A DNA stretch of 64,000 nt from an uncultured virus (IMG/VR IMGVR_UViG_3300043117_000361) (taxonomy: Duplodnaviria; Heunggongvirae; Uroviricota; Caudoviricetes), in IMG/VR virus record IMGVR_UViG_3300043117_000361. The stretch is one strand, 5' to 3'. Under the pieces are notes generated by a model, which had not been told where the DNA came from, searched no databases, and saw only the letters and a list, made by a program, of their open reading frames with translations. Made by a program: the position numbers and the translations under genes. Of the stretch, positions 1 through 64,000 are shown piece by piece. Each line of letters opens with the position of its first letter. Positions within the stretch are counted from its first letter, which is position 1.

Positions 1-98
1 AACCCGTGTAACGAGAACTCACCGGAGTCTCCTTGTCTTATTTGTGAGTACGCAGCTTGGAATAGTGGAAAAGTGTTTTATATAAGAGAGGAAACATA

Positions 99-569
99 AT
101 GGGAATTTTCACAATTTACACCGAAGATCCGCATCTTTTAAGTGTTTATAGCTCAATGGTCGGTCAATTTAATAAAAAAGGTCTGGAGGATTCTGGATTC
201 GATCTGGTTGTGCCTTCAGAATTAACCATACCGCCTGGACACTACGGCGCAGTTGTGGACACTAAAATCGTGGTAACGTACAGTGGCGATACCAGATTGC
301 CGTTTATTGTTGTTCCAAGATCAAGTACCGGCACCACACCTATTCGACTGGCTAACTCTATTGGCGTCATAGATAAAGGATATAACGGAACTTTAAAACT
401 TTTGCTAGATAACTGTGACCACGATAAACCGTACACCATACACGCATTGACCAGGCTGTGTCAGATATGTGCAGGAGATATGGCCCCAATTGACGAAGTA
501 AGGATAGCGGACCAACCACCTGGAACAACCCGTAGAGGCACTGATGGACTGGGCAGCACGGGTCGCTGA
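99..569 (+). CDS. dut: dUTPase (trimeric type)
   Basis: Motifs SGFDL, PRSS, GVIDKGYNG, RLCQI and C-terminal RGTDGLGSTG. Confidence 0.95.
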   Translation: MGIFTIYTEDPHLLSVYSSMVGQFNKKGLEDSGFDLVVPSELTIPPGHYGAVVDTKIVVTYSGDTRLPFIVVPRSSTGTTPIRLANSIGVIDKGYNGTLKLLLDNCDHDKPYTIHALTRLCQICAGDMAPIDEVRIADQPPGTTRRGTDGLGSTGR

Positions 570-718
570 CGGATAAATTTTCAAACCCACCCTACAAGAC
601 AAATATTGCTAACACATAACAGTGTGCAACAGAGCAAATAACCGATAATGTTTGCAAAAATCACAGAGCAGGTAGTAGAATAGACCTTTAATGCTCACAC
701 TAATAATCAGGAGTAATT

Positions 719-3169
719 ATGCCAAACAAACAGGTTTTTTCTCACAATGAGGCGATTGAAAAAAGTACAGAGTATTTCAACGGTAATGAGCTCGCTGCCA
801 GTGTGTTCGTCGATAAATATGCCCTGAGGGACAACGACGATAATATACTGGAAGCCACTCCCGACGAAATGCACAGAAACAGACTCGCGCCTGAGATTCA
901 TCGTGTAGAGAAAGCCAAGTTTAAGGAACCAATGAGCGAGGACGAGATCTACGAGTTATTTAAAGACTTTAAGTATATAATACCTCAAGGATCTCCAATG
1001 TATGCTATAGGTAATCCTTATAAGATAGTGTCAACGTCCAACTGCTATGTTATTGACTGTCCCTTAGACTCATACTCTTCAATATGTGCTACAGATGAAC
1101 AAATTGTAAACGTCTGTAAAGTAAGAGGTGGAGTCGGTACGGACCTGTCTAATCTCCGCCCAGTTGGAACACCGACTAACAATGCTGCCAAATCCAGTTC
1201 TGGAGTTGTATCGTTCATGCGCAGATACTCTAATTCAATACGGGAAGTAGGGCAACAGAATAGACGCGGAGCCGGCATGCTGACTATAGATATACAGCAT
1301 CCGGAATCTGAAAATTTTATCAAAGCTAAAGCCGATCTAACCGAGATAACCGGTGCAAATACGTCAATAAAGCTGTATGATCGGTTTATGAAGGCGGCTA
1401 TACAGAAAAGTAACTTTGTTCTTCAATGGCCCGTAGATTCTGACACGCCTTCCGTCACCAAAGAAATAAATGCTGAAGATCTATGGAACACTGTCGTTAC
1501 ACAGGCCCATGCGACCGCAGAGCCCGGAATCCTTTTTTGGGATACGATTATAAAAGGCGGTTTATCAGATTGCTATGAACACCTTGGGTATAAAACAGTA
1601 TCTACAAATCCGTGCAGCGAACTGGGGCTTGACGAAGGATCTGCATGCAGGCTACTGGCTATCAATTTATTCAGTTTTGTCGATAATCCCTTTACAGACA
1701 AGGCTGAATTTAATTTTGATAAATTTTCTGAGGTAGTTAAAAAAGCTCAGAGAATAATGGACGATATAGTAGATCTTGAAACAGAGCGTATTGAGAAAAT
1801 AATACTCAAGACCATAAATGGGCCGGAAGATTTTAATGTAAAATCCAGAATGGTGGCCTTCTGGACGAAAGTTTTGAATAAATGCAGAGACGCCAGAAGA
1901 ACAGGAACAGGCATAACGGCTCTTGGAGATATGTTCGCAGCTTTAGGTCTTAAATACGGATCAGCCGATTCCATACATTTTGCAGATAGACTTTTTATGT
2001 TGTTTAAACACAGCGCCATAGAGTCATCTGTAGATATGGCAAAAGAGCTGGGACCATTTAAAGGATTCAGTGCTGCAGCTGAGCGCCACTGTAAATTTAA
2101 TACTAAACTGAAGAACGAAAATCGTAAGCTTTACAATAAGATGATGAAGTATGGAAGGCGTAATATAGGTCTTTTAACAATAGCTCCTACAGGTTCGGTG
2201 AGTATACTGACTCAAACCACCAGCGGGATTGAGCCTTTGTATGAGGTATCATGTATTCGACGTCGAAAGCTAACTGATTCAGACGACAAAGTTAAACCAG
2301 ACTTCATAGACAAGACTGGAGATAAATGGAAAAACTATGAAGTTTACCATCCTAAAGTAAAAGACTGGATGGAGGTTACCGGAGAGACGGACATAAGTAA
2401 ATCTCCGTGGCATGGTTCAACTGCATACGCTATAGACTGGATTAAGCGTGTGGTTCTTCAGGCTAAAATAAATGAACATATTGACCATAACATATCCTCT
2501 ACTATTAATTTGCCTAATGATGCATCTGTAGACACTGTAAAGGCCATTTATGAAAAAGCATGGGCCTTAGGCTGTAAAGGAATAACAGTATACAGAGACG
2601 GCTGCCGTGACGGTGTACTGATAAAGAACACACCAAAATCGAAAATACCTAAAACAGATGCCATAAAAAGGCCTAAGAATCTTCCATGTGATGTATACCA
2701 TATAAAGGTCAAAAATGAGCACTATTTTGTACTGGTAGGCATACTGGATGGAGAGCCGTTTGAAGTTTTTGCCGGCAAAAACAACTGTATAAACAGAGCC
2801 GTTAAAAAAGGTGTAATATCTAAAAAGAAAAGAGGATACTACACCGCTGAATTTGATGATGGATCTGATCTGGATAACATTACAGATTACCTGTCTGATG
2901 AGCAGGAGGCTATTACCAGACTCGTTTCTACATCGTTAAGGCACGGAGCCTCTATGCACTTTATTGTGCATCAGCTTGAAAAGGTCAAAGGAGATTTGTT
3001 TACGTTTTCAAGGTCACTGGCAAGAGCGATTAAGAAGTATATACCGGACGGCACAAAAGTCAGTGGAGAGTCATGCCCACGATGTATTAATCACGGTATG
3101 ACTGATACAGTAATACGTCAGGATGGATGCAAAATGTGCACACAATGTGGCTGGACTGAGTGCCAGTAG
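719..3169 (+). CDS. nrdJ: Adenosylcobalamin-dependent (class II) ribonucleotide reductase with C-terminal TSCPD/Zn-ribbon region
   Basis: SNCYV, RGGVG, TNPCSE, ACRL, IAPTGSVS, SGIEP, ISSTINLP, KGITVYRDG; C-terminal CPxC...CxxCG; no nrdB nearby. Confidence 0.92.
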   Translation: MPNKQVFSHNEAIEKSTEYFNGNELAASVFVDKYALRDNDDNILEATPDEMHRNRLAPEIHRVEKAKFKEPMSEDEIYELFKDFKYIIPQGSPMYAIGNPYKIVSTSNCYVIDCPLDSYSSICATDEQIVNVCKVRGGVGTDLSNLRPVGTPTNNAAKSSSGVVSFMRRYSNSIREVGQQNRRGAGMLTIDIQHPESENFIKAKADLTEITGANTSIKLYDRFMKAAIQKSNFVLQWPVDSDTPSVTKEINAEDLWNTVVTQAHATAEPGILFWDTIIKGGLSDCYEHLGYKTVSTNPCSELGLDEGSACRLLAINLFSFVDNPFTDKAEFNFDKFSEVVKKAQRIMDDIVDLETERIEKIILKTINGPEDFNVKSRMVAFWTKVLNKCRDARRTGTGITALGDMFAALGLKYGSADSIHFADRLFMLFKHSAIESSVDMAKELGPFKGFSAAAERHCKFNTKLKNENRKLYNKMMKYGRRNIGLLTIAPTGSVSILTQTTSGIEPLYEVSCIRRRKLTDSDDKVKPDFIDKTGDKWKNYEVYHPKVKDWMEVTGETDISKSPWHGSTAYAIDWIKRVVLQAKINEHIDHNISSTINLPNDASVDTVKAIYEKAWALGCKGITVYRDGCRDGVLIKNTPKSKIPKTDAIKRPKNLPCDVYHIKVKNEHYFVLVGILDGEPFEVFAGKNNCINRAVKKGVISKKKRGYYTAEFDDGSDLDNITDYLSDEQEAITRLVSTSLRHGASMHFIVHQLEKVKGDLFTFSRSLARAIKKYIPDGTKVSGESCPRCINHGMTDTVIRQDGCKMCTQCGWTECQ

Positions 3170-3181
3170 AAAGTTGACTAT

Positions 3182-3233
3182 AACGGGCGGGCGCTTCCTT
3201 ACGAAACATCTCTCCCTCCTATGCCCGCCCGTT
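3182..3233. terminator. GC-rich hairpin between convergent genes (probable bidirectional terminator)
   Basis: AACGGGCGGGC ... GCCCGCCCGTT inverted repeat. Confidence 0.55.
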
Positions 3234-3241
3234 TAGTCCTT

Positions 3242-3766
3242 TTAGGCCGTAAGACAGTTCTGTATGTGTGGCAGTTTATGATTAACAAACCTGCTGGACA
3301 GTTCCTGAATGAATTTGGTGTACTCTTTATGAGTGTATTTGCCGGCTTTGGCGAATTCTTCGAATAAAACAGGTGTTGGCACTTGAAAAGAATGTACAGG
3401 ATCCATATATTCTATATGCATTCTGCTTATAAGAGCGTATTCTCTAATGTAGATGTTCCATTTTTTGGAGAAATTTCCAAAATGAGCAAGAAGACGGTGG
3501 CATCCATTGTTTTTTGGATCACACAGAGTTATAAAATTGGTGGGGTCGTCAGCTAAAGCAGGCTGAACATGAATAGGGAGAACATGATGAACTTCCAACC
3601 ACTTTAAACAGCCACATACAGCACACTCATTATGGGTCTTTTTGTATGCTTTTTTAGCTTTATGGCACTTATACTGTTCCGAGGGAGACAGGGATGTTAT
3701 GTTAAGAAGAAAACGGTTTAAATAGTGCCCTTTATTCTTCAAGATACAGCTCGCATCTTGCATCAT
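3242..3766 (-). CDS. HNH endonuclease
   Basis: CAVCG...LEVHHVLP...NFITLC...CHRLLAH. Confidence 0.85.
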   Translation of the reverse strand: MMQDASCILKNKGHYLNRFLLNITSLSPSEQYKCHKAKKAYKKTHNECAVCGCLKWLEVHHVLPIHVQPALADDPTNFITLCDPKNNGCHRLLAHFGNFSKKWNIYIREYALISRMHIEYMDPVHSFQVPTPVLFEEFAKAGKYTHKEYTKFIQELSSRFVNHKLPHIQNCLTA

Positions 3767-4082
3767 CCGTACCGTCCAGAGCTATAGACAGAGTATCGCC
3801 ATTGCTCAGCCATATTGCCTGAGGAGACCATGTAAAATAAGTTAAATCGGCAATCTCTTCATATAAAACGTTAAATAGTTTTTCATTTTTTGTAATGGTG
3901 ACAGTTATAGACCCCGTCTGCTCAGATTCAAATGAAACGTACAAAGTACCTATTTTCTGATGGGATGGGGGACCTGTAAAACTTATTGAATAGGCTCCGG
4001 TATCCGTATCAAAACTGTATTTACCGCTGAACATAGTGATTCCTCTACTTAATATGTTGTAACTATAGTCAGCATGGCCCAA
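3732..4082 (-). CDS. Hypothetical protein (beta-rich)
   Basis: ORF overlapping the HNH start; no recognisable motif. Confidence 0.55.
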   Translation of the reverse strand: MGHADYSYNILSRGITMFSGKYSFDTDTGAYSISFTGPPSHQKIGTLYVSFESEQTGSITVTITKNEKLFNVLYEEIADLTYFTWSPQAIWLSNGDTLSIALDGTDDARCELYLEE

Positions 4083-4149
4083 CTATAGTAGACCAGTTGT
4101 ACCTATAGTAGACTACAAAAGAGCAAAAATCAACTAAAAAGAGAAAGAA

Positions 4150-4536
4150 ATGACTATAAAAAAGAAAAATAACAACTTGCCCATTATACTGATTATGGAT
4201 AAGCATTTCGGCCCTGAAAGAGTCATAAACGCGCCCCCCGGATACGAGGTTCAAGTCCTTACAGAGGACTATGAGGACTTTTCACACAGTGGCATAGTGG
4301 AGTTTGAGGGCTCAACATACGGGCTTAAGATATTTACTAACTATGAGGACATAAACGATACGTTCGCTTTTAAATCAACATGTCCAGAGTGCTATACCTG
4401 TGTAGATGAAAAAGAAGCCACACTGGTATTTGACCAGATAAGCAACAGGATCAGCATACAGTACGAGTGCCCTGAGTGCAAGTCGACTTTTGAGTATGTT
4501 TTTTCACTTCTAGGATCCAGAACTATAAAAAAATAA
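4150..4536 (+). CDS. Hypothetical protein with two CPEC motifs (Zn ribbon)
   Basis: CPEC...CPEC at the C-terminus. Confidence 0.65.
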   Translation: MTIKKKNNNLPIILIMDKHFGPERVINAPPGYEVQVLTEDYEDFSHSGIVEFEGSTYGLKIFTNYEDINDTFAFKSTCPECYTCVDEKEATLVFDQISNRISIQYECPECKSTFEYVFSLLGSRTIKK

Positions 4537-4576
4537 GGCAAAAACAACTCGAATGAGTAAAGAAAGGTAATCACTA

Positions 4577-5014
4577 ATGTTTCAACAGAAAGTACCGTGT
4601 TATCAGATACCTGAACGGGGCAGCATATGGGTAAGTCCCTTACGAGACATGGCACATATCACTCCTTTTATACTAAGCAAAGCTTTTCGTGTAGCTGAGG
4701 ACAGCATTGCCAGCCACCCCCGTAAAGACGATATTACCGAAGAACTTAAGGCCGTAGCCAAAAGCATGGTTGAGTTTGTCAACAGGCTTACCGGAGACAA
4801 TAAATTCACTGATCTTACTGAAGCGTTTAAAGAATCCGGACTACTGGACGCGCCGCAGAGCGCACAGCATATTTTTGGAAAAGCATTGCTGAGAACGCTT
4901 CTTTCCTATTACTTTACAGCCGTAAAAGAGGCAACTCACCCGGGAGAGACCCCGGTAGGCTTAGACGAGTTCAATAAAGCAGTGGACAGTGTCGGCGATG
5001 AAACCGGATCCTGA
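4577..5014 (+). CDS. Hypothetical protein
   Basis: ORF with AAAGGT RBS in an operon-like run. Confidence 0.7.
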   Translation: MFQQKVPCYQIPERGSIWVSPLRDMAHITPFILSKAFRVAEDSIASHPRKDDITEELKAVAKSMVEFVNRLTGDNKFTDLTEAFKESGLLDAPQSAQHIFGKALLRTLLSYYFTAVKEATHPGETPVGLDEFNKAVDSVGDETGS

Positions 5015-5744
5015 TACGCTTAGACATAACCTTAAGGGCCTGCTAGGAACCTCTTTAACACTTCCTGACAACTATATAGTAATTGATATTGAGACTACGG
5101 GGTTTAACCCGGTGGACAATGATGTATGGCAAGTAGGCTGTATAGTAAACGGAGTCAACAGAAAAGAACTGGACATAACTATAAACATAGGGGAAGAGGC
5201 AGCACTGGCCAACACTTTTGAGCTTAACAGACGAGCAAAAGAGATTATAGCAACAGAAGGTTTTTCTGCTGAAGATGCTTCTGTTATGGCTATTGAAAGT
5301 TATCTTAACCAGATAAGTACAGGAATAAGCCAGGACGAGGCCATAAACATAGTAGGATCGCTGTGTCAGGGAGCATGTCACAGCGGGTACTGGTTTGCGG
5401 GGCATAACTTCATAAGATTCGATATACCGTTTCTTAATCGTAAATTTGTTCAATTCGGCCACAATTTTGTATTTCCTGATAGAAATCTTATTGATACGGG
5501 CATGCTTGTAAAGAGTGCAATAATGAAGCGTCGTAAGCTGGCATCCGAATCAAATAAACTGTTCTACACAAATGTTGCGAACATAAGAGCCAAAGGAGTT
5601 TACTACGCTCTGGATAAGTACTGTATTCCTGAATTCAACCTGGTAGATAAGTATAATATCTGTGGCAGCTCTCATGATGCCTTATTCGACTGTCTGGTAA
5701 CTGAAAAGCTTATAGAAGAGCTGGTTTCGTTGGCATCTGAGTAG
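4989..5744 (+). CDS. DEDDh 3'-5' exonuclease (DnaQ-like)
   Basis: VIDIETTG, GHNFIRFDIPFL, IDT, HDALFDC. Confidence 0.9.
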   Translation: MSAMKPDPDTLRHNLKGLLGTSLTLPDNYIVIDIETTGFNPVDNDVWQVGCIVNGVNRKELDITINIGEEAALANTFELNRRAKEIIATEGFSAEDASVMAIESYLNQISTGISQDEAINIVGSLCQGACHSGYWFAGHNFIRFDIPFLNRKFVQFGHNFVFPDRNLIDTGMLVKSAIMKRRKLASESNKLFYTNVANIRAKGVYYALDKYCIPEFNLVDKYNICGSSHDALFDCLVTEKLIEELVSLASE

Positions 5745-5786
5745 ATTTACGTTGAATGTCTGCTCACAAGCAGTATAATAGGGACT

Positions 5787-5987
5787 ATGACTAAAACAGA
5801 GTATATAGTGTACAAAGTCATGTCCGGAAGGTGGCTTCTGTCTGCCTTTGCTGGGGTGGCTTTTTTATACATGGTTATAACCGGTCAGATAGATCCCAAA
5901 GATGCATTGCAGGTAATAATAATGGCATTCGCGTTTTATTTCGCAAAAGGTGACTCTAACGTTGATACACCGAATAAACGGACATGA
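5787..5987 (+). CDS. Small two-TM membrane protein (holin-like)
   Basis: Two hydrophobic segments, S-x-R-W/F start and AFYF end typical of small phage holin-like proteins; upstream TTGAAT...TATAAT. Confidence 0.5.
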   Translation: MTKTEYIVYKVMSGRWLLSAFAGVAFLYMVITGQIDPKDALQVIIMAFAFYFAKGDSNVDTPNKRT

Positions 5988-6510
5988 ATTTGAAGCCCTG
6001 ATACTGAACAGGGCAAAAAAAGATGAACGTCGCGGGCGATACACTCTATCCAGATACGGAACTATTACAACCTTGATCAATGGCAGCTGGAGGCCTATAC
6101 CGTCGTTGCCTGATTTTGAAGGGGTCCTTCCTGGAGGCAGACAATTCATATTTGATGCGAAAGTGTGCAGTCAAGCGTCGTTTCAACTAACAGGTAACAC
6201 AGCTAAATCGTTTAGAGCCAGACAGTTCGGTCACTTAATGAAAAGATCGGAATATGGCGTGGAAACGTTTATACTTATACACTTCAATTACAGAAAACTT
6301 AAAACTAAACAGGACGATGAGCTTACAGTGGCCATACCGGTTAAAGAAAACAAATTCTGGAATGGAGTGATAGACGGAACTATTAAAAAAATAGGCAGAG
6401 ATGTCGCTATACAGATAGGCACTATGGTGCCATGGAACAAATTTTCAAAAAGATGTGGTCTGGAAACCCCGGACTTATATTTTTACTTAAACCTCAAGGA
6501 GAAAAAGTGA
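5950..6510 (+). CDS. RecU-like Holliday junction resolvase (PD-(D/E)XK)
   Basis: PDFEG...FIFDAK...SFQL...QFGHL...FILIHF matches the RecU pattern. Confidence 0.75.
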   Translation: MTLTLIHRINGHEFEALILNRAKKDERRGRYTLSRYGTITTLINGSWRPIPSLPDFEGVLPGGRQFIFDAKVCSQASFQLTGNTAKSFRARQFGHLMKRSEYGVETFILIHFNYRKLKTKQDDELTVAIPVKENKFWNGVIDGTIKKIGRDVAIQIGTMVPWNKFSKRCGLETPDLYFYLNLKEKK

Positions 6511-7067
6511 CAGAAGAAAACAAAACATTTTTAGAGAAACAGCTGGAAAAAAAGGCTTCCGAACAAGTCCAGACTCCGGAGAGCTCAGACGACGGCAAAG
6601 TTTTACCGTTTCCCGGTCCCAACCAGGAAACAGAAAAAGTCGAGGGCCTGGCAGTTCCACCGGATGTGACAGACCAGGAGTCCATGCAGAAGCTGATTGA
6701 CTTTGTATTAAAGCATTACGACCATGAAGCAATTGTACTGCCTGTACTGCTGTCGTCCCAGATCCAGTCCCTGATGATAAGCAAACTGAAATCCATAGGT
6801 CTCAACGAGTCCCACATAAACGCCGTAATAACCGTTGCCAAAAGAGAAACGTTGTTTGATGATGCCGGCAATCCCAGGCAGTTCACTGTATTCAACATGC
6901 TCTTAGCTATATACGAGTATATGGGATTCCTGGTGAAAGAGTGGAAAGGGGACGCTAATGCCACAGTTGAAAGCTGCATAGAAGAAATAGGCGGTTCACT
7001 CAAAAAGCTCAGCAAAGAGGCCGAGAACCAGATGGCAAAAGAAGCTCCTCCTAAAAGCGATAAGTAG
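6507..7067 (+). CDS. Hypothetical protein
   Basis: GTG start after AAGGAG, overlapping the previous stop. Confidence 0.7.
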   Translation: MTEENKTFLEKQLEKKASEQVQTPESSDDGKVLPFPGPNQETEKVEGLAVPPDVTDQESMQKLIDFVLKHYDHEAIVLPVLLSSQIQSLMISKLKSIGLNESHINAVITVAKRETLFDDAGNPRQFTVFNMLLAIYEYMGFLVKEWKGDANATVESCIEEIGGSLKKLSKEAENQMAKEAPPKSDK

Positions 7068-7093
7068 GTTAAGGATACGGCATATTCAGGATA

Positions 7094-7115
7094 TTTTTGA
7101 TATGCATATCAAAAA
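7094..7115. repeat. Perfect palindrome TTTTTGATATGCATATCAAAAA (copy 1 of 3 of the core TTTGATATGCATATCAAA)
   Basis: Same 18-bp core at 37006-37023 and 62928-62945. Confidence 0.85.
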
Positions 7116-7251
7116 GTATAGCCGGCTGGGGCACTCCACTAAGCACGCAGCATAACGTAAAGCGCTGCGTGCCAACTAAATAGGCACTATAAGAATAAAT
7201 CTTAAAAAAAATAGTTGAAACTCCCAGCAGAATAGGAGTACTATACCCTCA

Positions 7252-7953
7252 ATGGCAGAGCATAAGATAACACTTGAAGAGATTAAATACTTCTCGACCA
7301 AAGGAAAAAAATTCACCGGCGAGAAGCATACAATCATTGATACTTATGAGGACGTAACAGGAGAGCAGGTAAGAAGCCTGTCTGCTAAAGCGTCCTGCCT
7401 TAATGACATTTCAAATTATCGTTTTTTCACGTTAGCGCCAGTTTACATATTTTCACGAGTTAATGAAGATATAGTATCGTTATTTTCCACAGTATCATCT
7501 TATACAGATCACAGATTGTTTTTTCGATTTAATCACGTTATTGTGGCCAATATGGACGTCAAAGACAAGACAGGAACTGTAATAGGTACCTGGTCTAATG
7601 TTTTAGAAGGTCTTCCATCTACAGTGTACGAAGAGTTTAAAAGGTACATGCATACACAGACGTACTACAGGGTTAAAAACAAAGAATATTGGGAGATATA
7701 CTCTGAAGGAGTAACCATCCCTGACCCTATAGCCGTTGATAATAAAGCGAGCATGCCGCCTATATTGCCCGTTGTAGACGTATATCTGCCCACAGGCAAT
7801 AAGAGTAAGATCGGACTCGACCCGTTCACTGTAGACAAAATAGTGTGCACTTTGCACACTCCGGATCATCAGGTAATAAAGAATGCTGATGTTGTCTTTG
7901 GAGTAACGCTCAAAGATAAGTATGACCTACGCGAGGCAGCTGAAATTGAGTAA
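7252..7953 (+). CDS. Hypothetical protein
   Basis: 233-aa ORF, no recognisable motif. Confidence 0.7.
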   Translation: MAEHKITLEEIKYFSTKGKKFTGEKHTIIDTYEDVTGEQVRSLSAKASCLNDISNYRFFTLAPVYIFSRVNEDIVSLFSTVSSYTDHRLFFRFNHVIVANMDVKDKTGTVIGTWSNVLEGLPSTVYEEFKRYMHTQTYYRVKNKEYWEIYSEGVTIPDPIAVDNKASMPPILPVVDVYLPTGNKSKIGLDPFTVDKIVCTLHTPDHQVIKNADVVFGVTLKDKYDLREAAEIE

Positions 7954-8170
7954 ATACAAGACCATAAAAAGCATAGAAGCTCAAGGCAATATGATTCGCA
8001 TAGAAACTGCGGACGACGGCCCTAAGCTTATTACCATTAGAGAAGCGCTGTACAGAGCTGAAGCAATAGCGAGTATGCTCGACAGAAACGCTAAAGATCT
8101 GTCAGAGGACCTTATTCGAGCGGCCTGGCAGGCAAGGCGCAATATAGAAGAAGCTCTTAAAAGAGCTTAA
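7922..8170 (+). CDS. Hypothetical protein
   Basis: Short ORF coupled to the previous gene; start uncertain. Confidence 0.55.
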   Translation: MTYARQLKLSKYKTIKSIEAQGNMIRIETADDGPKLITIREALYRAEAIASMLDRNAKDLSEDLIRAAWQARRNIEEALKRA

Positions 8171-8199
8171 TACACGCCTTGCGATAGTATAGAAACAGA

Positions 8200-8790
8200 A
8201 TAGATTTGCCCTCAGTGGAGAGGCACAGTATTTTTGTGCCCACTCACTGAGGGTTGTTTTTTGGTGTAATTAATGTATTAAATGCACAAAAAATACCCAC
8301 GTAGGTCGCTCAAAACTTTGCGGAAATTTTCAAAATTTTTGGAAAATTCCGCAAACATTAACATGTTGAGTCGCAACAACTTACTCATTTATGAGAAAAT
8401 ATTTAGCAATTTTTATATAGATATATATATATTATATATATATCTTTATAACCGCCAAAAAAATCATAGTTTCGATATTATATATATAAAATATATAATA
8501 AATCAGCTCATATAAAATTCGCTGATGAAGTAGATTCGCTTCGCTCATCTATATAGTCGCGCCTTACGGCGCTCTTTTTTTAAAAGAAGAAAATAATACA
8601 ACAACATACAAAGTTATAAAGTAGCCCCAAACAAACAGTTCACTCCCCACAAATCGAAAGGGAATAGCTTTGTTAAACAAACTGAAGCAATACATCGTAA
8701 ACAAATTCAATGCAGTTCGGTATCATGATTTATACACGATAGAGACACTTGATGGGCGATTGCTTTTCATTGAAAACACTTATTTACAGG
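8200..8790. other. AT-rich non-coding region with inverted repeats (candidate replication origin)
   Basis: (TA)n tracts at 8410-8500; TTTGCGGAA...TTCCGCAAA inverted repeat at ~8316-8355; hairpin at 8208-8255. Confidence 0.4.
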
Positions 8791-8797
8791 AGTTATT

Positions 8798-9472
8798 ATG
8801 ACAGAAGCACTCACAGAAGACGTATACAAGCCACACGAGGTTTTATCAGATGCTGTACAGGTTCCTCCACACGATGGAATATACGGCAAACAAAAGGGTC
8901 AAAATCTCGGTAAAAACAAGATAGAAATAGAACCTGGCGACCCAGAGGCTGGCAAATTGCAGCACAAGTTGCCCACAATGCCCTCAAAACAGCGCTCTAA
9001 TGGGCCTTCAGCGGACGAAACCCCTCCCGGATTACCGAGTACCCCTGTTTCCGATCCTAAGCCTGTAGCGTCCAAATTACGCAAGCACAGGATACTGTCT
9101 TGTGATATGCCGGCAAAGAAGATGAGCAAGGGAACTTATGTCGAGCCGGCAGAGGCTCCCGAAGTGGCTGTGTCCTTCAGGCTGAAGGACGGATCTGTTC
9201 TGTCGACTCACTATCACAGGGTGCTGGTTACTGATGAAGTAGTTGTTCTTGTGTACGACTCAAGGTTCAAGATAGGTGCCAGGTTCAGGCCGCCGTCAGC
9301 TTCTCTGCTCGGTAACAATATTCCTACTATACGCATAGGAGTACACAGCTCTGAAGACGGAACTGACGAGGTGTATTCAGTGTTGTATGTGGGTGTGGAG
9401 TTTAATTTTGAGCATTATGACTTTATGATAATGATTCGCACTGCTGACGAAGAAGCAGGTGGCGATTCTTAA
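8798..9472 (+). CDS. Hypothetical protein (Pro-rich N-terminal part)
   Basis: AGGAG RBS, 224 aa. Confidence 0.75.
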   Translation: MTEALTEDVYKPHEVLSDAVQVPPHDGIYGKQKGQNLGKNKIEIEPGDPEAGKLQHKLPTMPSKQRSNGPSADETPPGLPSTPVSDPKPVASKLRKHRILSCDMPAKKMSKGTYVEPAEAPEVAVSFRLKDGSVLSTHYHRVLVTDEVVVLVYDSRFKIGARFRPPSASLLGNNIPTIRIGVHSSEDGTDEVYSVLYVGVEFNFEHYDFMIMIRTADEEAGGDS

Positions 9473-9488
9473 ATTGTGCCGTTTAGAT

Positions 9489-9503
9489 TGGAATAATATA
9501 TTG
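9489..9503 (+). promoter_or_regulatory. Recurrent promoter-like motif TGG(A/C)ATAATA-N3-TG
   Basis: TGGAATAATATATTG; further copies at 29974, 30041, 32285, 36796, 43589 and 45503, all upstream of + strand units. Confidence 0.65.
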
Positions 9504-9537
9504 AGGTTGTTTTGGTGTTTTGTCATAGGAGGTGAAT

Positions 9538-9669
9538 ATGCGGCCGTCAACTTCAGTAAAAAAAGTGGTAACTGTTCCTTCTGATGCGTATTTGAAAAAA
9601 ATCAAGCGCATAGCTAAAAGATCAAAAAAGAAACATCCACCACGGGACTGCTGGTGGAACGACGATTAA
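9538..9669 (+). CDS. Small basic hypothetical protein (43 aa, not in the ORF track)
   Basis: AGGAGGT RBS then MRPSTSVKKV...CWWNDD*. Confidence 0.55.
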   Translation: MRPSTSVKKVVTVPSDAYLKKIKRIAKRSKKKHPPRDCWWNDD

Positions 9670-9707
9670 AGCGGGACTTTCCCGCTTTTTTATTATTTGG
9701 AGAGCAT

Positions 9708-10349
9708 ATGCATGTTTTTATTACAAGGGCTGCCAGGGCTCATCTGGGGTCCAGAATATTCATTATTGACGAATGTGTGAATCTGTATAAGTATTTTAAG
9801 AAAATTGGAGAAATAGAGCCGGATTTCAATTACAATATAAAAATAAAAGTCGTTCAAAGGGATTTCAATTCGATTATATCCGGTACCGGGTGTTGTGTTT
9901 CTCAGAAGTATATACGGGAAGCTGTTAAATTTGGCAAAGCTCTTTCTTCAATGGGAGAGTTGCCGGGGTCAGGCCGTGTTAGTGTTGCGTCTGCTCAGAG
10001 GTATTCCAAGTTGCCCAGAGACGTTAAGCGCCAACTGTCCCAGCTTGTTTTCAATGGAGTTGTTACTTTTGAAGAGGCTGTTGAACACGCTCCCACGCAT
10101 TCATCGCCTGTAAGGCGTGAGCTCAGCCGTACCAGTCAATGTGTCAGGACTACACGGTATTTTTCCGATTATGTCCGCAAGATGCGGGATAAAGCTGGTG
10201 CAGCCATGCTGTCGGCCGAACACATACGCAAACACGGAACCGAGGTTCAGGTTGATCAAATGCTGGATCATGCCAAAGCCGTAGAGGACAATATTGTTAC
10301 TCTGGTCAACTATTGCGTTCAGTTCTGTAAAATTGCACGCGGAGGCTAA
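9708..10349 (+). CDS. Hypothetical protein
   Basis: GGAG RBS before ATG at 9708. Confidence 0.65.
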   Translation: MHVFITRAARAHLGSRIFIIDECVNLYKYFKKIGEIEPDFNYNIKIKVVQRDFNSIISGTGCCVSQKYIREAVKFGKALSSMGELPGSGRVSVASAQRYSKLPRDVKRQLSQLVFNGVVTFEEAVEHAPTHSSPVRRELSRTSQCVRTTRYFSDYVRKMRDKAGAAMLSAEHIRKHGTEVQVDQMLDHAKAVEDNIVTLVNYCVQFCKIARGG

Positions 10350-10354
10350 TCGTC

Positions 10355-10621
10355 ATGCTGGTTGTCAATACGGCTAATTGTGATCTGAGGAAGTTCAGGG
10401 AATCAAAATATATTGATGATTTGATTTTAGGTTTTAAACCTGTACTGAAGAATGGTGATACTTTTACGGATCTTGAAAATAACAGCGTTGATATAGGCTG
10501 GAACTGCGTAAAGTCACGTGAGGCTACAAACAGAGCCTTAAGACCTTTGCGGCAGGTTAAATCAGCGTGTGTTATGTACAAAAGAAAAAAAAAATGCGGC
10601 AGCTGTAAGAAATGCCGTTAA
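10355..10621 (+). CDS. Hypothetical protein
   Basis: Short ORF, Cys/Lys-rich end. Confidence 0.5.
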   Translation: MLVVNTANCDLRKFRESKYIDDLILGFKPVLKNGDTFTDLENNSVDIGWNCVKSREATNRALRPLRQVKSACVMYKRKKKCGSCKKCR

Positions 10622-10759
10622 AACAATAACAGGTCAGAACTGTCGACTTATACGCGTGTATGCAAGGCCATGGGATTTAATCGCCTACGATGGCGAGCGC
10701 CTGGCAACTTGCGCGTACGAAGTCAAGAGTTTTAAGCCTGTGTAGACTATGGAGGCTTT

Positions 10760-12457
10760 ATGTCGGTAGTTTCTACTACAATGAGGTTAATGATAAAAAA
10801 AGCGGCAGTTGAGAGAATATTACGACCCCCGGACGATTGTGATTTGACGTTTACAGAGTGGGATAAAGGCACTGACGTGACGGCCAGATTTGACTCGATT
10901 GGGGGATATGCGTACTATCCTATGATGTTTTCCCGGGTTCCTTTTCTGTACGGCTATAATCAAAATATACTAAGGATATCCAAACCCATACCCTCCGAGC
11001 TGACAGGTAGCTATATAGGCAGGGCCAGTTCAGCCCTGTGCGCGTTTCCGGCAGTGCCCCTGTATAGGCCGGGTATGCTGTCTTCTAATATAGTTACTGT
11101 GACTACTACAAGCCGTATATTGAATGGTTTGCGTATTTATAGTCACGGTCCTTTAGCTGATTTTAGATGTCTGCCTGTGTCCATGCTGACAAAGTACGTG
11201 GCAAGTCAGAATTTAAATGACATTATGGAGCCTGAGGATGACCCGTCCGTGACTTTTGATAAACTGGCGTTTATCCTGACTACGACGTATTCAGGTGCTT
11301 CCCAACCTATGAGGTCAGGATTGGTGGACGACGCTACATCACTGGGAGCTCTCAATACTGTGCTTATGGCGGTTGTTCGTGGTAGTCGCCTGTATGGCCG
11401 CTTTAAAGAGGACGCCTACAGGTTTGTGGGCGTTACGGCCAGAGAGTTGGAGGAGAACATATCTGTAAGCTATGATGATATTGTCAAATATCTGGAGGCG
11501 AGTCACAATCCTGATGATGTTATGTTTGCAGTTCGTGATCATAATTGTCTGGTTATGGCTAATTCCACTCTTATCAACCAGCCGAGACTCTCAGCTGAAC
11601 GTAAACTTCAGTTTCCTAAAAAACTGGAGATTCTTGAAAAGTGTATCGATTATGTGCTTAAAACCTATATGAACGATGATCTGCGTAAAGATGTGATGGA
11701 GAGTAAAGCCAGATCCATCTATTCTTTTAATTTTTCCGACGACATGGCTAATGCTGTTAAAGGGTCTTTAAAGGAGCAGCTGGCATCTTACAAGGCCATT
11801 TATTCTGATAAAGTGTCAAGAGCTGACGCAACTATGAAAGAAGCTGTAAGGCTGTACAGTTCGGCTCGCAGTGAGTCCCAGGTTATACAGAGTATTGAGT
11901 ACTTTATATCCTCCGGTGACGTGAGTAAAATAACGCAGGATATAGAAAACGATATCAGAGCGGCCATGTGTACCAGAAAAGTTCTGGATGTGGTTGTTTA
12001 CAAGAAAAACAGGTTGCACATTTTTACGGATACTCTTGTTGTTAATGACGAGAAACTGTATGACATAGGTAAGTTCATTATTGATGTAGACATGGGAGTG
12101 TTTACCAGTAAGAGTAACGACATAAATGTTGGGGCCATACGCTTTGATAATCTTACCCGAAAGGTGGACGCGTACAACGCGGGCATGCAAGCTCCGCACA
12201 TATTCTCTAACGGCGAAGCCTGTTTCGGCTCTGCAATAAATGCCATGGTTGATGCTATTAAGGCAGGTAAAATAACACCTATCGCGGTTATCGGTATATC
12301 GTTTATTGAAACTGTCAACAGAGATGACGCTGCCGGCTGTAAAATTGATCGTTGGCCGACAATAACTGCTAAGGAAAATGCTCTTATTGAAAAGCGTGCA
12401 GCCGACAGGGTTGCTGAAAGGAAAAAAGGTAATTTGAGATATGATGCCATATTTTAG
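10760..12457 (+). CDS. Prokaryotic E2-like (UBC-fold) protein with long N-terminal extension and coiled coil
   Basis: C-terminal YDIGKFII...APHIFSNGEACFG (PH...G.xC.G E2 signature); adjacent to JAB, E1 and Ubl genes. Confidence 0.7.
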   Translation: MSVVSTTMRLMIKKAAVERILRPPDDCDLTFTEWDKGTDVTARFDSIGGYAYYPMMFSRVPFLYGYNQNILRISKPIPSELTGSYIGRASSALCAFPAVPLYRPGMLSSNIVTVTTTSRILNGLRIYSHGPLADFRCLPVSMLTKYVASQNLNDIMEPEDDPSVTFDKLAFILTTTYSGASQPMRSGLVDDATSLGALNTVLMAVVRGSRLYGRFKEDAYRFVGVTARELEENISVSYDDIVKYLEASHNPDDVMFAVRDHNCLVMANSTLINQPRLSAERKLQFPKKLEILEKCIDYVLKTYMNDDLRKDVMESKARSIYSFNFSDDMANAVKGSLKEQLASYKAIYSDKVSRADATMKEAVRLYSSARSESQVIQSIEYFISSGDVSKITQDIENDIRAAMCTRKVLDVVVYKKNRLHIFTDTLVVNDEKLYDIGKFIIDVDMGVFTSKSNDINVGAIRFDNLTRKVDAYNAGMQAPHIFSNGEACFGSAINAMVDAIKAGKITPIAVIGISFIETVNRDDAAGCKIDRWPTITAKENALIEKRAADRVAERKKGNLRYDAIF

Positions 12458-13226
12458 ATGTCATGAGTTTAATACAAGGTACGAGTCCTCCCTGGGGACT
12501 CCGTCGGTATATATCCAGCCTGAAGCTTTAGCTAAGATGTGGCATATAGTGGATCTATGTAATAAAGAGGTCGGCTGGCTTGGAACAGTTGTCAGAGACA
12601 ACATGAGTTTTCTGGTAACTGATGTTTTCCTTCTGGAACAGGAAGCGTCAATGGCAACCAATGAGCTGGACCCTGAGTCTATAGCTAAACTTGCCGGTGA
12701 GCTGATGGCCAAGGAGGAGAACAGTCTCGATCTTATTAACTCTCTTAAACTGTGGGGCCACTCACATGTCAATATGGATGTGGGTCCATCAGGCCAGGAT
12801 GACACTCAGATGGAAGAGTTTAATAAGAACGGGTCAGAATGGTTTTTAAGAGCTATTGCCAATAAAAAAGGCAAAATAAGATTCGATCTCTTTCTGTTTA
12901 ACCGGGATCTGGTAATTAAAGATATTCCGTGGTCACTGCATCTGCCCATAAGCGCGAGCATTAAAGAACAGGTAAAAAGTGAACTGGACGCCAAGGTGAA
13001 GGACTACACGTATAAAGGCTATAGTCTTGGATCCAGAAGGCGTCACAGTTACGGCGTTTACGGATTTGATTCGGATTTCGACAGCAGGCTGCCGGAAGCG
13101 TATAGAAAGCACCTTGAGGTCATAAATCCGGATGGTTCGACAGGAAGGGCGGAAGTAGGGTATATTCCGGACGCTTTAGATTCCGATAACGACATAGATC
13201 CGATAGTATACTGGTATACACAATGA
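12441..13226 (+). CDS. JAB/MPN+ metallo-isopeptidase
   Basis: EVGWLG...WGHSHVNMDVGPSGQD (E...HxH-x7-S-x2-D). Confidence 0.88.
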   Translation: MMPYFRCHEFNTRYESSLGTPSVYIQPEALAKMWHIVDLCNKEVGWLGTVVRDNMSFLVTDVFLLEQEASMATNELDPESIAKLAGELMAKEENSLDLINSLKLWGHSHVNMDVGPSGQDDTQMEEFNKNGSEWFLRAIANKKGKIRFDLFLFNRDLVIKDIPWSLHLPISASIKEQVKSELDAKVKDYTYKGYSLGSRRRHSYGVYGFDSDFDSRLPEAYRKHLEVINPDGSTGRAEVGYIPDALDSDNDIDPIVYWYTQ

Positions 13227-13912
13227 TAGATCCATTACGACATTTGAATGTTTTTAACCCTGAGCGCTTTAATGATAACGTCAATATAATAGGAGTGGGC
13301 GCTACAGGATCAAAAATAGTTATGAGTTTGGCCAAGCTCGGTGTAAAACATATAAACGTCTGGGATGACGATATAGTGGCTGAGCATAATGTTGCCAATC
13401 AGATTTACGGCAATTGCCATGTTGGCATGAAAAAATCTGAAGCACTTTACAGCATAGTCAAGGAGTATACAGGAACAGAAATAAAAATTAACGATTGTAA
13501 GGTTGGAGAAGAACCCGTAAACTTCTCCGGAGTTGTGTTTCTGCTCACAGATACAATGAAATCAAGAAAGGAGGTTTTTGAGAGTAGTCTTAAGTTTAAA
13601 TTGAGTGTTCGTTGGGTTATAGAGACTCGCATGGGTACGGATGTGTTTAGAGTCTATGCATTTAATCCGTCGTCAGTGACCCATATTGAGGCGTGGGAAA
13701 ATACGCTGTATGACGATAGTGAGGCAGAAGTTTCGGCCTGCGGTTCCACCTTTTCTGTTGGCCCCACGGCGGACGCCGTATCGGCTGCGGCCGTGTGGAA
13801 CTTCATACGCTGGAACGCATTATACAACCACAATGAAGACAATAATGACGATGTTGAGAATGAGTTGATTGTAGGGCTCAGGCCCTATTCGTGTTTATGC
13901 AACAAGTTTTAA
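13223..13912 (+). CDS. ThiF/E1-like ubiquitin-like activating enzyme
   Basis: IIGVGATGS, WDDDIVAEHNVANQ, VGMKK, LTDTMKSR, ETRMG, candidate catalytic Cys in SACG. Confidence 0.9.
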   Translation: MIDPLRHLNVFNPERFNDNVNIIGVGATGSKIVMSLAKLGVKHINVWDDDIVAEHNVANQIYGNCHVGMKKSEALYSIVKEYTGTEIKINDCKVGEEPVNFSGVVFLLTDTMKSRKEVFESSLKFKLSVRWVIETRMGTDVFRVYAFNPSSVTHIEAWENTLYDDSEAEVSACGSTFSVGPTADAVSAAAVWNFIRWNALYNHNEDNNDDVENELIVGLRPYSCLCNKF

Positions 13913-13937
13913 CTTACAAGGCAAGAAAGGATTAACT

Positions 13938-14369
13938 ATGCCTATCACAGTAAATATTGGTAAATTCCCCGGTTCCATTCAGTCCGTCGCGCTTGAGGAC
14001 GACGCTACCGTTTCAGACGCACTTTCCGTGTCCGGTATCAGTGACGAAGGATATGAAATTCGTCTTAATGGTTGTACGGCTTCTAGCTCTGACTCCCTGG
14101 ATGAGGGCGATTCGGTGATTCTGACTCGGAGGATCAAGGGCAACCAGCACCCCATCGTTGTCAGGGTTGGACGGGTTCCCGGCCGCCTGGCGCAGATCTC
14201 CGTTACAAGCGGCATCACTGTCGCTGGAGCGCTCGATGAAGCGGGTGTGCAGTTTGATTCCTCATGTGACAGTCTTTCCGTAAATGGTGTTACGACTTCC
14301 AACACAGCAAGTGTTCTGGAAGAGGACTCGTCTGTTCTTATTACGGCCAAGGTCAAAGGCAACAACTAA
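13938..14369 (+). CDS. Tandem ubiquitin-like (beta-grasp) protein, two domains
   Basis: Two ~70-aa repeats (V.IG.xPG...TV.xAL...NG...L.EG..V.L) ending RIKG-N and KVKG-NN. Confidence 0.85.
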   Translation: MPITVNIGKFPGSIQSVALEDDATVSDALSVSGISDEGYEIRLNGCTASSSDSLDEGDSVILTRRIKGNQHPIVVRVGRVPGRLAQISVTSGITVAGALDEAGVQFDSSCDSLSVNGVTTSNTASVLEEDSSVLITAKVKGNN

Positions 14370-14393
14370 GGTCGTTTGACTGTTGTGCATGTG

Positions 14394-14426
14394 ACAGGAG
14401 GAGCCTTATGGCTCCTCCTGTTTTTT
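14394..14426 (+). terminator. Rho-independent terminator after the Ubl gene
   Basis: ACAGGAGGAGCC-TTAT-GGCTCCTCCTG followed by a T run. Confidence 0.8.
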
Positions 14427-14472
14427 ATGTTGTTTATTTTTCATTTTTTCATTGTATTTTTGAGGTTTTAAT

Positions 14473-16239
14473 ATGAGAAAGTTTTTAGCTGTTCCTCTTG
14501 CAGGAGAGTCTCCAAGCAGTGCGGATTTGGACAAGATGATACGGTTTTTTCGGCCTGATTTAGTGCGGGTTGAGTCTGTTCTCGGGTTTGAGTCTGTTGT
14601 TATTAAGCTCTCTTTAGCCAGTGAGTTCTTTTCACGTGAGTTGTCGGTAAATAGCCTGGGTACGGTTATGTGCTCTCCAGACGTTTTAATAGTTGCAGCA
14701 AATGATCTAGTAATAACGGATTTTGGCAATTTTATTGATCGATTTATAGCGGCACATGCTGCGAATGATGTACAAGAAACGCGAGAGTCGCCGCCTATAA
14801 CGGAGGGTACATATAATACATGGATTGATGTTCGTGAGACTCCTGTTCCACCGCTGCCCCCTCAAGGACCAGAGAATCCGGTCGAGCAGCCAGAAAGGAT
14901 TTCAAGCTCTCGTAATTTTTTGGTGAAATTACGCCGGATCTGGGAGCAAAGTACTCCGGATACTTCTGCAAGGGCTGTAGAGTGTCCTTCGGTAATTCCT
15001 CTTATTTTAGATCTAGGTGTTGGTACTCGTAATTCCCGTGTAGACCTGAGTAGCTACAAAGTACACGTGCTATCTGGTGATCTGCGGAAAATAGAGTATA
15101 TGGGACATGAAGTGTGGTTTTCTGAGGGCGCTGTTTCTGATTTTGTGTTGTATCTCCCCATTGTAGCCAGTCTGGCTGCCAGAACTAGTGGCATTAAATA
15201 CGCTGTTATATACGGTACTTACTGTGATCCTACAGTAATTGCGCGTGGTCATATCTCATGTAATAAAAAGCTTGTACTCATGCCTAATGATTCTCATGCA
15301 TTAAGCAAGTTTGGCGTATTGGTAAGTTCAAACGACGGTACTGTAGGTTCTGCGTCAGTTCATCGCTTTATTGGTCTCGATTCTAATGAGTCCGAGTGTT
15401 CTGTTTATTCTTATGACATTTTTGGGTCTGGACGTAATGATATTCTTTCTGTTGAAAAACCTGTTTTTATGAATAATTCTGAGTTGAACACTATACGGGC
15501 TGTAGTATATTTGCCTACTATTTTTTGGATGGAGTACAGCCAGGTACCTTCATGGGTTGTTGATACTTTTTTGGATACGTTCAATCCCAGCGACTCTTTT
15601 GAAGGTATAGTTGTTTCTGATCCTGATGCTGTCGCGGACCGCCTAGGCTCAGATAAGTTTAAAGAGTTATCAGAGTCTCTTTCCAATGATCTGCGAGCGA
15701 ACACAGCAAAGTACAGTGAGATACTGTCTAAAATTGCAATAGTTAACGCGCTTTCTTTGCGTGGCATAAATATGTCTGAGCAGTTGGAGACACTGAATCG
15801 TACTCCTCTTGTTAAAAAGGCGAGTGCTTGGTCGTATGGCCCCGGTTGTGCAGCGGTTGTTGTAGATACTGAGTTCATCAAGTGTACTGATGAGGAGGGT
15901 ACTAAATATAATTTGGGAGAGTTTAGAATAATTATATCATCTGAGTCTAGTTCTAGTCTTCATGTAACCTCACTTAATGCGCACACTTCAAGTGTTAACA
16001 TATTAAATTTAACCAACCCAGTACGGGATGATGTTCCGGCTTTTGGGTGCCTACATGCTCCTCATGTTCTTCATGAGGAGGGATCGCCGTGTTTCGGTAC
16101 TGCCAGAGAGCCCATATTCCAGGCTTTATCGACCTTTCAGTACGATGTAGCTGTGATGCTTATTTTACAGTTTTTACAGTTTGTAAACATTCATGATGAG
16201 GCGGGGCAGTTTGTCATTAAGTGGCCTGTAGCTGTCTAG
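14473..16239 (+). CDS. Second prokaryotic E2-like protein, paralogous C-terminal domain
   Basis: YNLGEFRII...HAPHVLHEEGSPCFG...VNIHDEAG...KWP parallels the C-terminus of 10760-12457 (VNRDDAAG...RWP). Confidence 0.7.
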   Translation: MRKFLAVPLAGESPSSADLDKMIRFFRPDLVRVESVLGFESVVIKLSLASEFFSRELSVNSLGTVMCSPDVLIVAANDLVITDFGNFIDRFIAAHAANDVQETRESPPITEGTYNTWIDVRETPVPPLPPQGPENPVEQPERISSSRNFLVKLRRIWEQSTPDTSARAVECPSVIPLILDLGVGTRNSRVDLSSYKVHVLSGDLRKIEYMGHEVWFSEGAVSDFVLYLPIVASLAARTSGIKYAVIYGTYCDPTVIARGHISCNKKLVLMPNDSHALSKFGVLVSSNDGTVGSASVHRFIGLDSNESECSVYSYDIFGSGRNDILSVEKPVFMNNSELNTIRAVVYLPTIFWMEYSQVPSWVVDTFLDTFNPSDSFEGIVVSDPDAVADRLGSDKFKELSESLSNDLRANTAKYSEILSKIAIVNALSLRGINMSEQLETLNRTPLVKKASAWSYGPGCAAVVVDTEFIKCTDEEGTKYNLGEFRIIISSESSSSLHVTSLNAHTSSVNILNLTNPVRDDVPAFGCLHAPHVLHEEGSPCFGTAREPIFQALSTFQYDVAVMLILQFLQFVNIHDEAGQFVIKWPVAV

Positions 16240-16389
16240 TTTTAAGAGAGCCGGGTATTTTACAGTGGAGGGGCGGTGATTCAGTTCTGGTCTTATAGCG
16301 TTTTTCCGGCGCGTTTCTGATGATCTTGCCCTCCTCTGTATTTAACTAAATTATGTTGACAATTTAATTTAATAGTATAGTATACGTAT

Positions 16390-16959
16390 ATGTTGACACT
16401 TAGTGATTATGCAAAACAACATGGAATTAAGTATCGTGCAGCTTGGAACCGCTACAAACGGGACTTAATTCCTCGTGCGACCAAGAACGAGTTTGGAAAA
16501 ATTCTTATACCAGAAGACTCTCCTGGACGCCCGGAAAAAACCGCTGTGTATGCTCGTGTTAGCTCTTCTCAGAATAAAGATAATTTAGAAGGACAAGCAC
16601 TACGATTAACACAGTTTGCAAACGCCCGTGGCTGGTCTGTTGACGTGGTCGTAAAAGAGGTTGGGTCTGGTTTAAATGACCGGCGGCCCAAGCTTTTAAA
16701 GCTACTGGGGGATACCTCGGTAACACGTATTGTGGTTGAGCACAAAGACAGATTGACACGATTTGGTTATGCTTACATTGAACTGTTGGCACTTCGGAAC
16801 AAAGTTGAGCTTGTTGTTGTCAATAATGTGGATGGCGACAAACAGGACCTTATGCAGGACTTCGTGTCTCTGGTTACATCATTCTGTGCGCGTCTTTACG
16901 GCCTACGAAGGACCAGGAGAAAAACGGAACAATTGATCAGGGAACTACAACATGATTAG
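16390..16959 (+). CDS. tnpA: IS607 serine recombinase/transposase
   Basis: N-terminal HTH, YARVSS, EVGSGLN.RR, EHKDRLTRFG, SFCARLYG. Confidence 0.95.
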   Translation: MLTLSDYAKQHGIKYRAAWNRYKRDLIPRATKNEFGKILIPEDSPGRPEKTAVYARVSSSQNKDNLEGQALRLTQFANARGWSVDVVVKEVGSGLNDRRPKLLKLLGDTSVTRIVVEHKDRLTRFGYAYIELLALRNKVELVVVNNVDGDKQDLMQDFVSLVTSFCARLYGLRRTRRKTEQLIRELQHD

Positions 16960-18001
16960 ACGCATACAGTTCAGCATCAATGAGGCGAACACCGGCAAAC
17001 TACAAGAGCTCGACCGTGTTATTGATGAGTCTATCCGTGTTGTGAACCTGTTTATTGCCCGTTTATGGGAAGAGAAGAACTTCTCATCCAAATTCGTGAC
17101 ATTTAAAGTCAACACCTGGCTTTCTGCCCGTCTTCAACAGGCTCTTGGAAAGCAAGCTTTGGAGATTGTTAAGTCGCAGCGAAGGAAACGACATAAGACA
17201 AAACCTACATTTCGCAGACCAGTTATCAACCTTGATTCCAGGTTTATAGATATTGAGTTTGACCAGAACTCCTATGATATTTGGTTCGGGTTATCATCTA
17301 TAGGGGGCCGCATTATGCTCAAGCTTCCGTCTCGGAGGCATAAGCATATGTTAAGTCTCTTAGGTCGGGGCTACTCTCTTAAACAAGGATGCCGGTTGCG
17401 GCGTAATGGCGGCAAGTACTTTATAGATCTTTACGCAGAGAAACCGAAACCGGAGCCTGTTAAAGCAGGAAAGACGGTTGGTTATGACTGTGGCTACAAA
17501 GCATTGCTGGCCGACTCTGAAGGGCAGGAACACGGACAGGAGCTCGAACAGGTTTACGAGAAGATCTCTCGCAAGCGGCAGGGGTCAAAAGCCTTTAAAT
17601 GTGCGTTGACCGAACGCGACCAGTTGATTAATCAGACTGTTAACAGGCTCGATCTCGAAAACGTTAAGGAACTTGTGGTCGAAGACCTTAAGAATGTAAA
17701 ATACAAATCCAAGGGGAAAATCAGCAAGAAGTTTAATAACAAGCTGCAGCGCTGGAGTTATGTAAAGGTTTTGCATAAACTGGCATCTGTTTGCGAGGAG
17801 GCAGGCATTGCCTTTACAAAAGTCAATCCTGCTTATACCTCGCAAACCTGTAGCAAATGTGGACATACAGACAAATCTAGCCGCAAAGGCAAGCTCTTTG
17901 ATTGTGTGTCTTGTGGAGCCATGTTGGATGCGGATTTTAATGCCGCAATCAACATCCGCAACAGGGCAGTTTATAGTCGCCCTGCTTTATCCCCAGTGTG
18001 A
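16952..18001 (+). CDS. tnpB: TnpB RNA-guided nuclease (IS607-associated)
   Basis: GYDCG, VVEDL, YTSQTCSKCG, CVSCG, DADFNAAINI. Confidence 0.93.
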   Translation: MIRRIQFSINEANTGKLQELDRVIDESIRVVNLFIARLWEEKNFSSKFVTFKVNTWLSARLQQALGKQALEIVKSQRRKRHKTKPTFRRPVINLDSRFIDIEFDQNSYDIWFGLSSIGGRIMLKLPSRRHKHMLSLLGRGYSLKQGCRLRRNGGKYFIDLYAEKPKPEPVKAGKTVGYDCGYKALLADSEGQEHGQELEQVYEKISRKRQGSKAFKCALTERDQLINQTVNRLDLENVKELVVEDLKNVKYKSKGKISKKFNNKLQRWSYVKVLHKLASVCEEAGIAFTKVNPAYTSQTCSKCGHTDKSSRKGKLFDCVSCGAMLDADFNAAINIRNRAVYSRPALSPV

Positions 18002-18125
18002 TGAAATACTATTACTTTGGGAACTATTTTTTTTAGCTATTTTTTCTCGTTTATTGACTTGTATGTCTTTTTTTGCTACATTTGTAGACAATTCTTTTGT
18101 ATATTTAAGCGTTAGGACTAATTAA

Positions 18126-18293
18126 ATGAAAAAGACTGGCGTAGTTAAAAGTCGACTTACTCCCTGTTCAATCTGTGGCAGTAAAGATTCTGTTATAGTC
18201 AAGGACGGTTTGGCTTTGTGTGAGGCACATAGCAGAAGTATCAGCAAAAAAGCTAATGCTGTGCGGCTGCAAGACAGCGCAATAAAGGTGTAA
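18126..18293 (+). CDS. Small Zn-finger-like protein (55 aa, not in the ORF track)
   Basis: MKKTGVV...CSICG...CEAH; ends directly before the next gene. Confidence 0.55.
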   Translation: MKKTGVVKSRLTPCSICGSKDSVIVKDGLALCEAHSRSISKKANAVRLQDSAIKV

Positions 18294-18294
18294 T

Positions 18295-20058
18295 GTGAGT
18301 TATTCAAGATCTTTTCCAGGGAACTTCAGCTCTAAATTTAATCAGCTTAGTTCCTCTACAGGAGATTTTCCTGATCCATTTTTAGACATGGCTTCACTGA
18401 TGATGCCTTCTTCGCTTAAAAATGTATTAGATTTATGCGAAGCGATGTGGCTTAAGAATGGCGTCTATCGGATGGCGGCCGGGCGCATTGTAAGGTATTT
18501 TATAACCGATATAGACACTCCCAGTGACGTTGATGATAATTTTGTAGACTTTTATAAACGTCGATTTAATATTAATGAAAAGCTGATGCTACTCGGGGAT
18601 GATTTTCTATGCTATGGTAATTCGATTTCATCTGTATATACTCCTTTTAGGCGGTTTTTAAAATGCAGTAAATGCGGTTTAGAGCGTCTTATTGATAATA
18701 TAGGTGAATGGTCGTATAAAGAGTTTGAGTTCTTTGCTCGGTGTCCGGCGTGTAAAGCGAACCTTAAACACGATAGAATAGACAAAAAATCTACAGAGAG
18801 GGATAAGATAGCTCTTATAAGGTGGCCTCTTAATGAAATAAAAATAAAGTATCATAGAATAAGTCAGGACAGGGAGTATTACTGGAATATTCCAACAAAG
18901 TTCATTAACGAAATATCGTCCGGTAACCAGTTTTTTGTTAAAAGTACACCTGTCGAGATATTGGAATGTGTTAAACAGAGAAAGCCTTTTAAATTTTTTG
19001 ATGGCATTATTCACCACATGCGGGAAGACACTGTATGTGGAGTAGACTCGGGTGGTTGGGGGGTTTCCAGACTGTTGTCTAATTTTGCACAGGGTTGGTA
19101 TGTTCAAATTCTTAAGAGGTATAATGAAGCTCTTGCTTTGGATTATTCTGTTCCTTTCCGTCTGGTTACTCCCGCTAGGGGGAGGCTTGAAGATCCTCTC
19201 TTAAGGGTCGGTATGGGTGAGTTTAAGAATAAGTTCAGTCAGATTGTGAGAGAGCACAGGCAGGATCCTGCATCCTGGCATGTTCTACCTTTTCCTGTGG
19301 ATTATCAGGCGCTCAGTGGAGAGGCTAAAGATTTGACCACACCGGAACTCTTAAATCAGGGTATGGATGAGCTGCTAAATTCCATTGGAATTCCTGCTGA
19401 ACTGTATAAAGGTACCCTTCAATTTCAGGCTGCTCCTACTGCATTGAGATTGTTTCAGCAGACTTGGCCGCAACTTATTGGGGCTTTTAATGATTTTATT
19501 GAGTTTTCTACTACTGTTATATGCAATTACATGAACTGGCCGAGGCCTGAAAAAGTAAAGCTCAAACCTGTTACGATGGCTGACGACATAGAAATGCGTC
19601 AAGTCTGGTTACAGCTTGCTTCCGCAAATATGATAAGCAAACAGACGGCATTTTCTCCTTGGAATATTGACGCCAAGGAAGAGACTGAAAGGGCTTTAAA
19701 GGAGCAGGTAGAGTCTTCAAAGCTCATGCAGGAAGTTCAAGAAGATATGATGCAGAAGCAGATGCTTTCTGATCAGGTTTCTGGAAATATGCCGCCAGGT
19801 GCAATGCCGGCTGGAGCTGGACCTATGGGTGCCGGAGCCGCTATGCCGTCTGCGGCCATGACACCTCAGGATCTTCAAGGGCAGGCTCAGGAAATAGCGC
19901 AGCAACTGGTTACCATGCCTTATTCCGCCAGACGAAGTGAGATGCAGAACATTAAAAATACCAATCAGACACTGCATGCTTTGGTAAAAGCCAATATGGA
20001 GCAGATCAGAGGAGACGCCGAACTGCAGGGTAAGCTTGCTCTACAGGGTGGAATGTAA
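18295..20058 (+). CDS. Putative portal protein with Zn-ribbon insertion
   Basis: Size, helical N-terminal region, DDFLCYGN motif, CSKC...CPAC insertion, Q/M/A/G/P-rich tail; heads a virion-like gene cluster. Confidence 0.45.
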   Translation: MSYSRSFPGNFSSKFNQLSSSTGDFPDPFLDMASLMMPSSLKNVLDLCEAMWLKNGVYRMAAGRIVRYFITDIDTPSDVDDNFVDFYKRRFNINEKLMLLGDDFLCYGNSISSVYTPFRRFLKCSKCGLERLIDNIGEWSYKEFEFFARCPACKANLKHDRIDKKSTERDKIALIRWPLNEIKIKYHRISQDREYYWNIPTKFINEISSGNQFFVKSTPVEILECVKQRKPFKFFDGIIHHMREDTVCGVDSGGWGVSRLLSNFAQGWYVQILKRYNEALALDYSVPFRLVTPARGRLEDPLLRVGMGEFKNKFSQIVREHRQDPASWHVLPFPVDYQALSGEAKDLTTPELLNQGMDELLNSIGIPAELYKGTLQFQAAPTALRLFQQTWPQLIGAFNDFIEFSTTVICNYMNWPRPEKVKLKPVTMADDIEMRQVWLQLASANMISKQTAFSPWNIDAKEETERALKEQVESSKLMQEVQEDMMQKQMLSDQVSGNMPPGAMPAGAGPMGAGAAMPSAAMTPQDLQGQAQEIAQQLVTMPYSARRSEMQNIKNTNQTLHALVKANMEQIRGDAELQGKLALQGGM

Positions 20059-20093
20059 TATAATTATTCAAATAATGTACTTAAGTTTTTGAT

Positions 20094-20780
20094 ATGAAAA
20101 GCAAAAAATTCACAGTTAACGGCCTTTACGACGCGTTAGCTAAAATTAATATAGCCTCTGGTGGGTTTGGAGATAAGCCCTGGCAAGGACCTGTAACTGG
20201 AGTTGCGCTACAGTCTTTAGCTCTTGGTATTCCTACATATTATGGTGCTAAATATCTTTCAAGATTTAATCCCAGATTGAATCCTAAAAGAATAGGTTTA
20301 ATGACTGGATTAGCGGCCGGCGCAGTGCCGTGGGCTGTACACTCTCCAGAACTCTTAGCTAATATTTCTGATAAAACCAGAGGAATTAACTGGAATCCAG
20401 CTCATGGCAAAAAAGTAGTAAGCGGCGCTTATTCCGGGGCAGGTGCTTTTGGTCCTTCTGAGAGTTTTGACCCTCCGTCGGTGTTCGTTCCATCAGGATA
20501 CACACAGTATCAGCTGGCGTCGGACCCACACCTATCCCCATACGAAAAGGCAAAGTCTCTGGCAATACTGGGCGATGCTTCAAATTCAAAAAGAGGTCTT
20601 ATAAGTACATCGGACATATACAGGGCAGCTGTGGGAGCAGGAACAGGTTATGCCGCCGGTAAAGCGTTCAGCGGTGTTATTGGCGGGGTATTTGGTAAAC
20701 TTACTCCGTCTGCAAATAAAAATTTAGTTAGAGCCGGCGTAGTGGCTGGTCTTCTTAGGAGTACAGGGATATGGAAGTAG
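20094..20780 (+). CDS. Gly/Ala-rich putative virion or membrane-associated protein
   Basis: Several GxxxG-rich hydrophobic segments. Confidence 0.55.
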   Translation: MKSKKFTVNGLYDALAKINIASGGFGDKPWQGPVTGVALQSLALGIPTYYGAKYLSRFNPRLNPKRIGLMTGLAAGAVPWAVHSPELLANISDKTRGINWNPAHGKKVVSGAYSGAGAFGPSESFDPPSVFVPSGYTQYQLASDPHLSPYEKAKSLAILGDASNSKRGLISTSDIYRAAVGAGTGYAAGKAFSGVIGGVFGKLTPSANKNLVRAGVVAGLLRSTGIWK

Positions 20781-21157
20781 ACACATATATGTTTAAATTA
20801 GGTATGTGCGAGTATCTTGCAGAAAATGGTATGACGCCATCTGATCTGGATTCTGTTATAGTTAAAAAAGCTATGGATCCAGCAACTATGGCGAAGATTT
20901 TTGGTAGCTTTAAGGCTATTGGCAAAGGCACCTTGGGTCTCGGTAAAGGTTTGCTTGAAGCTGGAAAATGGACCTTTATTCTTCCTACAATGGCGTCGGT
21001 GCCTGCGGGTATAATGATTGGAAGGTCCCTGGCTCCAAGCAAGGAAGATAACAAGGCTCTTATTGATGAAGTAAAAAATAACGAATATAGAGAAGCTCTT
21101 ATTAAAGCTTATAAACGTGATCGAGCAGCGAGAGCAGGCGAGAAACCTTACATATGA
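20771..21157 (+). CDS. Putative virion protein
   Basis: FKLGMCEYLAENG N-terminal motif resembling those of 34756 and 35248; KKA motif. Confidence 0.5.
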   Translation: MEVDTYMFKLGMCEYLAENGMTPSDLDSVIVKKAMDPATMAKIFGSFKAIGKGTLGLGKGLLEAGKWTFILPTMASVPAGIMIGRSLAPSKEDNKALIDEVKNNEYREALIKAYKRDRAARAGEKPYI

Positions 21158-21510
21158 TGAACCAGTTTGAACAGTTTGAAACATCTAATTTAGATGCGCC
21201 TTTCAGGCTTTTTTCCGGGGAAACTCCTCCGAATACAAAAGGCCCGGATCCGTCTATTTATTTGGCCAAAAAGTATGAAAGTTTCGCTGAGATTTTTGAT
21301 TTCAGCGTATCTGAAGATTTGATTAAATATAATAAAAGAATTCAGGAAGTTGCTGACAAGCACCTGTATATTTCATGCGAGGAGAGGCACTGGAGTGACA
21401 GATCTGACAATTATAAAGTTTTTATCAGGTTTTTAAGACCGTTTTACAGGCTAAGCGATAAACCCAATGTAACTGAAGTAATTAAATCTAAAACTAGGAC
21501 TATTAAGTGA
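21154..21510 (+). CDS. Hypothetical protein
   Basis: Translationally coupled ORF. Confidence 0.65.
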   Translation: MMNQFEQFETSNLDAPFRLFSGETPPNTKGPDPSIYLAKKYESFAEIFDFSVSEDLIKYNKRIQEVADKHLYISCEERHWSDRSDNYKVFIRFLRPFYRLSDKPNVTEVIKSKTRTIK

Positions 21511-23264
21511 GAACTGCATCACAACATACCAAGCATGCAAAGGGTATCGACGACTTTTTAGGGAGTGCTAAAAATGTAGTATCCACTATATGGGATGCTC
21601 CTAACAAGTTTGTAGATAAAGTGATAACTAAGCGTTATTTTACACCTTCTGGAGATCTGAATACAGACAATCCACCATATGGTTTTAGAAGGTTTATTCT
21701 TGGCGATGAGGCGGACAACTTCATAGGTAAAATACTTCCTGAGTATGCTGCGGATTTTGTGGTTAAAAATAAAAAGTACTTTAAAGATGTTTTAGACCCT
21801 CTTAAGCGTCGGCTTAAAGTTAAGGATTTTCCCAAGTACATTGAAAATATGGGGGATAAGACTAAGAATGACTTGCTTAAAAGGGTGTATCTGCTTCAGA
21901 AATACAGGGCCAATAAGGCTCAAGGCCAGAATATGGTTAATGTTGCTAAGACTATGGGTCTTTTAGGTTTGACTCTTGGAGGGGCTACTTATTTTTCTGA
22001 TAAAAAAATGTCGGATGAACCGTATCCAGGGGCTAAAGGTCTTAAAAAAGATCTGGATAAAGAGAGGAATAAGTACCGTAAAGAAGGTCATTTAAAGCAG
22101 GCCGATGTCAGTAAATATGAGAAATGGTGGGAGGGGCTTCCATGGAAGGACTCTGATAAAGGGTTTGATATTGGAAATGCTCCTATTTTAGGTCTGCCTG
22201 CTAATATGTATGGGCCTTTATTGGCGCTGGCAGCTATAGGCACTGGCATGGGTGGATATAAACTGGGGGACAAACTGACTGACTCAGCGTTGGCGGCGCG
22301 TAAAAAGAGAGATCGTAAGCGATTGGAAAAAGAGTTTACTGAAGTTCTTTCTAACATACCGAAAACAGCAATGGCTCAGAGATTTGACACCTTTGCTAAG
22401 TTAGCTAATGGTGAAACAGAGGGCACTCCAGAGGATAAAAATAATAATGTTACAGCATCTGCTCTTAACTTATTTTTGTTATCGGCCGGTTTGCTCGCTT
22501 TGGCTGGCGGCGGACTGGGTGCCCGGTTTGGGTACTCTACCAGTAAAGGCAATGTAAGGCATAAGGCTCTTAAGAAACAGCTTGCTTTACGTAAAAGACT
22601 GTCCAATTCAAATACAGCTTTTGATATTGACGATGATGCCAAGTCTATAAAGCTCGATGGCTCTTCTGCTGTTCTTCCTAGGAGTGTCATCTACGGAACA
22701 GACAGCGCCCGCAATAGCAAACAAATACAGCCTAAAACACTGGATATAGCTAAATTAGGTGGAATTAAAAGTGCGGGGGGAGCTTCAGGAGGTTGGGATG
22801 ACAGCGGTGTAGGTCGTAAAGTATTTAACACTTTGGGGGCACCCGGCGAGTGGTATGCAAATATTAAGAACCCGTCTGGTAACTTTTCTAATAACGTAAA
22901 AGAAGTTAAGTCCCTGTTGTCTGACCCGGAATTTGGTAAAACTTTGCGTAATTTAAAGGCACTTAATTCAGAGTTCAATGATAACGCCGATTGGGGGGCC
23001 ATATCCAACACGGTGCGTACTCTTCCTCAGAAGGTTAAAAAAATGGAAGAGATATTCAGTACTTTCGATAAGTTTAAAGGTATTGGTTCTGGTCTTTTAG
23101 ATATTGGTAAAAGTGTCTTTTCTAATTTTGGGCAATTGGGTGGCTATTTGGGGTCTGCTTTTAAGGGCAGTCTGGGTGGCATTAAAAATCAAAATGGCTA
23201 TCTCAATAAGCTTGAGCGCGATACTGTTGGAAATGTAAAGCCGCAATCTTCTGGTTATAAATAG
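21507..23264 (+). CDS. Large Gly-rich putative virion (ejection-type) protein
   Basis: Alternating Gly-rich hydrophobic and basic segments separated by KQA, KTA and KSA motifs. Confidence 0.5.
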   Translation: MRTASQHTKHAKGIDDFLGSAKNVVSTIWDAPNKFVDKVITKRYFTPSGDLNTDNPPYGFRRFILGDEADNFIGKILPEYAADFVVKNKKYFKDVLDPLKRRLKVKDFPKYIENMGDKTKNDLLKRVYLLQKYRANKAQGQNMVNVAKTMGLLGLTLGGATYFSDKKMSDEPYPGAKGLKKDLDKERNKYRKEGHLKQADVSKYEKWWEGLPWKDSDKGFDIGNAPILGLPANMYGPLLALAAIGTGMGGYKLGDKLTDSALAARKKRDRKRLEKEFTEVLSNIPKTAMAQRFDTFAKLANGETEGTPEDKNNNVTASALNLFLLSAGLLALAGGGLGARFGYSTSKGNVRHKALKKQLALRKRLSNSNTAFDIDDDAKSIKLDGSSAVLPRSVIYGTDSARNSKQIQPKTLDIAKLGGIKSAGGASGGWDDSGVGRKVFNTLGAPGEWYANIKNPSGNFSNNVKEVKSLLSDPEFGKTLRNLKALNSEFNDNADWGAISNTVRTLPQKVKKMEEIFSTFDKFKGIGSGLLDIGKSVFSNFGQLGGYLGSAFKGSLGGIKNQNGYLNKLERDTVGNVKPQSSGYK

Positions 23265-23272
23265 GGGGCAGT

Positions 23273-26200
23273 ATGCGTGGTGGAGTTAACTTACCAGTCG
23301 GTGTCAGGGATTTTCTGGATTTTGACACTACTAGAAAGGCCGTGTATGGTGGCACTCTACAGGCATTGAAGGAGAGGTTTCCTCTTGAGAATTCCAAATA
23401 CAGGCTGGAGCTTAATGATTTAGAGTATGGTAATACTCGTGATTTTTCTTTAAAGGAGCAGAAGAAGGCACTGTTTAACAGGTCTTCTCTTCACAGGCCT
23501 CTTAAAGGGACCTGGACCCTGGTGGATAAGGCTACCAATAAACCTATAGACCAGAAAAGAACCACAGTTATAAACGTCCCATATCTTACCCAGAGAGGCA
23601 CTTACATAGTAGGAGGCAATGAGTATACCATAGCCAATCAGATGCGACTTCGTTCTGGTATATTCACTCGTAAGAAAAATAACGGGGATATAGAGGCTCA
23701 TTTCAATATCCTGTCAGGCGGACCGTCCTTTAGAATGTTTATGGAGCCTTCAAGCGGTGTATTTAAACTAAAAGTGGGTCAGGCGAATTTAAAAGCTTAC
23801 CCGATACTTAAAGCGATGGGTATTAAAGACAGGGATATGGAGAAACACTGGGGTCCTGAGCTTTTAAGGGTAAATCTTGTTGAGAATGAGGATGTAAAAA
23901 CTCTAAATAAAGCGTGGAACAAATTTACTCAGTCCAGAGCTAAGAAGTCTGTTGGGGAGGACGTTACGGATAAGGACTGGTTGGAAGTTTTTTCTAAGCT
24001 TAAACTGGATCCTGAGGTTGTCGGGGTAACTCTCGGCAGTCCGTATACTAATGTGACTCCTGAAGTTCTTCTCAAGACGTCTGAAAAACTTGTCAATATA
24101 TCCAAAGGTAAAGCAGACACCGATGATAGGGACTCTCTGGCTTTTCAGGAGACATGGGGACCAGAGGATTTTTTTGCAGAGAGAATATCTAAAGACAGTG
24201 GCATGCTTGCCCGGAAGTTGCTGTGGAAGGCTACTCTGAATAAAAGTTTGAAAAAAATCTCTCCCAGCGCTCTGGATTCTCATGTTGACAGTGTGTTTTA
24301 TCTTTCCGGAGTTGCCTCTCCACTGGAAGAGATTAATCCTATGGATGCCATTGATCAAAACCTTAGGATAACCAGAATGGGAGTCGGAGGCCTGCCCAGT
24401 GCTGAAGCGGTTCCTGATGAGGCCAGAGCTTTGCAGCCGTCGCATTTTGGGTTTATAGACCCTATAAGGTCTCCTGAGTCCTCTAATCCCGGGGTAGATG
24501 GGCGTATCGCCTGGAACACGTATAAAGGCGTAGATCGTGAGCTTTACACCAGGTTGAAAGACTCTAAAAGCGGAAAGAGCATTTATTTGCCGCCCCAGGT
24601 AGTCTCCCGCATGCCTATTGCTTTTCCGGGCGAACACGAAAAGGCAGCTAAAACTGGCAAAAAAGTAAAATGCATAAGTAATGGTCAAATGAAGATGATG
24701 GATCCGGAAAAAGTACCATACGAGCTGTACAGTGCCTCTGGACAATTCAATCTTAATTCAAACCTTGTTCCCATGCTTTCAGCTATTGAAGGCGGTCGAC
24801 TGCTTATGGGGAGTAAATACATTAATCAGGCTCTTTCTGTTAAAAACAGAGAAGCACCACTGGTGAGACCTGTTGACGAAGATGGGGTTGATTTCTTTAA
24901 TTTTTCTGGAAAATACGCAGGAGTGGTTAGGTCGGATACTGAAGGGGTTGTCAGGTCGGTAACTGACGATGAAGTGGTCATACAGACTTCTGATGGTAAA
25001 ACTAAAACCATTGAGCTGTACAATAACATGCCGTACAACAGAAAATCCTATATAAGTAATGAGCCTTTAGTTCAGCCGGGGGATGTTCTTAAGCCGGGGC
25101 AGATTATTGCATCGAGTAACTATACGGACAAGTCTGGTGATCTTGCTCTTGGAGCTCATGTTCGTGCCGGGTATTTGCCTTATAAAGGCTATTCATACGA
25201 AGATGGTATAGTCATATCGGAGGGACTTGCTAAGAAATTTGCTTCTGAGCACATGTACACAGATAAACTGGACAGGGATAAGTTTACTACTCAAAGCAAG
25301 CTTAAGCATATGTCTGTTTTCCCCAGTGTCTATTCAAAAAAGCAGCTGGATAAAATAGATAAATCAGGAGTTGTTGCGCCTGGTTCCGTAGTTGAGAAAG
25401 GTGATCCTCTCATTCTGGCTGTGAAGCAGAAGACGTCCAAAGGATCTGGCATGCTGTATAGGGGTAAGAGTAGAGATTTCTCTGATTCTTCAGTGGAATG
25501 GGAACACGACACTCCCGGCATTGTCACTGATACCTGGAATGATGATGGCGGCACTAAAATCTCTGTTAAGACATATATGCCGGTTCAGGTTGGTGATAAG
25601 TTTAGTGGATTTTTTGGCAATAAAGGTACCGTGAGTAAAATAATACCGGATGATCAGATGCCTAAGGATGAGTCCGGTGAAACATTGGAGATGCTCCTTA
25701 ATCCTCTTGGTGTGATATCAAGGCACAATCCTGCCCAGCTGTATGAAGCTGTTTTGGCTAAAATAGCTCGAAAAAGAGGCAAGCCCTATTATGTACGCGG
25801 CTTTAATGACGACAGTCTCATAGACTTTGTTAAGAGTGAAATGAGTAAGCACGGTGTTAAAGATAAAGAAACGATATATGATCCGGCTACAGATAAGAAT
25901 ATTAAAGATGTTTTTGTTGGGTTTCCTTATATGCTCAAACTTCAACATACTTCAGAATCGAAAGAGTCTGGAAGGGCGTTTGGTTCTTACACATCAGAAG
26001 GGTCTCCATCTAAAGGGATAGACGAGGATAATCCAAAAAGAATTGGTATGCTTGAGATGGAGGCCCTGCTCGCTCACGGGGCTGTTAAAAACATTAAAGA
26101 TATACGCAACATAAAAGGACAGCAGAATCAGGATTATTGGAATGCTGTAATGCTGGGCATAAATCCTCCTCCCCCCAAGGTACCGGGAACGTATAAAAAG

Positions 26201-27685
26201 TTTATAGCAACTCTTCAGGCTTCCGGAATAAATGTAAAGGGAGAAGGTAATAATCTTCACTTGGCTGCCATGACAGATAGAGATGTGGAGGCTATAAGCA
26301 GCGGAGAAATAAAGAGTCCTGAAACAGTAAAGTGGAAGCAGAATTACGCTAAAGGCCTTATGGGTGAGCAGTCCATGGAGCCGGTAAAAGGCGGTCTATT
26401 TGACAGGGGCATTACCGGGGGCCACGGAGGAAACAGGTTTGGGCACATAACTTTGAGTGTGCCTATGCCCCAGCCGGTATTTGAAGACCCTATACGGTAC
26501 CTTCTGGGACTGACTCAAAAGCAGTATAGAAATGTTATTGCCGAGAAGGAGTCTATTCCTGATGTCGGCACTGGATCTGCTGCGATTAAAAAAGCTTTGT
26601 CACATATAGATATTGATAAAATGTATAGGGCGCAGGAGCATCTGTTTAATACAACCAGCAGTAAAACTGCCAAAAATCTTGCAGCTAAAAAAATGAAATA
26701 TCTAGATGGTTTAAGGAGAATGGGCGTACAGCCGGAAGACTTGGTTGTATCTAAAGTGGCTGTTCTTCCTCCTGTATACAGACCTATTACAGCTACTAAC
26801 AAGTTTGAGATGGTAGCTGGTTCGAATCTTCTGTATAAAGATTTAATGCATGCCAATCAGAACTACTCTGAGATGAAGGATAAGCTGACTCCGGATATGA
26901 GAGGAGAAGCTGCTCTTAATGTATATGATAACTTTAAAGCTGTGACAGGGCTCGGAACCCCGGTTAAAAAAGAAAGAAAAGCGCAAGGTATTAAAGGTCT
27001 TTTAAAAGAAGTGTTCGGAGCGTCTCCCAAGTCCGGTACGTTTCAACGTACACTTATATCGACTACTACGGATTTATCCGGTAGAGCTGTGATCTCCCCT
27101 GATCCTAATCTCGACATAGACGAGGTTGGGCTTCCGGAGGAAAAAGCGTGGGAGCTGTACAAGCCTTTTGTTATACGGCGTCTTATTCGTGATATAGGCA
27201 GTAAAGGATCTAAAGCCGATGCAATCAGAATGTATATGAATAAAACCCCTGAGGCCGAGAGGGCTCTTTTAAAAGAAATGGAACATAGGCCTTTACTGTA
27301 TTCCAGGGCTCCAGCTCTTCATAAGTACAGCATATTGGCCGCCAAGCCCGTATTGACTCGCGGTCACTCATTCAAGGTCCCCCCGCAGATATGCAAAGGC
27401 ATGAACGCCGATTTTGATGGGGATACCATGAATTTTCATGTTACAGTGTCTGATGAGGCTATTGAGGAAGCAAAGGAAAAAATGCTTCCATCTAAGAACA
27501 TACGTAAAATGTCTGATTTTCAAGTACAATACGCTCCAAGTCACGAATTTCTCATAGGTCTTCACAGGGCCACGCATAAAGAAGATTTAACTAAGAAACC
27601 TATAGTGTTTGATACAGTTCAGCAAGCCGTTAATGCGTATAACAGAGGCGAAGTTGAAGTAGACCAGCCTGTTATAATTAAATGA
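23273..27685 (+). CDS. DNA-directed RNA polymerase: beta subunit fused to the N-terminal half of beta'
   Basis: beta motifs PYLT.RGTYIVGGNE, HFGFIDP..SPES, RLLMGS, YEDGIVISE, GDK..G..GNKG, LNPLG..SR.N, YMLKL.H; beta' motifs GGLFD, VLPP.YRP, SGRAVI.PD, RAPALHK, NADFDGD. Confidence 0.93.
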   Translation: MRGGVNLPVGVRDFLDFDTTRKAVYGGTLQALKERFPLENSKYRLELNDLEYGNTRDFSLKEQKKALFNRSSLHRPLKGTWTLVDKATNKPIDQKRTTVINVPYLTQRGTYIVGGNEYTIANQMRLRSGIFTRKKNNGDIEAHFNILSGGPSFRMFMEPSSGVFKLKVGQANLKAYPILKAMGIKDRDMEKHWGPELLRVNLVENEDVKTLNKAWNKFTQSRAKKSVGEDVTDKDWLEVFSKLKLDPEVVGVTLGSPYTNVTPEVLLKTSEKLVNISKGKADTDDRDSLAFQETWGPEDFFAERISKDSGMLARKLLWKATLNKSLKKISPSALDSHVDSVFYLSGVASPLEEINPMDAIDQNLRITRMGVGGLPSAEAVPDEARALQPSHFGFIDPIRSPESSNPGVDGRIAWNTYKGVDRELYTRLKDSKSGKSIYLPPQVVSRMPIAFPGEHEKAAKTGKKVKCISNGQMKMMDPEKVPYELYSASGQFNLNSNLVPMLSAIEGGRLLMGSKYINQALSVKNREAPLVRPVDEDGVDFFNFSGKYAGVVRSDTEGVVRSVTDDEVVIQTSDGKTKTIELYNNMPYNRKSYISNEPLVQPGDVLKPGQIIASSNYTDKSGDLALGAHVRAGYLPYKGYSYEDGIVISEGLAKKFASEHMYTDKLDRDKFTTQSKLKHMSVFPSVYSKKQLDKIDKSGVVAPGSVVEKGDPLILAVKQKTSKGSGMLYRGKSRDFSDSSVEWEHDTPGIVTDTWNDDGGTKISVKTYMPVQVGDKFSGFFGNKGTVSKIIPDDQMPKDESGETLEMLLNPLGVISRHNPAQLYEAVLAKIARKRGKPYYVRGFNDDSLIDFVKSEMSKHGVKDKETIYDPATDKNIKDVFVGFPYMLKLQHTSESKESGRAFGSYTSEGSPSKGIDEDNPKRIGMLEMEALLAHGAVKNIKDIRNIKGQQNQDYWNAVMLGINPPPPKVPGTYKKFIATLQASGINVKGEGNNLHLAAMTDRDVEAISSGEIKSPETVKWKQNYAKGLMGEQSMEPVKGGLFDRGITGGHGGNRFGHITLSVPMPQPVFEDPIRYLLGLTQKQYRNVIAEKESIPDVGTGSAAIKKALSHIDIDKMYRAQEHLFNTTSSKTAKNLAAKKMKYLDGLRRMGVQPEDLVVSKVAVLPPVYRPITATNKFEMVAGSNLLYKDLMHANQNYSEMKDKLTPDMRGEAALNVYDNFKAVTGLGTPVKKERKAQGIKGLLKEVFGASPKSGTFQRTLISTTTDLSGRAVISPDPNLDIDEVGLPEEKAWELYKPFVIRRLIRDIGSKGSKADAIRMYMNKTPEAERALLKEMEHRPLLYSRAPALHKYSILAAKPVLTRGHSFKVPPQICKGMNADFDGDTMNFHVTVSDEAIEEAKEKMLPSKNIRKMSDFQVQYAPSHEFLIGLHRATHKEDLTKKPIVFDTVQQAVNAYNRGEVEVDQPVIIK

Positions 27686-29079
27686 CAAACAAAGATAAAG
27701 CTTATGGTTGCCACTTTTCAGATGCAGCAGTGTATGTAAAGCCTGCTGATCTTGTCGGGCACTATTTTAATAACAGTAAGTGGAGCCAGTATTGGTGGGG
27801 GGATGAGGATCATTGGAAACTGCGTGAGTGTGTGTCCGACGTTCCTGCATATAGGAAGTTTATAATTGATCTAGCTGATTTTCCCAGAGCAAAAGATGAT
27901 TGTAGAGTTTTAAGAAATGTAGAGGCATATAGTGCCTGTCCTGAGTTGTATGTCGGTTCATACTCCGGGGCTTCTGGTTTAAGCCTTCATAAAGTGTCTT
28001 ATTTCAGAAGGTATTCTGAGCAGAATGTTTTTCTGGTGAATCTGTCTACCGGTCACCAAATACTTACAACAGACAATAGTAAAGCTGTTTATGGGTTTAA
28101 CTCTGATGCGGCCAATTTCTGTACTGTGTCTCCAGACAAGGCAGTTGGTCTTTATGTTCCTATAGTTGGACATGTAGCAGAGCCGGTTAATACTCATATT
28201 TACTGTGATATGCTGTATGTAGGAACTAATCTTGATTTGGATTCTGAGCTTGGATATATCTTTGGGTTTCTTTCAGGGTATGTCGATAATAACATAGACT
28301 CAACTAAAATAAACACCAGTATCCTTAATTATAAATGTGAAACCTATCTCAAACGACGCGGCATATCTGTTTCTGAAGGAGAGTTTATACGTTGGATTCT
28401 GGATAAGATTAAAAGTTCTTTTGCTAAAAGAAGTATACCCAGCATTGCCGTAACGGCCGGTTCAGACTTTAAGTGGGGATTCGTTTCAGGAATGATGGAT
28501 TCTCATAAGCTGAATACAGATAATTTTATTATGTTTACCCGTCACTTTAGATTCGCCAGATCTTTTCGTACTTTTCTGGACCACCTTGGTATTAAAAACA
28601 ATATGTTTTACGTTGAGGCCGGGTCCAGACGGTCAGGATGGCGTATAGCAATAAATAAGTGCGACATATGTGTTAATAAAGGTTTTTTACAGTCTGACTA
28701 TGCTTTCGGGTCCTGTAGTTATGCAAACACAGCTGTTAAACACGACAGCGTTCCGCTGCCTTTTGAAGTTCTTGAAGCTGCAACGGGGTCCATGCATGAA
28801 AAGGGTTACAGTGATCTTTATCGTATTGTTCTTTTAAACAGCTATAGCGGTCTCATTAACAGGGACTCTGCTGTTAAAATTATAAAGCACATAAATAAGC
28901 ACAAAGGTATTGTCTTATCGTGGTGGAAAGATATAGTTATGAATGATAGGATTTTTTGGTCTGAAGTATATTCTGTTGAGAGTTCGGGTAAAACGGAGTG
29001 TGGATATGGTTTATCTGTGGAGGGGGCTGATACTTTCATATCTTCTGATGGATTTGCTGTTCCCAGTGTAAAAATTTAG
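27682..29079 (+). CDS. Free-standing intein-like protein (Hint halves plus LAGLIDADG-like core), splicing motifs degenerate
   Basis: N-terminal GCHFSDAAVYV, block-B-like LSTGHQILTTDNS, LGYIFGF and FVSGMMDS helices, C-terminal VYSVESSG...GYGLSVEGADTF without terminal HN. Confidence 0.65.
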   Translation: MTNKDKAYGCHFSDAAVYVKPADLVGHYFNNSKWSQYWWGDEDHWKLRECVSDVPAYRKFIIDLADFPRAKDDCRVLRNVEAYSACPELYVGSYSGASGLSLHKVSYFRRYSEQNVFLVNLSTGHQILTTDNSKAVYGFNSDAANFCTVSPDKAVGLYVPIVGHVAEPVNTHIYCDMLYVGTNLDLDSELGYIFGFLSGYVDNNIDSTKINTSILNYKCETYLKRRGISVSEGEFIRWILDKIKSSFAKRSIPSIAVTAGSDFKWGFVSGMMDSHKLNTDNFIMFTRHFRFARSFRTFLDHLGIKNNMFYVEAGSRRSGWRIAINKCDICVNKGFLQSDYAFGSCSYANTAVKHDSVPLPFEVLEAATGSMHEKGYSDLYRIVLLNSYSGLINRDSAVKIIKHINKHKGIVLSWWKDIVMNDRIFWSEVYSVESSGKTECGYGLSVEGADTFISSDGFAVPSVKI

Positions 29080-29087
29080 AGGGCATC

Positions 29088-29372
29088 ATGAGTATTATTG
29101 CGGAATGTGGCAAAGTGTATTCTCCGTTTCCGCCGGAGATATTTATTTTTAAAATATATCGTGTGATAAATCTTAAAAGCGTTTGCGATATAGAGTATGA
29201 TAAACATGCCAGTGTGTTCTTAACAGATTATAATTCCTCTCTTACTGGTCATTTGGAAGACAGGAGTGGGGCTGAGATTCTGTTGGTTCCTGTGTATAAT
29301 GACAGTGCGCAGTTTTCCGGGTTTAAACTGGTTCATAAAGATGATTTTACTACAAAGGGGATGCATTTATGA
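29088..29372 (+). CDS. Hypothetical protein
   Basis: Operon-like ORF. Confidence 0.55.
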   Translation: MSIIAECGKVYSPFPPEIFIFKIYRVINLKSVCDIEYDKHASVFLTDYNSSLTGHLEDRSGAEILLVPVYNDSAQFSGFKLVHKDDFTTKGMHL

Positions 29373-29701
29373 GCAGTAGATTTTCTCAAGTTATTGATAC
29401 AGTGGACCTGTCTAAACTGCCTGATCGCAGGTCCGTCAGGAATAAAAGTACAGACCAGCTCTTTTCCATGCTTAACCGGGCCGTATGGGATCAGTTTGAT
29501 CTTCCGGAAAATAAGAAGAATATACGTGCGTCCGATTTTGCATGGACTGAAGAAGTTGAAGAAGTATTTATGAATACTGCACCTATAAAAGCTATTTTAA
29601 AGCGTTTAACTGAAAAAATAGGTGAAGCTTCGGTCAGGTTGTTTTTACTGCATTATCTTCCTGTCACTTTAAGAGCAGGCTATGAAGACGCACACATTTA
29701 A
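29369..29701 (+). CDS. Hypothetical protein
   Basis: Coupled ORF. Confidence 0.6.
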   Translation: MSSRFSQVIDTVDLSKLPDRRSVRNKSTDQLFSMLNRAVWDQFDLPENKKNIRASDFAWTEEVEEVFMNTAPIKAILKRLTEKIGEASVRLFLLHYLPVTLRAGYEDAHI

Positions 29702-29957
29702 TGGGGTTAAGTATAATATATGTTTTGTGGAGCCCATAGAAGGGCTCACTGACGATAGAACAAGCGATGAGCCTGTAAACATGCTGGTTCTTAAAGGTAA
29801 TTCTATAAAAGCTCTTCATTCTCAGCTACATGAAGCGTTACACGGTATAGGGGTGCCTGATACGTTCATTCATAATAAAAACGGGGACTATACCACATAC
29901 GATGTAGCTCGTTTTTTGTGGAGAAATGGGTGGCGATGTGTCAAGCCTCCTGATTAA
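29682..29957 (+). CDS. Small HExxH metallopeptidase-like protein
   Basis: LHEALHG motif. Confidence 0.55.
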   Translation: MKTHTFNGVKYNICFVEPIEGLTDDRTSDEPVNMLVLKGNSIKALHSQLHEALHGIGVPDTFIHNKNGDYTTYDVARFLWRNGWRCVKPPD

Positions 29958-30055
29958 TTATGCCGCAGTTAAGTGGAATAATAATGTGCTGATTTAAGAG
30001 CGAAAGAATTATAATTGAGGTTAAATCAGGTGTGTTGGAGTGGAATAATAATATG

Positions 30056-30214
30056 CGCCCCTATATCCATGAGGACAATACACACAGGCGCTTTGACGGG
30101 CAGGGGAGTGAGGCATCCACTATGGAATTCTCTCCTGCCCGTTTGTTTTACAGTGCACCCTGTAGACACTAAGAAGCAGCTGAATAGATTCGCCTGCTAG
30201 GCTGCTTCTTTTTA
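30056..30214 (+). ncRNA. Candidate structured small RNA
   Basis: Follows two copies of the promoter motif; long stem ACGGGCAGGGGA...TCTCCTGCCCGT; terminator-like AAGAAGCAGC...GCTGCTTCTTTT. Confidence 0.35.
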
Positions 30215-30249
30215 GCTATTGGCTTGACCTTGGTTTTATGAATGATACA

Positions 30250-30330
30250 GTCAACTGCTCACTAGACAAGCTGGTGAGCTTGTCCCTACAGGAGATCCTG
30301 TGAGACATTTGGCTGATTGACAGCAGCCTG
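30250..30330 (-). ncRNA. Putative TnpB omega-RNA 3' scaffold / IS200-605 right end
   Basis: Minus strand GACAAGCTCACCAGCTTGTC hairpin...GCAGTTGAC overlapping the tnpB 3' end. Confidence 0.6.
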
Positions 30331-31386
30331 CTCCTTATCAAGTAAGGAGATAAGATAATTCTGTTTAATGTTTTTAGCAGCATTCGTATCGGCATTTTCA
30401 GAGTGGCCACAGGATATACAGGTAAACGAGTGTTTATTTCTGTTGTCCTTGCTTGTGTAACCACAAGAGCTACATTTTTGAGAGGTGTACCTGGCGTCTA
30501 CGTAATCCACGCTGATTCCTAGGGCCTCTGCTTTGTACTTAAGAAAGGTTTGAAGTTGGTAAAAGCTCCACGAGCTCAACCACTTGTTTAACTTCTTGCC
30601 TCTTCTCTGAGACCGTATCCCTTTTAGATCCTCTAGAACTATCGTCTTTAGACCTTCTTCGGATACAATGCTCTTGCTTATACAGTGGTTGACGTCCTTG
30701 CTGAACCGTGCGTATCTACCAGAGATCTTCTTAAGTTTTCTCTTTGCAGACTTCGTACCTTTTGCTTGGAGCTGTCTCTTCTTGTATAAGTGCTTTCGTT
30801 GCTGTGCTCTTACCTCAGATCCAGAATAGTGTTTTCCATCTGAAGTAGAAGCTAAGTTGTAAATTCCACGGTCTACTCCCAATACCTTGGAGCCTTTAGA
30901 GGATTCAGGGTTGTTTAACTGGTAAGATAGATTTAAAACAATCCTGTTACCTTTCTTCAAGTAACATAGCGTAGCGGACCTGAACTCTCCATTCTCAATT
31001 ACTTCTCTGAAGAAATCAGGAAATGAGGCTTTAAACCTAAAACGCTTTCCTGGATGTACTAAAGATACCCAAGCCCCTTTAACTGAAATTAGGAGTTTAT
31101 TGAGTCGGATACCGGAAGTTTCCTTCTTTGAGGGTCTGTGTCTGAACTTGTCTCGTTTAATCGCCTCCATTGCGGTGTCGCGCACGCACTGAATTAGTGC
31201 TGACGGGAACTCAGGATACTCTTCACGAATAGTACGGTACAGTGCATGGTGGGCTTTGTTTTTATTATATGTTCCTTCAGTGAACGCCCACTCAACGTGT
31301 TGATTGAAAATAGCAGACGCCTCTTTAAGCAGAGGTAAGTACTCCTCTGCTTTTACAGGAACCGTTATTGACACCGTTCTAATCAT
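30286..31386 (-). CDS. tnpB: Solo TnpB (IS200/IS605 family, no tnpA)
   Basis: Start MIRTVSI at 31386; LGVDRG, IVLEDL, YTSQKCSSCG, CISCG, NADTNAAKNI all intact. Confidence 0.92.
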   Translation of the reverse strand: MIRTVSITVPVKAEEYLPLLKEASAIFNQHVEWAFTEGTYNKNKAHHALYRTIREEYPEFPSALIQCVRDTAMEAIKRDKFRHRPSKKETSGIRLNKLLISVKGAWVSLVHPGKRFRFKASFPDFFREVIENGEFRSATLCYLKKGNRIVLNLSYQLNNPESSKGSKVLGVDRGIYNLASTSDGKHYSGSEVRAQQRKHLYKKRQLQAKGTKSAKRKLKKISGRYARFSKDVNHCISKSIVSEEGLKTIVLEDLKGIRSQRRGKKLNKWLSSWSFYQLQTFLKYKAEALGISVDYVDARYTSQKCSSCGYTSKDNRNKHSFTCISCGHSENADTNAAKNIKQNYLISLLDKEQAAVNQPNVSQDLL

Positions 31387-31437
31387 TTTTATATAATATG
31401 CAACTATGAATAATAAGTCAACTAATAGGTGTGGATT

Positions 31438-31659
31438 ATGGCTTGTAACTATCGCGACCTGGTAACCATATATGTAGATATGTTTAATGTGGCTTATATG
31501 CTTCGTCATATGGCTGATATTATTCATGATCATGATGTTAATTTGGATTCCAGGTCTTCTCTGTTTATCAAAGCCATAGAGGAGCATGTTACGCAGCAGC
31601 AACGTCTGGCTAGAAACCTCATGGATTGCATCAAAGAATGTCAAAAAGAGGTTACGTAA
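31438..31659 (+). CDS. Hypothetical protein
   Basis: MACNYRDLV..., divergent from tnpB. Confidence 0.5.
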   Translation: MACNYRDLVTIYVDMFNVAYMLRHMADIIHDHDVNLDSRSSLFIKAIEEHVTQQQRLARNLMDCIKECQKEVT

Positions 31660-32282
31660 AAGAAAACGTCTTCAGTTATCCTTATACTGAAGAGGCGTTA
31701 TATTGGGCCGGGTTTTTAGCGGCCGACGGGACTGTATCCAAAAAGTCCAGGATCGGTCTTGAGCTGGCTTATGCTGATTTTGATCATCTTCTTAAATTCA
31801 GAGATTTTGTGCAGGCTGAAAATGAGGTGGAGGATTATTGTCGTACAGTTAAAGGCACTGAGTGCCATGTATGCCGATTGAGATTTACTTCTTATCAGAT
31901 CTCTAAGGATTTAAGAAAATTTAATATAATTCCTAGAAAAACGTATAATTATACTTTTCCTGAGCACATAAGGACCTACGCCGATCCCTGTAAAAAGTTT
32001 ATTCTAGGATATATGGACGGAGATGGAAGTGTAAATAGGTATTACATGTCTTTATTGGGCCGGCCTTTATTTATCAAAGAGGTCATGGCTGTGTTTAATG
32101 AGTTTACGTCTGCGGACGTTGCTTCAGATTTTAAGATAAGGTCTGTCGGGGAGTACACAGATTCATTGTGTGTTGGTAAGAAGTCTAAACAGATTGTTCT
32201 GGCATGGCTGTATTCTAATAGTGATGGAGTGCCGTATCTTACCAGAAAATACGATATATTTAAGCTTCATTATTTCCAGTAA
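31626..32282 (+). CDS. LAGLIDADG homing endonuclease
   Basis: YWAGFLAADGTV and FILGYMDGDGSV. Confidence 0.9.
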   Translation: MHQRMSKRGYVKENVFSYPYTEEALYWAGFLAADGTVSKKSRIGLELAYADFDHLLKFRDFVQAENEVEDYCRTVKGTECHVCRLRFTSYQISKDLRKFNIIPRKTYNYTFPEHIRTYADPCKKFILGYMDGDGSVNRYYMSLLGRPLFIKEVMAVFNEFTSADVASDFKIRSVGEYTDSLCVGKKSKQIVLAWLYSNSDGVPYLTRKYDIFKLHYFQ

Positions 32283-32416
32283 ATAGGAATAATATATTGT
32301 ACGCTCTTAATTTTATTCAGCTGCGGTTTGCTGTTTTTTGTTAAGAGGAAGGTCGGCACTAAACGGGCGAAGAGAGGCGTCCTTGCAGTTTATAAAGATT
32401 GCAAAAAATACTTATT

Positions 32417-33283
32417 ATGAAAATTATAACACACACTGGTGGTGCGCATTTTGACGAGTTTCTGGCATGCTGCATTATAGCATCTCAGGAGAATGTTGAA
32501 CAGGTACAGAGAGTTTCTTCCAATGGAGTAACTACTCATATGCTTGATGACAGAGACAAATGGGTTGTCGATGTTGGGGGCGTACATTGCCCGCTGACTC
32601 ATAATTTTGATCATCACCAGCTGAATAGCCCTGAGATCTCTGCATTTTCTCTGGTTCTGAATTATTATCACTTACTGGGTACAGCTAAGGCGGCGTTCAA
32701 CTGGGTAAAATTTTGTGCTGTTTTGGACAATAAAGGAGTATGGTCCGGATCTGAATATCTGGGGATTCCCAGGCACCTGGTTTATAGTGACCCCATAGCG
32801 GAGGCCTTAATACACAGGTTTGGGGAGCTTACAAGTATACGGACTGACGCGACTTTAGGTACCTCCAAGGTTCCTTTATTGGAACTTATGAAAGAAATAG
32901 GGGGCACTATTGTTAAGACTATAGTGCAGGCTGGCGTGGAATCGAATGAAGTCGAGGAGTTCTCCAGTCTGCGGACGTTTGACACTCCGTCTGGTAAGTT
33001 TAAAGCAGTCATTACAATGGCTAACCGCGTAGAGCGGGGCCTGAGGGTGTACTGTTATAACCATCCGAGCGTTGCCATAACGGTGGCACCTGATCCGCGT
33101 GGTTCTGGTTTAAGTTTGTTTTGTGTAGACTTTAACGACGGAACAGATGTTTTAAACTTTACACAAGTGAGGCAACAAGACGCTGTAAGTTGGGTGTCCG
33201 ATGATGGATCTTTGGCCAAAACTACTAAAATGCTCAAAGAGTCTGACATTATGGACCTTATAAATAAAGCAGTAATTCAGTGA
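32417..33283 (+). CDS. MYG1-family (DHH-like) exonuclease
   Basis: ITHTGGAHFDEFLAC, VDVGG...FDHHQ, DN.G, D.RG.G. Confidence 0.85.
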   Translation: MKIITHTGGAHFDEFLACCIIASQENVEQVQRVSSNGVTTHMLDDRDKWVVDVGGVHCPLTHNFDHHQLNSPEISAFSLVLNYYHLLGTAKAAFNWVKFCAVLDNKGVWSGSEYLGIPRHLVYSDPIAEALIHRFGELTSIRTDATLGTSKVPLLELMKEIGGTIVKTIVQAGVESNEVEEFSSLRTFDTPSGKFKAVITMANRVERGLRVYCYNHPSVAITVAPDPRGSGLSLFCVDFNDGTDVLNFTQVRQQDAVSWVSDDGSLAKTTKMLKESDIMDLINKAVIQ

Positions 33284-33288
33284 ACGTT

Positions 33289-33318
33289 AAAAAGAGGGCG
33301 TAAATTGGCCCTCTTTTT
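33289..33318 (+). terminator. Rho-independent terminator
   Basis: AAAAAGAGGGC...GCCCTCTTTTT. Confidence 0.7.
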
Positions 33319-33330
33319 ATGTTTTAGTGG

Positions 33331-33359
33331 TTGACTACGCCCTTCTAATGTGTGATAAT
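33331..33359 (+). promoter_or_regulatory. Sigma70-like promoter
   Basis: TTGACT-N17-GATAAT with extended TG, upstream of 33403. Confidence 0.55.
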
Positions 33360-33402
33360 TATTACCATAATTTGAATCTAACTCTAGCTAACGGATCATG
33401 TT

Positions 33403-33804
33403 ATGACTTCTATTTATGTGTATGAGAATCCTAGTAATGATACTGTCCATAAGTCGGCAGCTGAAGGTGATGACCTGAAAAAAGAGGTAATACAGGCTGC
33501 TGAAGATGAGGGCATTAAAATTGACAAAACCGTTGAAAACTCTGAAGGCAGCGTTGAAAATACTGAGACCCCCAAGGAAGAAGAGCGCAGCGATCCGGAC
33601 ACCCAATCAACTGATGATGAGGATGTAGAAAAGAAAGCTGAGTGTGATCAGGCTCAGTCTAAAGAATCTGATGAAGAAGATGACGGCGATCAGGAGGAAA
33701 ACAGTGTCGATAAGAAGGCTGTTGCTGATAAACTCATTACAAAGTTTGTATTAAAAAAGAAAGCAGTTAAGGCCTTTAACAAGTTGGCCAACTCACTGGG
33801 TTAA
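33403..33804 (+). CDS. Acidic low-complexity protein
   Basis: D/E-rich with KSA and KKA motifs. Confidence 0.65.
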   Translation: MTSIYVYENPSNDTVHKSAAEGDDLKKEVIQAAEDEGIKIDKTVENSEGSVENTETPKEEERSDPDTQSTDDEDVEKKAECDQAQSKESDEEDDGDQEENSVDKKAVADKLITKFVLKKKAVKAFNKLANSLG

Positions 33805-33841
33805 AGAGAGGAGCCCGTTCGATTTTCGTAAAATAAATGGT

Positions 33842-34510
33842 ATGAATAAACAACTTTTTGATTTAGTTATTGATTCTTTGCAAGGTATGGATAAGCATTC
33901 TTTTGTACCTATGCTTCCAGAAGCTCAGGGAGCGCCGCCTATGGCGTCACCTGCTGGCCCCGTCCCACCGGAGGCTGCTATGATGTCTGCTGATCCTGCT
34001 GCAATGCCTGTTGATTCTTTTGGTGCTATGGGAGGCTCCACCCCCTCTGCCGAGCCCTTGCCTCCGGGGCCTGGTCCCTCTCCGGAGCCTCCCTCTTCTG
34101 CGTTGACATATGATGATGTTGTCAGTGCGGTGCGTGAAGTTATGTCCGAGTCCGGAAACAAGGATGAAGACAAAAAACAGAATAATTCTTCAGGATCTGA
34201 AGGTGATAAACAGATTGAACAGAGACTGCAGTCTCTTGAGCAGGCTGTATCTGATATCGCTGGTATGTTTGAAGCTTTGTTGACTGAGATGACTCCTTCT
34301 CCTTCCGAACAGGCTGGCGCAGTGCCTGGTGCCGCTCAGGGGTTTGGCATGGGTGCTGGTTCAGTTGGAGACCCCTCTGCGGGGATGCCGGCAACTGCCG
34401 GCCCGCTTGGTCCAGGGGCCAATCAGGCTATTTATGGAGCTTCGCAAGGTCAGAATATAAAGCCTGCGGCATATAAACTGGCGAATGCTCTTAAGAAGCT
34501 GTCACAATGA
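33842..34510 (+). CDS. Pro/Ala/Gly-rich protein with a short coiled coil (scaffold-like)
   Basis: Amino acid composition. Confidence 0.6.
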   Translation: MNKQLFDLVIDSLQGMDKHSFVPMLPEAQGAPPMASPAGPVPPEAAMMSADPAAMPVDSFGAMGGSTPSAEPLPPGPGPSPEPPSSALTYDDVVSAVREVMSESGNKDEDKKQNNSSGSEGDKQIEQRLQSLEQAVSDIAGMFEALLTEMTPSPSEQAGAVPGAAQGFGMGAGSVGDPSAGMPATAGPLGPGANQAIYGASQGQNIKPAAYKLANALKKLSQ

Positions 34511-34725
34511 TTATTTTTTCTCAAACTAGCGGTAATAAGGAGCCTGTAGTTTTAAGTGGAGCTAATAATGTGATAGTGGCACTAGATAGTGGAGAACCTA
34601 TTGCGGTTGGAATGAAAGTAAATGACGCCGTCTGGTTTAAAACTGCTGGAGAAAAAGGATTTAATGACATTTTAAACATTTTAGGGTATAATAAAATTCC
34701 TGAAGTTCAAAGTATTAAACTGTAG
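34507..34725 (+). CDS. Hypothetical protein
   Basis: Coupled ORF. Confidence 0.6.
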   Translation: MIIFSQTSGNKEPVVLSGANNVIVALDSGEPIAVGMKVNDAVWFKTAGEKGFNDILNILGYNKIPEVQSIKL

Positions 34726-34755
34726 CAGTACAGTACATGTAAAAAAGGCGATCCA

Positions 34756-35241
34756 ATGAATGCTATTGAAAAAGGTGCTAGAGAGTTTTGTAAAGAAGCT
34801 AATTTAAACGAACAAGACTCTGAGCTAGTCGTTCAATTAGTAAAACAAGCTGAAGAAGGTGGGTTTTTAAACTCTGTATCGAATTATCTTAACGATCCAG
34901 AGAATCAGAAAATGCTTTCCAGAACACTTACAGGTGTAGCCTTAGGTGGCGGTGGAATGGGTTTAGCTAATATGCTACGTGGTGGCTCTTTCTGGCGTGG
35001 CGCAGCTTTAGGTGGAGGCCTTGGTGGTCTTGGTGGTTATTACTGGCCGAAAATAATGCAGGCTGGAAAAAGCACTGGGTCAAAAGATAGAGTAGAAAAT
35101 ATTGATCGTCAGGAAGAGATATTGGATACGTATAGCCGCCCTAAAGTGCCGACTTATCAAAGTGCGGCTAAATCTAATCCATGGATTCCTTACTATCCGT
35201 ATTCTTCTGAAAATTTGTATAATAGAATAGATTGGAATTAA
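34756..35241 (+). CDS. Gly-zipper putative virion protein (paralog of 35248)
   Basis: E.G...CKEA.L start, KQA, Y..DPE.Q.. then Gly zipper, PYS..NL..RIDW. Confidence 0.65.
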   Translation: MNAIEKGAREFCKEANLNEQDSELVVQLVKQAEEGGFLNSVSNYLNDPENQKMLSRTLTGVALGGGGMGLANMLRGGSFWRGAALGGGLGGLGGYYWPKIMQAGKSTGSKDRVENIDRQEEILDTYSRPKVPTYQSAAKSNPWIPYYPYSSENLYNRIDWN

Positions 35242-35247
35242 ATAGTC

Positions 35248-35919
35248 ATGAGCACACCATTTGAACAAGGATTAATAGGGTACTGTAAAGAAGCTGGACT
35301 GTCTAAATCCGCTTCTAATGATATTGTAGATATGTTTAAAGCTGCTGGTGTAGCTGAGAATGCAGATGGCATTAAAGAGAGTACTAAAAGTATAGTTCAG
35401 TCTATTAAAGAGTATTTTAGTGATCCTGAAGTTCAAAGAAAGCTACTCTCTACGACTGTTGGTGCCGGCATAGGGGGTGTAGGCGGAGGTCTGTTTAATC
35501 AGGGACTGCTTAAGGGTAGATTTAGTGAAGGAGTTGGGCCTGGGGCCGCTCTTGGAGCTATAGCTGGTTATGGTTTTAATGAGTATGGCACTCCAGTTAA
35601 AAAAGATGACACTCCAGTTAAAAAAGATAACAATGATGTATCTGCGTTCTCACAGATTGTGAACGATCCAAAGCTTAATCCGTATTCTGCTGCTAATCTG
35701 TTTAAAAGAATAGATTGGAGGTCGGACGAGCCCGGTTTGCCTACGAGCTTTTGGCATAATTATCTTAATGATCCTCTTTTCGAGACTATTGGGAGTCGGG
35801 CGGCAAACTTGATTAACCCGCAGCGTGAGTATGGGGTTCGTACGGCTCCTGTTGGTCCCGTTGGGAGACGGAGGTCAAATCTGGGCGCTCCTCAGCCTGA
35901 GTACGGGCCTCGTATTTAA
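35248..35919 (+). CDS. Gly-zipper putative virion protein (paralog of 34756)
   Basis: Same motifs; internal 21-bp tandem duplication (TPVKKD twice). Confidence 0.65.
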   Translation: MSTPFEQGLIGYCKEAGLSKSASNDIVDMFKAAGVAENADGIKESTKSIVQSIKEYFSDPEVQRKLLSTTVGAGIGGVGGGLFNQGLLKGRFSEGVGPGAALGAIAGYGFNEYGTPVKKDDTPVKKDNNDVSAFSQIVNDPKLNPYSAANLFKRIDWRSDEPGLPTSFWHNYLNDPLFETIGSRAANLINPQREYGVRTAPVGPVGRRRSNLGAPQPEYGPRI

Positions 35920-36044
35920 TAAATTTCGCTTTTTGCTGTCTGCTCGTTGGCTGTAGGCAGACAAGCTATTGGCATTAAAGAGTAGGGATGAAGCGTCCTT
36001 GCTCTTTTTTTTTGTGGTGCTTTAAACTATATGTGAGGTGTTTT

Positions 36045-36795
36045 ATGCAGATTAATTGTTTGTTCACAACTGGAAGAACGGGGACTGCGTTTCTGTCGTC
36101 CTGTTTTGGTCACGGCGCGTGGAGTAAAACCAGAGTATTTAAAACAGAAGATGGGGTCACTTTTCACGAGAATATGAGGTCTAAACTGTTTTATATTTCT
36201 AAGCTGAAAAAACTTAATGATCTTGATTCTAATGAGGCTTTTGATTTACAGAGACGTACTGTTAACTCGATTGTATCTAGAGTTGGAGAGGCTGGTAGGG
36301 TTTTTGTAACTGATCTTAAAATGAAGTGGACATGCTGGGCTCTGCCTAAAATGTCTGATATGGATTATAAAGTGATTTATATAGAAAGGCCTAAAGAAGA
36401 TACAGTTAATTCTTTTCTTAAAAGGCACAGGCTCCGTCTTAAAAGAAGGGGATCAAAGCATTTCAGGTCTTTTTTTAAAAGGGCTGCGTCAGCGGTCATT
36501 TTTTGATCCTACTGATCGGTGTGTTTTGAATAGAATAAATATAGATGGTTTTTCATTGTACACTGATGGCAGACCGGATTTCGATAAACTTAGATTTTTT
36601 CTGGAGTTTTATTGGGAGGAAACCAGAAGCCAGTGGGAGAGATTCAAAAAGCTTTATCCTGATAATACATTAGAAGTAGCTTTTGCTGAGTTGACAGATG
36701 CCAGGTGTTTAGAGTATATTGGTCGTTTTATTGGTATGCGTCCTGATCTTTCCAGGATGGAAAAAAAGGTTAATCTTAAACCAAAAGGATGCTAG
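36045..36795 (+). pseudogene. Sulfotransferase-like gene split by a 1-nt frameshift
   Basis: PAPS-loop-like TTGRTGT, YIER..EDTVNS; removing one T from a homopolymer at 36470-36504 joins 36045-36506 to 36526-36795. Confidence 0.6.
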
Positions 36796-36831
36796 TGGCA
36801 TAATATAATGAACTCAGTTTGTTATTTGTTC

Positions 36832-36905
36832 GGGCCTGTAGCTCAGCTGGTTAGAGCAGGGAACTCATAATTCTCTGGTCGCAGGTTCAAATCCTGCCGG
36901 GCCCA
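36832..36905 (+). tRNA. tRNA with CAT anticodon, most likely tRNA-Ile2
   Basis: Cloverleaf GGGCCTG...CTCATAA...GGTTCAAATCC...CGGGCCCA; body resembles Ile2 rather than initiator Met. Confidence 0.88.
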
Positions 36906-36913
36906 CTATGAAT

Positions 36914-36990
36914 CGGAGAGTAGTACAGTTTGGCAGTACGCGTGGTTTGGGACCACGAAGTCGCAGGTTCAAATCCTGCCTCTCCGACCA
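36914..36990 (+). tRNA. tRNA-Pro(TGG)
   Basis: CGGAGAG...TTTGGGA...GGTTCAAATCC...CTCTCCGACCA with encoded CCA. Confidence 0.93.
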
Positions 36991-37005
36991 CACTTAAAAA
37001 AGGAG

Positions 37006-37023
37006 TTTGATATGCATATCAAA
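37006..37023. repeat. 18-bp palindrome, copy 2
   Basis: TTTGATATGCATATCAAA overlapping the ATG at 37012. Confidence 0.85.
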
Positions 37024-37266
37024 AACTTTATAGTATTGATTTTTATTTTATGTTTCGGGTGTACTACGCCAAGCGCATCGGTCAGTACCCTGTATATAAT
37101 GGATCACATAAAAAAACAGAATGAAAAAATAGACAAACTGTATGATGTTCTTTCCACTACTAACATATCCAGGAAGACTACGGTTTTTTATTTTAATAAT
37201 ATTACGGAAGATGGAGTTAAAAGTTTACTGCTTAATTCTGAAAGGATTTATGAGTTTGACCTATGA
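37012..37266 (+). CDS. Small lipoprotein-like protein
   Basis: AAGGAG RBS, hydrophobic stretch then FGC. Confidence 0.55.
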   Translation: MHIKNFIVLIFILCFGCTTPSASVSTLYIMDHIKKQNEKIDKLYDVLSTTNISRKTTVFYFNNITEDGVKSLLLNSERIYEFDL

Positions 37267-37640
37267 AACATTTTTTGAATTTAGTAATTGAAATGAACCC
37301 AACGTGTCCTTTTACAGACTGCGATGTTGCCTATCAGTTTGGTGAACTTCTTAAAGATATTGAAGCTGATATTGCTGTACGCAATGGGATGCCTATAAGA
37401 GCTAATGTTAAGCCCTATGACAGGAGAGGGGATCTCAGGTATTCCCTTTTGAAAAAGGATATAGTGTACGGCGATGGAGCGGCCATTAAGTTTAAAGTTA
37501 AAAAGAGTAAGCCTGTAAAAACTGAGAACACTAAAGATAAAGAGAGTACTAAGTCAGTAAAAGCAGCCGACAAGGTTTTAAGAAAAAAAGCATCTAGAAA
37601 AAAATACTCTAAAAAGAAGAAGTCAACTATAATGCTTTAA
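37263..37640 (+). CDS. Hypothetical protein with Lys-rich tail
   Basis: Coupled ORF. Confidence 0.6.
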   Translation: MKHFLNLVIEMNPTCPFTDCDVAYQFGELLKDIEADIAVRNGMPIRANVKPYDRRGDLRYSLLKKDIVYGDGAAIKFKVKKSKPVKTENTKDKESTKSVKAADKVLRKKASRKKYSKKKKSTIML

Positions 37641-37650
37641 CGAGATTGTA

Positions 37651-37974
37651 ATGAATATGTATTATTTGCTGTGTGTTCCCTGTCTTGTTATGATAGGCTT
37701 ATGTTGTTCTTTTATGGTTGTGAATTTTTTTAATATATGTGCAGGTCATGTGGCTCATCTGTTTTCTAGAGGCACTAATGTTGAGCAGCATGGGATGTGG
37801 GCTGATCCGTTTGGCAATATCTATTATATTATGAAAGAGCGCGATACTGTTTATGGAGAAGCAGTCTGTAGAGTGTACAAAAATGGAGCTCTATTAACGG
37901 CCTGCTTGTCACGCAACCAATGGATATCGTTTTTCAAATCGAGACACTTGTTTAGACATGGAAGATCTATTTAA
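37651..37974 (+). CDS. Hypothetical membrane protein
   Basis: N-terminal hydrophobic segment. Confidence 0.5.
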   Translation: MNMYYLLCVPCLVMIGLCCSFMVVNFFNICAGHVAHLFSRGTNVEQHGMWADPFGNIYYIMKERDTVYGEAVCRVYKNGALLTACLSRNQWISFFKSRHLFRHGRSI

Positions 37975-38173
37975 ATTAAAACATGATTTAGGTGCATCTA
38001 ATATAGGTGTCAGCCTGGTAGGCGAGGTTATATGTGTCTTCGCTGATTTTTTAGATACAGATGAGCGCCTTTCTTTAGAGATAACGTGGAATCAATGGAT
38101 GCAAAGCCGTTTTTCTCTTACTGAGGTGATTAAATGCAGATTAAAGAAGGAGTTAAAAAAATCCAGGAAATAA
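37958..38173 (+). CDS. Hypothetical protein
   Basis: Coupled ORF. Confidence 0.5.
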   Translation: MEDLFKLKHDLGASNIGVSLVGEVICVFADFLDTDERLSLEITWNQWMQSRFSLTEVIKCRLKKELKKSRK

Positions 38174-38229
38174 TATCCTTTATTTAATCCCGGTGGTGAC
38201 GTATAATAAAGCATAAATCTAGGTTTTTT

Positions 38230-39591
38230 ATGCTTTCTAAGACTTCTTATAATTATAGACGGTTTGGAAGATTTTCTGATTTACCTACAGGTAATCCTGT
38301 TGATTTCGTTGTGCAGCAACATGATGCCCAGCGAGCCGGTAAACACAGAGATGTAAGGTTCGGTACGCCAAGTACAGGGCTGTATTCCTTCGCTACAAAG
38401 AAGGAGATACCTGCACCGGGAGACAAAAGAGTCTGGTATCAGCAACCAGTCCACGGGTATTCGTATAAGGACTTTGAAGGCAAAATACCGTCCGGATACG
38501 GTAAAGGTACAGTAAAAAAAGAGCGTGATGGCAAGATTATCATTACTGATGCCAGTAATAACTATATAAGGTTTCTTACAGCTGATAAAAAGAACCCCGA
38601 GTATTTTATTATGCTGAGAATGAAAGATACGGCCGGTAGTGGGTCAAAAAGGGACAAACAGACTCAAGGGGGATCGTGGCTTGTAGTTAACACGACTCCT
38701 AATAAGCCCGTGGACTATAAAAAACCTAAATATAAACAGGTTTCTGCCGCTGAAATAGACAAACTGTTTAATAATGACTCGGTTTTAAGTGAAAAAATAG
38801 ATGGAGCACAGGCTCTTCTATCCGTTATGAACGATAGTGTAAGAATTATGAGTTATAGAACTGATAAGTCAGGAAAACCTATAGTTCATACGGATCGTCT
38901 CAGGTTTAAACAGCCGGATACTGTTCCTGCGGAATACAGGAACAGACAGTTTGTAGGTGAATTATGGGCCTCAAAGAACAATAAAGCTGTACCTCATAGT
39001 ACTTTATCTGCCTTGCTGAACTCTACGCCGGAAAACGCACGAAAAAGAATGGCTGTCGAGAGCATAAAGCCTCACATGGCTCTTTTCGGGGAAATAACCA
39101 ATACCGATAAATGGTATGATATGCCGGTTAATAAGCGCAGAGCCATTATACAGGACTTTATTAAAGCCATAGGCATGGGGAATCAGCTACATGAGCCTGA
39201 ATATGCATATACTCGGGAAGAAAAACGTAATTTGTGGAATAAGATACTGGATAAAAGTAATTTACGAACTAGAGAAGGTGTGATATCTTATCCTTTTTCA
39301 GGAGGTAAACCCATTAAGGTAAAGATCCGTCCGGAGATGGACGTATATATAAAAGATCTTCTTACTGGAAGTGGTAAATTTAAGGATATGAACAGCAGAT
39401 TTGCGTACAGTACTCAGCCGGGAGGACCCGTAAAGGGCATAGTTGGAACTGGATTTTCTGATGAAGACAGAGAAATGATGACCAACGATCCTAGTGCATA
39501 TATTGGAAGAAAGGCCAGAGTTAATTATCAGGATGTGTTTAACAGCGGGGCGCTGAGAGCTCCGTCTTTTATATCGCTGCATGAAGAATAA
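38230..39591 (+). CDS. LigD-type 3'-phosphoesterase domain fused to an ATP-dependent DNA ligase
   Basis: FVVQQH.A.R...H.DVR, GYGKG.V; ligase SEKIDG, GEL, EGV, K.K and OB-fold VGTGFSD...LRAPSF. Confidence 0.8.
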   Translation: MLSKTSYNYRRFGRFSDLPTGNPVDFVVQQHDAQRAGKHRDVRFGTPSTGLYSFATKKEIPAPGDKRVWYQQPVHGYSYKDFEGKIPSGYGKGTVKKERDGKIIITDASNNYIRFLTADKKNPEYFIMLRMKDTAGSGSKRDKQTQGGSWLVVNTTPNKPVDYKKPKYKQVSAAEIDKLFNNDSVLSEKIDGAQALLSVMNDSVRIMSYRTDKSGKPIVHTDRLRFKQPDTVPAEYRNRQFVGELWASKNNKAVPHSTLSALLNSTPENARKRMAVESIKPHMALFGEITNTDKWYDMPVNKRRAIIQDFIKAIGMGNQLHEPEYAYTREEKRNLWNKILDKSNLRTREGVISYPFSGGKPIKVKIRPEMDVYIKDLLTGSGKFKDMNSRFAYSTQPGGPVKGIVGTGFSDEDREMMTNDPSAYIGRKARVNYQDVFNSGALRAPSFISLHEE

Positions 39592-39615
39592 TAGGAATAA
39601 GGTAAAAGGTTAATT

Positions 39616-39981
39616 ATGAATAAGAAAGCGTACATACAGAATAATATAGGCACGGCCCACCCTCAGCCCGTTATAAATTTTTCATATGGGTACCCTCGCG
39701 TAACTGGTTATACCGACTCCAACAGAACTGTTCCTTATGGTAGGTATATTGATGAGCCCCATGAGCCGGCTGGCATCAGCAGGTTGCTGGCGGCTAAGGC
39801 TCTTATGGATGCCAGGGAAAAAGAGGTAGAGGAAAAACCTGATAATAAAGTAGCTCCGCTTTTAGGGGCGGTTGCCGGTGCCGGTCTTGGTGCGGCTGTT
39901 CCAGTCAGATATGGTTGGGCTCCGGCAAGTCTTGGTGCTTTTTTAGGGGCGGCCGGTGCTAATAAACTTTTCAATAAATAA
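39616..39981 (+). CDS. Gly-zipper protein
   Basis: C-terminal GAVAGAGLG...GAFLGAAGA. Confidence 0.6.
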   Translation: MNKKAYIQNNIGTAHPQPVINFSYGYPRVTGYTDSNRTVPYGRYIDEPHEPAGISRLLAAKALMDAREKEVEEKPDNKVAPLLGAVAGAGLGAAVPVRYGWAPASLGAFLGAAGANKLFNK

Positions 39982-40628
39982 TGCCGACTAATATATTCAG
40001 AGGCTCTAGTAAGTATACGCCGCGTACTCTTGGGCAGACCGCTGCCATTAATAACGCGATACGCGGCCTGTCTAATGCCCCTGTTTCCGATATTAAACTT
40101 ATTGCTGGCGGCATGGGTGGAGCTGAGAGTAGCTGGAATACTAATGCTTTAAATGAAGCAGGTAATCGGTATGGTATGTTTCAAATGAGCAATCCGCTTT
40201 TAAATCAGTATGGTGTCACTAATAACAGGGATGCCGCTACGACGGCCAGAGCAGCACTTCAGTACGTGGACAGGCTTAGAGGGCTTACTGCTGAGTCTCC
40301 TTTTAACATAGATAAACAGAATACGTCTGAAGTAGCCTTGCAAAAGTATAATTACGGTCCTTTTCAAAAGGCCTTTAAGACAAGTCCTGAATACAGAAAA
40401 CTGCCTGATGAGACGTTAAACTATGTTAATAGGGTCAGACAGTATGCCGAAGGAGCTGAGCCGGTATTTAAACAGCATGCTTTAAATATAAATGGAGGAA
40501 AAGAACCTGGCAAGTTTATGAAATGGTATAATCACTATAAAGGTACAGAGACAGGAAGCAATATGCTTTCCAGGTTTCAAAAAGAGACGAAGAAGATTCA
40601 GAACAAGTTAAAAAAACAACTAAATTAG
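39981..40628 (+). CDS. Lytic transglycosylase (SLT-like)
   Basis: AESSWN, GMFQM, YNYGP, ETLNYV.RV. Confidence 0.82.
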   Translation: MPTNIFRGSSKYTPRTLGQTAAINNAIRGLSNAPVSDIKLIAGGMGGAESSWNTNALNEAGNRYGMFQMSNPLLNQYGVTNNRDAATTARAALQYVDRLRGLTAESPFNIDKQNTSEVALQKYNYGPFQKAFKTSPEYRKLPDETLNYVNRVRQYAEGAEPVFKQHALNINGGKEPGKFMKWYNHYKGTETGSNMLSRFQKETKKIQNKLKKQLN

Positions 40629-40642
40629 AGGAGCAGATTACA

Positions 40643-40918
40643 GTGTTTTTAAACCTAGACGAATTAGAGCAAACGTTGCTGGAAATTGAAAAGACCTGTG
40701 GGCGTAAAGACAAAGAACCAGCACAGTGCAACGATGTTAAAGATTTAACCTATTATTATGTTGAGATCAATAATCTATTAGAGCGCAAGAGCAATGTTCT
40801 AGATGTTCAGGTCAGGTATCTTAATGAAGCTGATAAGTGTGATAATATACTTTCAGAGATTGATCGTAAAATTGTTAAGCTTAAAGTGGATCTTGCTGAC
40901 GTCATTCTAGGAAAATAA
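40643..40918 (+). CDS. Hypothetical coiled-coil protein
   Basis: GAGGAG RBS, GTG start. Confidence 0.6.
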   Translation: MFLNLDELEQTLLEIEKTCGRKDKEPAQCNDVKDLTYYYVEINNLLERKSNVLDVQVRYLNEADKCDNILSEIDRKIVKLKVDLADVILGK

Positions 40919-40919
40919 A

Positions 40920-41618
40920 ATGCGTAAAAAGGCTAAAATCACTCTGAAAGATGTCGGAACTCTTGCTGCTCTTATGGCTGCTGGATACGGCATTAATACT
41001 GCGTCTAAAGCGTATGTAGACTCAGCGATGAGGGATTTGCCTAAAGCCAGTTTAAAAGATATTGACAAATTGATGGAAGGGTCGGGGATGGAGGCTGTCT
41101 CTATTCCCGGCCTGAATAATGCCATGTATGTTGCTCCTAATCGCGCCAAACAGATTGGGCTGCCTGAAAACTATCATAATAGCGGCATAGTGGCCTATGA
41201 TCCTTCCTTTCGTAATTTAGGCGTTATTGCTCATGAGCTTGGGCATCAGTCTATAGAGAAAACTCCAGGCTTATCCAGGTTTAATCAGAAAAAACTTAAG
41301 CCTTTTTTTTCGCTATTAACGGGTCTTAGTCCTATTGCCGGCTATGCGGCCGGCAGGATTACCGGCAAGCCTTGGACCGGACCTCTTGCTTCCGTTGCCG
41401 TACAGGCTCTGGTTAATACTCCGGGATACATAAATGAAAGTCAAGCTACTCAAATAGCTATTGATAAACTTCGTAAAATGAATCTGCCGCCTAAAGATAG
41501 AGTAAAGTACAGAAAAACTCTTAATAGAGCCAAACACACATATATGTGGCCTGAGCTTTTGTACAGTGCTATCAGCGGTGGGATTCTGGGAACCCTGGGG
41601 GCTGAACAGCATGATTAA
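40920..41618 (+). CDS. Membrane-associated zinc metallopeptidase-like protein
   Basis: IAHELGH, hydrophobic helices, NE..A...A and TY motifs. Confidence 0.7.
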   Translation: MRKKAKITLKDVGTLAALMAAGYGINTASKAYVDSAMRDLPKASLKDIDKLMEGSGMEAVSIPGLNNAMYVAPNRAKQIGLPENYHNSGIVAYDPSFRNLGVIAHELGHQSIEKTPGLSRFNQKKLKPFFSLLTGLSPIAGYAAGRITGKPWTGPLASVAVQALVNTPGYINESQATQIAIDKLRKMNLPPKDRVKYRKTLNRAKHTYMWPELLYSAISGGILGTLGAEQHD

Positions 41619-43458
41619 AACTACTGTTGGAAAAGTTATATTCAATCAGGCCTTACCCTCTGAGTACAGAGACTATACTTCTCTTACTTCAGATGATTTA
41701 AAAGATGTTCTCGACCGTATGGAAAGAGAAATGAGTCAGGACGCGTACCGTAAGGCCACCAAGGACCTTCATCGTCTAGGTGCAAAGGTAGCGTACGAGA
41801 CAGGTGTCAGTCTGTCTATAGACGATCTGGCCAAGCCCCCTAAAACCAGGATGCTGATAGACAGGCTCAAAAGAGATATTAAAAAAGTGTCAGAGTCTCC
41901 CAGGCTGACTGACGATCAAAAAAATAAAGCCATTGTCGGTCTCATTCTTAAGAACCAGGATGCCATTCAGAAAACCATGTTTGACGAGTCAGCAGCCAGT
42001 GGTAACTCTTTTGCCGAGCAGGTCATGTCTAAAGCAAGGGGAAAGCTTTCTGATATGCGGAGCATTATTGTTGGAAATCTTTTAGTGGCTGACAATAAAG
42101 ACAGGGTAGTGCCTATACCTATGTTGAGGAGTTATAGCGAGGGTCTGGATCCTGCTGAGTACTGGGCCGGGGCGTATGGAGCCAGAAAAGGACTTCTATC
42201 TACAAAAATAGCAACAGCTGATACAGGATTTTATGGAAAACAGTTAAAGCAGGCTGCACATAGACTGGTTGTCACTGAGAACGACTGTAAGACCGACAGG
42301 GGTATGGTGGTCGATAGAGAGGACAAAGACAATTTAGGAGCTCTTCTTGCTAAACAATATGGCGACTATCCTGCCGGTACTGTTATAACTCCTGAAGTGT
42401 TGGACAGTATAGAGGATGATGAGATAGTCGTAAGATCCCCTGTGACATGCAATGCAGCCGCAGGAGTCTGTTCCAGGTGTGCCGGAATACGGGAAAAAGG
42501 AGGATTTCCTGATATCGGTGAGAACGTAGGTATGTCAGCTGCACAGGCAGTTGCTGAGCCCACGACTCAGATGGCTCTTAATGTTAAGCACCAGGGTGGA
42601 CGCATAGATAAGGAGAAAAAAGGGGACGAGCCAAGTGGATTTGAGCTTGTTAATCAGCTTATACAGGTTCCTAAATCTTTCAGGGGAGCTGCTGCTGTCT
42701 CATCAAAAGACGGTACAGTGACTAAAATTGAAGATTCTCCTCAGGGGGGCAAGTATATTTATGTAAGCGGTCAAAAGCACCATATTAATCAGGGTTTTGA
42801 TCCTGTGGTAAAAGAAGGTGACAGGGTTTACTCCGGAGATGTTCTGTCAACCGGCATTCCTAATCCGTCGGATCTTGTTAAGTACAAGGGGCTTGGTGAA
42901 GGCAGAAGGGAATTTATACGTTTATTTAAAAAAGCGTATACAGATCAGGGCATTAACATAAACAGGCGCAATGTAGAGCTGGTAGCCAGGGGTCTGGTTA
43001 ATCATGTTCATGTAAATGATATTGATGGAGTTCCGGGTTTACCTGGCGACATATTGGAATACTCGTCGGTAGAGAGAAAATATAAGCCCAGGTATGGTAC
43101 CAGACACTTGCCTGTAAGTACGGCCTCTAATAAGTATCTTGAAAAGCCTGTATTGCACTACTCTATAGGTACTCGCATTACTAAACCTGTATTGGATAAA
43201 CTTAAAAAACATAATGTTAAATATGTGGAAGCCCATGACGATCCACCGCCGTTCAATTCTTTTATGCTTAGAGCTTTGGAAAATCTTGCTAAAACTCCAG
43301 ACTGGCAGGCCAGACTTGGTGGTTTTTATTTAAAAGATAATCTTCTTGAAGCCGCCCATAGAGGCAGAGAGTCTAAGATTCACAGCGAATCATATATTCC
43401 TTCTCTGGTTCAGGGTAAGGATTTTGGAAAAAAACTATACACAAAAGGTGAGTACTAG
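41611..43458 (+). CDS. RNA polymerase beta' C-terminal half
   Basis: TTVGKVIFN, SKARG, SYSEGL, GARKGL..T...TADTG, EN.DC, RSPVTC, CSRC, AAQAVAEPTTQM...KH.GG. Confidence 0.92.
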   Translation: MIKTTVGKVIFNQALPSEYRDYTSLTSDDLKDVLDRMEREMSQDAYRKATKDLHRLGAKVAYETGVSLSIDDLAKPPKTRMLIDRLKRDIKKVSESPRLTDDQKNKAIVGLILKNQDAIQKTMFDESAASGNSFAEQVMSKARGKLSDMRSIIVGNLLVADNKDRVVPIPMLRSYSEGLDPAEYWAGAYGARKGLLSTKIATADTGFYGKQLKQAAHRLVVTENDCKTDRGMVVDREDKDNLGALLAKQYGDYPAGTVITPEVLDSIEDDEIVVRSPVTCNAAAGVCSRCAGIREKGGFPDIGENVGMSAAQAVAEPTTQMALNVKHQGGRIDKEKKGDEPSGFELVNQLIQVPKSFRGAAAVSSKDGTVTKIEDSPQGGKYIYVSGQKHHINQGFDPVVKEGDRVYSGDVLSTGIPNPSDLVKYKGLGEGRREFIRLFKKAYTDQGININRRNVELVARGLVNHVHVNDIDGVPGLPGDILEYSSVERKYKPRYGTRHLPVSTASNKYLEKPVLHYSIGTRITKPVLDKLKKHNVKYVEAHDDPPPFNSFMLRALENLAKTPDWQARLGGFYLKDNLLEAAHRGRESKIHSESYIPSLVQGKDFGKKLYTKGEY

Positions 43459-43570
43459 TTAGTGACCCACGGCTTAAGCCGTGTGCTTTCTAGCTTGTTG
43501 TTGTAAGAGCTTATCCAGTATTGTCCGAGCGGTTTAATATGCGAGGCTGAACCGCTTTTGGTGTTGAGCT
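43458..43570. mobile_element. Orphan IS200/IS605-type end hairpin (non-autonomous remnant)
   Basis: GTTAGTGACCCACGGCTTAAGCCGTGTGCTT resembles the CCCACGGCT.AAGCCGTGGG terminal hairpins of tnpB/iscB elements; no ORF. Confidence 0.45.
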
Positions 43571-43721
43571 TAAATTGGGCATAACGAGTGGCATAATATG
43601 ATGTAAAGCATTATATAAATATGCTTTATATTCTTTGGCAGGTGCTGAGGAATTATAGTGAAAAAGCTACGGCAAGTGTCGTAGCTTTTTTATTCAGTTA
43701 GTGCAAAATAAGGAGGAATAC

Positions 43722-44420
43722 ATGAGAGCACTGGCAATAATTACAACACTGGTTATGATGGTCGTAATGGCCCTGGCATATGCGGGGCAACCCGACCAGA
43801 CGTTTGGGGGCTTTATTGAGAAAGCTCTGAATGTCAAAGCAGGGGAATTTAAAGCGACGACTACGTTGCTTCTTCCCGAAGAAGCCCTGCGCTTTATAAG
43901 CAATGATCCGGAAGTGGATCCAGGAGATGTAGAGGAGCTCATTTCCGATGATGAATTGCAGGGAAAAGTTCTGGTGGTTGTGAGCTGCCAGGATGTACTC
44001 AGAGAAGTTGAGTACATCCCAGAGATCAGCTTGACGTATAACGGTAAGCGTGTTGAGCTGGTGGAATCTGAGTCGGTTATGGCCCTTATCACCAAGTCTC
44101 TCATAACGGGTAAGAACGCAGGCATGACGCTAGTCTGCGAAACCAAGAATTCCGGAGAAATTGACTTTACGTCGAAAGGAGTTCTGGTTCTTAAAGTCGG
44201 CGACATGGAAAGGACTATTCAGCTCCCGTATGAGCCGCTCTATGCAACTATACCGTGTCCCGAGTGTGGGTATCTTTGCAGTGGGGCGTGGAAATGGTGT
44301 CCAGGCTGTGGGGCCGATCTAACCGAAACACCGGAAGAACTGGACGAGGAGGAGGAGACTGTCAAGAACACAATAAGTGAATATTGGCAGAAAATAAAGA
44401 GAAAATTCAAGAAGAAGTAA
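43722..44420 (+). CDS. Exported protein with C-terminal Zn ribbon
   Basis: AAGGAGG RBS, signal peptide ending AYA, CPECG...CPGCG. Confidence 0.7.
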   Translation: MRALAIITTLVMMVVMALAYAGQPDQTFGGFIEKALNVKAGEFKATTTLLLPEEALRFISNDPEVDPGDVEELISDDELQGKVLVVVSCQDVLREVEYIPEISLTYNGKRVELVESESVMALITKSLITGKNAGMTLVCETKNSGEIDFTSKGVLVLKVGDMERTIQLPYEPLYATIPCPECGYLCSGAWKWCPGCGADLTETPEELDEEEETVKNTISEYWQKIKRKFKKK

Positions 44421-44426
44421 ATCAAT

Positions 44427-44458
44427 AAGAGCGCAGTTTAAAAGCTGCGCTCTTTTTT
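44427..44458 (+). terminator. Rho-independent terminator
   Basis: AAGAGCGCAG...CTGCGCTCTTTTTT. Confidence 0.75.
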
Positions 44459-44495
44459 ATCGTGTAAACTATTGTGTTCAAACTAGTCAGGTGGT

Positions 44496-44870
44496 GTGAT
44501 GATAAAGGTGGTTGCTAGAAACAAACAGGTTTTCTCTTCATTAGTTAATTATGGTGCTCAGATTGTTGGGACTAATACTCTGGGGGTCCCCGACGCTATT
44601 GTGTCTGATATGAAGACTACAATTTCCAGTTCACTCTTGTTTACAGTGTGTGGAAATTCAAAGTCCTATTACGTTGTTAAAGACACGTGTGTGGATGAGA
44701 AGCCTGTGTTTTTTACTTGTCCTGTGTGTGGAGGAGCCGGTAATACAAGGAGCATCGAAAATGAGTTTAAGAATTTAGGTGCTCATGTTGTTGTTAACAG
44801 TAATGAGTCGTGTCCGGTATGTAAGGGTAAAGGCACGGTACTGCGTAAAAAACAAAGGCCGGCCAGGTAG
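44496..44870 (+). CDS. DnaJ-type Zn-finger protein
   Basis: CPVCGGAG and CPVCKGKG. Confidence 0.6.
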   Translation: MMIKVVARNKQVFSSLVNYGAQIVGTNTLGVPDAIVSDMKTTISSSLLFTVCGNSKSYYVVKDTCVDEKPVFFTCPVCGGAGNTRSIENEFKNLGAHVVVNSNESCPVCKGKGTVLRKKQRPAR

Positions 44871-45021
44871 ACTGGCGGAATAGGCTTAAACAGCTGTAAT
44901 AAGGAGAGGAGGTACGTCTGGCAAGAGCCAGGTTAGGTGTTAAAATCTCCTGGCTCAGGACAGTGGATATTCCTTTTATTGTGAATATTGCCGAAAAGAA
45001 CATAGAGAGACGGTAAACTGA

Positions 45022-45270
45022 TTGCCGGTTCCAATGAAGAAAGGAAATATAATGGACTCGATGTGTGCGTTATCGTCTGACGAAAGGTACTGGATCACAT
45101 TCTGGACTCTTGTGGCGATGGTGATTGTATTGGTGGCAGCTATCGTCACTGCGGGTGTGTGTTATCACAGAAAGACAATGGCTGAAAACGGGTATGAAGA
45201 AGTCACATTGCCCGGATCAGGTGCGGTCTGCTGGCAAAAGATAAGGCCGGTATGTGATATTCAAGAATAA
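45022..45270 (+). CDS. Small membrane protein
   Basis: One TM segment; start probably at 45052. Confidence 0.55.
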   Translation: MPVPMKKGNIMDSMCALSSDERYWITFWTLVAMVIVLVAAIVTAGVCYHRKTMAENGYEEVTLPGSGAVCWQKIRPVCDIQE

Positions 45271-45555
45271 GTTTAAGGAGCAATAGGTCCTGAACAGTGT
45301 ACTATTTGCAGCAGAAGAGTTCTCGTTTTTTCATAGGGCAACCCCTGTCCGACCTCCTTAGCGAGACTCTTCTGCATTACAATATGGAACAATATATATA
45401 TATATGCGATTCGCGATTCGCGAAGACGGCCGAATGGTTGGTGCTGATGGCAGTGGTGGTGTGCTTTTTTTTTATATATTGCTTCATTACATCTTTATAA
45501 AATGGAATAATATAATGAACTGCGTTTGCTTTTTTTACATCTGATTGGAGGTAAA

Positions 45556-46134
45556 ATGTTTGATGATATTTTAGATAACTGGAAAGACGTTGAGAAGGAC
45601 CCACATCCTTTAAACAGGAGAATGAAGTGTCTTAGAGACAATGGTGTCAGAGGCATGAGTACGGAGAATATACGCTTTCTTATAAATGAATTAGTGGCAG
45701 TGTATGCTAAAGGAGGTACATATTTTGAAGTAGGAGTATATTGTGGCTGCAGCTTATTAAGTGCTGTTCTATTTAATGACGTTTACGGCCTGGGTGTTGA
45801 TAATTTTTCTCAGTTTAATAGAAATACAACAAACAAGGATATTGCGTTTAAAAATATAAAAGCATTTAATCAGGAGTGGAAGTGCGAAATCATAGACGCC
45901 AATTTTGAAAAAGATTTTCGCTCTGTGATACGTAATCTTAAAGACTCTGTAGATGTTTATTTTTATGACGGGAACCATTCATATGAAAGTCAGCTTAATG
46001 GGCTTACATGTATGCTTCCTTACCTGTCGGATAAATGCATTATTATAGTCGACGATACTAACTGGGAAAACGTTTATAGAGCTAATAGTGATTTTATCGG
46101 AAAAAATGAAGATTTTAAGACACTGCTTAATTGA
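45556..46134 (+). CDS. Class I SAM-dependent methyltransferase
   Basis: YFEVGVYCGCS, GVDNF, YDGNHSY, IIVDDTNW. Confidence 0.85.
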   Translation: MFDDILDNWKDVEKDPHPLNRRMKCLRDNGVRGMSTENIRFLINELVAVYAKGGTYFEVGVYCGCSLLSAVLFNDVYGLGVDNFSQFNRNTTNKDIAFKNIKAFNQEWKCEIIDANFEKDFRSVIRNLKDSVDVYFYDGNHSYESQLNGLTCMLPYLSDKCIIIVDDTNWENVYRANSDFIGKNEDFKTLLN

Positions 46135-46187
46135 AATAATTGGAAGAGGTATACATTAAAAATGATGTAATTTATTGGAGGAACGAT

Positions 46188-47156
46188 ATGGATTTGCACA
46201 CTAAAAATGAAATGTTAAGTATTTTAAATGAAATGTACAGATATGGCTCTCATCTGTACCGACATATTAGCGGAATTGATGATAATCGTCTTTTGTCCAG
46301 GTTTTTTGAGATGCAGGCAGCTGGAATGGATCTTTATAGAATAATCAGTGACTATTCTATAGAAGAGCCTACGCCACCTAGTATAGGGTGTTTTAACGGC
46401 ATTGGAGACCCGTTTATCCTGACATGGTACACTGGAGGGTCCTGTTCCCTTATAGCTGGCAGACTGGCCGAGGTGTTTGATACTATAGAAAACACCAATA
46501 CTATCAATGCTACTCAGCTTAGACTGACGACATGCTCTGATTTTACTGATAAGGCTGGACGCCTGTTTAAGCGATCTGAATTTCAGCCTTGGAATCAGCC
46601 TCGTAAATGGTGGAATTATTTCGAGTATTTTATAGGTGAGTGTAAAGATCTTAAATTGACTTTGCTTCTCGATGTCCTGGACTTTAATACCACACATTTG
46701 TCACCTTTGGATGTGACATCTATGAATTCCTCATTGCTGTATTATTTTGACAGCATAGTGGAGAGGTGTGCGGGAATGGAAGACTGGATTATTATCGGTG
46801 CTAATGAATATACTGTAGATGGAGGCCCCTCTGTAAGGTGGTGCAAGGAGTTTTATAAGTATTTCAGTGATAAGGGTTTTAAAGTTTCTCTGTATGATAA
46901 GCTTCCTTTTAAAGCTGACTATATGCATATTCACAACAATCTGAACTACAGTGGATATACTGTTCCTATTATGAATGAGGAAAAAGTGGATGGAATGCTG
47001 GGAGGAGAGGCCGCGTACTACAGATACGTTGATTTTCTTAAAAAGGCTGTGAACAAGAACATCAATGTCATATTTTCATTCTGGGAATGGGCTTTGTTTA
47101 ATGAGAACTTTGCTCCAAATCAGCTTAGAGCTTTTAAGGAGGTTTTCGGTGGCTAG
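46188..47156 (+). CDS. Hypothetical protein, possible glycoside-hydrolase-like TIM barrel
   Basis: IGANEY, DYMHIH and PIMNEE spaced like clan-A GH strands; weak. Confidence 0.4.
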   Translation: MDLHTKNEMLSILNEMYRYGSHLYRHISGIDDNRLLSRFFEMQAAGMDLYRIISDYSIEEPTPPSIGCFNGIGDPFILTWYTGGSCSLIAGRLAEVFDTIENTNTINATQLRLTTCSDFTDKAGRLFKRSEFQPWNQPRKWWNYFEYFIGECKDLKLTLLLDVLDFNTTHLSPLDVTSMNSSLLYYFDSIVERCAGMEDWIIIGANEYTVDGGPSVRWCKEFYKYFSDKGFKVSLYDKLPFKADYMHIHNNLNYSGYTVPIMNEEKVDGMLGGEAAYYRYVDFLKKAVNKNINVIFSFWEWALFNENFAPNQLRAFKEVFGG

Positions 47157-47333
47157 TGGATTGAGACTGGTTAGATACGCTGCAAAGCTTGTAGTTATTA
47201 CATTGGGATGTACATCGGTTAATTGTCCTTTTAAAGAAAATAGAGGCGAAGATGTAGGAACGTCTAATGTGTGTGGCTGTAAGAATAAGGCTCTTAATCT
47301 TATTGATCTGATTCGTAAAGGGGTTGAGAAGCT

Positions 47334-47591
47334 GTGATCTGCCCTAAATGCGAAGGGGATGGAACTGTAGATGTTCTGTACTCACAAACTAATATACAGG
47401 TTTATCCTAATGATAAAGCAGCCGACCTGGCTGGAGATATTGCCTGTACAGAGGTCTGTCCAGTATGTTTAGGTTCAGGAGATGTAGAGGCATGCCCTGA
47501 ATGTCATGGTTCGGGCAAAGAGGCTGATAGCATGGAAACCTGCTGCGCGTGCGGGGGCAGCGGGTTTCTGCCTCAATTTAAATGCTGGTAG
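47334..47591 (+). CDS. DnaJ-type Zn-finger protein
   Basis: Four CxxCxGxG repeats. Confidence 0.7.
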   Translation: MICPKCEGDGTVDVLYSQTNIQVYPNDKAADLAGDIACTEVCPVCLGSGDVEACPECHGSGKEADSMETCCACGGSGFLPQFKCW

Positions 47592-47631
47592 ATTGTAGAA
47601 AATATAATAATCCTCTAAAAGGGAGCGGATA

Positions 47632-48096
47632 ATGGTTGAGAACGATATGAGGAAGCCAATTGTTGACTGGCTGGCAGCCGATGGTCTGGAGGATGCCCAT
47701 GAATGCCTGTTGAGCGGCTACTGTGATGTTATTGGCTTTCGGTTCCATCCTCGCACAGGGAGGTCGGTGCCGCCACTGGATTGTGCAGTAGCTGTTGAAT
47801 TGAAGATGTCCAATGTCAGGCAGGTAATAATGCAGGCGCAAGGTAATCGTGCATTTGTCAATGCCAGTTTTGCTGCAATGCCCCGGGAGCGCTGTGATAA
47901 GATGCGTTTAAGAACATTGGATAAGTTTAAGCAGGCTCAGGTCGGTTTGCTGTCGGTGGAGGCCGGGCAGGTGGATGTGCTGATCCCTGCTGTATGGGAG
48001 AACGATGGTCGCTCAGACAGACGAGCTAAGACCTGGTGGCGTTGGCATCTTCGGAATCAGAAAAATAAAGGAGCAAACAGCATATGCCAGAAATAG
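47632..48096 (+). CDS. PD-(D/E)XK nuclease-like protein
   Basis: E...CDVIG...AVELK...VIMQA. Confidence 0.6.
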   Translation: MVENDMRKPIVDWLAADGLEDAHECLLSGYCDVIGFRFHPRTGRSVPPLDCAVAVELKMSNVRQVIMQAQGNRAFVNASFAAMPRERCDKMRLRTLDKFKQAQVGLLSVEAGQVDVLIPAVWENDGRSDRRAKTWWRWHLRNQKNKGANSICQK

Positions 48097-48365
48097 ATGA
48101 GATAGCTAAAGAGCTCGCTAAAGAGTTTCGCGTCATTACTAATGGAATAATATTTCGCATTGAGCATCGTGAATGGTGTGGGTACTTATGGTGGCGTAAG
48201 TTAAAGTGGGTGCCTTTTCCTAAAAAGTTATTTTCACTGCCTCGGGTTGACTATCTAACTTATAGCGACGCACAAGATAGAATTAATCGAGAAGTAAGGA
48301 GAATGGCCGCTGATATGTGTGGGTGGCACACTGTAAGTGCTGATTCTCTGATTTTTGAAAGATAA
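48084..48365 (+). CDS. Hypothetical protein
   Basis: AAGGAG RBS. Confidence 0.6.
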   Translation: MPEIDEIAKELAKEFRVITNGIIFRIEHREWCGYLWWRKLKWVPFPKKLFSLPRVDYLTYSDAQDRINREVRRMAADMCGWHTVSADSLIFER

Positions 48366-48381
48366 AACTAAGGAGGAATAA

Positions 48382-49266
48382 ATGTGTAATTTTATTAGTT
48401 GGATTGAAAAGGACAATAAATTATTTTATCTGACGGATAAAGAGGTATTCTCTGCCCATGGCAGAGAAAAACTCTCAGGATGCCGTGACAACGATGTTCT
48501 GGGCCACGGAGCAATAAGAGAATTCTGGGGCGTTAAAGGTGGCACTGAGTATGAGAGACGTGACTTTTGGGCAGAGGAGTTGCCAAAGGAGTTAAAGAAT
48601 CTCATAAAAGATTTTGATGCAAACTTTGGTAAAATGTGGAGAAACGGCCATTCTCAAAATGATGATCTGCGACGTATTGTGCGTTTCGCTCCCAGTAAGT
48701 GGGCAGAAAAAGCATGGCAGCAGCTGCTTGCGCAGGGACCCACTAATAACGATCTGCGACTGATTATATGTCGTTCTACTGACAAACGGGCAGAAGAAGC
48801 GTGGCAGCAATTACTCAAACAGAGGCCCACTAATATGGATCTGCGATATATCATGCGCTTCGCTCCCAGTAAGCGGGCAGAAAAGGCATGGAAACAGCTA
48901 CTTGAGCAGAGCCCCACTAATGAAGATCTGCGATATGCTGTGTGCCACGTTCTCTGTAAGTGGAAAGAAAAAGCATGGCAACGATTACTTGAGCAAAAGC
49001 CTACTAATGCAGATTTGCAATATATTGTGTGTTATGCTCCCGACAAGTGGAGAGAAGAAGCATGGCAACAATTACTCAAGCAGAAACACACTAGGGAGGA
49101 TCTGCGATATGCCGTGTGCCGCGCTCCCGATAAGTGGAGAGAAGAAGCGTGGCAACAATTACTTAAGCAGAAACCCATTGAGGAGGATTTGCAATATATT
49201 GTGTGCCGCGCTCCCAGCAAGTATAAAAAAGAAGCACAAAAGTTGCTTTCTAAGCTTGAAACATAA
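48382..49266 (+). CDS. Helical repeat protein with ~7 copies of a 29-aa repeat
   Basis: DLRxIVxxAPxKWxEEAWQQLLxQxPTN with 87-bp periodicity from 48664 to ~49250. Confidence 0.85.
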   Translation: MCNFISWIEKDNKLFYLTDKEVFSAHGREKLSGCRDNDVLGHGAIREFWGVKGGTEYERRDFWAEELPKELKNLIKDFDANFGKMWRNGHSQNDDLRRIVRFAPSKWAEKAWQQLLAQGPTNNDLRLIICRSTDKRAEEAWQQLLKQRPTNMDLRYIMRFAPSKRAEKAWKQLLEQSPTNEDLRYAVCHVLCKWKEKAWQRLLEQKPTNADLQYIVCYAPDKWREEAWQQLLKQKHTREDLRYAVCRAPDKWREEAWQQLLKQKPIEEDLQYIVCRAPSKYKKEAQKLLSKLET

Positions 49267-49332
49267 TAACAGCGTACAGCCGACAGGGAGCTGCATCCTG
49301 TCGGCTGCATTTCAAACAATTAAGGAGTAAAC

Positions 49333-49605
49333 ATGTGCAATTTTATAAGCTGGATTGAAAAAGATAACAAACTATTTTACTTAACTGATAAAGAGGTATT
49401 CTCTGCCCATGGCAGAGAAAAACTCTCAGGGTGGCGTGACAACGATGTTCTGGGCCATGGAGCAATAAGAGAATTTTGGGGTCTTAAATATGGTTTTGAG
49501 TGTGAAGAAAACGACTTCTGGACAGATGATTTACCAGAGGAGCTGATAAATCTTATAAATAATAAGGAACGAGATGAAGCAATACAATGTGTCGCTCGTC
49601 ATTGA
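49333..49605 (+). CDS. Truncated duplicate of the 48382 N-terminal domain
   Basis: MCNFISWIEKDNKLFYLTDKEVFSAHGREKLSG is identical; the repeats are absent. Confidence 0.7.
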   Translation: MCNFISWIEKDNKLFYLTDKEVFSAHGREKLSGWRDNDVLGHGAIREFWGLKYGFECEENDFWTDDLPEELINLINNKERDEAIQCVARH

Positions 49606-49834
49606 AGTGCCCGAGACGGGGGCAACAGAACGCGAAATTGAAGAATGGATCGAGTACAAGACTGGCTACCGTCACGACATTAGCGCAGGAAACCCGCTTG
49701 CGGATTGTGACATGGACGCCAATTGGATCGAGATCGACCATCATTGAAGATGCCAACAACGATTTGAGCGGACGGCGGTAGCCGGTACGCTCGAAATGCT
49801 GGTTGGGCTTACCCGGCCAGCAGAAAGGAAAGCA

Positions 49835-50452
49835 ATGATACTGACGATCAAGGAGATTCGGACGCTGGCTGAGTTCTGTGGGTTGATCGTCGCGCCTCTT
49901 GGCCCGAAGGACGACCCTGAAGAAGAAGAGTCTGAAATCCAGATTGCTGACGGACCAGAGCAGGGTGTTCTCGACGACGACGGGAAGACGCGCCGTTTCT
50001 ACGATCACGTGGCGTGGTTCCATGAGTACCCCGAGGAGGGCTGCTGTGGCCTTGGACCAGAGGAGCCCAACGACAAGCTGACCGGCCAGCAAAAGCCGGA
50101 GAAAGGAAATGACATGACAGACAACGCAAAACCGGCCTTTGTCGGTACGAGTGAAGCGCCTTGTTCGGTTGCACTGGTTGACGTGCTCGAAGAACGGCGG
50201 CGGCAGGATGAGAAGTGGGGCGAGCAAAACCATGACCCGTTTGCCTACCTAACAGTGCTCGGCGAGGAATACGGCGAGCTGTGCCAGTGCGCACTCCATG
50301 ATCGGTTTGGAGGGCCAGCCGCCGAGCACATCCGAGAGGAAGCCGTGCAGGTAGCCGCCGTGGCGCTCGCCATTGTGGAATGCCTTGATCGTGGCAAGTG
50401 GCGCTGGCCTGCGGAAGTTCAACCGAACGATAAAGTTGAGAATCGGCTGTAA
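49835..50452 (+). CDS. Cassette ORF read through an attC-like site into a MazG-like NTP pyrophosphatase domain (own start at 50114)
   Basis: EERRRQDEKWG...LGEEYGELC...REEAVQVAAVA MazG-like helices. Confidence 0.7.
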   Translation: MILTIKEIRTLAEFCGLIVAPLGPKDDPEEEESEIQIADGPEQGVLDDDGKTRRFYDHVAWFHEYPEEGCCGLGPEEPNDKLTGQQKPEKGNDMTDNAKPAFVGTSEAPCSVALVDVLEERRRQDEKWGEQNHDPFAYLTVLGEEYGELCQCALHDRFGGPAAEHIREEAVQVAAVALAIVECLDRGKWRWPAEVQPNDKVENRL

Positions 50453-50507
50453 GCCGTATTCTCCAACGCCTGGTTGGCCTCACGGTTGACCGAGCAGAAA
50501 GGACAGC

Positions 50508-50795
50508 ATGAGAACAATCTGGAAATGGACACTGACCACCGAATGCACGTTGGACATGCCGCAAGGCGCGAAGATCCTGACAGTGCAAGAACAGCACGGC
50601 GAACCGCAACTGTGGGCGCTGGTGGACTCGAACGCCCCGCAGGAACGTCGGACGTTCCGCGTGTACGGCACCGGCCATTGCTGCGCTACTGATCCCGGTG
50701 ACTACATCGGCACGTTTCAGCTTCACGGCGGCGGGCTCGTGTTCCACGTCTTTGAGGCCAACGTCGAAGCTGAGACTTCGGAAAGGAGTGAGTGA
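50508..50795 (+). CDS. Cassette ORF, small beta-rich phage protein
   Basis: GAAAGGA RBS; IWKWTL...MPQGAKIL...LWALVD...YIGTFQ...VFHVFE. Confidence 0.7.
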   Translation: MRTIWKWTLTTECTLDMPQGAKILTVQEQHGEPQLWALVDSNAPQERRTFRVYGTGHCCATDPGDYIGTFQLHGGGLVFHVFEANVEAETSERSE

Positions 50796-52406
50796 AGAAT
50801 GAACGAGCGGATTGACGATAGTTCTCCAGCGCCTGGTTCGACACCCTGCCCGCATCAGCACCCTGAAACATGGAAATGCCGATGGGATGGGCTGATGAAG
50901 CCGGACGGAAAGTGTAAGCCTCACACATTTGAGCACAGGCCGATGAAGTGGAGGCGACACTTGACCGGATTCTATTCCAGCATACGGTGTATGGTGTCGA
51001 ACGGCAGGATCAGCTGCCGCCGGGAACAATCAGAAACCGAAGGAGACACAGACGATGAAAGATGAATCTACGAACACCGCAACCACAGAAACCGCAGGCG
51101 GTCAGCCTGCATCCAGTGGTTCGGCTGAGCCGTTCATCGACCTTGCGGGCACGCGGCTGACCGGCGCCGCTTTAGCGGCTCACCATGCCCGTAATCAGAC
51201 AGCCTCGTATCACTGCGTATCATGCGGCGCAGAAATTTCTGGCTCACGGCCATACCCATGCCGCGCTTGTGGATACGAGCCGAACGCCGAAACTCAGCGG
51301 CCAATGAAGCCGCAGGAAGGACGTGGAGAATGAAACAGAAAGGTTGGCGCGGCTTCATTGGTGCGCTGAAGTGCCTTGTTCGGTTTTTCAATCGGCTTGA
51401 TACGCCATCATTTATGCCAGACATGCGAGTTCCTCTTTGGAAGTCACTACTCATAGACTGGGGACGGCTGTTCACGTTTGGGCTTTGGAAACCGAACGAC
51501 CGTCTTGACGGTCAAGAAGGGAGCGAAGAATGAGCGGACAGACGATAGACTCCAGCGCCTTGTTGGCTGCTGCCGACGTTTTTGACGACATCTTCCGCAA
51601 GCACCAGGAATGGTTCATGCGACACGAGCGCGTCAGCTTGGCCATGATGAGCGAGCGGGAGAACATTCGGGCACGCTGTGAGTGGGCGGCTAAGGTATTG
51701 CGCGACCTTGCAGCCAATGCAGAAGCTGAGACTTCGGAGCGAAGCGGAGACTTCGGAGCGAAGCGGAGATAGTTTTCCAGCGTTTTGTTCGGTGCCGACG
51801 TGAACATGCGATCACTGTGGGCAACTGAACAACGATTACGACATGGAGTGCTGGCGGTGCAATGAATTGGCACCGAACGCCAGGGCTCAAGCTCCGAGCG
51901 AAGAGAGGTAGATTGCAGCCCTTTGTTGGGCGGGAGGACGACCATGGAACAGATGCATTGTCAGTGGTGCGGAACAGTGAATGTACCAAAACGGAAGGAC
52001 ATGGCTAAGTGTCCAAAGTGCGGAGACAAGATGCCAGCAGAGCATCAAGTGACGGACTGGACACAGAAGTATACGCCCAACGACAGCAATGAGCGGCGGC
52101 GTTAGACGTGCGCTCTATTGGCCTTGTTGGGCATGTCCCGCAAGGCCGGAAAGGGAACGATGGAAATCAATTATGACGCATATTGGAAGACGGACAAGGA
52201 CACAACGCGGATCACGCACGGCGTTCTGACCGAGGAAGACCTCGAAGACGCCGTGAGGCGCAAGGAAGACCGCGAGAGCATTGACCACATGCCTGTGTGG
52301 TTCAGCAGCGTCAACTGGGACGGGGTACGGTTGTGATGCCCAACAACTAGCTCAAGCGCGTAGCTAAGCGGAGTCACTTGCTGCGCCTTGTTGAAGGAGT
52401 ATATAA

Positions 52407-52696
52407 TGATAGAACCAAGCGATATAGAACGGGGCGAGTTGCCGGAAACCAGCGCGGCATATATAACGGACCTTGAGCAAGAGAACGAAGCCCTGCATAA
52501 AGAGGTCTTGCGGTTTGAACTGGAAAACAAACGCCTGAACGGCCTGTACTGCGAGTTGCTGCATCAGGTCGAAATGAAGTACTCCGACGAATCCCGTCAC
52601 GAAACAGCGAAACGGATGTTACGCACAGCCCAGCAAAGTATGGGACCAGCGGCGTCAGTTAACGACAAATCTCAGATTTTGAGCAAAGTGAAATAA
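52407..52696 (+). CDS. Cassette ORF, coiled-coil protein (start approximate)
   Basis: AAGGAG RBS right after an attC-like site; ESRHETAKR motif. Confidence 0.6.
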
Positions 52697-54020
52697 TCTG
52701 GAACGCCTTGTTGGCGCAGGAGATAATATGAAGGTTGGAACATTCGTAAAGGTGAAAAGTGGGGCGTCTACTTGGATGAAGGATCGCGGCTACTGGATAA
52801 ATGACTGGCCGGAATCCATTGACGGCATGATAGGCGAAATTACCCATGATTATACTGCGTATAAGGGCGACGATTGCCACTACGAGGTCGCGCTGCCCGG
52901 CGTAGACGGGTGCGGGATACATCCGCAATGGTTGTCTGTTACCTCCCGATTCACCTGACGAGCGAAATGGAAGTAAATAATGGATAAGAAACATACACAA
53001 ACTAACACACAGCAAACATCGACAAACCCGCGCGTCCGTCCGGTCAGGTGCAGCCGGTGGTGTGTTCGCGGTGTATGGTTGTATGCGGCGACATGGGATG
53101 GTGCAGAGGTAAGGGAGGTTTTAGCATGAATGAACAAAGCGATCGAATGGATACGGCCTCTACTGATTTGTTGGTATTTCCGGTTCGGCATCACTTTGAC
53201 TGTTGGATTGACAGGTGCCGAACATGCCTTGATGACCACCTTGCGCTTGCCGAGTATATCCATGCGGTAACACAGGCCCCGCGTCAGTACCACGATTTTT
53301 TGAGAGAGTACCGGACGTGGCTCGACAGCCACGGAATCCCTGCTGAATCAGAGGACGGATGGGCGACGCGGCAGGCTTGGGACAAAGAGAACGTCCATGC
53401 GTTCATTTGGGACGTGTGGGGGGTAGATGCCAACGCCTAAATTGAGTTTTCTGAAAGGAGCGAAGCGAGTGAAAGATAAATTTAAACGTCTTGTTCGGCA
53501 TCTGTCTGCGTGGGCGTGGGCGGATGAGATTGAGACAACGAAACAGGCTGGCGGCGTTCTGCGCTGGAAGTCGGAATACGATTGGTGGCACTGGTACGTC
53601 GTTGAGGTCGGGACGAAAGGTGGACATTGGATTGGAAGTCACGCCGATCCGATGGTCCGAAAGGCGTGGGATGCCGCAAGGGAACGTATGCCGAACGCAC
53701 ACTTTAGCGGCGCGGTTTCCGCGTCTGTTCCAAGCGATCATTGGGTTTCTTTTAATGTCTGGCACGCTGATAGTCACCCACCATTCAGCGCACCTTTGAT
53801 TTGCAAGGTTCTGCATTATCGCACAGATCGAATAACCGAGGATAAGATGACACTAGAGGAACCGACCGATCCTCGGTTTTGCTTCTCCAATAACAGCGAA
53901 CTTGACGAAAGCAAAACTCGTGTTATTGCGTGGAAACTCAATAACTAGCTCAACTTCGGAGCGAAGCGGAGTAAGCTGGAGCGCCTTGTTGGGCGTTCCG
54001 TAACATAAAGGAGAAAAGCG

Positions 54021-54239
54021 ATGAACGAAAAAAAGTACATGATTGATGACGAACCGGCCAGCGCGAATGACATCATTCGCAAGGCGAAGGAACTGGACAC
54101 GGATTACGGGTCGGACGGCTTCTGTCAGACCAGCGTGGCCGCAGATGTTTTGCAGCGGAACGGGTTTTCGGTCTGGCACAACCCTGATTATACGCCCAAC
54201 GCCGGAAGTGACGATCAGAATGAAGGGAGCGAAGAATGA
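54021..54239 (+). CDS. Cassette ORF, hypothetical
   Basis: AAGGAG RBS; ends inside the next attC-like site. Confidence 0.65.
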   Translation: MNEKKYMIDDEPASANDIIRKAKELDTDYGSDGFCQTSVAADVLQRNGFSVWHNPDYTPNAGSDDQNEGSEE

Positions 54240-54487
54240 GCGAGCGAAATGAGGTAGCGTCCACTTCTTTGTTGGACGATTTGCGCGACTTGAAGCGCGA
54301 ACTTGAGGTTGCGAAAAACAGTCAACTGGCTGGTCCGGATGGACGCGCCGCGTTCACATCCTGCCTTGGGTCTGTGAACATGATTCTCGATAAACACGAT
54401 ACGTCCAACGCAGCAATGACGGGCGGCGAATAGCCGTACCGTCGATTGGCCTTGTTGGGCACGTACCGCAAGGCCGGAAAGGACAAC

Positions 54488-54730
54488 ATGAGATCAATTC
54501 AGGAAGGCGACATTGTATGTGTTAACTTCAACAATGCACAGTACACGCTTTGCAGTCGGGCCAAGGTACTACACACGCCCTCGGCAACGGGCGACTCGTG
54601 GTACTTTCAGGACATGGAGACAAAAAAAGAATGGGCGGTCAGCGAGGGATGCACGATTACGCTGATAGAGCCTCATATGCCCAACGCAGAGTTGACCGGA
54701 TCGAAACAGCCAGAGAAAGGCACAGCATGA
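54488..54730 (+). CDS. Cassette ORF, small SH3-like protein (paralog of the 55746 N-terminus)
   Basis: I..GD.V.V.F...TP.ATGDSW shared with 55746. Confidence 0.65.
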   Translation: MRSIQEGDIVCVNFNNAQYTLCSRAKVLHTPSATGDSWYFQDMETKKEWAVSEGCTITLIEPHMPNAELTGSKQPEKGTA

Positions 54731-55745
54731 ACCAAACACCGCAAGCGGCTGTTTCGGGTACGGTCGGACGCCTTGTTCGCCCTTCCGGGGTGAGCATTGA
54801 GATGATGGAGTTTGCCCGTCCGCAAGACGATGATCTGTGGCACTGGGCAAACAACCTGAACGCCATGCTGCACTCGGGCTACTGCAAGAAGTGCGGCCTC
54901 ACGCCGAACGGATGCCGCAACGAAGGCTGTAGGGCTAACGGAAAGGATGACACTCCGAAATGAGTAAGCGAAGCGCGACGAATGAAGGTAGTTGTCCATC
55001 CGCTTGTTCGACATGCCCCGCGCTGGAGCTGGTGCGGGCAATCGTCGAGATGACCGAGGGACAAGCAGACATCGACAAGCGCAGCATTGTGCGCCCCGGC
55101 GTTACGCTGGGAAGGGAATCACGCCGCATACTCGCTCGTCTGTCGAACGCCGAGCATGACACTCGGCATTGAAGCGAAGCGAAAATGACGCAGTTGTCCA
55201 TGCTTTTGTTGGGCATGGACGGGAAGGAAAACGATGAAATTGAACCACTTGATTCTGATAGGTGACGCGGTGGAGAAAATCCACGAACTGACAAACACAG
55301 ACATTCCTGACATCGTAGACGCCCTTACTGGTGTTGCTTGGGACGAAGAGGACGCGGGGCAAATCAAAGCGTATCACGCTGGCTAAGATTATATGCCCAA
55401 TGCAGCGCTCACCGTCGGGGCTCAAGCTCCGAGCGAAGCGAGGTAGATTGAAGCCCTTTGTTGGGGCTGGATTGGAGGACAAGATGACATACGTGAGTGT
55501 TGACTACAAGGGCAGAGCGCACATTGCCGACGCGGAATTGCTGGACGACTACAAGGCTGGCGTGCTGGAGGATGGCGGCGTGCTGCTGCGGATCGACGGC
55601 GAGACGGTGAGCCAGTACACGGGCAATGGCGACAATGAATGGGAAGAACTTTACTAGCCCCAAACGCTGCAAAGCAGTCTCGCAGCGGTAGCAAGTAGGC
55701 TCGATTTGTCTTGTTGGGTTTCCCAGCAAGGCGGGAAGGAACAAG

Positions 55746-56153
55746 ATGAAAAACAGGATTGAGAAGGACGACAGGGTGCTGGTGGTTTTCGCCAGCGACG
55801 GATCGAGTTTGCGCGGAGTGGTGGACTACACGCCGCAAGCGACAGGTGACTCGTGGGTGATTGTGCAAGACGATGGCACCGTCAACTATGTTCAGATGTT
55901 TGAGACGATGCAACTCGTTGGTAAACCCAACGCTGGCGGTGACGCTTCGGCGTACTCGCCGATAGCATCCACTGCTTTGTTGTCTGTCCCGTCCAACACC
56001 ATTGTGACGTGTGCCAACTGCGGCAACGAGTACGAGGTTCATTACACTGAGCCGTTCGACAAGGCTGGGGAAGGTAGACGCATCTGCGTGGATTGTTGCG
56101 AGGGACTTGGGCCAGAAGACCTGCCATGCGGCATCAGTACAGACAACAACTAG
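55746..56153 (+). CDS. Cassette ORF fused through an attC-like site to a Zn-finger cassette
   Basis: TPQATGDSW domain, site 55925-55985 read in frame, then CANC...CVDC. Confidence 0.6.
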   Translation: MKNRIEKDDRVLVVFASDGSSLRGVVDYTPQATGDSWVIVQDDGTVNYVQMFETMQLVGKPNAGGDASAYSPIASTALLSVPSNTIVTCANCGNEYEVHYTEPFDKAGEGRRICVDCCEGLGPEDLPCGISTDNN

Positions 56154-57565
56154 CTCAAGCGTAGCGAAGCGGAGTCGCTTGCTGCATTTTGTTGGCAATC
56201 TGAATAAGGAGAGAAGAATGAGTGAAATGAATTGGAAGCGATTGAATAAGGAACAACTGGCGATACTGGATCACACGGCACACCGGGCCGCTGGTGGGCT
56301 GTATTGCGGGGACAGCCCCGACATGCAAAAGCTGATCGAGGCTGGGCTGATGGTGTCGGCGGGCTGCAAGTCGTTCGTGCCGGATGAGTATTTCCGTATG
56401 ACGGACAAAGGACACGAAGTGCTGCGGGAAGCATGCCGCCCCAGCTATGGAGGTGAGTGAATGACAGTGGAGCTAAGCGTAATTGACAGTATGCTCGATC
56501 GTCTTGTTGGCATCATTCGGCGCGAGCAGTTTGACCCAGAGAAGGGGCCTCCTTCGATACGTCGATTAGCCCGCCTCACGCGCAGGCAGCAGAAGGACGT
56601 GCTGGAAGAGTGCGTAGACGCGGACTTGTGCGTAAACATCGGCATCCAGTGTGGTGGCGTGATTGGGGTGTTTGATCGCATTGGTGACTACACCGTGGAA
56701 GACCTGACGGTAGATTACCAACGCCGAGTGTGAGGTTCAGATATGGGCGCAGTTAAGAAGAAGTAGACATCGTCACGCGGATTATTTTTTAAATGAATAA
56801 TGAAGTGAAAGGGATAAAATGGTAAATTCCAAACAATTTATAGCCGTGCGTATAATTATGATCGCGCTCACATTTCTTATTAACGTAGCAGTTATCGCTG
56901 GCGCTGTGTGGCTGGTGGTTAATGTGCTTCAATGGCTTTATATTCTTTTAAAAACCGTATAAAATTAAAAGCCATCCCGTGATCGGGCGCATCTTGGATG
57001 TTGTGAGCGCCACAAATCAAGGGCAGTTGCCCTAAGGAGTAAACCATGAGTGATGTAGAAAACGCGAGCGGGGCGCAAGTACCCACTCAATGCGACTGTT
57101 CGGTATTGCGAGCGGCGTTACGCGGGCTGCTTGAATGTCGCTGTGAAGCAAACACCGGACAATGTTGCGAGCACGTCAAGGCGGCAGAACAAGCGTTAAT
57201 GAACAATAAAACAGGAGAGCCAAAATGACGGCCAGGCTGACGGTCAAGAAATTGATTACTGAGTTAATGAGCATGGACCCGGATATGGATGCAGAACGTG
57301 CCCTTTCGGATATACGCACCGACACCTTGTTGGGTTTTAACGAGGAAAGTAATGAGATGAATATACCATGCGACTGCGGAAATGAAAAAGCGTATTGGAA
57401 AGGAGATAGGTGCGGATTGCGAATATACGCCTGTGCAGAATGCCATGCGTACAACAGCGGGCTTGAAACAGCGGCCGGTCTCATTGAAGAAGGATGCAGC
57501 AACGAAGATGATAAAGCTGTGCTGCTTTGCGGAGTTTTATCTTCTAAGAAACTCAACGATCAAGC

Positions 57566-58051
57566 TCAGCTTCGGAGCGAAGCGGAGTAAGCTGGAGCAC
57601 CTTGTTGGGCTTTTAGAGCACGTTGCAATTCAGAGAGGAGCGGGCGCCAGTCTGCTGCGGCGTCGCCAATCGGCATCAATTCGTCCGGTATGTTGTCCAG
57701 GCTTACCGGGAGGCCGAGCGCCTCCTGCAGAGCCAAGGCGGATTCCATAGTATCGAATTCGTCAGTACCGTCGGCGACGTCGACGTTAGTCCAGTTTCCT
57801 GGGTTGAAACTTTCGCCCCATTCCTTACGCATGGCGGCTAGAACCTTCTGTTCAAAGTTCGGATCCAGGCGAAAATCGGGCATCACCGGCGGCGTGTAAG
57901 TAGGCGCTTGGGGACGCTGTTTTGGGCGTCCGAGTCCCAAAAAGGCCCTCTTCTCAAACACCTCCGCAAGCCCCTGGGCGTACGCCTGCTTCAGGTGTCC
58001 GGACACGTTGCGTTGTTGTGCAACTTTAATTCCAAGTTCATATGGTGTCAT
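57566..58051 (-). CDS. Cassette ORF in the opposite orientation, resembling the phage's virion-type proteins
   Basis: AGGAG RBS; MTPYELG..., KQA and EKRA motifs; stops inside site 57551-57610. Confidence 0.65.
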   Translation of the reverse strand: MTPYELGIKVAQQRNVSGHLKQAYAQGLAEVFEKRAFLGLGRPKQRPQAPTYTPPVMPDFRLDPNFEQKVLAAMRKEWGESFNPGNWTNVDVADGTDEFDTMESALALQEALGLPVSLDNIPDELMPIGDAAADWRPLLSELQRALKAQQGAPAYSASLRS

Positions 58052-59494
58052 AACGAGACTCCTATTAAAGGTCAAACACGAGCGAAGAATACCACAGGAG
58101 GCTGGCGGATGTCAAGTTCAACGCCGGGGCTCAAGCTCCGAGCGAAGCGAGGTAGATTGCAGCCCTTTGTTGGGGCAAAAATGGAGGACAGGATGGACAA
58201 GACGGCAGAACTGATTGTTGATGCGATAGTGACCGACTTCACCGACAGGCGCGGGTTGCGGCAAGAGTGGGAACAGATCGACGAGAAGATTCAGAACGAA
58301 ATCAAGGGCGAGTGGATGCGCCTTGTGCGCGAGATTCTTGGTCGCCCCAACGCCGGAGTTCACACTCCGAGCGAAGCGAGGTAGTTTGTGAAACGATTTG
58401 TTCGGAATCAGGCACGGGTAGGCAAACCTGACGGGCGTATGGCTGGCTGCTTGGGGTTCGATTCCCCGATGCCCGTTCCCATGCCGGGGTGCCTGATGCC
58501 GAACGCACAAGCTGACCATCAAAAAAGGAGCGAAGTATGAGCGGATTTTTTGTAGCGGTCCAGCGCCTTGTTGGGCGCATGGTTGGACGCTGTAAATGTG
58601 GCAAGTTTGTTCCTAATTGGGGCAAACTCCACGCATCATGTAAGCATGCGGCCCTGAATGGCGTTGCCATCAGTTTGCCAGCAATACGGTATTGCCCGTG
58701 GTGTGGCTGTCGTGTGCCGCCCAATGCCGGAAATCAGGGGCATGTGCCCCAGGGAGAACGATCATGAGTAACACGAAACGCACAGCGGGGCACATGTCCC
58801 CTGAATTGACTTGTTATCCAAAATGCGAAGACTGCCTGCACTGGCGGGACGAGCTATGTCATTTTGCGTCTCCGTTTTTGGCACGTCGTGAAACGCAACG
58901 CAAACGCCCGATCAAGCCAAAAAGCCTGAACTGCGGTATTGAAGGAAAGAACTTTATCGCGAACAACTAGCTCAAGCGCGTAGCGAAGCGGAGTCGCTTG
59001 CTGCGCCTTGTTGGAGGCGTATATTGACAACTTTGAGACAGGGATCGGGTCGCAGGTTCGAGTCCTGCCGGACAAGGGCAACGGGACGCCGTTCGCAGCT
59101 TTGCCACTGCGTGTGCGCACACGATTGACCGATGCCGGGCGGCATGACTCGTCCCTTTGTCTCTGAAAGTGAGGTTTAGGAGTGAGTGAGCAAAGAAAGC
59201 GAATAAAGGCAACAGCCCAGCGCTTTGCCCGTCAGTCTCGGGCACTGTCCGCAATGCGGTCAACCGGCTCAGACCTGCGGCAGTACCGCAATGAATCAGC
59301 GGCCTGGTATGTTTGGCATCCAACCGCATACCGTGTGCGATTGAAATTAACATGTCGAGACGTGTTGCTCATGGTAACTGATGGCAGGCTATGCGCTCCG
59401 CAGCAAGATGAGTGTCGCGGGCATTATCTGCCCAACAGTGCGGTACATGTATAAACTGCGAACGATAAGAAGAAAGAACAAAAGGAGAACAGTA

Positions 59495-60052
59495 ATGCAG
59501 AAGATTATCAGCTTGTTTCAGAGAAATTATGAGACGGATAGACTCGTGAGGGATGAAGTCGTACCAGGTGCTGAATGGGTACTGAACGGTGAAGGCACCG
59601 CAACTCGGAAGTGGGACGGGATGTGCTGCATGGTGCGTAATGGACAACTGTTCAAGCGATATGAAGTGAAGCGAGGTAAGGCCTTTCCGCCTGACTTTGA
59701 GCCTGCTTGCGATATTGACCCGAATACGGGCAAGCAGCAGGGATGGCGTCCGGTTGGAGACGGGCCGGAAGACCGCTGGTTCCGTGAAGCGTTTACCGGG
59801 GAAGAACCGGACGGCACTTATGAACTGATTGGGCCAAAGGTGCAAGGCAACCCAGAAGGATTTAACTCGCATACGCTCGTTCCGCACGGTCAGCATCCCG
59901 TTGCCGCACCACGCACCTTCGACAAACTGCGGGAGTGGTTCAAGGGACCGGGGAGCGATATCGAGGGCGTGGTATGGTGGCACGACGATGGACGAAAGGT
60001 GAAGATCAAGGCCAAGGACTTCGGGATTCGCCGTGTTGCCAACCAGCGATAA
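59495..60052 (+). CDS. RNA-ligase-like nucleotidyltransferase
   Basis: TRKWDG (KxDG), YELIG, IEGVVW, KIK. Confidence 0.7.
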   Translation: MQKIISLFQRNYETDRLVRDEVVPGAEWVLNGEGTATRKWDGMCCMVRNGQLFKRYEVKRGKAFPPDFEPACDIDPNTGKQQGWRPVGDGPEDRWFREAFTGEEPDGTYELIGPKVQGNPEGFNSHTLVPHGQHPVAAPRTFDKLREWFKGPGSDIEGVVWWHDDGRKVKIKAKDFGIRRVANQR

Positions 60053-60072
60053 TTAATAAAAAAGAGCGAAAA

Positions 60073-60369
60073 ATGAGCGAATATTGCAAAAACTGTAAAG
60101 AACTACAGGATAAAATAGATAACATTAGAACTATAGTTTCTAATAGAACCATGCTTGAGCAGCTGGATGCGTTCAAGTTGTACGACGCTTTTCTCACATT
60201 AATGTCCGGAATAAATATGTTTTCGGCAGATAATCTGAGGCGCGTTCGTGACGAGATAAAATATGTGTCACAATATGAAAATGAGGATGAGCATCTTGTT
60301 TATATGGCACGCAGCATTATAGTCGCGCTGGAAACTGAAATAGGCTCACGGAAAGATTGTGGAAACTAG
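60073..60369 (+). CDS. Hypothetical protein
   Basis: MSEYCKNC...; start inferred. Confidence 0.5.
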   Translation: MSEYCKNCKELQDKIDNIRTIVSNRTMLEQLDAFKLYDAFLTLMSGINMFSADNLRRVRDEIKYVSQYENEDEHLVYMARSIIVALETEIGSRKDCGN

Positions 60370-61199
60370 TTAAAATAATCCATCTTTTTGGGCATGAAAG
60401 GAGAATGATGATCTTTAACGGAAGCGACAAAATTAAGGATGACGAAGGCGACTACCTTGTGCTGGCTGACTATGGTTGCGAGGGGTTTTCGGTGGCTCAT
60501 CAGGCGGGGACGCATGAAGATGCCCTGCGGTGGATGATGAGATGTGACTATGGATGCCCGCAAACGCTGGTCAAACTGGTGCGAGTGGACACGCTGGATG
60601 TTGATCTGCTCGGCGCTACTGCTGAGCAGCAAGGCAGTGAGCATCCTGCTGATGGGCAAACCGAAGGGCGACATAATGCCACCGAACACGGCAATAAGCC
60701 TGCGGAGGTCTGGTCTTGCCCGTGGTGCGGGCACAATGAGACGTGGTTTGATAATACAATCTCATGCCTGCCTGACGGGACAGGGACCGGAATGAAAACG
60801 CGATGCATCAAGTGTGGAAGGGCTATAGATGATTTGCCTCTTCCGAAAGTCTACGAGCTGATTGTTGTGAATGGTGATCAGATTTTATGCGAGAGATGTT
60901 ATCGTGAGTTATTTAATGATCTTGATCCTGCTACGCATCTTTGTACGACTACTAAGCACGGAGAATGCAGCTCATGTGGGGCAAGTGTCACCAGCTCGAT
61001 TAAAATAAAAAACAATGAAATAGAGCATATTACAGAAAAACAAGCAATCAAAGAGAACGCGATCCGATTAGCTGACGACCACCGTAAGCACTGTGACGGA
61101 TCCTGCTGTAATATCTTGTTATATCTATTGAAGCGGGTGCTTACCTTAGCTGGGATCACATTAAAGTATAAACAGGCTACCAAACAGTACGCATCTTGA
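60357..61199 (+). CDS. Mosaic multi-Zn-finger hypothetical protein
   Basis: CPWC, CIKC, CERC, CSSC motifs; start uncertain. Confidence 0.55.
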   Translation: MWKLVKIIHLFGHERRMMIFNGSDKIKDDEGDYLVLADYGCEGFSVAHQAGTHEDALRWMMRCDYGCPQTLVKLVRVDTLDVDLLGATAEQQGSEHPADGQTEGRHNATEHGNKPAEVWSCPWCGHNETWFDNTISCLPDGTGTGMKTRCIKCGRAIDDLPLPKVYELIVVNGDQILCERCYRELFNDLDPATHLCTTTKHGECSSCGASVTSSIKIKNNEIEHITEKQAIKENAIRLADDHRKHCDGSCCNILLYLLKRVLTLAGITLKYKQATKQYAS

Positions 61200-61472
61200 A
61201 CGGTTTTAAGCGAGATGAAGTAAATTTTTGTTGGGCGCAAGCAGGAGGGAAAAATGTGAAAAGATATTGTCAAGTAACGGTAAGGCCATATAAAGTGCGC
61301 AAATATCCATTTAAGGCGAAAGAAATTGTCTTTACGGTTTGTCGAGCAAACGCAGTGCAAGCAGTCGAGATGCTGATGTGCTATATGGGATATGGGGCAT
61401 CACAGTATCGGATCGTTTCGGCAGAGGATGTTTCTTCGTCAACAATAAGTTGAGCATTGAAAAAAGGAGCGG

Positions 61473-61775
61473 ATGACAATGAATAAACTCTACGATGTAA
61501 TGATTGAATATCTTGGCAGAAAGGAGCAGGACAAGTTTCCTTTATCTACTATCTGTCTTGGGAGGGACGGGACGTTCCTCGTGATGGACTCGGAAGGAAA
61601 GGCTGTCCGTTTCGTCGCCAAAGACTGTAAGGTAGAAGAGATTGCCGCGCACGTAATTATCCTGCGAGGATATACTGATAAACCGGAGCATATTTCGGCT
61701 TATTGTACATATTCCAACGAGCACAGAACGTCAGTAAAGGAAAAAGATGAATTAGAAGTGCAAGCGATGCGATAA
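61473..61775 (+). CDS. Hypothetical protein
   Basis: AAAGGAG RBS. Confidence 0.55.
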   Translation: MTMNKLYDVMIEYLGRKEQDKFPLSTICLGRDGTFLVMDSEGKAVRFVAKDCKVEEIAAHVIILRGYTDKPEHISAYCTYSNEHRTSVKEKDELEVQAMR

Positions 61776-62600
61776 CTATCGTCCGATGAGAACGAAGTAC
61801 GCAGCGCATGAGGCTGTGTAAGGCCACAGAGGAAATGAATAAAAGGAGATGAACAATGGCGAACAATGAAATGACACCAGTATATAATGCGGAGAAGCAA
61901 CGGACGTCGCAGGTAAACGAACAGATGGAATGGATCGAAAAAGCCATGAGCCAGGTGGACGGCAGCATGGGGCGGCTGGAGGATCGCCTTCACGCCGTGC
62001 TCCGCTAGGAGCCGCCGATCGACCATGGCACGTGCTCCGAGTGCCCGCAGCTCGTACCGCTTGCGGAGAGGCTCATGTCGTTTGCGGATAAGGTTGCCGC
62101 GACTGGCGACCGTGTGAACAATATGATTGATCGGCTGGAACTGTAGCCGCTTCAACGAAAAGAGTCACGGTTCCGAATAACAGGCAGAGAGATTATTTTT
62201 TTATGATAACTAGATGTGTTAGAACTATTATGTGGCTGGGCAAAATAGAAACAATTACCTGTAATGAACACTCTTTTGCATGGTCGGGACAAATTCCGTG
62301 TACAGGCATGCGAAGATGCATTTACTGCGGTGTTTATGAGCATGATCTTATAGAGCAAGCTAAAAACAGTAAACAGTCTCTCTATAGTCGTGTTATCGAG
62401 TTTTTTGTTGGTTTATTTAAAAAGAAAGGAAATCATGGAAACCGAAGAAGCGTTGGAAATAGTCTATAATATGGCCAATAAACTGTATAATAGGTATTCG
62501 CACGAGACGGATGATCCGGATAAATCAAAGCAGGCCTTGGATATGGTGCATGATTTTGTGGTTAATGACTGCTGTTGCAGGCCCTGCTCAAAGGTAATAA

Positions 62601-62838
62601 AATGAAAAAAGTAAAATTTACTGATACCAGAGTTAAAACAGGCGGGGTTATGAGGTGTTGTTTTGCCTCTATTAAAAAGGACTATGATGAGAATCATGCC
62701 AATAATGACGAAGTTAAGATAGGGGCTAATCTCAGATGTCGGTATTGTGATACAGCATTTACACTTATAGATAGAGAGCCGAACCCTATATGGACACCCG
62801 ATTGGCAGCTGGAAGATTCCGATACAGATCAGGAATAG
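62601..62838 (+). CDS. Small Cys-containing hypothetical protein (start approximate)
   Basis: GGVMRCC...CRYC. Confidence 0.5.
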
Positions 62839-62927
62839 TTTAATTGATCGCAGCGCCTTGCTTTATTGCGGGGCGCTGTACTTTATGGCCATTATTGCTG
62901 TTTTGTTTTTTTTTACCTATTTAAAGT

Positions 62928-62945
62928 TTTGATATGCATATCAAA
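62928..62945. repeat. 18-bp palindrome, copy 3
   Basis: TTTGATATGCATATCAAA, intergenic. Confidence 0.85.
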
Positions 62946-63014
62946 GCCGAATAGGATCTGCACTATGCCTATTTTTGGAATTCGGGGCCTATCAGAATGT
63001 GTTTTAATAAGGGT

Positions 63015-63044
63015 TTGACTGTACAAATACACATATGGTATAGT
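63015..63044 (+). promoter_or_regulatory. Sigma70-like promoter
   Basis: TTGACT...TGGTATAGT upstream of 63091. Confidence 0.55.
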
Positions 63045-63090
63045 ATTAACAGTTGCAACATATTAGAAGATTTTAAACAGGAATCAAGCT

Positions 63091-64000
63091 ATGCCTAGTG
63101 CTGATGAAGCTCAATTCGAGACCACTTTCTCTAATCTGGCCTATGTACATTTGCGGGACAGAGCCCCTAAACTTCTTGATTATCTTATTGGTTTTCAGTT
63201 GTTAGATAAAAATGAAGATGACACTAAAGCAGCGGGGGTATTTGGTATAAAGATTGAAAAAACCTGGCTGTATGTAGTGTCCTTCTTTATCAGGGGAGAG
63301 CTTAAAGGCTGTGACAGTATCTATATTAAAAGCAAGAACACAGTAGTTCCCCTGGAGGAGAATTGGGTAAACTATATTTTATCCCGCAAACCTTCGGTCA
63401 TGGGAGGCCCAGACGAAACCACTATGAGCGACCTAGCCAAATATGAGCCGTCTTTTAATGAGTATTTTGACAGTCCGTTCTCAAAAAACTCGTTTTGTGA
63501 ATATGACGGTACAGATAATGTATACGGGAAATGCCTGATAGGCAGTAAATTTGACATAAGACCTTGTCTGCCATTATTTTATGCGTCTCCCAATTCTGAA
63601 ATATATAAAAAATCCGCAGAAAGAACTAAATTGGCCTCTGTTGTCAGGGAATACGGCGAATTTCCTCTTAAAATAGTCGCAAACACCATACGTGAGAACA
63701 AAAAGTTTGCTGATTTGATGAAAGAGCACATACAGGCCGATGATTTGGTTTATGACGATGTATCGTCTGAAAATAAGAAAGAACTGCGGCCGCCATCTGA
63801 TGACGAGCTTAAAGAAAAGGACATAGACAGGGCTTTGTTTAACTATTATGTACGCAATATAGCTGCCAGGGGGTTCTACAGGGGAGCCCGTCCTGTAGGG
63901 GATGTCATAGACTTGCTCAAATCACGTGGAATAAACAATGCCAACGATCTGAGAAACAGATTGAGCATGATTACTGTGGCTCCTTTGAATCCGGCTTTAA
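63091..64000 (+). CDS. Large hypothetical protein, truncated by the window end (not in the ORF track)
   Basis: Open frame MPSADEAQFETTFSNLAY... to the end of the window. Confidence 0.75.
   Translation, partial: MPSADEAQFETTFSNLAYVHLRDRAPKLLDYLIGFQLLDKNEDDTKAAGVFGIKIEKTWLYVVSFFIRGELKGCDSIYIKSKNTVVPLEENWVNYILSRKPSVMGGPDETTMSDLAKYEPSFNEYFDSPFSKNSFCEYDGTDNVYGKCLIGSKFDIRPCLPLFYASPNSEIYKKSAERTKLASVVREYGEFPLKIVANTIRENKKFADLMKEHIQADDLVYDDVSSENKKELRPPSDDELKEKDIDRALFNYYVRNIAARGFYRGARPVGDVIDLLKSRGINNANDLRNRLSMITVAPLNPAL

Follow-up and report, generated by a model that had tools for sequence, protein, structure and literature searches.

A phage RNA polymerase that joins beta to the front of beta-prime in one gene and encodes the remainder of beta-prime in another

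Gene layout at the locus

The window, a stretch of 64,000 nt from an uncultured tailed phage (IMG/VR IMGVR_UViG_3300043117_000361), encodes the catalytic core of a bacterial-type multisubunit RNA polymerase (RNAP) in two genes, listed here with their neighbours.

18295..20058, + strand: portal homologue of 587 aa; the fused RNAP gene follows 3.2 kb downstream
23273..27685, + strand: beta plus beta-prime N gene (chain 1), 1470 aa, a single uninterrupted ORF, bridged by contigs of other runs
23273..26242, + strand: beta part, residues 1 to ~990
25592..25627, + strand: GDK...GNKG of the beta double-psi barrel, residues 774-785 (GDK 774-776, GNKG 782-785)
26225..26275, + strand: beta to beta-prime join
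26255..27682, + strand: beta-prime N part, residues ~995-1470, equivalent to RpoC ~28-554 (profile against Salmonella RpoC)
27404..27424, + strand: catalytic NADFDGD, residues 1378-1384, by motif position
27682..33804, strand not assigned: spacer block 1, with a 465-aa ORF, small ORFs, the next three genes and an acidic 133-aa ORF
30286-31644, - strand: TnpB
31626-32282: LAGLIDADG endonuclease
32399-33283: MYG1-like protein
33842..34510, + strand: Pro/Ala/Gly/Met-rich protein, 222 aa, cassette gene 1
34507..34725, + strand: 72-aa protein, cassette gene 2
34756..41618, + strand: spacer block 2, with two Gly-rich paralogues, small ORFs and the next three genes
36832-36906: tRNA-Met
36914-36990: tRNA-Pro
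38230-39591: ATP-dependent DNA ligase
41611..43458, + strand: beta-prime C-terminal gene (chain 2), 615 aa, equivalent to RpoC from ~569-571, starting at TTVG
42178..42270, + strand: bridge helix region, GARKG onward, aligned with Salmonella RpoC from residue 775
42286..42480, + strand: second zinc site, kept (Cys226, Cys280, Cys287, Cys290), by aligned positions
42520..42600, + strand: first trigger-loop helix, ending KHQGG, by motif position

Chain 1 was matched by Pfam Rpb2 domains 2, 3 and 6 (Rpb2_2/3/6) over residues 173-907 and by Rpb1_1/2 over residues 1114-1403, and it was 31% identical to Arash gp206 and D69_0261 across 98-99% of its length. The beta part extended to the extreme C-terminus of bacterial beta: the family profile aligned with Salmonella RpoB as far as residue 1340 of 1342, and PDB beta chains matched residues 37-1014. 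The GDK...GNKG motif fell inside the Rpb2_6 match (E 4e-53). When the family profile was searched (hmmsearch) on Salmonella RpoB and RpoC, ~12 residues lay between the end of beta and about residue 28 of beta-prime; no variable linker was present, and the join was conserved in the consensus of 28 sequences. In the beta-prime part, the profile covered Salmonella RpoC 28-63 and 160-551, and PDB beta-prime and cyanobacterial gamma chains matched residues 1078-1469. RpoC 63-160 was mostly without a counterpart, and the N-terminal zinc element of beta-prime (four cysteines) was absent from chain 1. The only cysteines of this chain were at positions 467 and 1374 (2 of 1470 residues, or 0.14%, where 93 ORFs of the phage together had 1.48%). 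The residues D1380, D1382 and D1384 were unchanged across 28 relatives. This makes chain 1 a complete beta plus beta-prime ~28-554, with both double-psi barrels and all three catalytic aspartates in it, and confirms the initial annotation, which had placed both barrel motifs in a single 1470-aa chain. The gene ended with TGA (27683-27685) and contained no in-frame TGA in its 1470 codons. Against 27 relatives, conservation was 40-53% over the full length, with numerous invariant columns.

The reading frame of chain 2 was open from a GTG at 41566, and the protein from the ATG at 41611 began MIKTTVG. This start was backed by the N-termini of homologues and by a GGGGG Shine-Dalgarno-like run ahead of the ATG. 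All of the best 150 beta-prime-C relatives began between -53 and +5 residues from the chain 2 start, and an N-terminal extension was seen in none of them. Chain 2 carried Pfam Rpb1 domain 5 (Rpb1_5, E 7e-27) and was aligned by the profile with Salmonella RpoC 571-947 and 1188-1286; the profile skipped RpoC 947 to 1188 over ~50 positions, and there was no large SI3-type insertion after the trigger-loop helix. The Rpb1_5 match, the RpoC alignment and the four cysteines bore out the earlier placement of the bridge helix, trigger loop and zinc site in this gene. In the alignment, some relatives lacked the cysteines of the second zinc site.

The two genes were 13,925 nt apart, the widest separation seen. 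The 465-aa ORF overlapped the stop of chain 1 (ATGA) in a different frame, and its homologue was present only in L017, the closest relative. The 222-aa protein was recognized with a profile E value of 5.5e-29, partly by construction as the profile was made from 14 relatives and the ORF of the window itself. The 72-aa protein matched four relatives by blastp (E 6e-8 to 4e-5) and its profile at E 4.3e-21, again partly by construction. This two-gene cassette sat between the RNAP halves in the subclade of the window; cassette gene 2 was directly upstream of beta-prime-C in relatives and 6.9 kb before it here. On the other side of chain 1, the portal homologue matched the Arash gp204 portal region (tblastn, E 1.4e-54) and D69_0259 (E 6e-64), and the order from portal to fused RNAP gene was common to Arash, D69 and the window. 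The RNAP genes do lie beside head genes, in line with the virion-like neighbours first proposed.

Separately, a covarying stem-loop of ~57 nt occurred 10 times in a GC-rich island at 51.9-59.0 kb, always on the + strand and mostly directly before a small ORF.

Reality of the layout and search for alpha and sigma

The layout, in which one ORF holds the whole of beta and the first ~40% of beta-prime and the rest is a separate gene, was confirmed as real. Positions 22800-29200 were covered at no less than 99% identity by contigs from all four other runs, which were possibly from one sampling campaign; neither joints nor loose ends were seen. Contigs bridged the beta to beta-prime join in three of these runs and the stop codon in all four. 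The nearest record, G001 (111.7 kb, ~57% complete, ending just past the terminase gene), was 99.995% identical and thus the same contig, so it was not counted as independent.

No Pfam match to sigma-70, RpoA or RpoZ was obtained at E<=0.001 among 50 ORFs of the window and 48 further ORFs of G001 (at least 100 aa, overlapped frames removed). In the 111.7-kb record, the fused chain had one match and PF04998 had one, and only one RNAP set was found there. No homologue of the sigma-like gp10 of Arash was found in this record (best E value 0.12). The statement in the initial annotation that no alpha or sigma gene is seen held for the window; a sigma gene may lie beyond the record, as Gp10 adjoins the terminase in Arash and the record ends beside the terminase. 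No RNA run containing the stretch was found.

Distribution among relatives and probable order of events

PF00562 and PF00623 occurred together in 119 of the best 120 homologues of chain 1, and PF04998 in none of the 120. The cultured phages Arash (Salmonella) and D69, D148 and D181 (Vibrio) had the same two genes, and the boundaries of Arash gp206/gp216 and D69_0261/0264 were identical to those of the window's chains. The layout is not unique but standard in a large phage clade that includes these described phages. The initial annotation had named such a case as one that would lower novelty, and it holds in half: the four phages share the layout, while no paper describing it was found in the literature searched.

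Both parts were present at 63 IMG/VR loci. No stop lay between them at 38 loci (a continuous chain of ~1900-2100 aa), and the parts were 888-6479 nt apart at 24; the remaining locus, L089, had a TGA plus 30 nt between the parts, and in-frame TGAs occurred elsewhere in that phage too. Pfam, run on three of the full fusions, placed Rpb2_6, Rpb1_2 and Rpb1_5 in a single chain of 1930-2128 aa. The single-chain form was not found in any cultured phage of a 50,697-record collection. Inteins (Hint plus LAGLIDADG inserts) occurred in beta-prime-C and in the fused chain of relatives, at about residues 200 and 323 in beta-prime-C.

In a tree of 59 rows (quick search, LG+G4), rooted on Salmonella and Staphylococcus, two outgroup rows that differ in composition, the 19 split rows all grouped in a single clade (SH-aLRT 99) that lay within the full fusions, and one change of state was enough. 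The window fell inside this clade, in a 13-row subclade with support of 100, and Arash and the Vibrio phages D69, D148 and D181 were in the same split clade. Nesting of the split forms among full fusions indicates that the family was fused first and then split once. The tree left off 22 of 76 loci (17 had inteins or matched in several tblastn segments, 3 were partial and 2 contained in-frame TGA); a second independent split may have occurred, since the split locus L073 (36% identity) was left off. From this tree, the ancestral RNAP of the family would have been one continuous beta-beta-prime chain, cut a single time immediately past the beta-prime barrel. The two-gene cassette lies in the gap in the subclade of the window, and in this phage the gap would then have widened to 13.9 kb as more DNA was inserted, including mobile elements. 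Phylogeny had been proposed as a check by the initial annotation, which had named Helicobacter and Wolbachia for whole fusions; the nearest such fusions are not confined to them, being present at 38 of the 63 loci of the phage family, with the split a later single event.

Comparison with known RNA polymerases

In Helicobacter and Wolbachia, beta is joined head-to-tail with beta-prime in cellular enzymes that have alpha, omega and sigma and an unsplit beta-prime. By contrast, beta-prime of the window is cut after the barrel and has a deletion of the N-terminal zinc region. The split between gamma (RpoC1) and beta-prime (RpoC2) in cyanobacteria and plastids lies in the same region, just past the beta-prime barrel, in line with the initial annotation. 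However, it is not at the same residue: the cyanobacterial split is ~12-18 residues downstream (RpoC2 residues 5-12 align to beta-prime-C profile positions 22-23), gamma runs ~67 residues beyond the end of the phage chain, and beta is separate there and fused here.

The phiKZ/AR9-type RNAPs are phage-encoded enzymes without alpha and omega, and one of the two is packaged in the virion (PMC7598289, available text). According to the same text, their beta is in 2-3 pieces and never joined to beta-prime, while beta of the window is whole and fused; they have two enzyme sets per genome, compared with one in the 111.7-kb record. The initial annotation held that phiKZ-like enzymes are split differently. 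This was correct for beta, but their beta-prime split, after the barrel, is described as coinciding with the cyanobacterial one (PMC7598289, available text) and so lies in the same region as that of the window. In YerA41, of this type, the gene order was beta-prime-N, beta-prime-C, beta, and beta-prime-C began near profile position 88. Sequence similarity of phiKZ/AR9-type enzymes to the window RNAP was far weaker than that of Arash-type enzymes. The mReC (multimeric-RNAP-encoding Caudovirales) are uncultured tailed phages with deep-branching bacterial-like beta and beta-prime; in the rows available from their annotation table, these matches were on separate, mostly adjacent genes, unlike the window (PMC7481178). 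The main text available uses 'fused' or 'fusion' for crAssphage only and 'split' not at all, and none of six dataset numbers of IMG/VR loci was among the mReC contigs in the supplement available (PMC7481178).

The closest likeness was to Arash (gp206, 1525 aa; gp216, 606 aa; OQ632216; PMC10585845, seen as available text) and Vibrio D69, D148 and D181, which agreed with the window in chains, boundaries and split clade. The proteins of these phages were ~27-31% identical to those of the window, the two genes were separated by 4.8 kb in Arash and by 0.6 kb in D69 compared with 13.9 kb in the window, and all four phages were without the Pro-rich and small-protein cassette. The available text of the Arash paper names the proteins beta and beta-prime and contains neither 'fusion' nor 'fused' (PMC10585845). 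Single-chain RNAPs of uncultured relatives (e.g., L061, L068 and L047; 1930-2128 aa) belong to the same family, with 30-36% identity and the same join; their reading frame continues past the beta-prime barrel, which makes the whole core one polypeptide, whereas that of the window stops there.

Assignment of the window RNAP to the phiKZ/AR9 type was rejected (beta whole and fused, one enzyme set in the 111.7-kb record), as were a cyanobacterial-type split (boundary offset of ~12-18 residues, gamma ~67 residues longer, beta fused), a whole beta-beta-prime fusion (TGA at 27683-27685 in all four other runs, beta-prime-C 13.9 kb off) and a split-intein gene (no Hint/intein Pfam match, termini aligning to RpoC 551 and 571).

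Proposed assembly and packaging of a two-chain enzyme

The analysis showed which domains the chains hold, exactly where their boundaries lie, how well these are conserved and how the family branches. The explanation that we consider likely as a whole is a two-chain core, derived from an ancestral fusion that was cut once, whose chains reassemble and which is delivered by the virion, the last by analogy. Chains 1 and 2 would rejoin through the ordinary intramolecular interface of beta-prime, the C-terminus of chain 1 lying against the N-terminus of chain 2, and the covalent link between beta and beta-prime would replace the alpha dimer as assembly platform. As the structural check put forward earlier, residues 1005-1470 of chain 1 were modelled in complex with residues 1-530 of chain 2. 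The model scored 0.76 compared with 0.00 for the best control; 116 of 157 solved complexes attained this mark, as did 2 of 215 mismatched pairs. Contacts agreed between runs by at least 97%, partner pLDDT was at least 84, and residues 1461-1470 of chain 1 contacted residues 1-11 of chain 2 in the model. Because bacterial RNAP has been solved, this result demonstrates similarity and may reflect structures already known to the predictor.

Analogy with Arash suggests an enzyme that would be loaded into the virion, arrive with the DNA and then transcribe the early genes, its probable partner being a sigma-like phage factor whose gene would lie beyond the available contig. In the Arash virion preparation, no protein was detected more often than Gp206 (3516 spectra, 128 unique peptides, coverage of 100%), whose spectral count exceeded that of the major capsid protein; Gp216 and the sigma-like Gp10 gave 1210 and 467 spectra (PMC10585845, available text). 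The same preparation lists 116 proteins, ribonucleotide reductases included, and its authors state that abundant infection-stage enzymes may just have co-purified (PMC10585845, available text). Packaging of the window's enzyme is plausible because the two chains rank with the most abundant proteins of Arash virion preparations; the analogy draws on one relative at ~31% identity, the only phage in which both chains are known from virions. The initial annotation had fairly offered packaging as an inference, and its interpretation was partly supported overall.

Alternative explanations

The fusion or the split could be an artefact of assembly or gene calling, arising from a chimeric contig, an erroneous frameshift or read-through that was missed. 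The nearest record provides no independent check, and the fused gene ends with TGA, which the relatives L085 and L089 seem to use as sense. However, the contigs of the four other runs agreed across the join and the stop, the following ORF is in a different frame from 1470 codons free of TGA, the architecture is identical in 119 of the best 120 homologues and in four cultured phages, and peptides covered Arash Gp206 completely (PMC10585845, available text), so that an artefact, as envisaged in the initial annotation, is extremely unlikely. Decay of a broken RNAP heading for loss after mobile-element insertions would fit the TnpB and LAGLIDADG genes in the spacer and the largest gap seen. Yet both ORFs are whole with every catalytic motif present, the boundaries match 24 other split loci and cultured, viable phages, and conservation against 27 relatives extends over the full length with many invariant columns; we regard decay as scarcely credible.

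It is also very unlikely that a split intein acting after translation, or joining at the RNA level, turns the products back into one beta-beta-prime chain. Inteins are abundant in the family and its ancestral protein was one chain in the tree, but neither window protein has a Pfam Hint/intein domain, all 150 relatives begin with Met and 1-4 residues followed by TTVG, and the spacer holds ~20 ORFs, one on the reverse strand. There is no space for intein halves, because the end of chain 1 and the start of chain 2 align to RpoC 551 and 571. A working two-chain RNAP that is not packaged but produced in the infected cell to serve middle or late genes, while host RNAP or another factor begins infection, is a more serious alternative, although still improbable. 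Clearly non-structural enzymes are in the Arash virion list, carry-over was offered by its authors (PMC10585845, available text), and the window's enzyme retains a zinc site with four cysteines. Against this stand the spectral count of Arash Gp206, which tops all Arash proteins including the major capsid protein in the available text, the position of the gene within the head module beside the portal in three phages, the single RNAP set in 111.7 kb and the cysteine depletion of the fused chain.

Implications

A further proposal, which we put forward as speculative and rather doubtful, is that the covalent tie between beta and beta-prime dispenses with the alpha-dimer platform and so makes the core packable in the head and deliverable through the tail, that the cut was fixed because two shorter chains load or eject more easily, and that the stem-loops are the first promoters or transcript-start signals. 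If this were true, a core of one or two chains would be small and self-contained enough for packing in the head and delivery through the tail, and the stem-loops at 51.9-59.0 kb would be promoters or transcript-start signals read first by the delivered enzyme.

Domain content of the two RNA polymerase chains

The initial annotation had read an RNA polymerase (RNAP) in which beta is fused to the catalytic half of beta-prime, with the remainder of beta-prime 14 kb away. The two genes were:

23273-27685, + strand, chain 1 (beta joined to beta-prime-N), 1470 aa
41611-43458, + strand, chain 2 (beta-prime-C), 615 aa

Chain 1 was encoded in a single frame. In Pfam, its residues 173-907 matched Rpb2 domains 2, 3 and 6, and its residues 1114-1403 matched Rpb1 domains 1 and 2. 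The barrel motifs GDK...GNKG and NADFDGD were located at residues 774-785 and 1378-1384, confirming that both are held in one 1470-aa chain. The rest of beta-prime was indeed a separate gene beginning at the TTVG motif, and its product matched Rpb1 domain 5. ATG at 41611 was the best candidate for its start because the predicted N-terminus is MIKTTVG, the codon is preceded by a GGGGG run and homologues share the start site.

Two family profiles, A2 (28 fused chains) and A1 (20 beta-prime-C chains), were aligned to Salmonella RpoB and RpoC, taken from a bacterial contig found within the phage collection. Beta was complete in chain 1, with the profile extending to RpoB residue 1340 of 1342; after approximately 12 residues the chain resumed at RpoC ~28, and RpoC 63-160 was shrunk to about 30 positions. 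Only two cysteines (467 and 1374) were present in chain 1, indicating loss of the N-terminal zinc element of beta-prime. Chain 1 ended at RpoC ~551-554 and chain 2 started at RpoC ~569-571. The second gene, to which the initial annotation had assigned a zinc site, retained the second zinc site (cysteines 226, 280, 287 and 290 of chain 2), and the trigger loop carried no large insertion. Boundaries from PDB searches agreed with the Salmonella-based mapping; a 70-residue N-terminal query had no significant match in PDB. Jointly, the two chains have all beta/beta-prime core elements except the first zinc element.

Authenticity of the join and the parent record

An assembly artefact would also produce an apparent fusion, but this was contradicted by Logan contigs from four other runs, which covered 22800-29200 at no less than 99% and were free of other letters, joints and loose ends. 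The beta/beta-prime join was bridged by a contig in three of the four runs and the TGA stop in all four. These runs were labelled "oil field metagenome" and were not flagged as a possible source; they may share one sampling campaign. No RNA run carrying the RNAP stretch was found among the runs listed for 22800-29200.

The window is phage DNA, with genes for dUTPase, ribonucleotide reductase, exonuclease, a RecU-like resolvase, DNA ligase, two tRNAs, homing endonucleases and IS-type transposases. As a reverse complement, it corresponds to 22729-86726 of G001 (99.995% identity), a 111.7-kb IMG/VR record that is about 57% complete. Being the same contig, G001 cannot serve as independent support for the window. 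Beyond the window, G001 carried a terminase, a PolA-type DNA polymerase, helicases and an RNA ligase/kinase. The 970-aa family A DNA polymerase (window-relative -10341 to -7432) had a uracil-DNA-glycosylase-superfamily domain at its N-terminus. An ORF at 48382-49266 repeated an 87-nt (29-aa) unit about 6.7 times in tandem, and copies about 80% identical occurred at several further G001 sites, some outside the window.

Single-chain and split forms in the family

When 5.8 billion proteins were searched for homologues of chain 1, both barrel domains were present in 119 of the best 120, and Rpb1_5 was present in none of them. For chain 2, the 150 best-matching cluster representatives all started between -53 and +5 residues from the window start, and none had room for the beta-prime-N part. 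In a collection of 50,697 phage records, both genes were found at a coverage of at least 88% in four cultured phages: Salmonella phage Arash and Vibrio phages D69, D148 and D181. Their chain boundaries were the same as those of the window, and a portal gene likewise lay upstream of the fused gene.

When IMG/VR was scanned with an alignment, 76 loci were recovered; a single-protein query returned none. Both parts were located in 63 loci. In 38 of these, the frame continued without a stop into beta-prime-C, giving one chain of ~1900-2100 aa; three such loci were checked by Pfam, and each had Rpb2_6, Rpb1_2 and Rpb1_5 together. The parts were 888-6479 nt apart in 24 loci, and were separated by TGA plus 30 nt in the remaining one (L089). 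The fused RNAP frames of L085 and L089 contained four and two in-frame stops, respectively, every one TGA, and in both loci TGA probably specifies an amino acid.

A rooted tree of the chain 1-homologous region (IQ-TREE, LG+G4, quick search, 1419 columns) was built from 59 rows: 54 loci, the window, Arash, D69 and two bacterial outgroup rows. All 19 split rows formed one clade (SH-aLRT 99), with full-length fusions beside and below it, and a single change of state suffices to explain this pattern. The enzyme would thus have been fused first and split afterwards in one event. The 22 loci left off the tree (17 with inteins or several tblastn segments, three partial and two with in-frame TGA) included L073, a split locus, so a second split may have occurred elsewhere.

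Inserts of 134-777 aa recurred in beta-prime-C relatives at about residue 200 (bridge helix) and residue 323 (trigger loop) (P0123-P0272). In two insert-bearing relatives a Pfam match fell inside the insert, and these inserts are inteins because they contain Hint and LAGLIDADG domains. C-terminal extensions of 300-1137 aa occurred in about half of the 150 relatives, with DUF5661 or DUF4269 in two of the eight checked. Some fused chains of 1700-2200 aa (P0024-P0049) had precomputed matches to SET (PF00856), GNAT acetyltransferase (PF00583), LigT (PF02834) and PF22547, suggesting that enzymatic modules were added to the polymerase.

The gap between the two genes

The RNAP halves of the window were 13,925 nt apart, the largest separation measured. 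Beta-prime-C was absent from the 10-kb flank of locus L040, whose separation may be similar. A conserved + strand gene pair was found in the gap in the 13-row subclade of the window, and this two-gene cassette marks the subclade. The first gene encodes a Pro/Ala/Gly/Met-rich protein of ~230 aa; the second encodes ~75 aa and lies directly upstream of beta-prime-C. The cassette and the mobile elements of the window are as follows:

3242-3766, - strand, HNH endonuclease
16390-18001, IS607-type pair (serine recombinase and TnpB), directly before the portal gene
30286-31644, - strand, second TnpB, in the RNAP spacer
31626-32282, LAGLIDADG endonuclease, in the RNAP spacer
33842-34510, + strand, cassette gene 1
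34507-34725, + strand, cassette gene 2

In the window, approximately 6.2 kb was added ahead of the cassette (a 465-aa ORF, the minus-strand TnpB, the LAGLIDADG endonuclease and a MYG1-like protein) and approximately 6.9 kb behind it (Gly-rich paralogues, two tRNAs, a DNA ligase and small ORFs). The 13.9-kb gap is filled in part by mobile elements. The adjacent Gly-rich paralogues (34756-35241 and 35248-35919) had similar N-termini and a common C-terminal "...RIDW" motif. A 585-aa ORF upstream of chain 1 (21507-23264) and the 465-aa ORF downstream were considered as extra subunits and rejected, with homologues in 0 and 1 of the 76 loci, respectively. The 585-aa ORF and the 453-aa DNA ligase (38230-39591) contained no cysteines, compared with 1.48% phage-wide.

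A GC-rich island with stem-loop repeats

A block of ~10 kb at 49500-60300 had a GC content of 0.52-0.57, compared with 0.41-0.44 elsewhere. No ORF on either strand was longer than ~280 aa and no frame was dominant, even when TGA was read as Trp. A stem-loop element of ~57 nt with a conserved AGCGAAG centre and TTGTT tail was present in 10 copies, with no copy elsewhere in the 111.7-kb record:

51887, 52352, 52672, 53950, 55422, 56153, 57566, 58131, 58359 and 58972 (span 51887-59012), all + strand, stem-loop element

Compensatory changes were observed in 7 of the 17 predicted pairs. An ORF of 53-96 aa lay no more than 90 nt downstream of eight of the ten copies, six of these eight with a clear GGAG-type ribosome site; the stem-loops may serve as promoter or 5' leader signals. 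T-arm-like hairpins of the GGTTCGA(T/G)TCC type were seen 3' of two copies (58400-58510 and 59040-59075). Searches of the island gave only four weak, implausible Rfam matches at E≤1, and ARAGORN made no call at default settings or with introns; six weak, untrusted tRNA-like calls appeared at a lowered threshold. Folding of eight 150-nt island stretches gave z values of -1.95 to +2.74, with no general structure signal.

Predicted assembly of the two chains, alpha and sigma

When residues 1005-1470 of chain 1 and 1-530 of chain 2 were modelled as a complex, the score was 0.76, compared with 0.00 for the best control. Among solved complexes, 116 of 157 reached this mark, as did 2 of 215 mismatched pairs. 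Runs agreed in at least 97% of contacts, partner pLDDT was at least 84, and the ten C-terminal residues of chain 1 were placed against the first eleven of chain 2. Because bacterial RNAP structures are already solved, the model shows a predicted likeness to bacterial RNAP and not independent proof of binding.

All known cellular RNAPs require an alpha-like platform to unite the two large subunits. No alpha, omega or sigma gene was found among the 98 ORFs of the ~57% complete G001, extending the initial reading for alpha and sigma. The covalent link of beta to beta-prime would replace the alpha platform. Arash encodes a sigma-like protein, Gp10 (Sigma70_r3, E 9e-9), near its terminase gene; no Gp10 homologue was found in G001, which ends just past its own terminase gene.

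Possible packaging in the virion

Packaging of the enzyme, proposed from its gene neighbourhood, was consistent with a portal gene 3.2 kb upstream of the fused gene and with a cysteine content of 0.14% in chain 1, compared with 1.48% over 93 ORFs. The RNAP is cysteine-depleted, not cysteine-free, and keeps its second zinc site. In the published Arash virion data (OQ632216; PMC10585845), detection was highest for the chain 1 homologue Gp206 (3516 spectra, 128 unique peptides, 100% coverage), and 1210 spectra were assigned to the chain 2 homologue Gp216, 1148 to helicase Gp217 and 467 to Gp10. The authors noted possible co-purification of abundant enzymes, and ribonucleotide reductases are on their 116-protein list (PMC10585845). 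By analogy with Arash, we infer that the RNAP may be packaged in the window's phage.

Comparison with described polymerases

The initial annotation placed the cyanobacterial split just after TTVG. The region proved to be shared but the exact residue differs: judged from PDB match ranges, RpoC2 starts ~12-18 residues downstream of the phage split and cyanobacterial gamma reaches ~67 residues beyond the end of chain 1. According to the available text of PMC7598289, phiKZ-type phages split beta-prime in the same region as cyanobacteria, and so in the same region as the window phage but at a different residue. The match of AR9 beta-prime-C to the profile began at AR9 residue 179.

The accessible text of the Arash paper names both proteins beta and beta-prime and does not use "fusion" or "fused" (PMC10585845). 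In that of the paper on multimeric-RNAP-encoding Caudovirales (mReC), these words are applied to crAssphage only, and beta and beta-prime were on separate genes in the annotation rows examined (PMC7481178). None of six dataset numbers of related loci occurred among mReC contigs, and membership of the window in that group was rejected for lack of evidence. The layout was absent from the available text of two jumbo-phage reviews and a 2026 review. No description of a phage beta/beta-prime-N fusion with separate beta-prime-C was found in searchable full text (outside subscription journals; supplements limited to file 4 of PMC7481178). Overall, the initial observation was confirmed and its interpretation was supported in part. 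The layout is widespread, in a clade with four cultured members, but is not a described standard in that literature. The window adds a further member to this clade, and its RNAP architecture is a variant without description in the searchable literature. Public records label the fused gene "beta" or "hypothetical", which conceals its architecture.

What the window adds is the widest separation measured (13.9 kb), a rooted tree with a single split event and a cassette that marks its subclade. With both barrels in one chain, no visible alpha gene and an enzyme apparently carried in the virion, this polymerase contrasts with cellular RNAPs. The family holds one-chain and two-chain states, a natural experiment on where a multisubunit polymerase tolerates cuts yet still assembles, and the cultured members Arash and D69 make it testable now.
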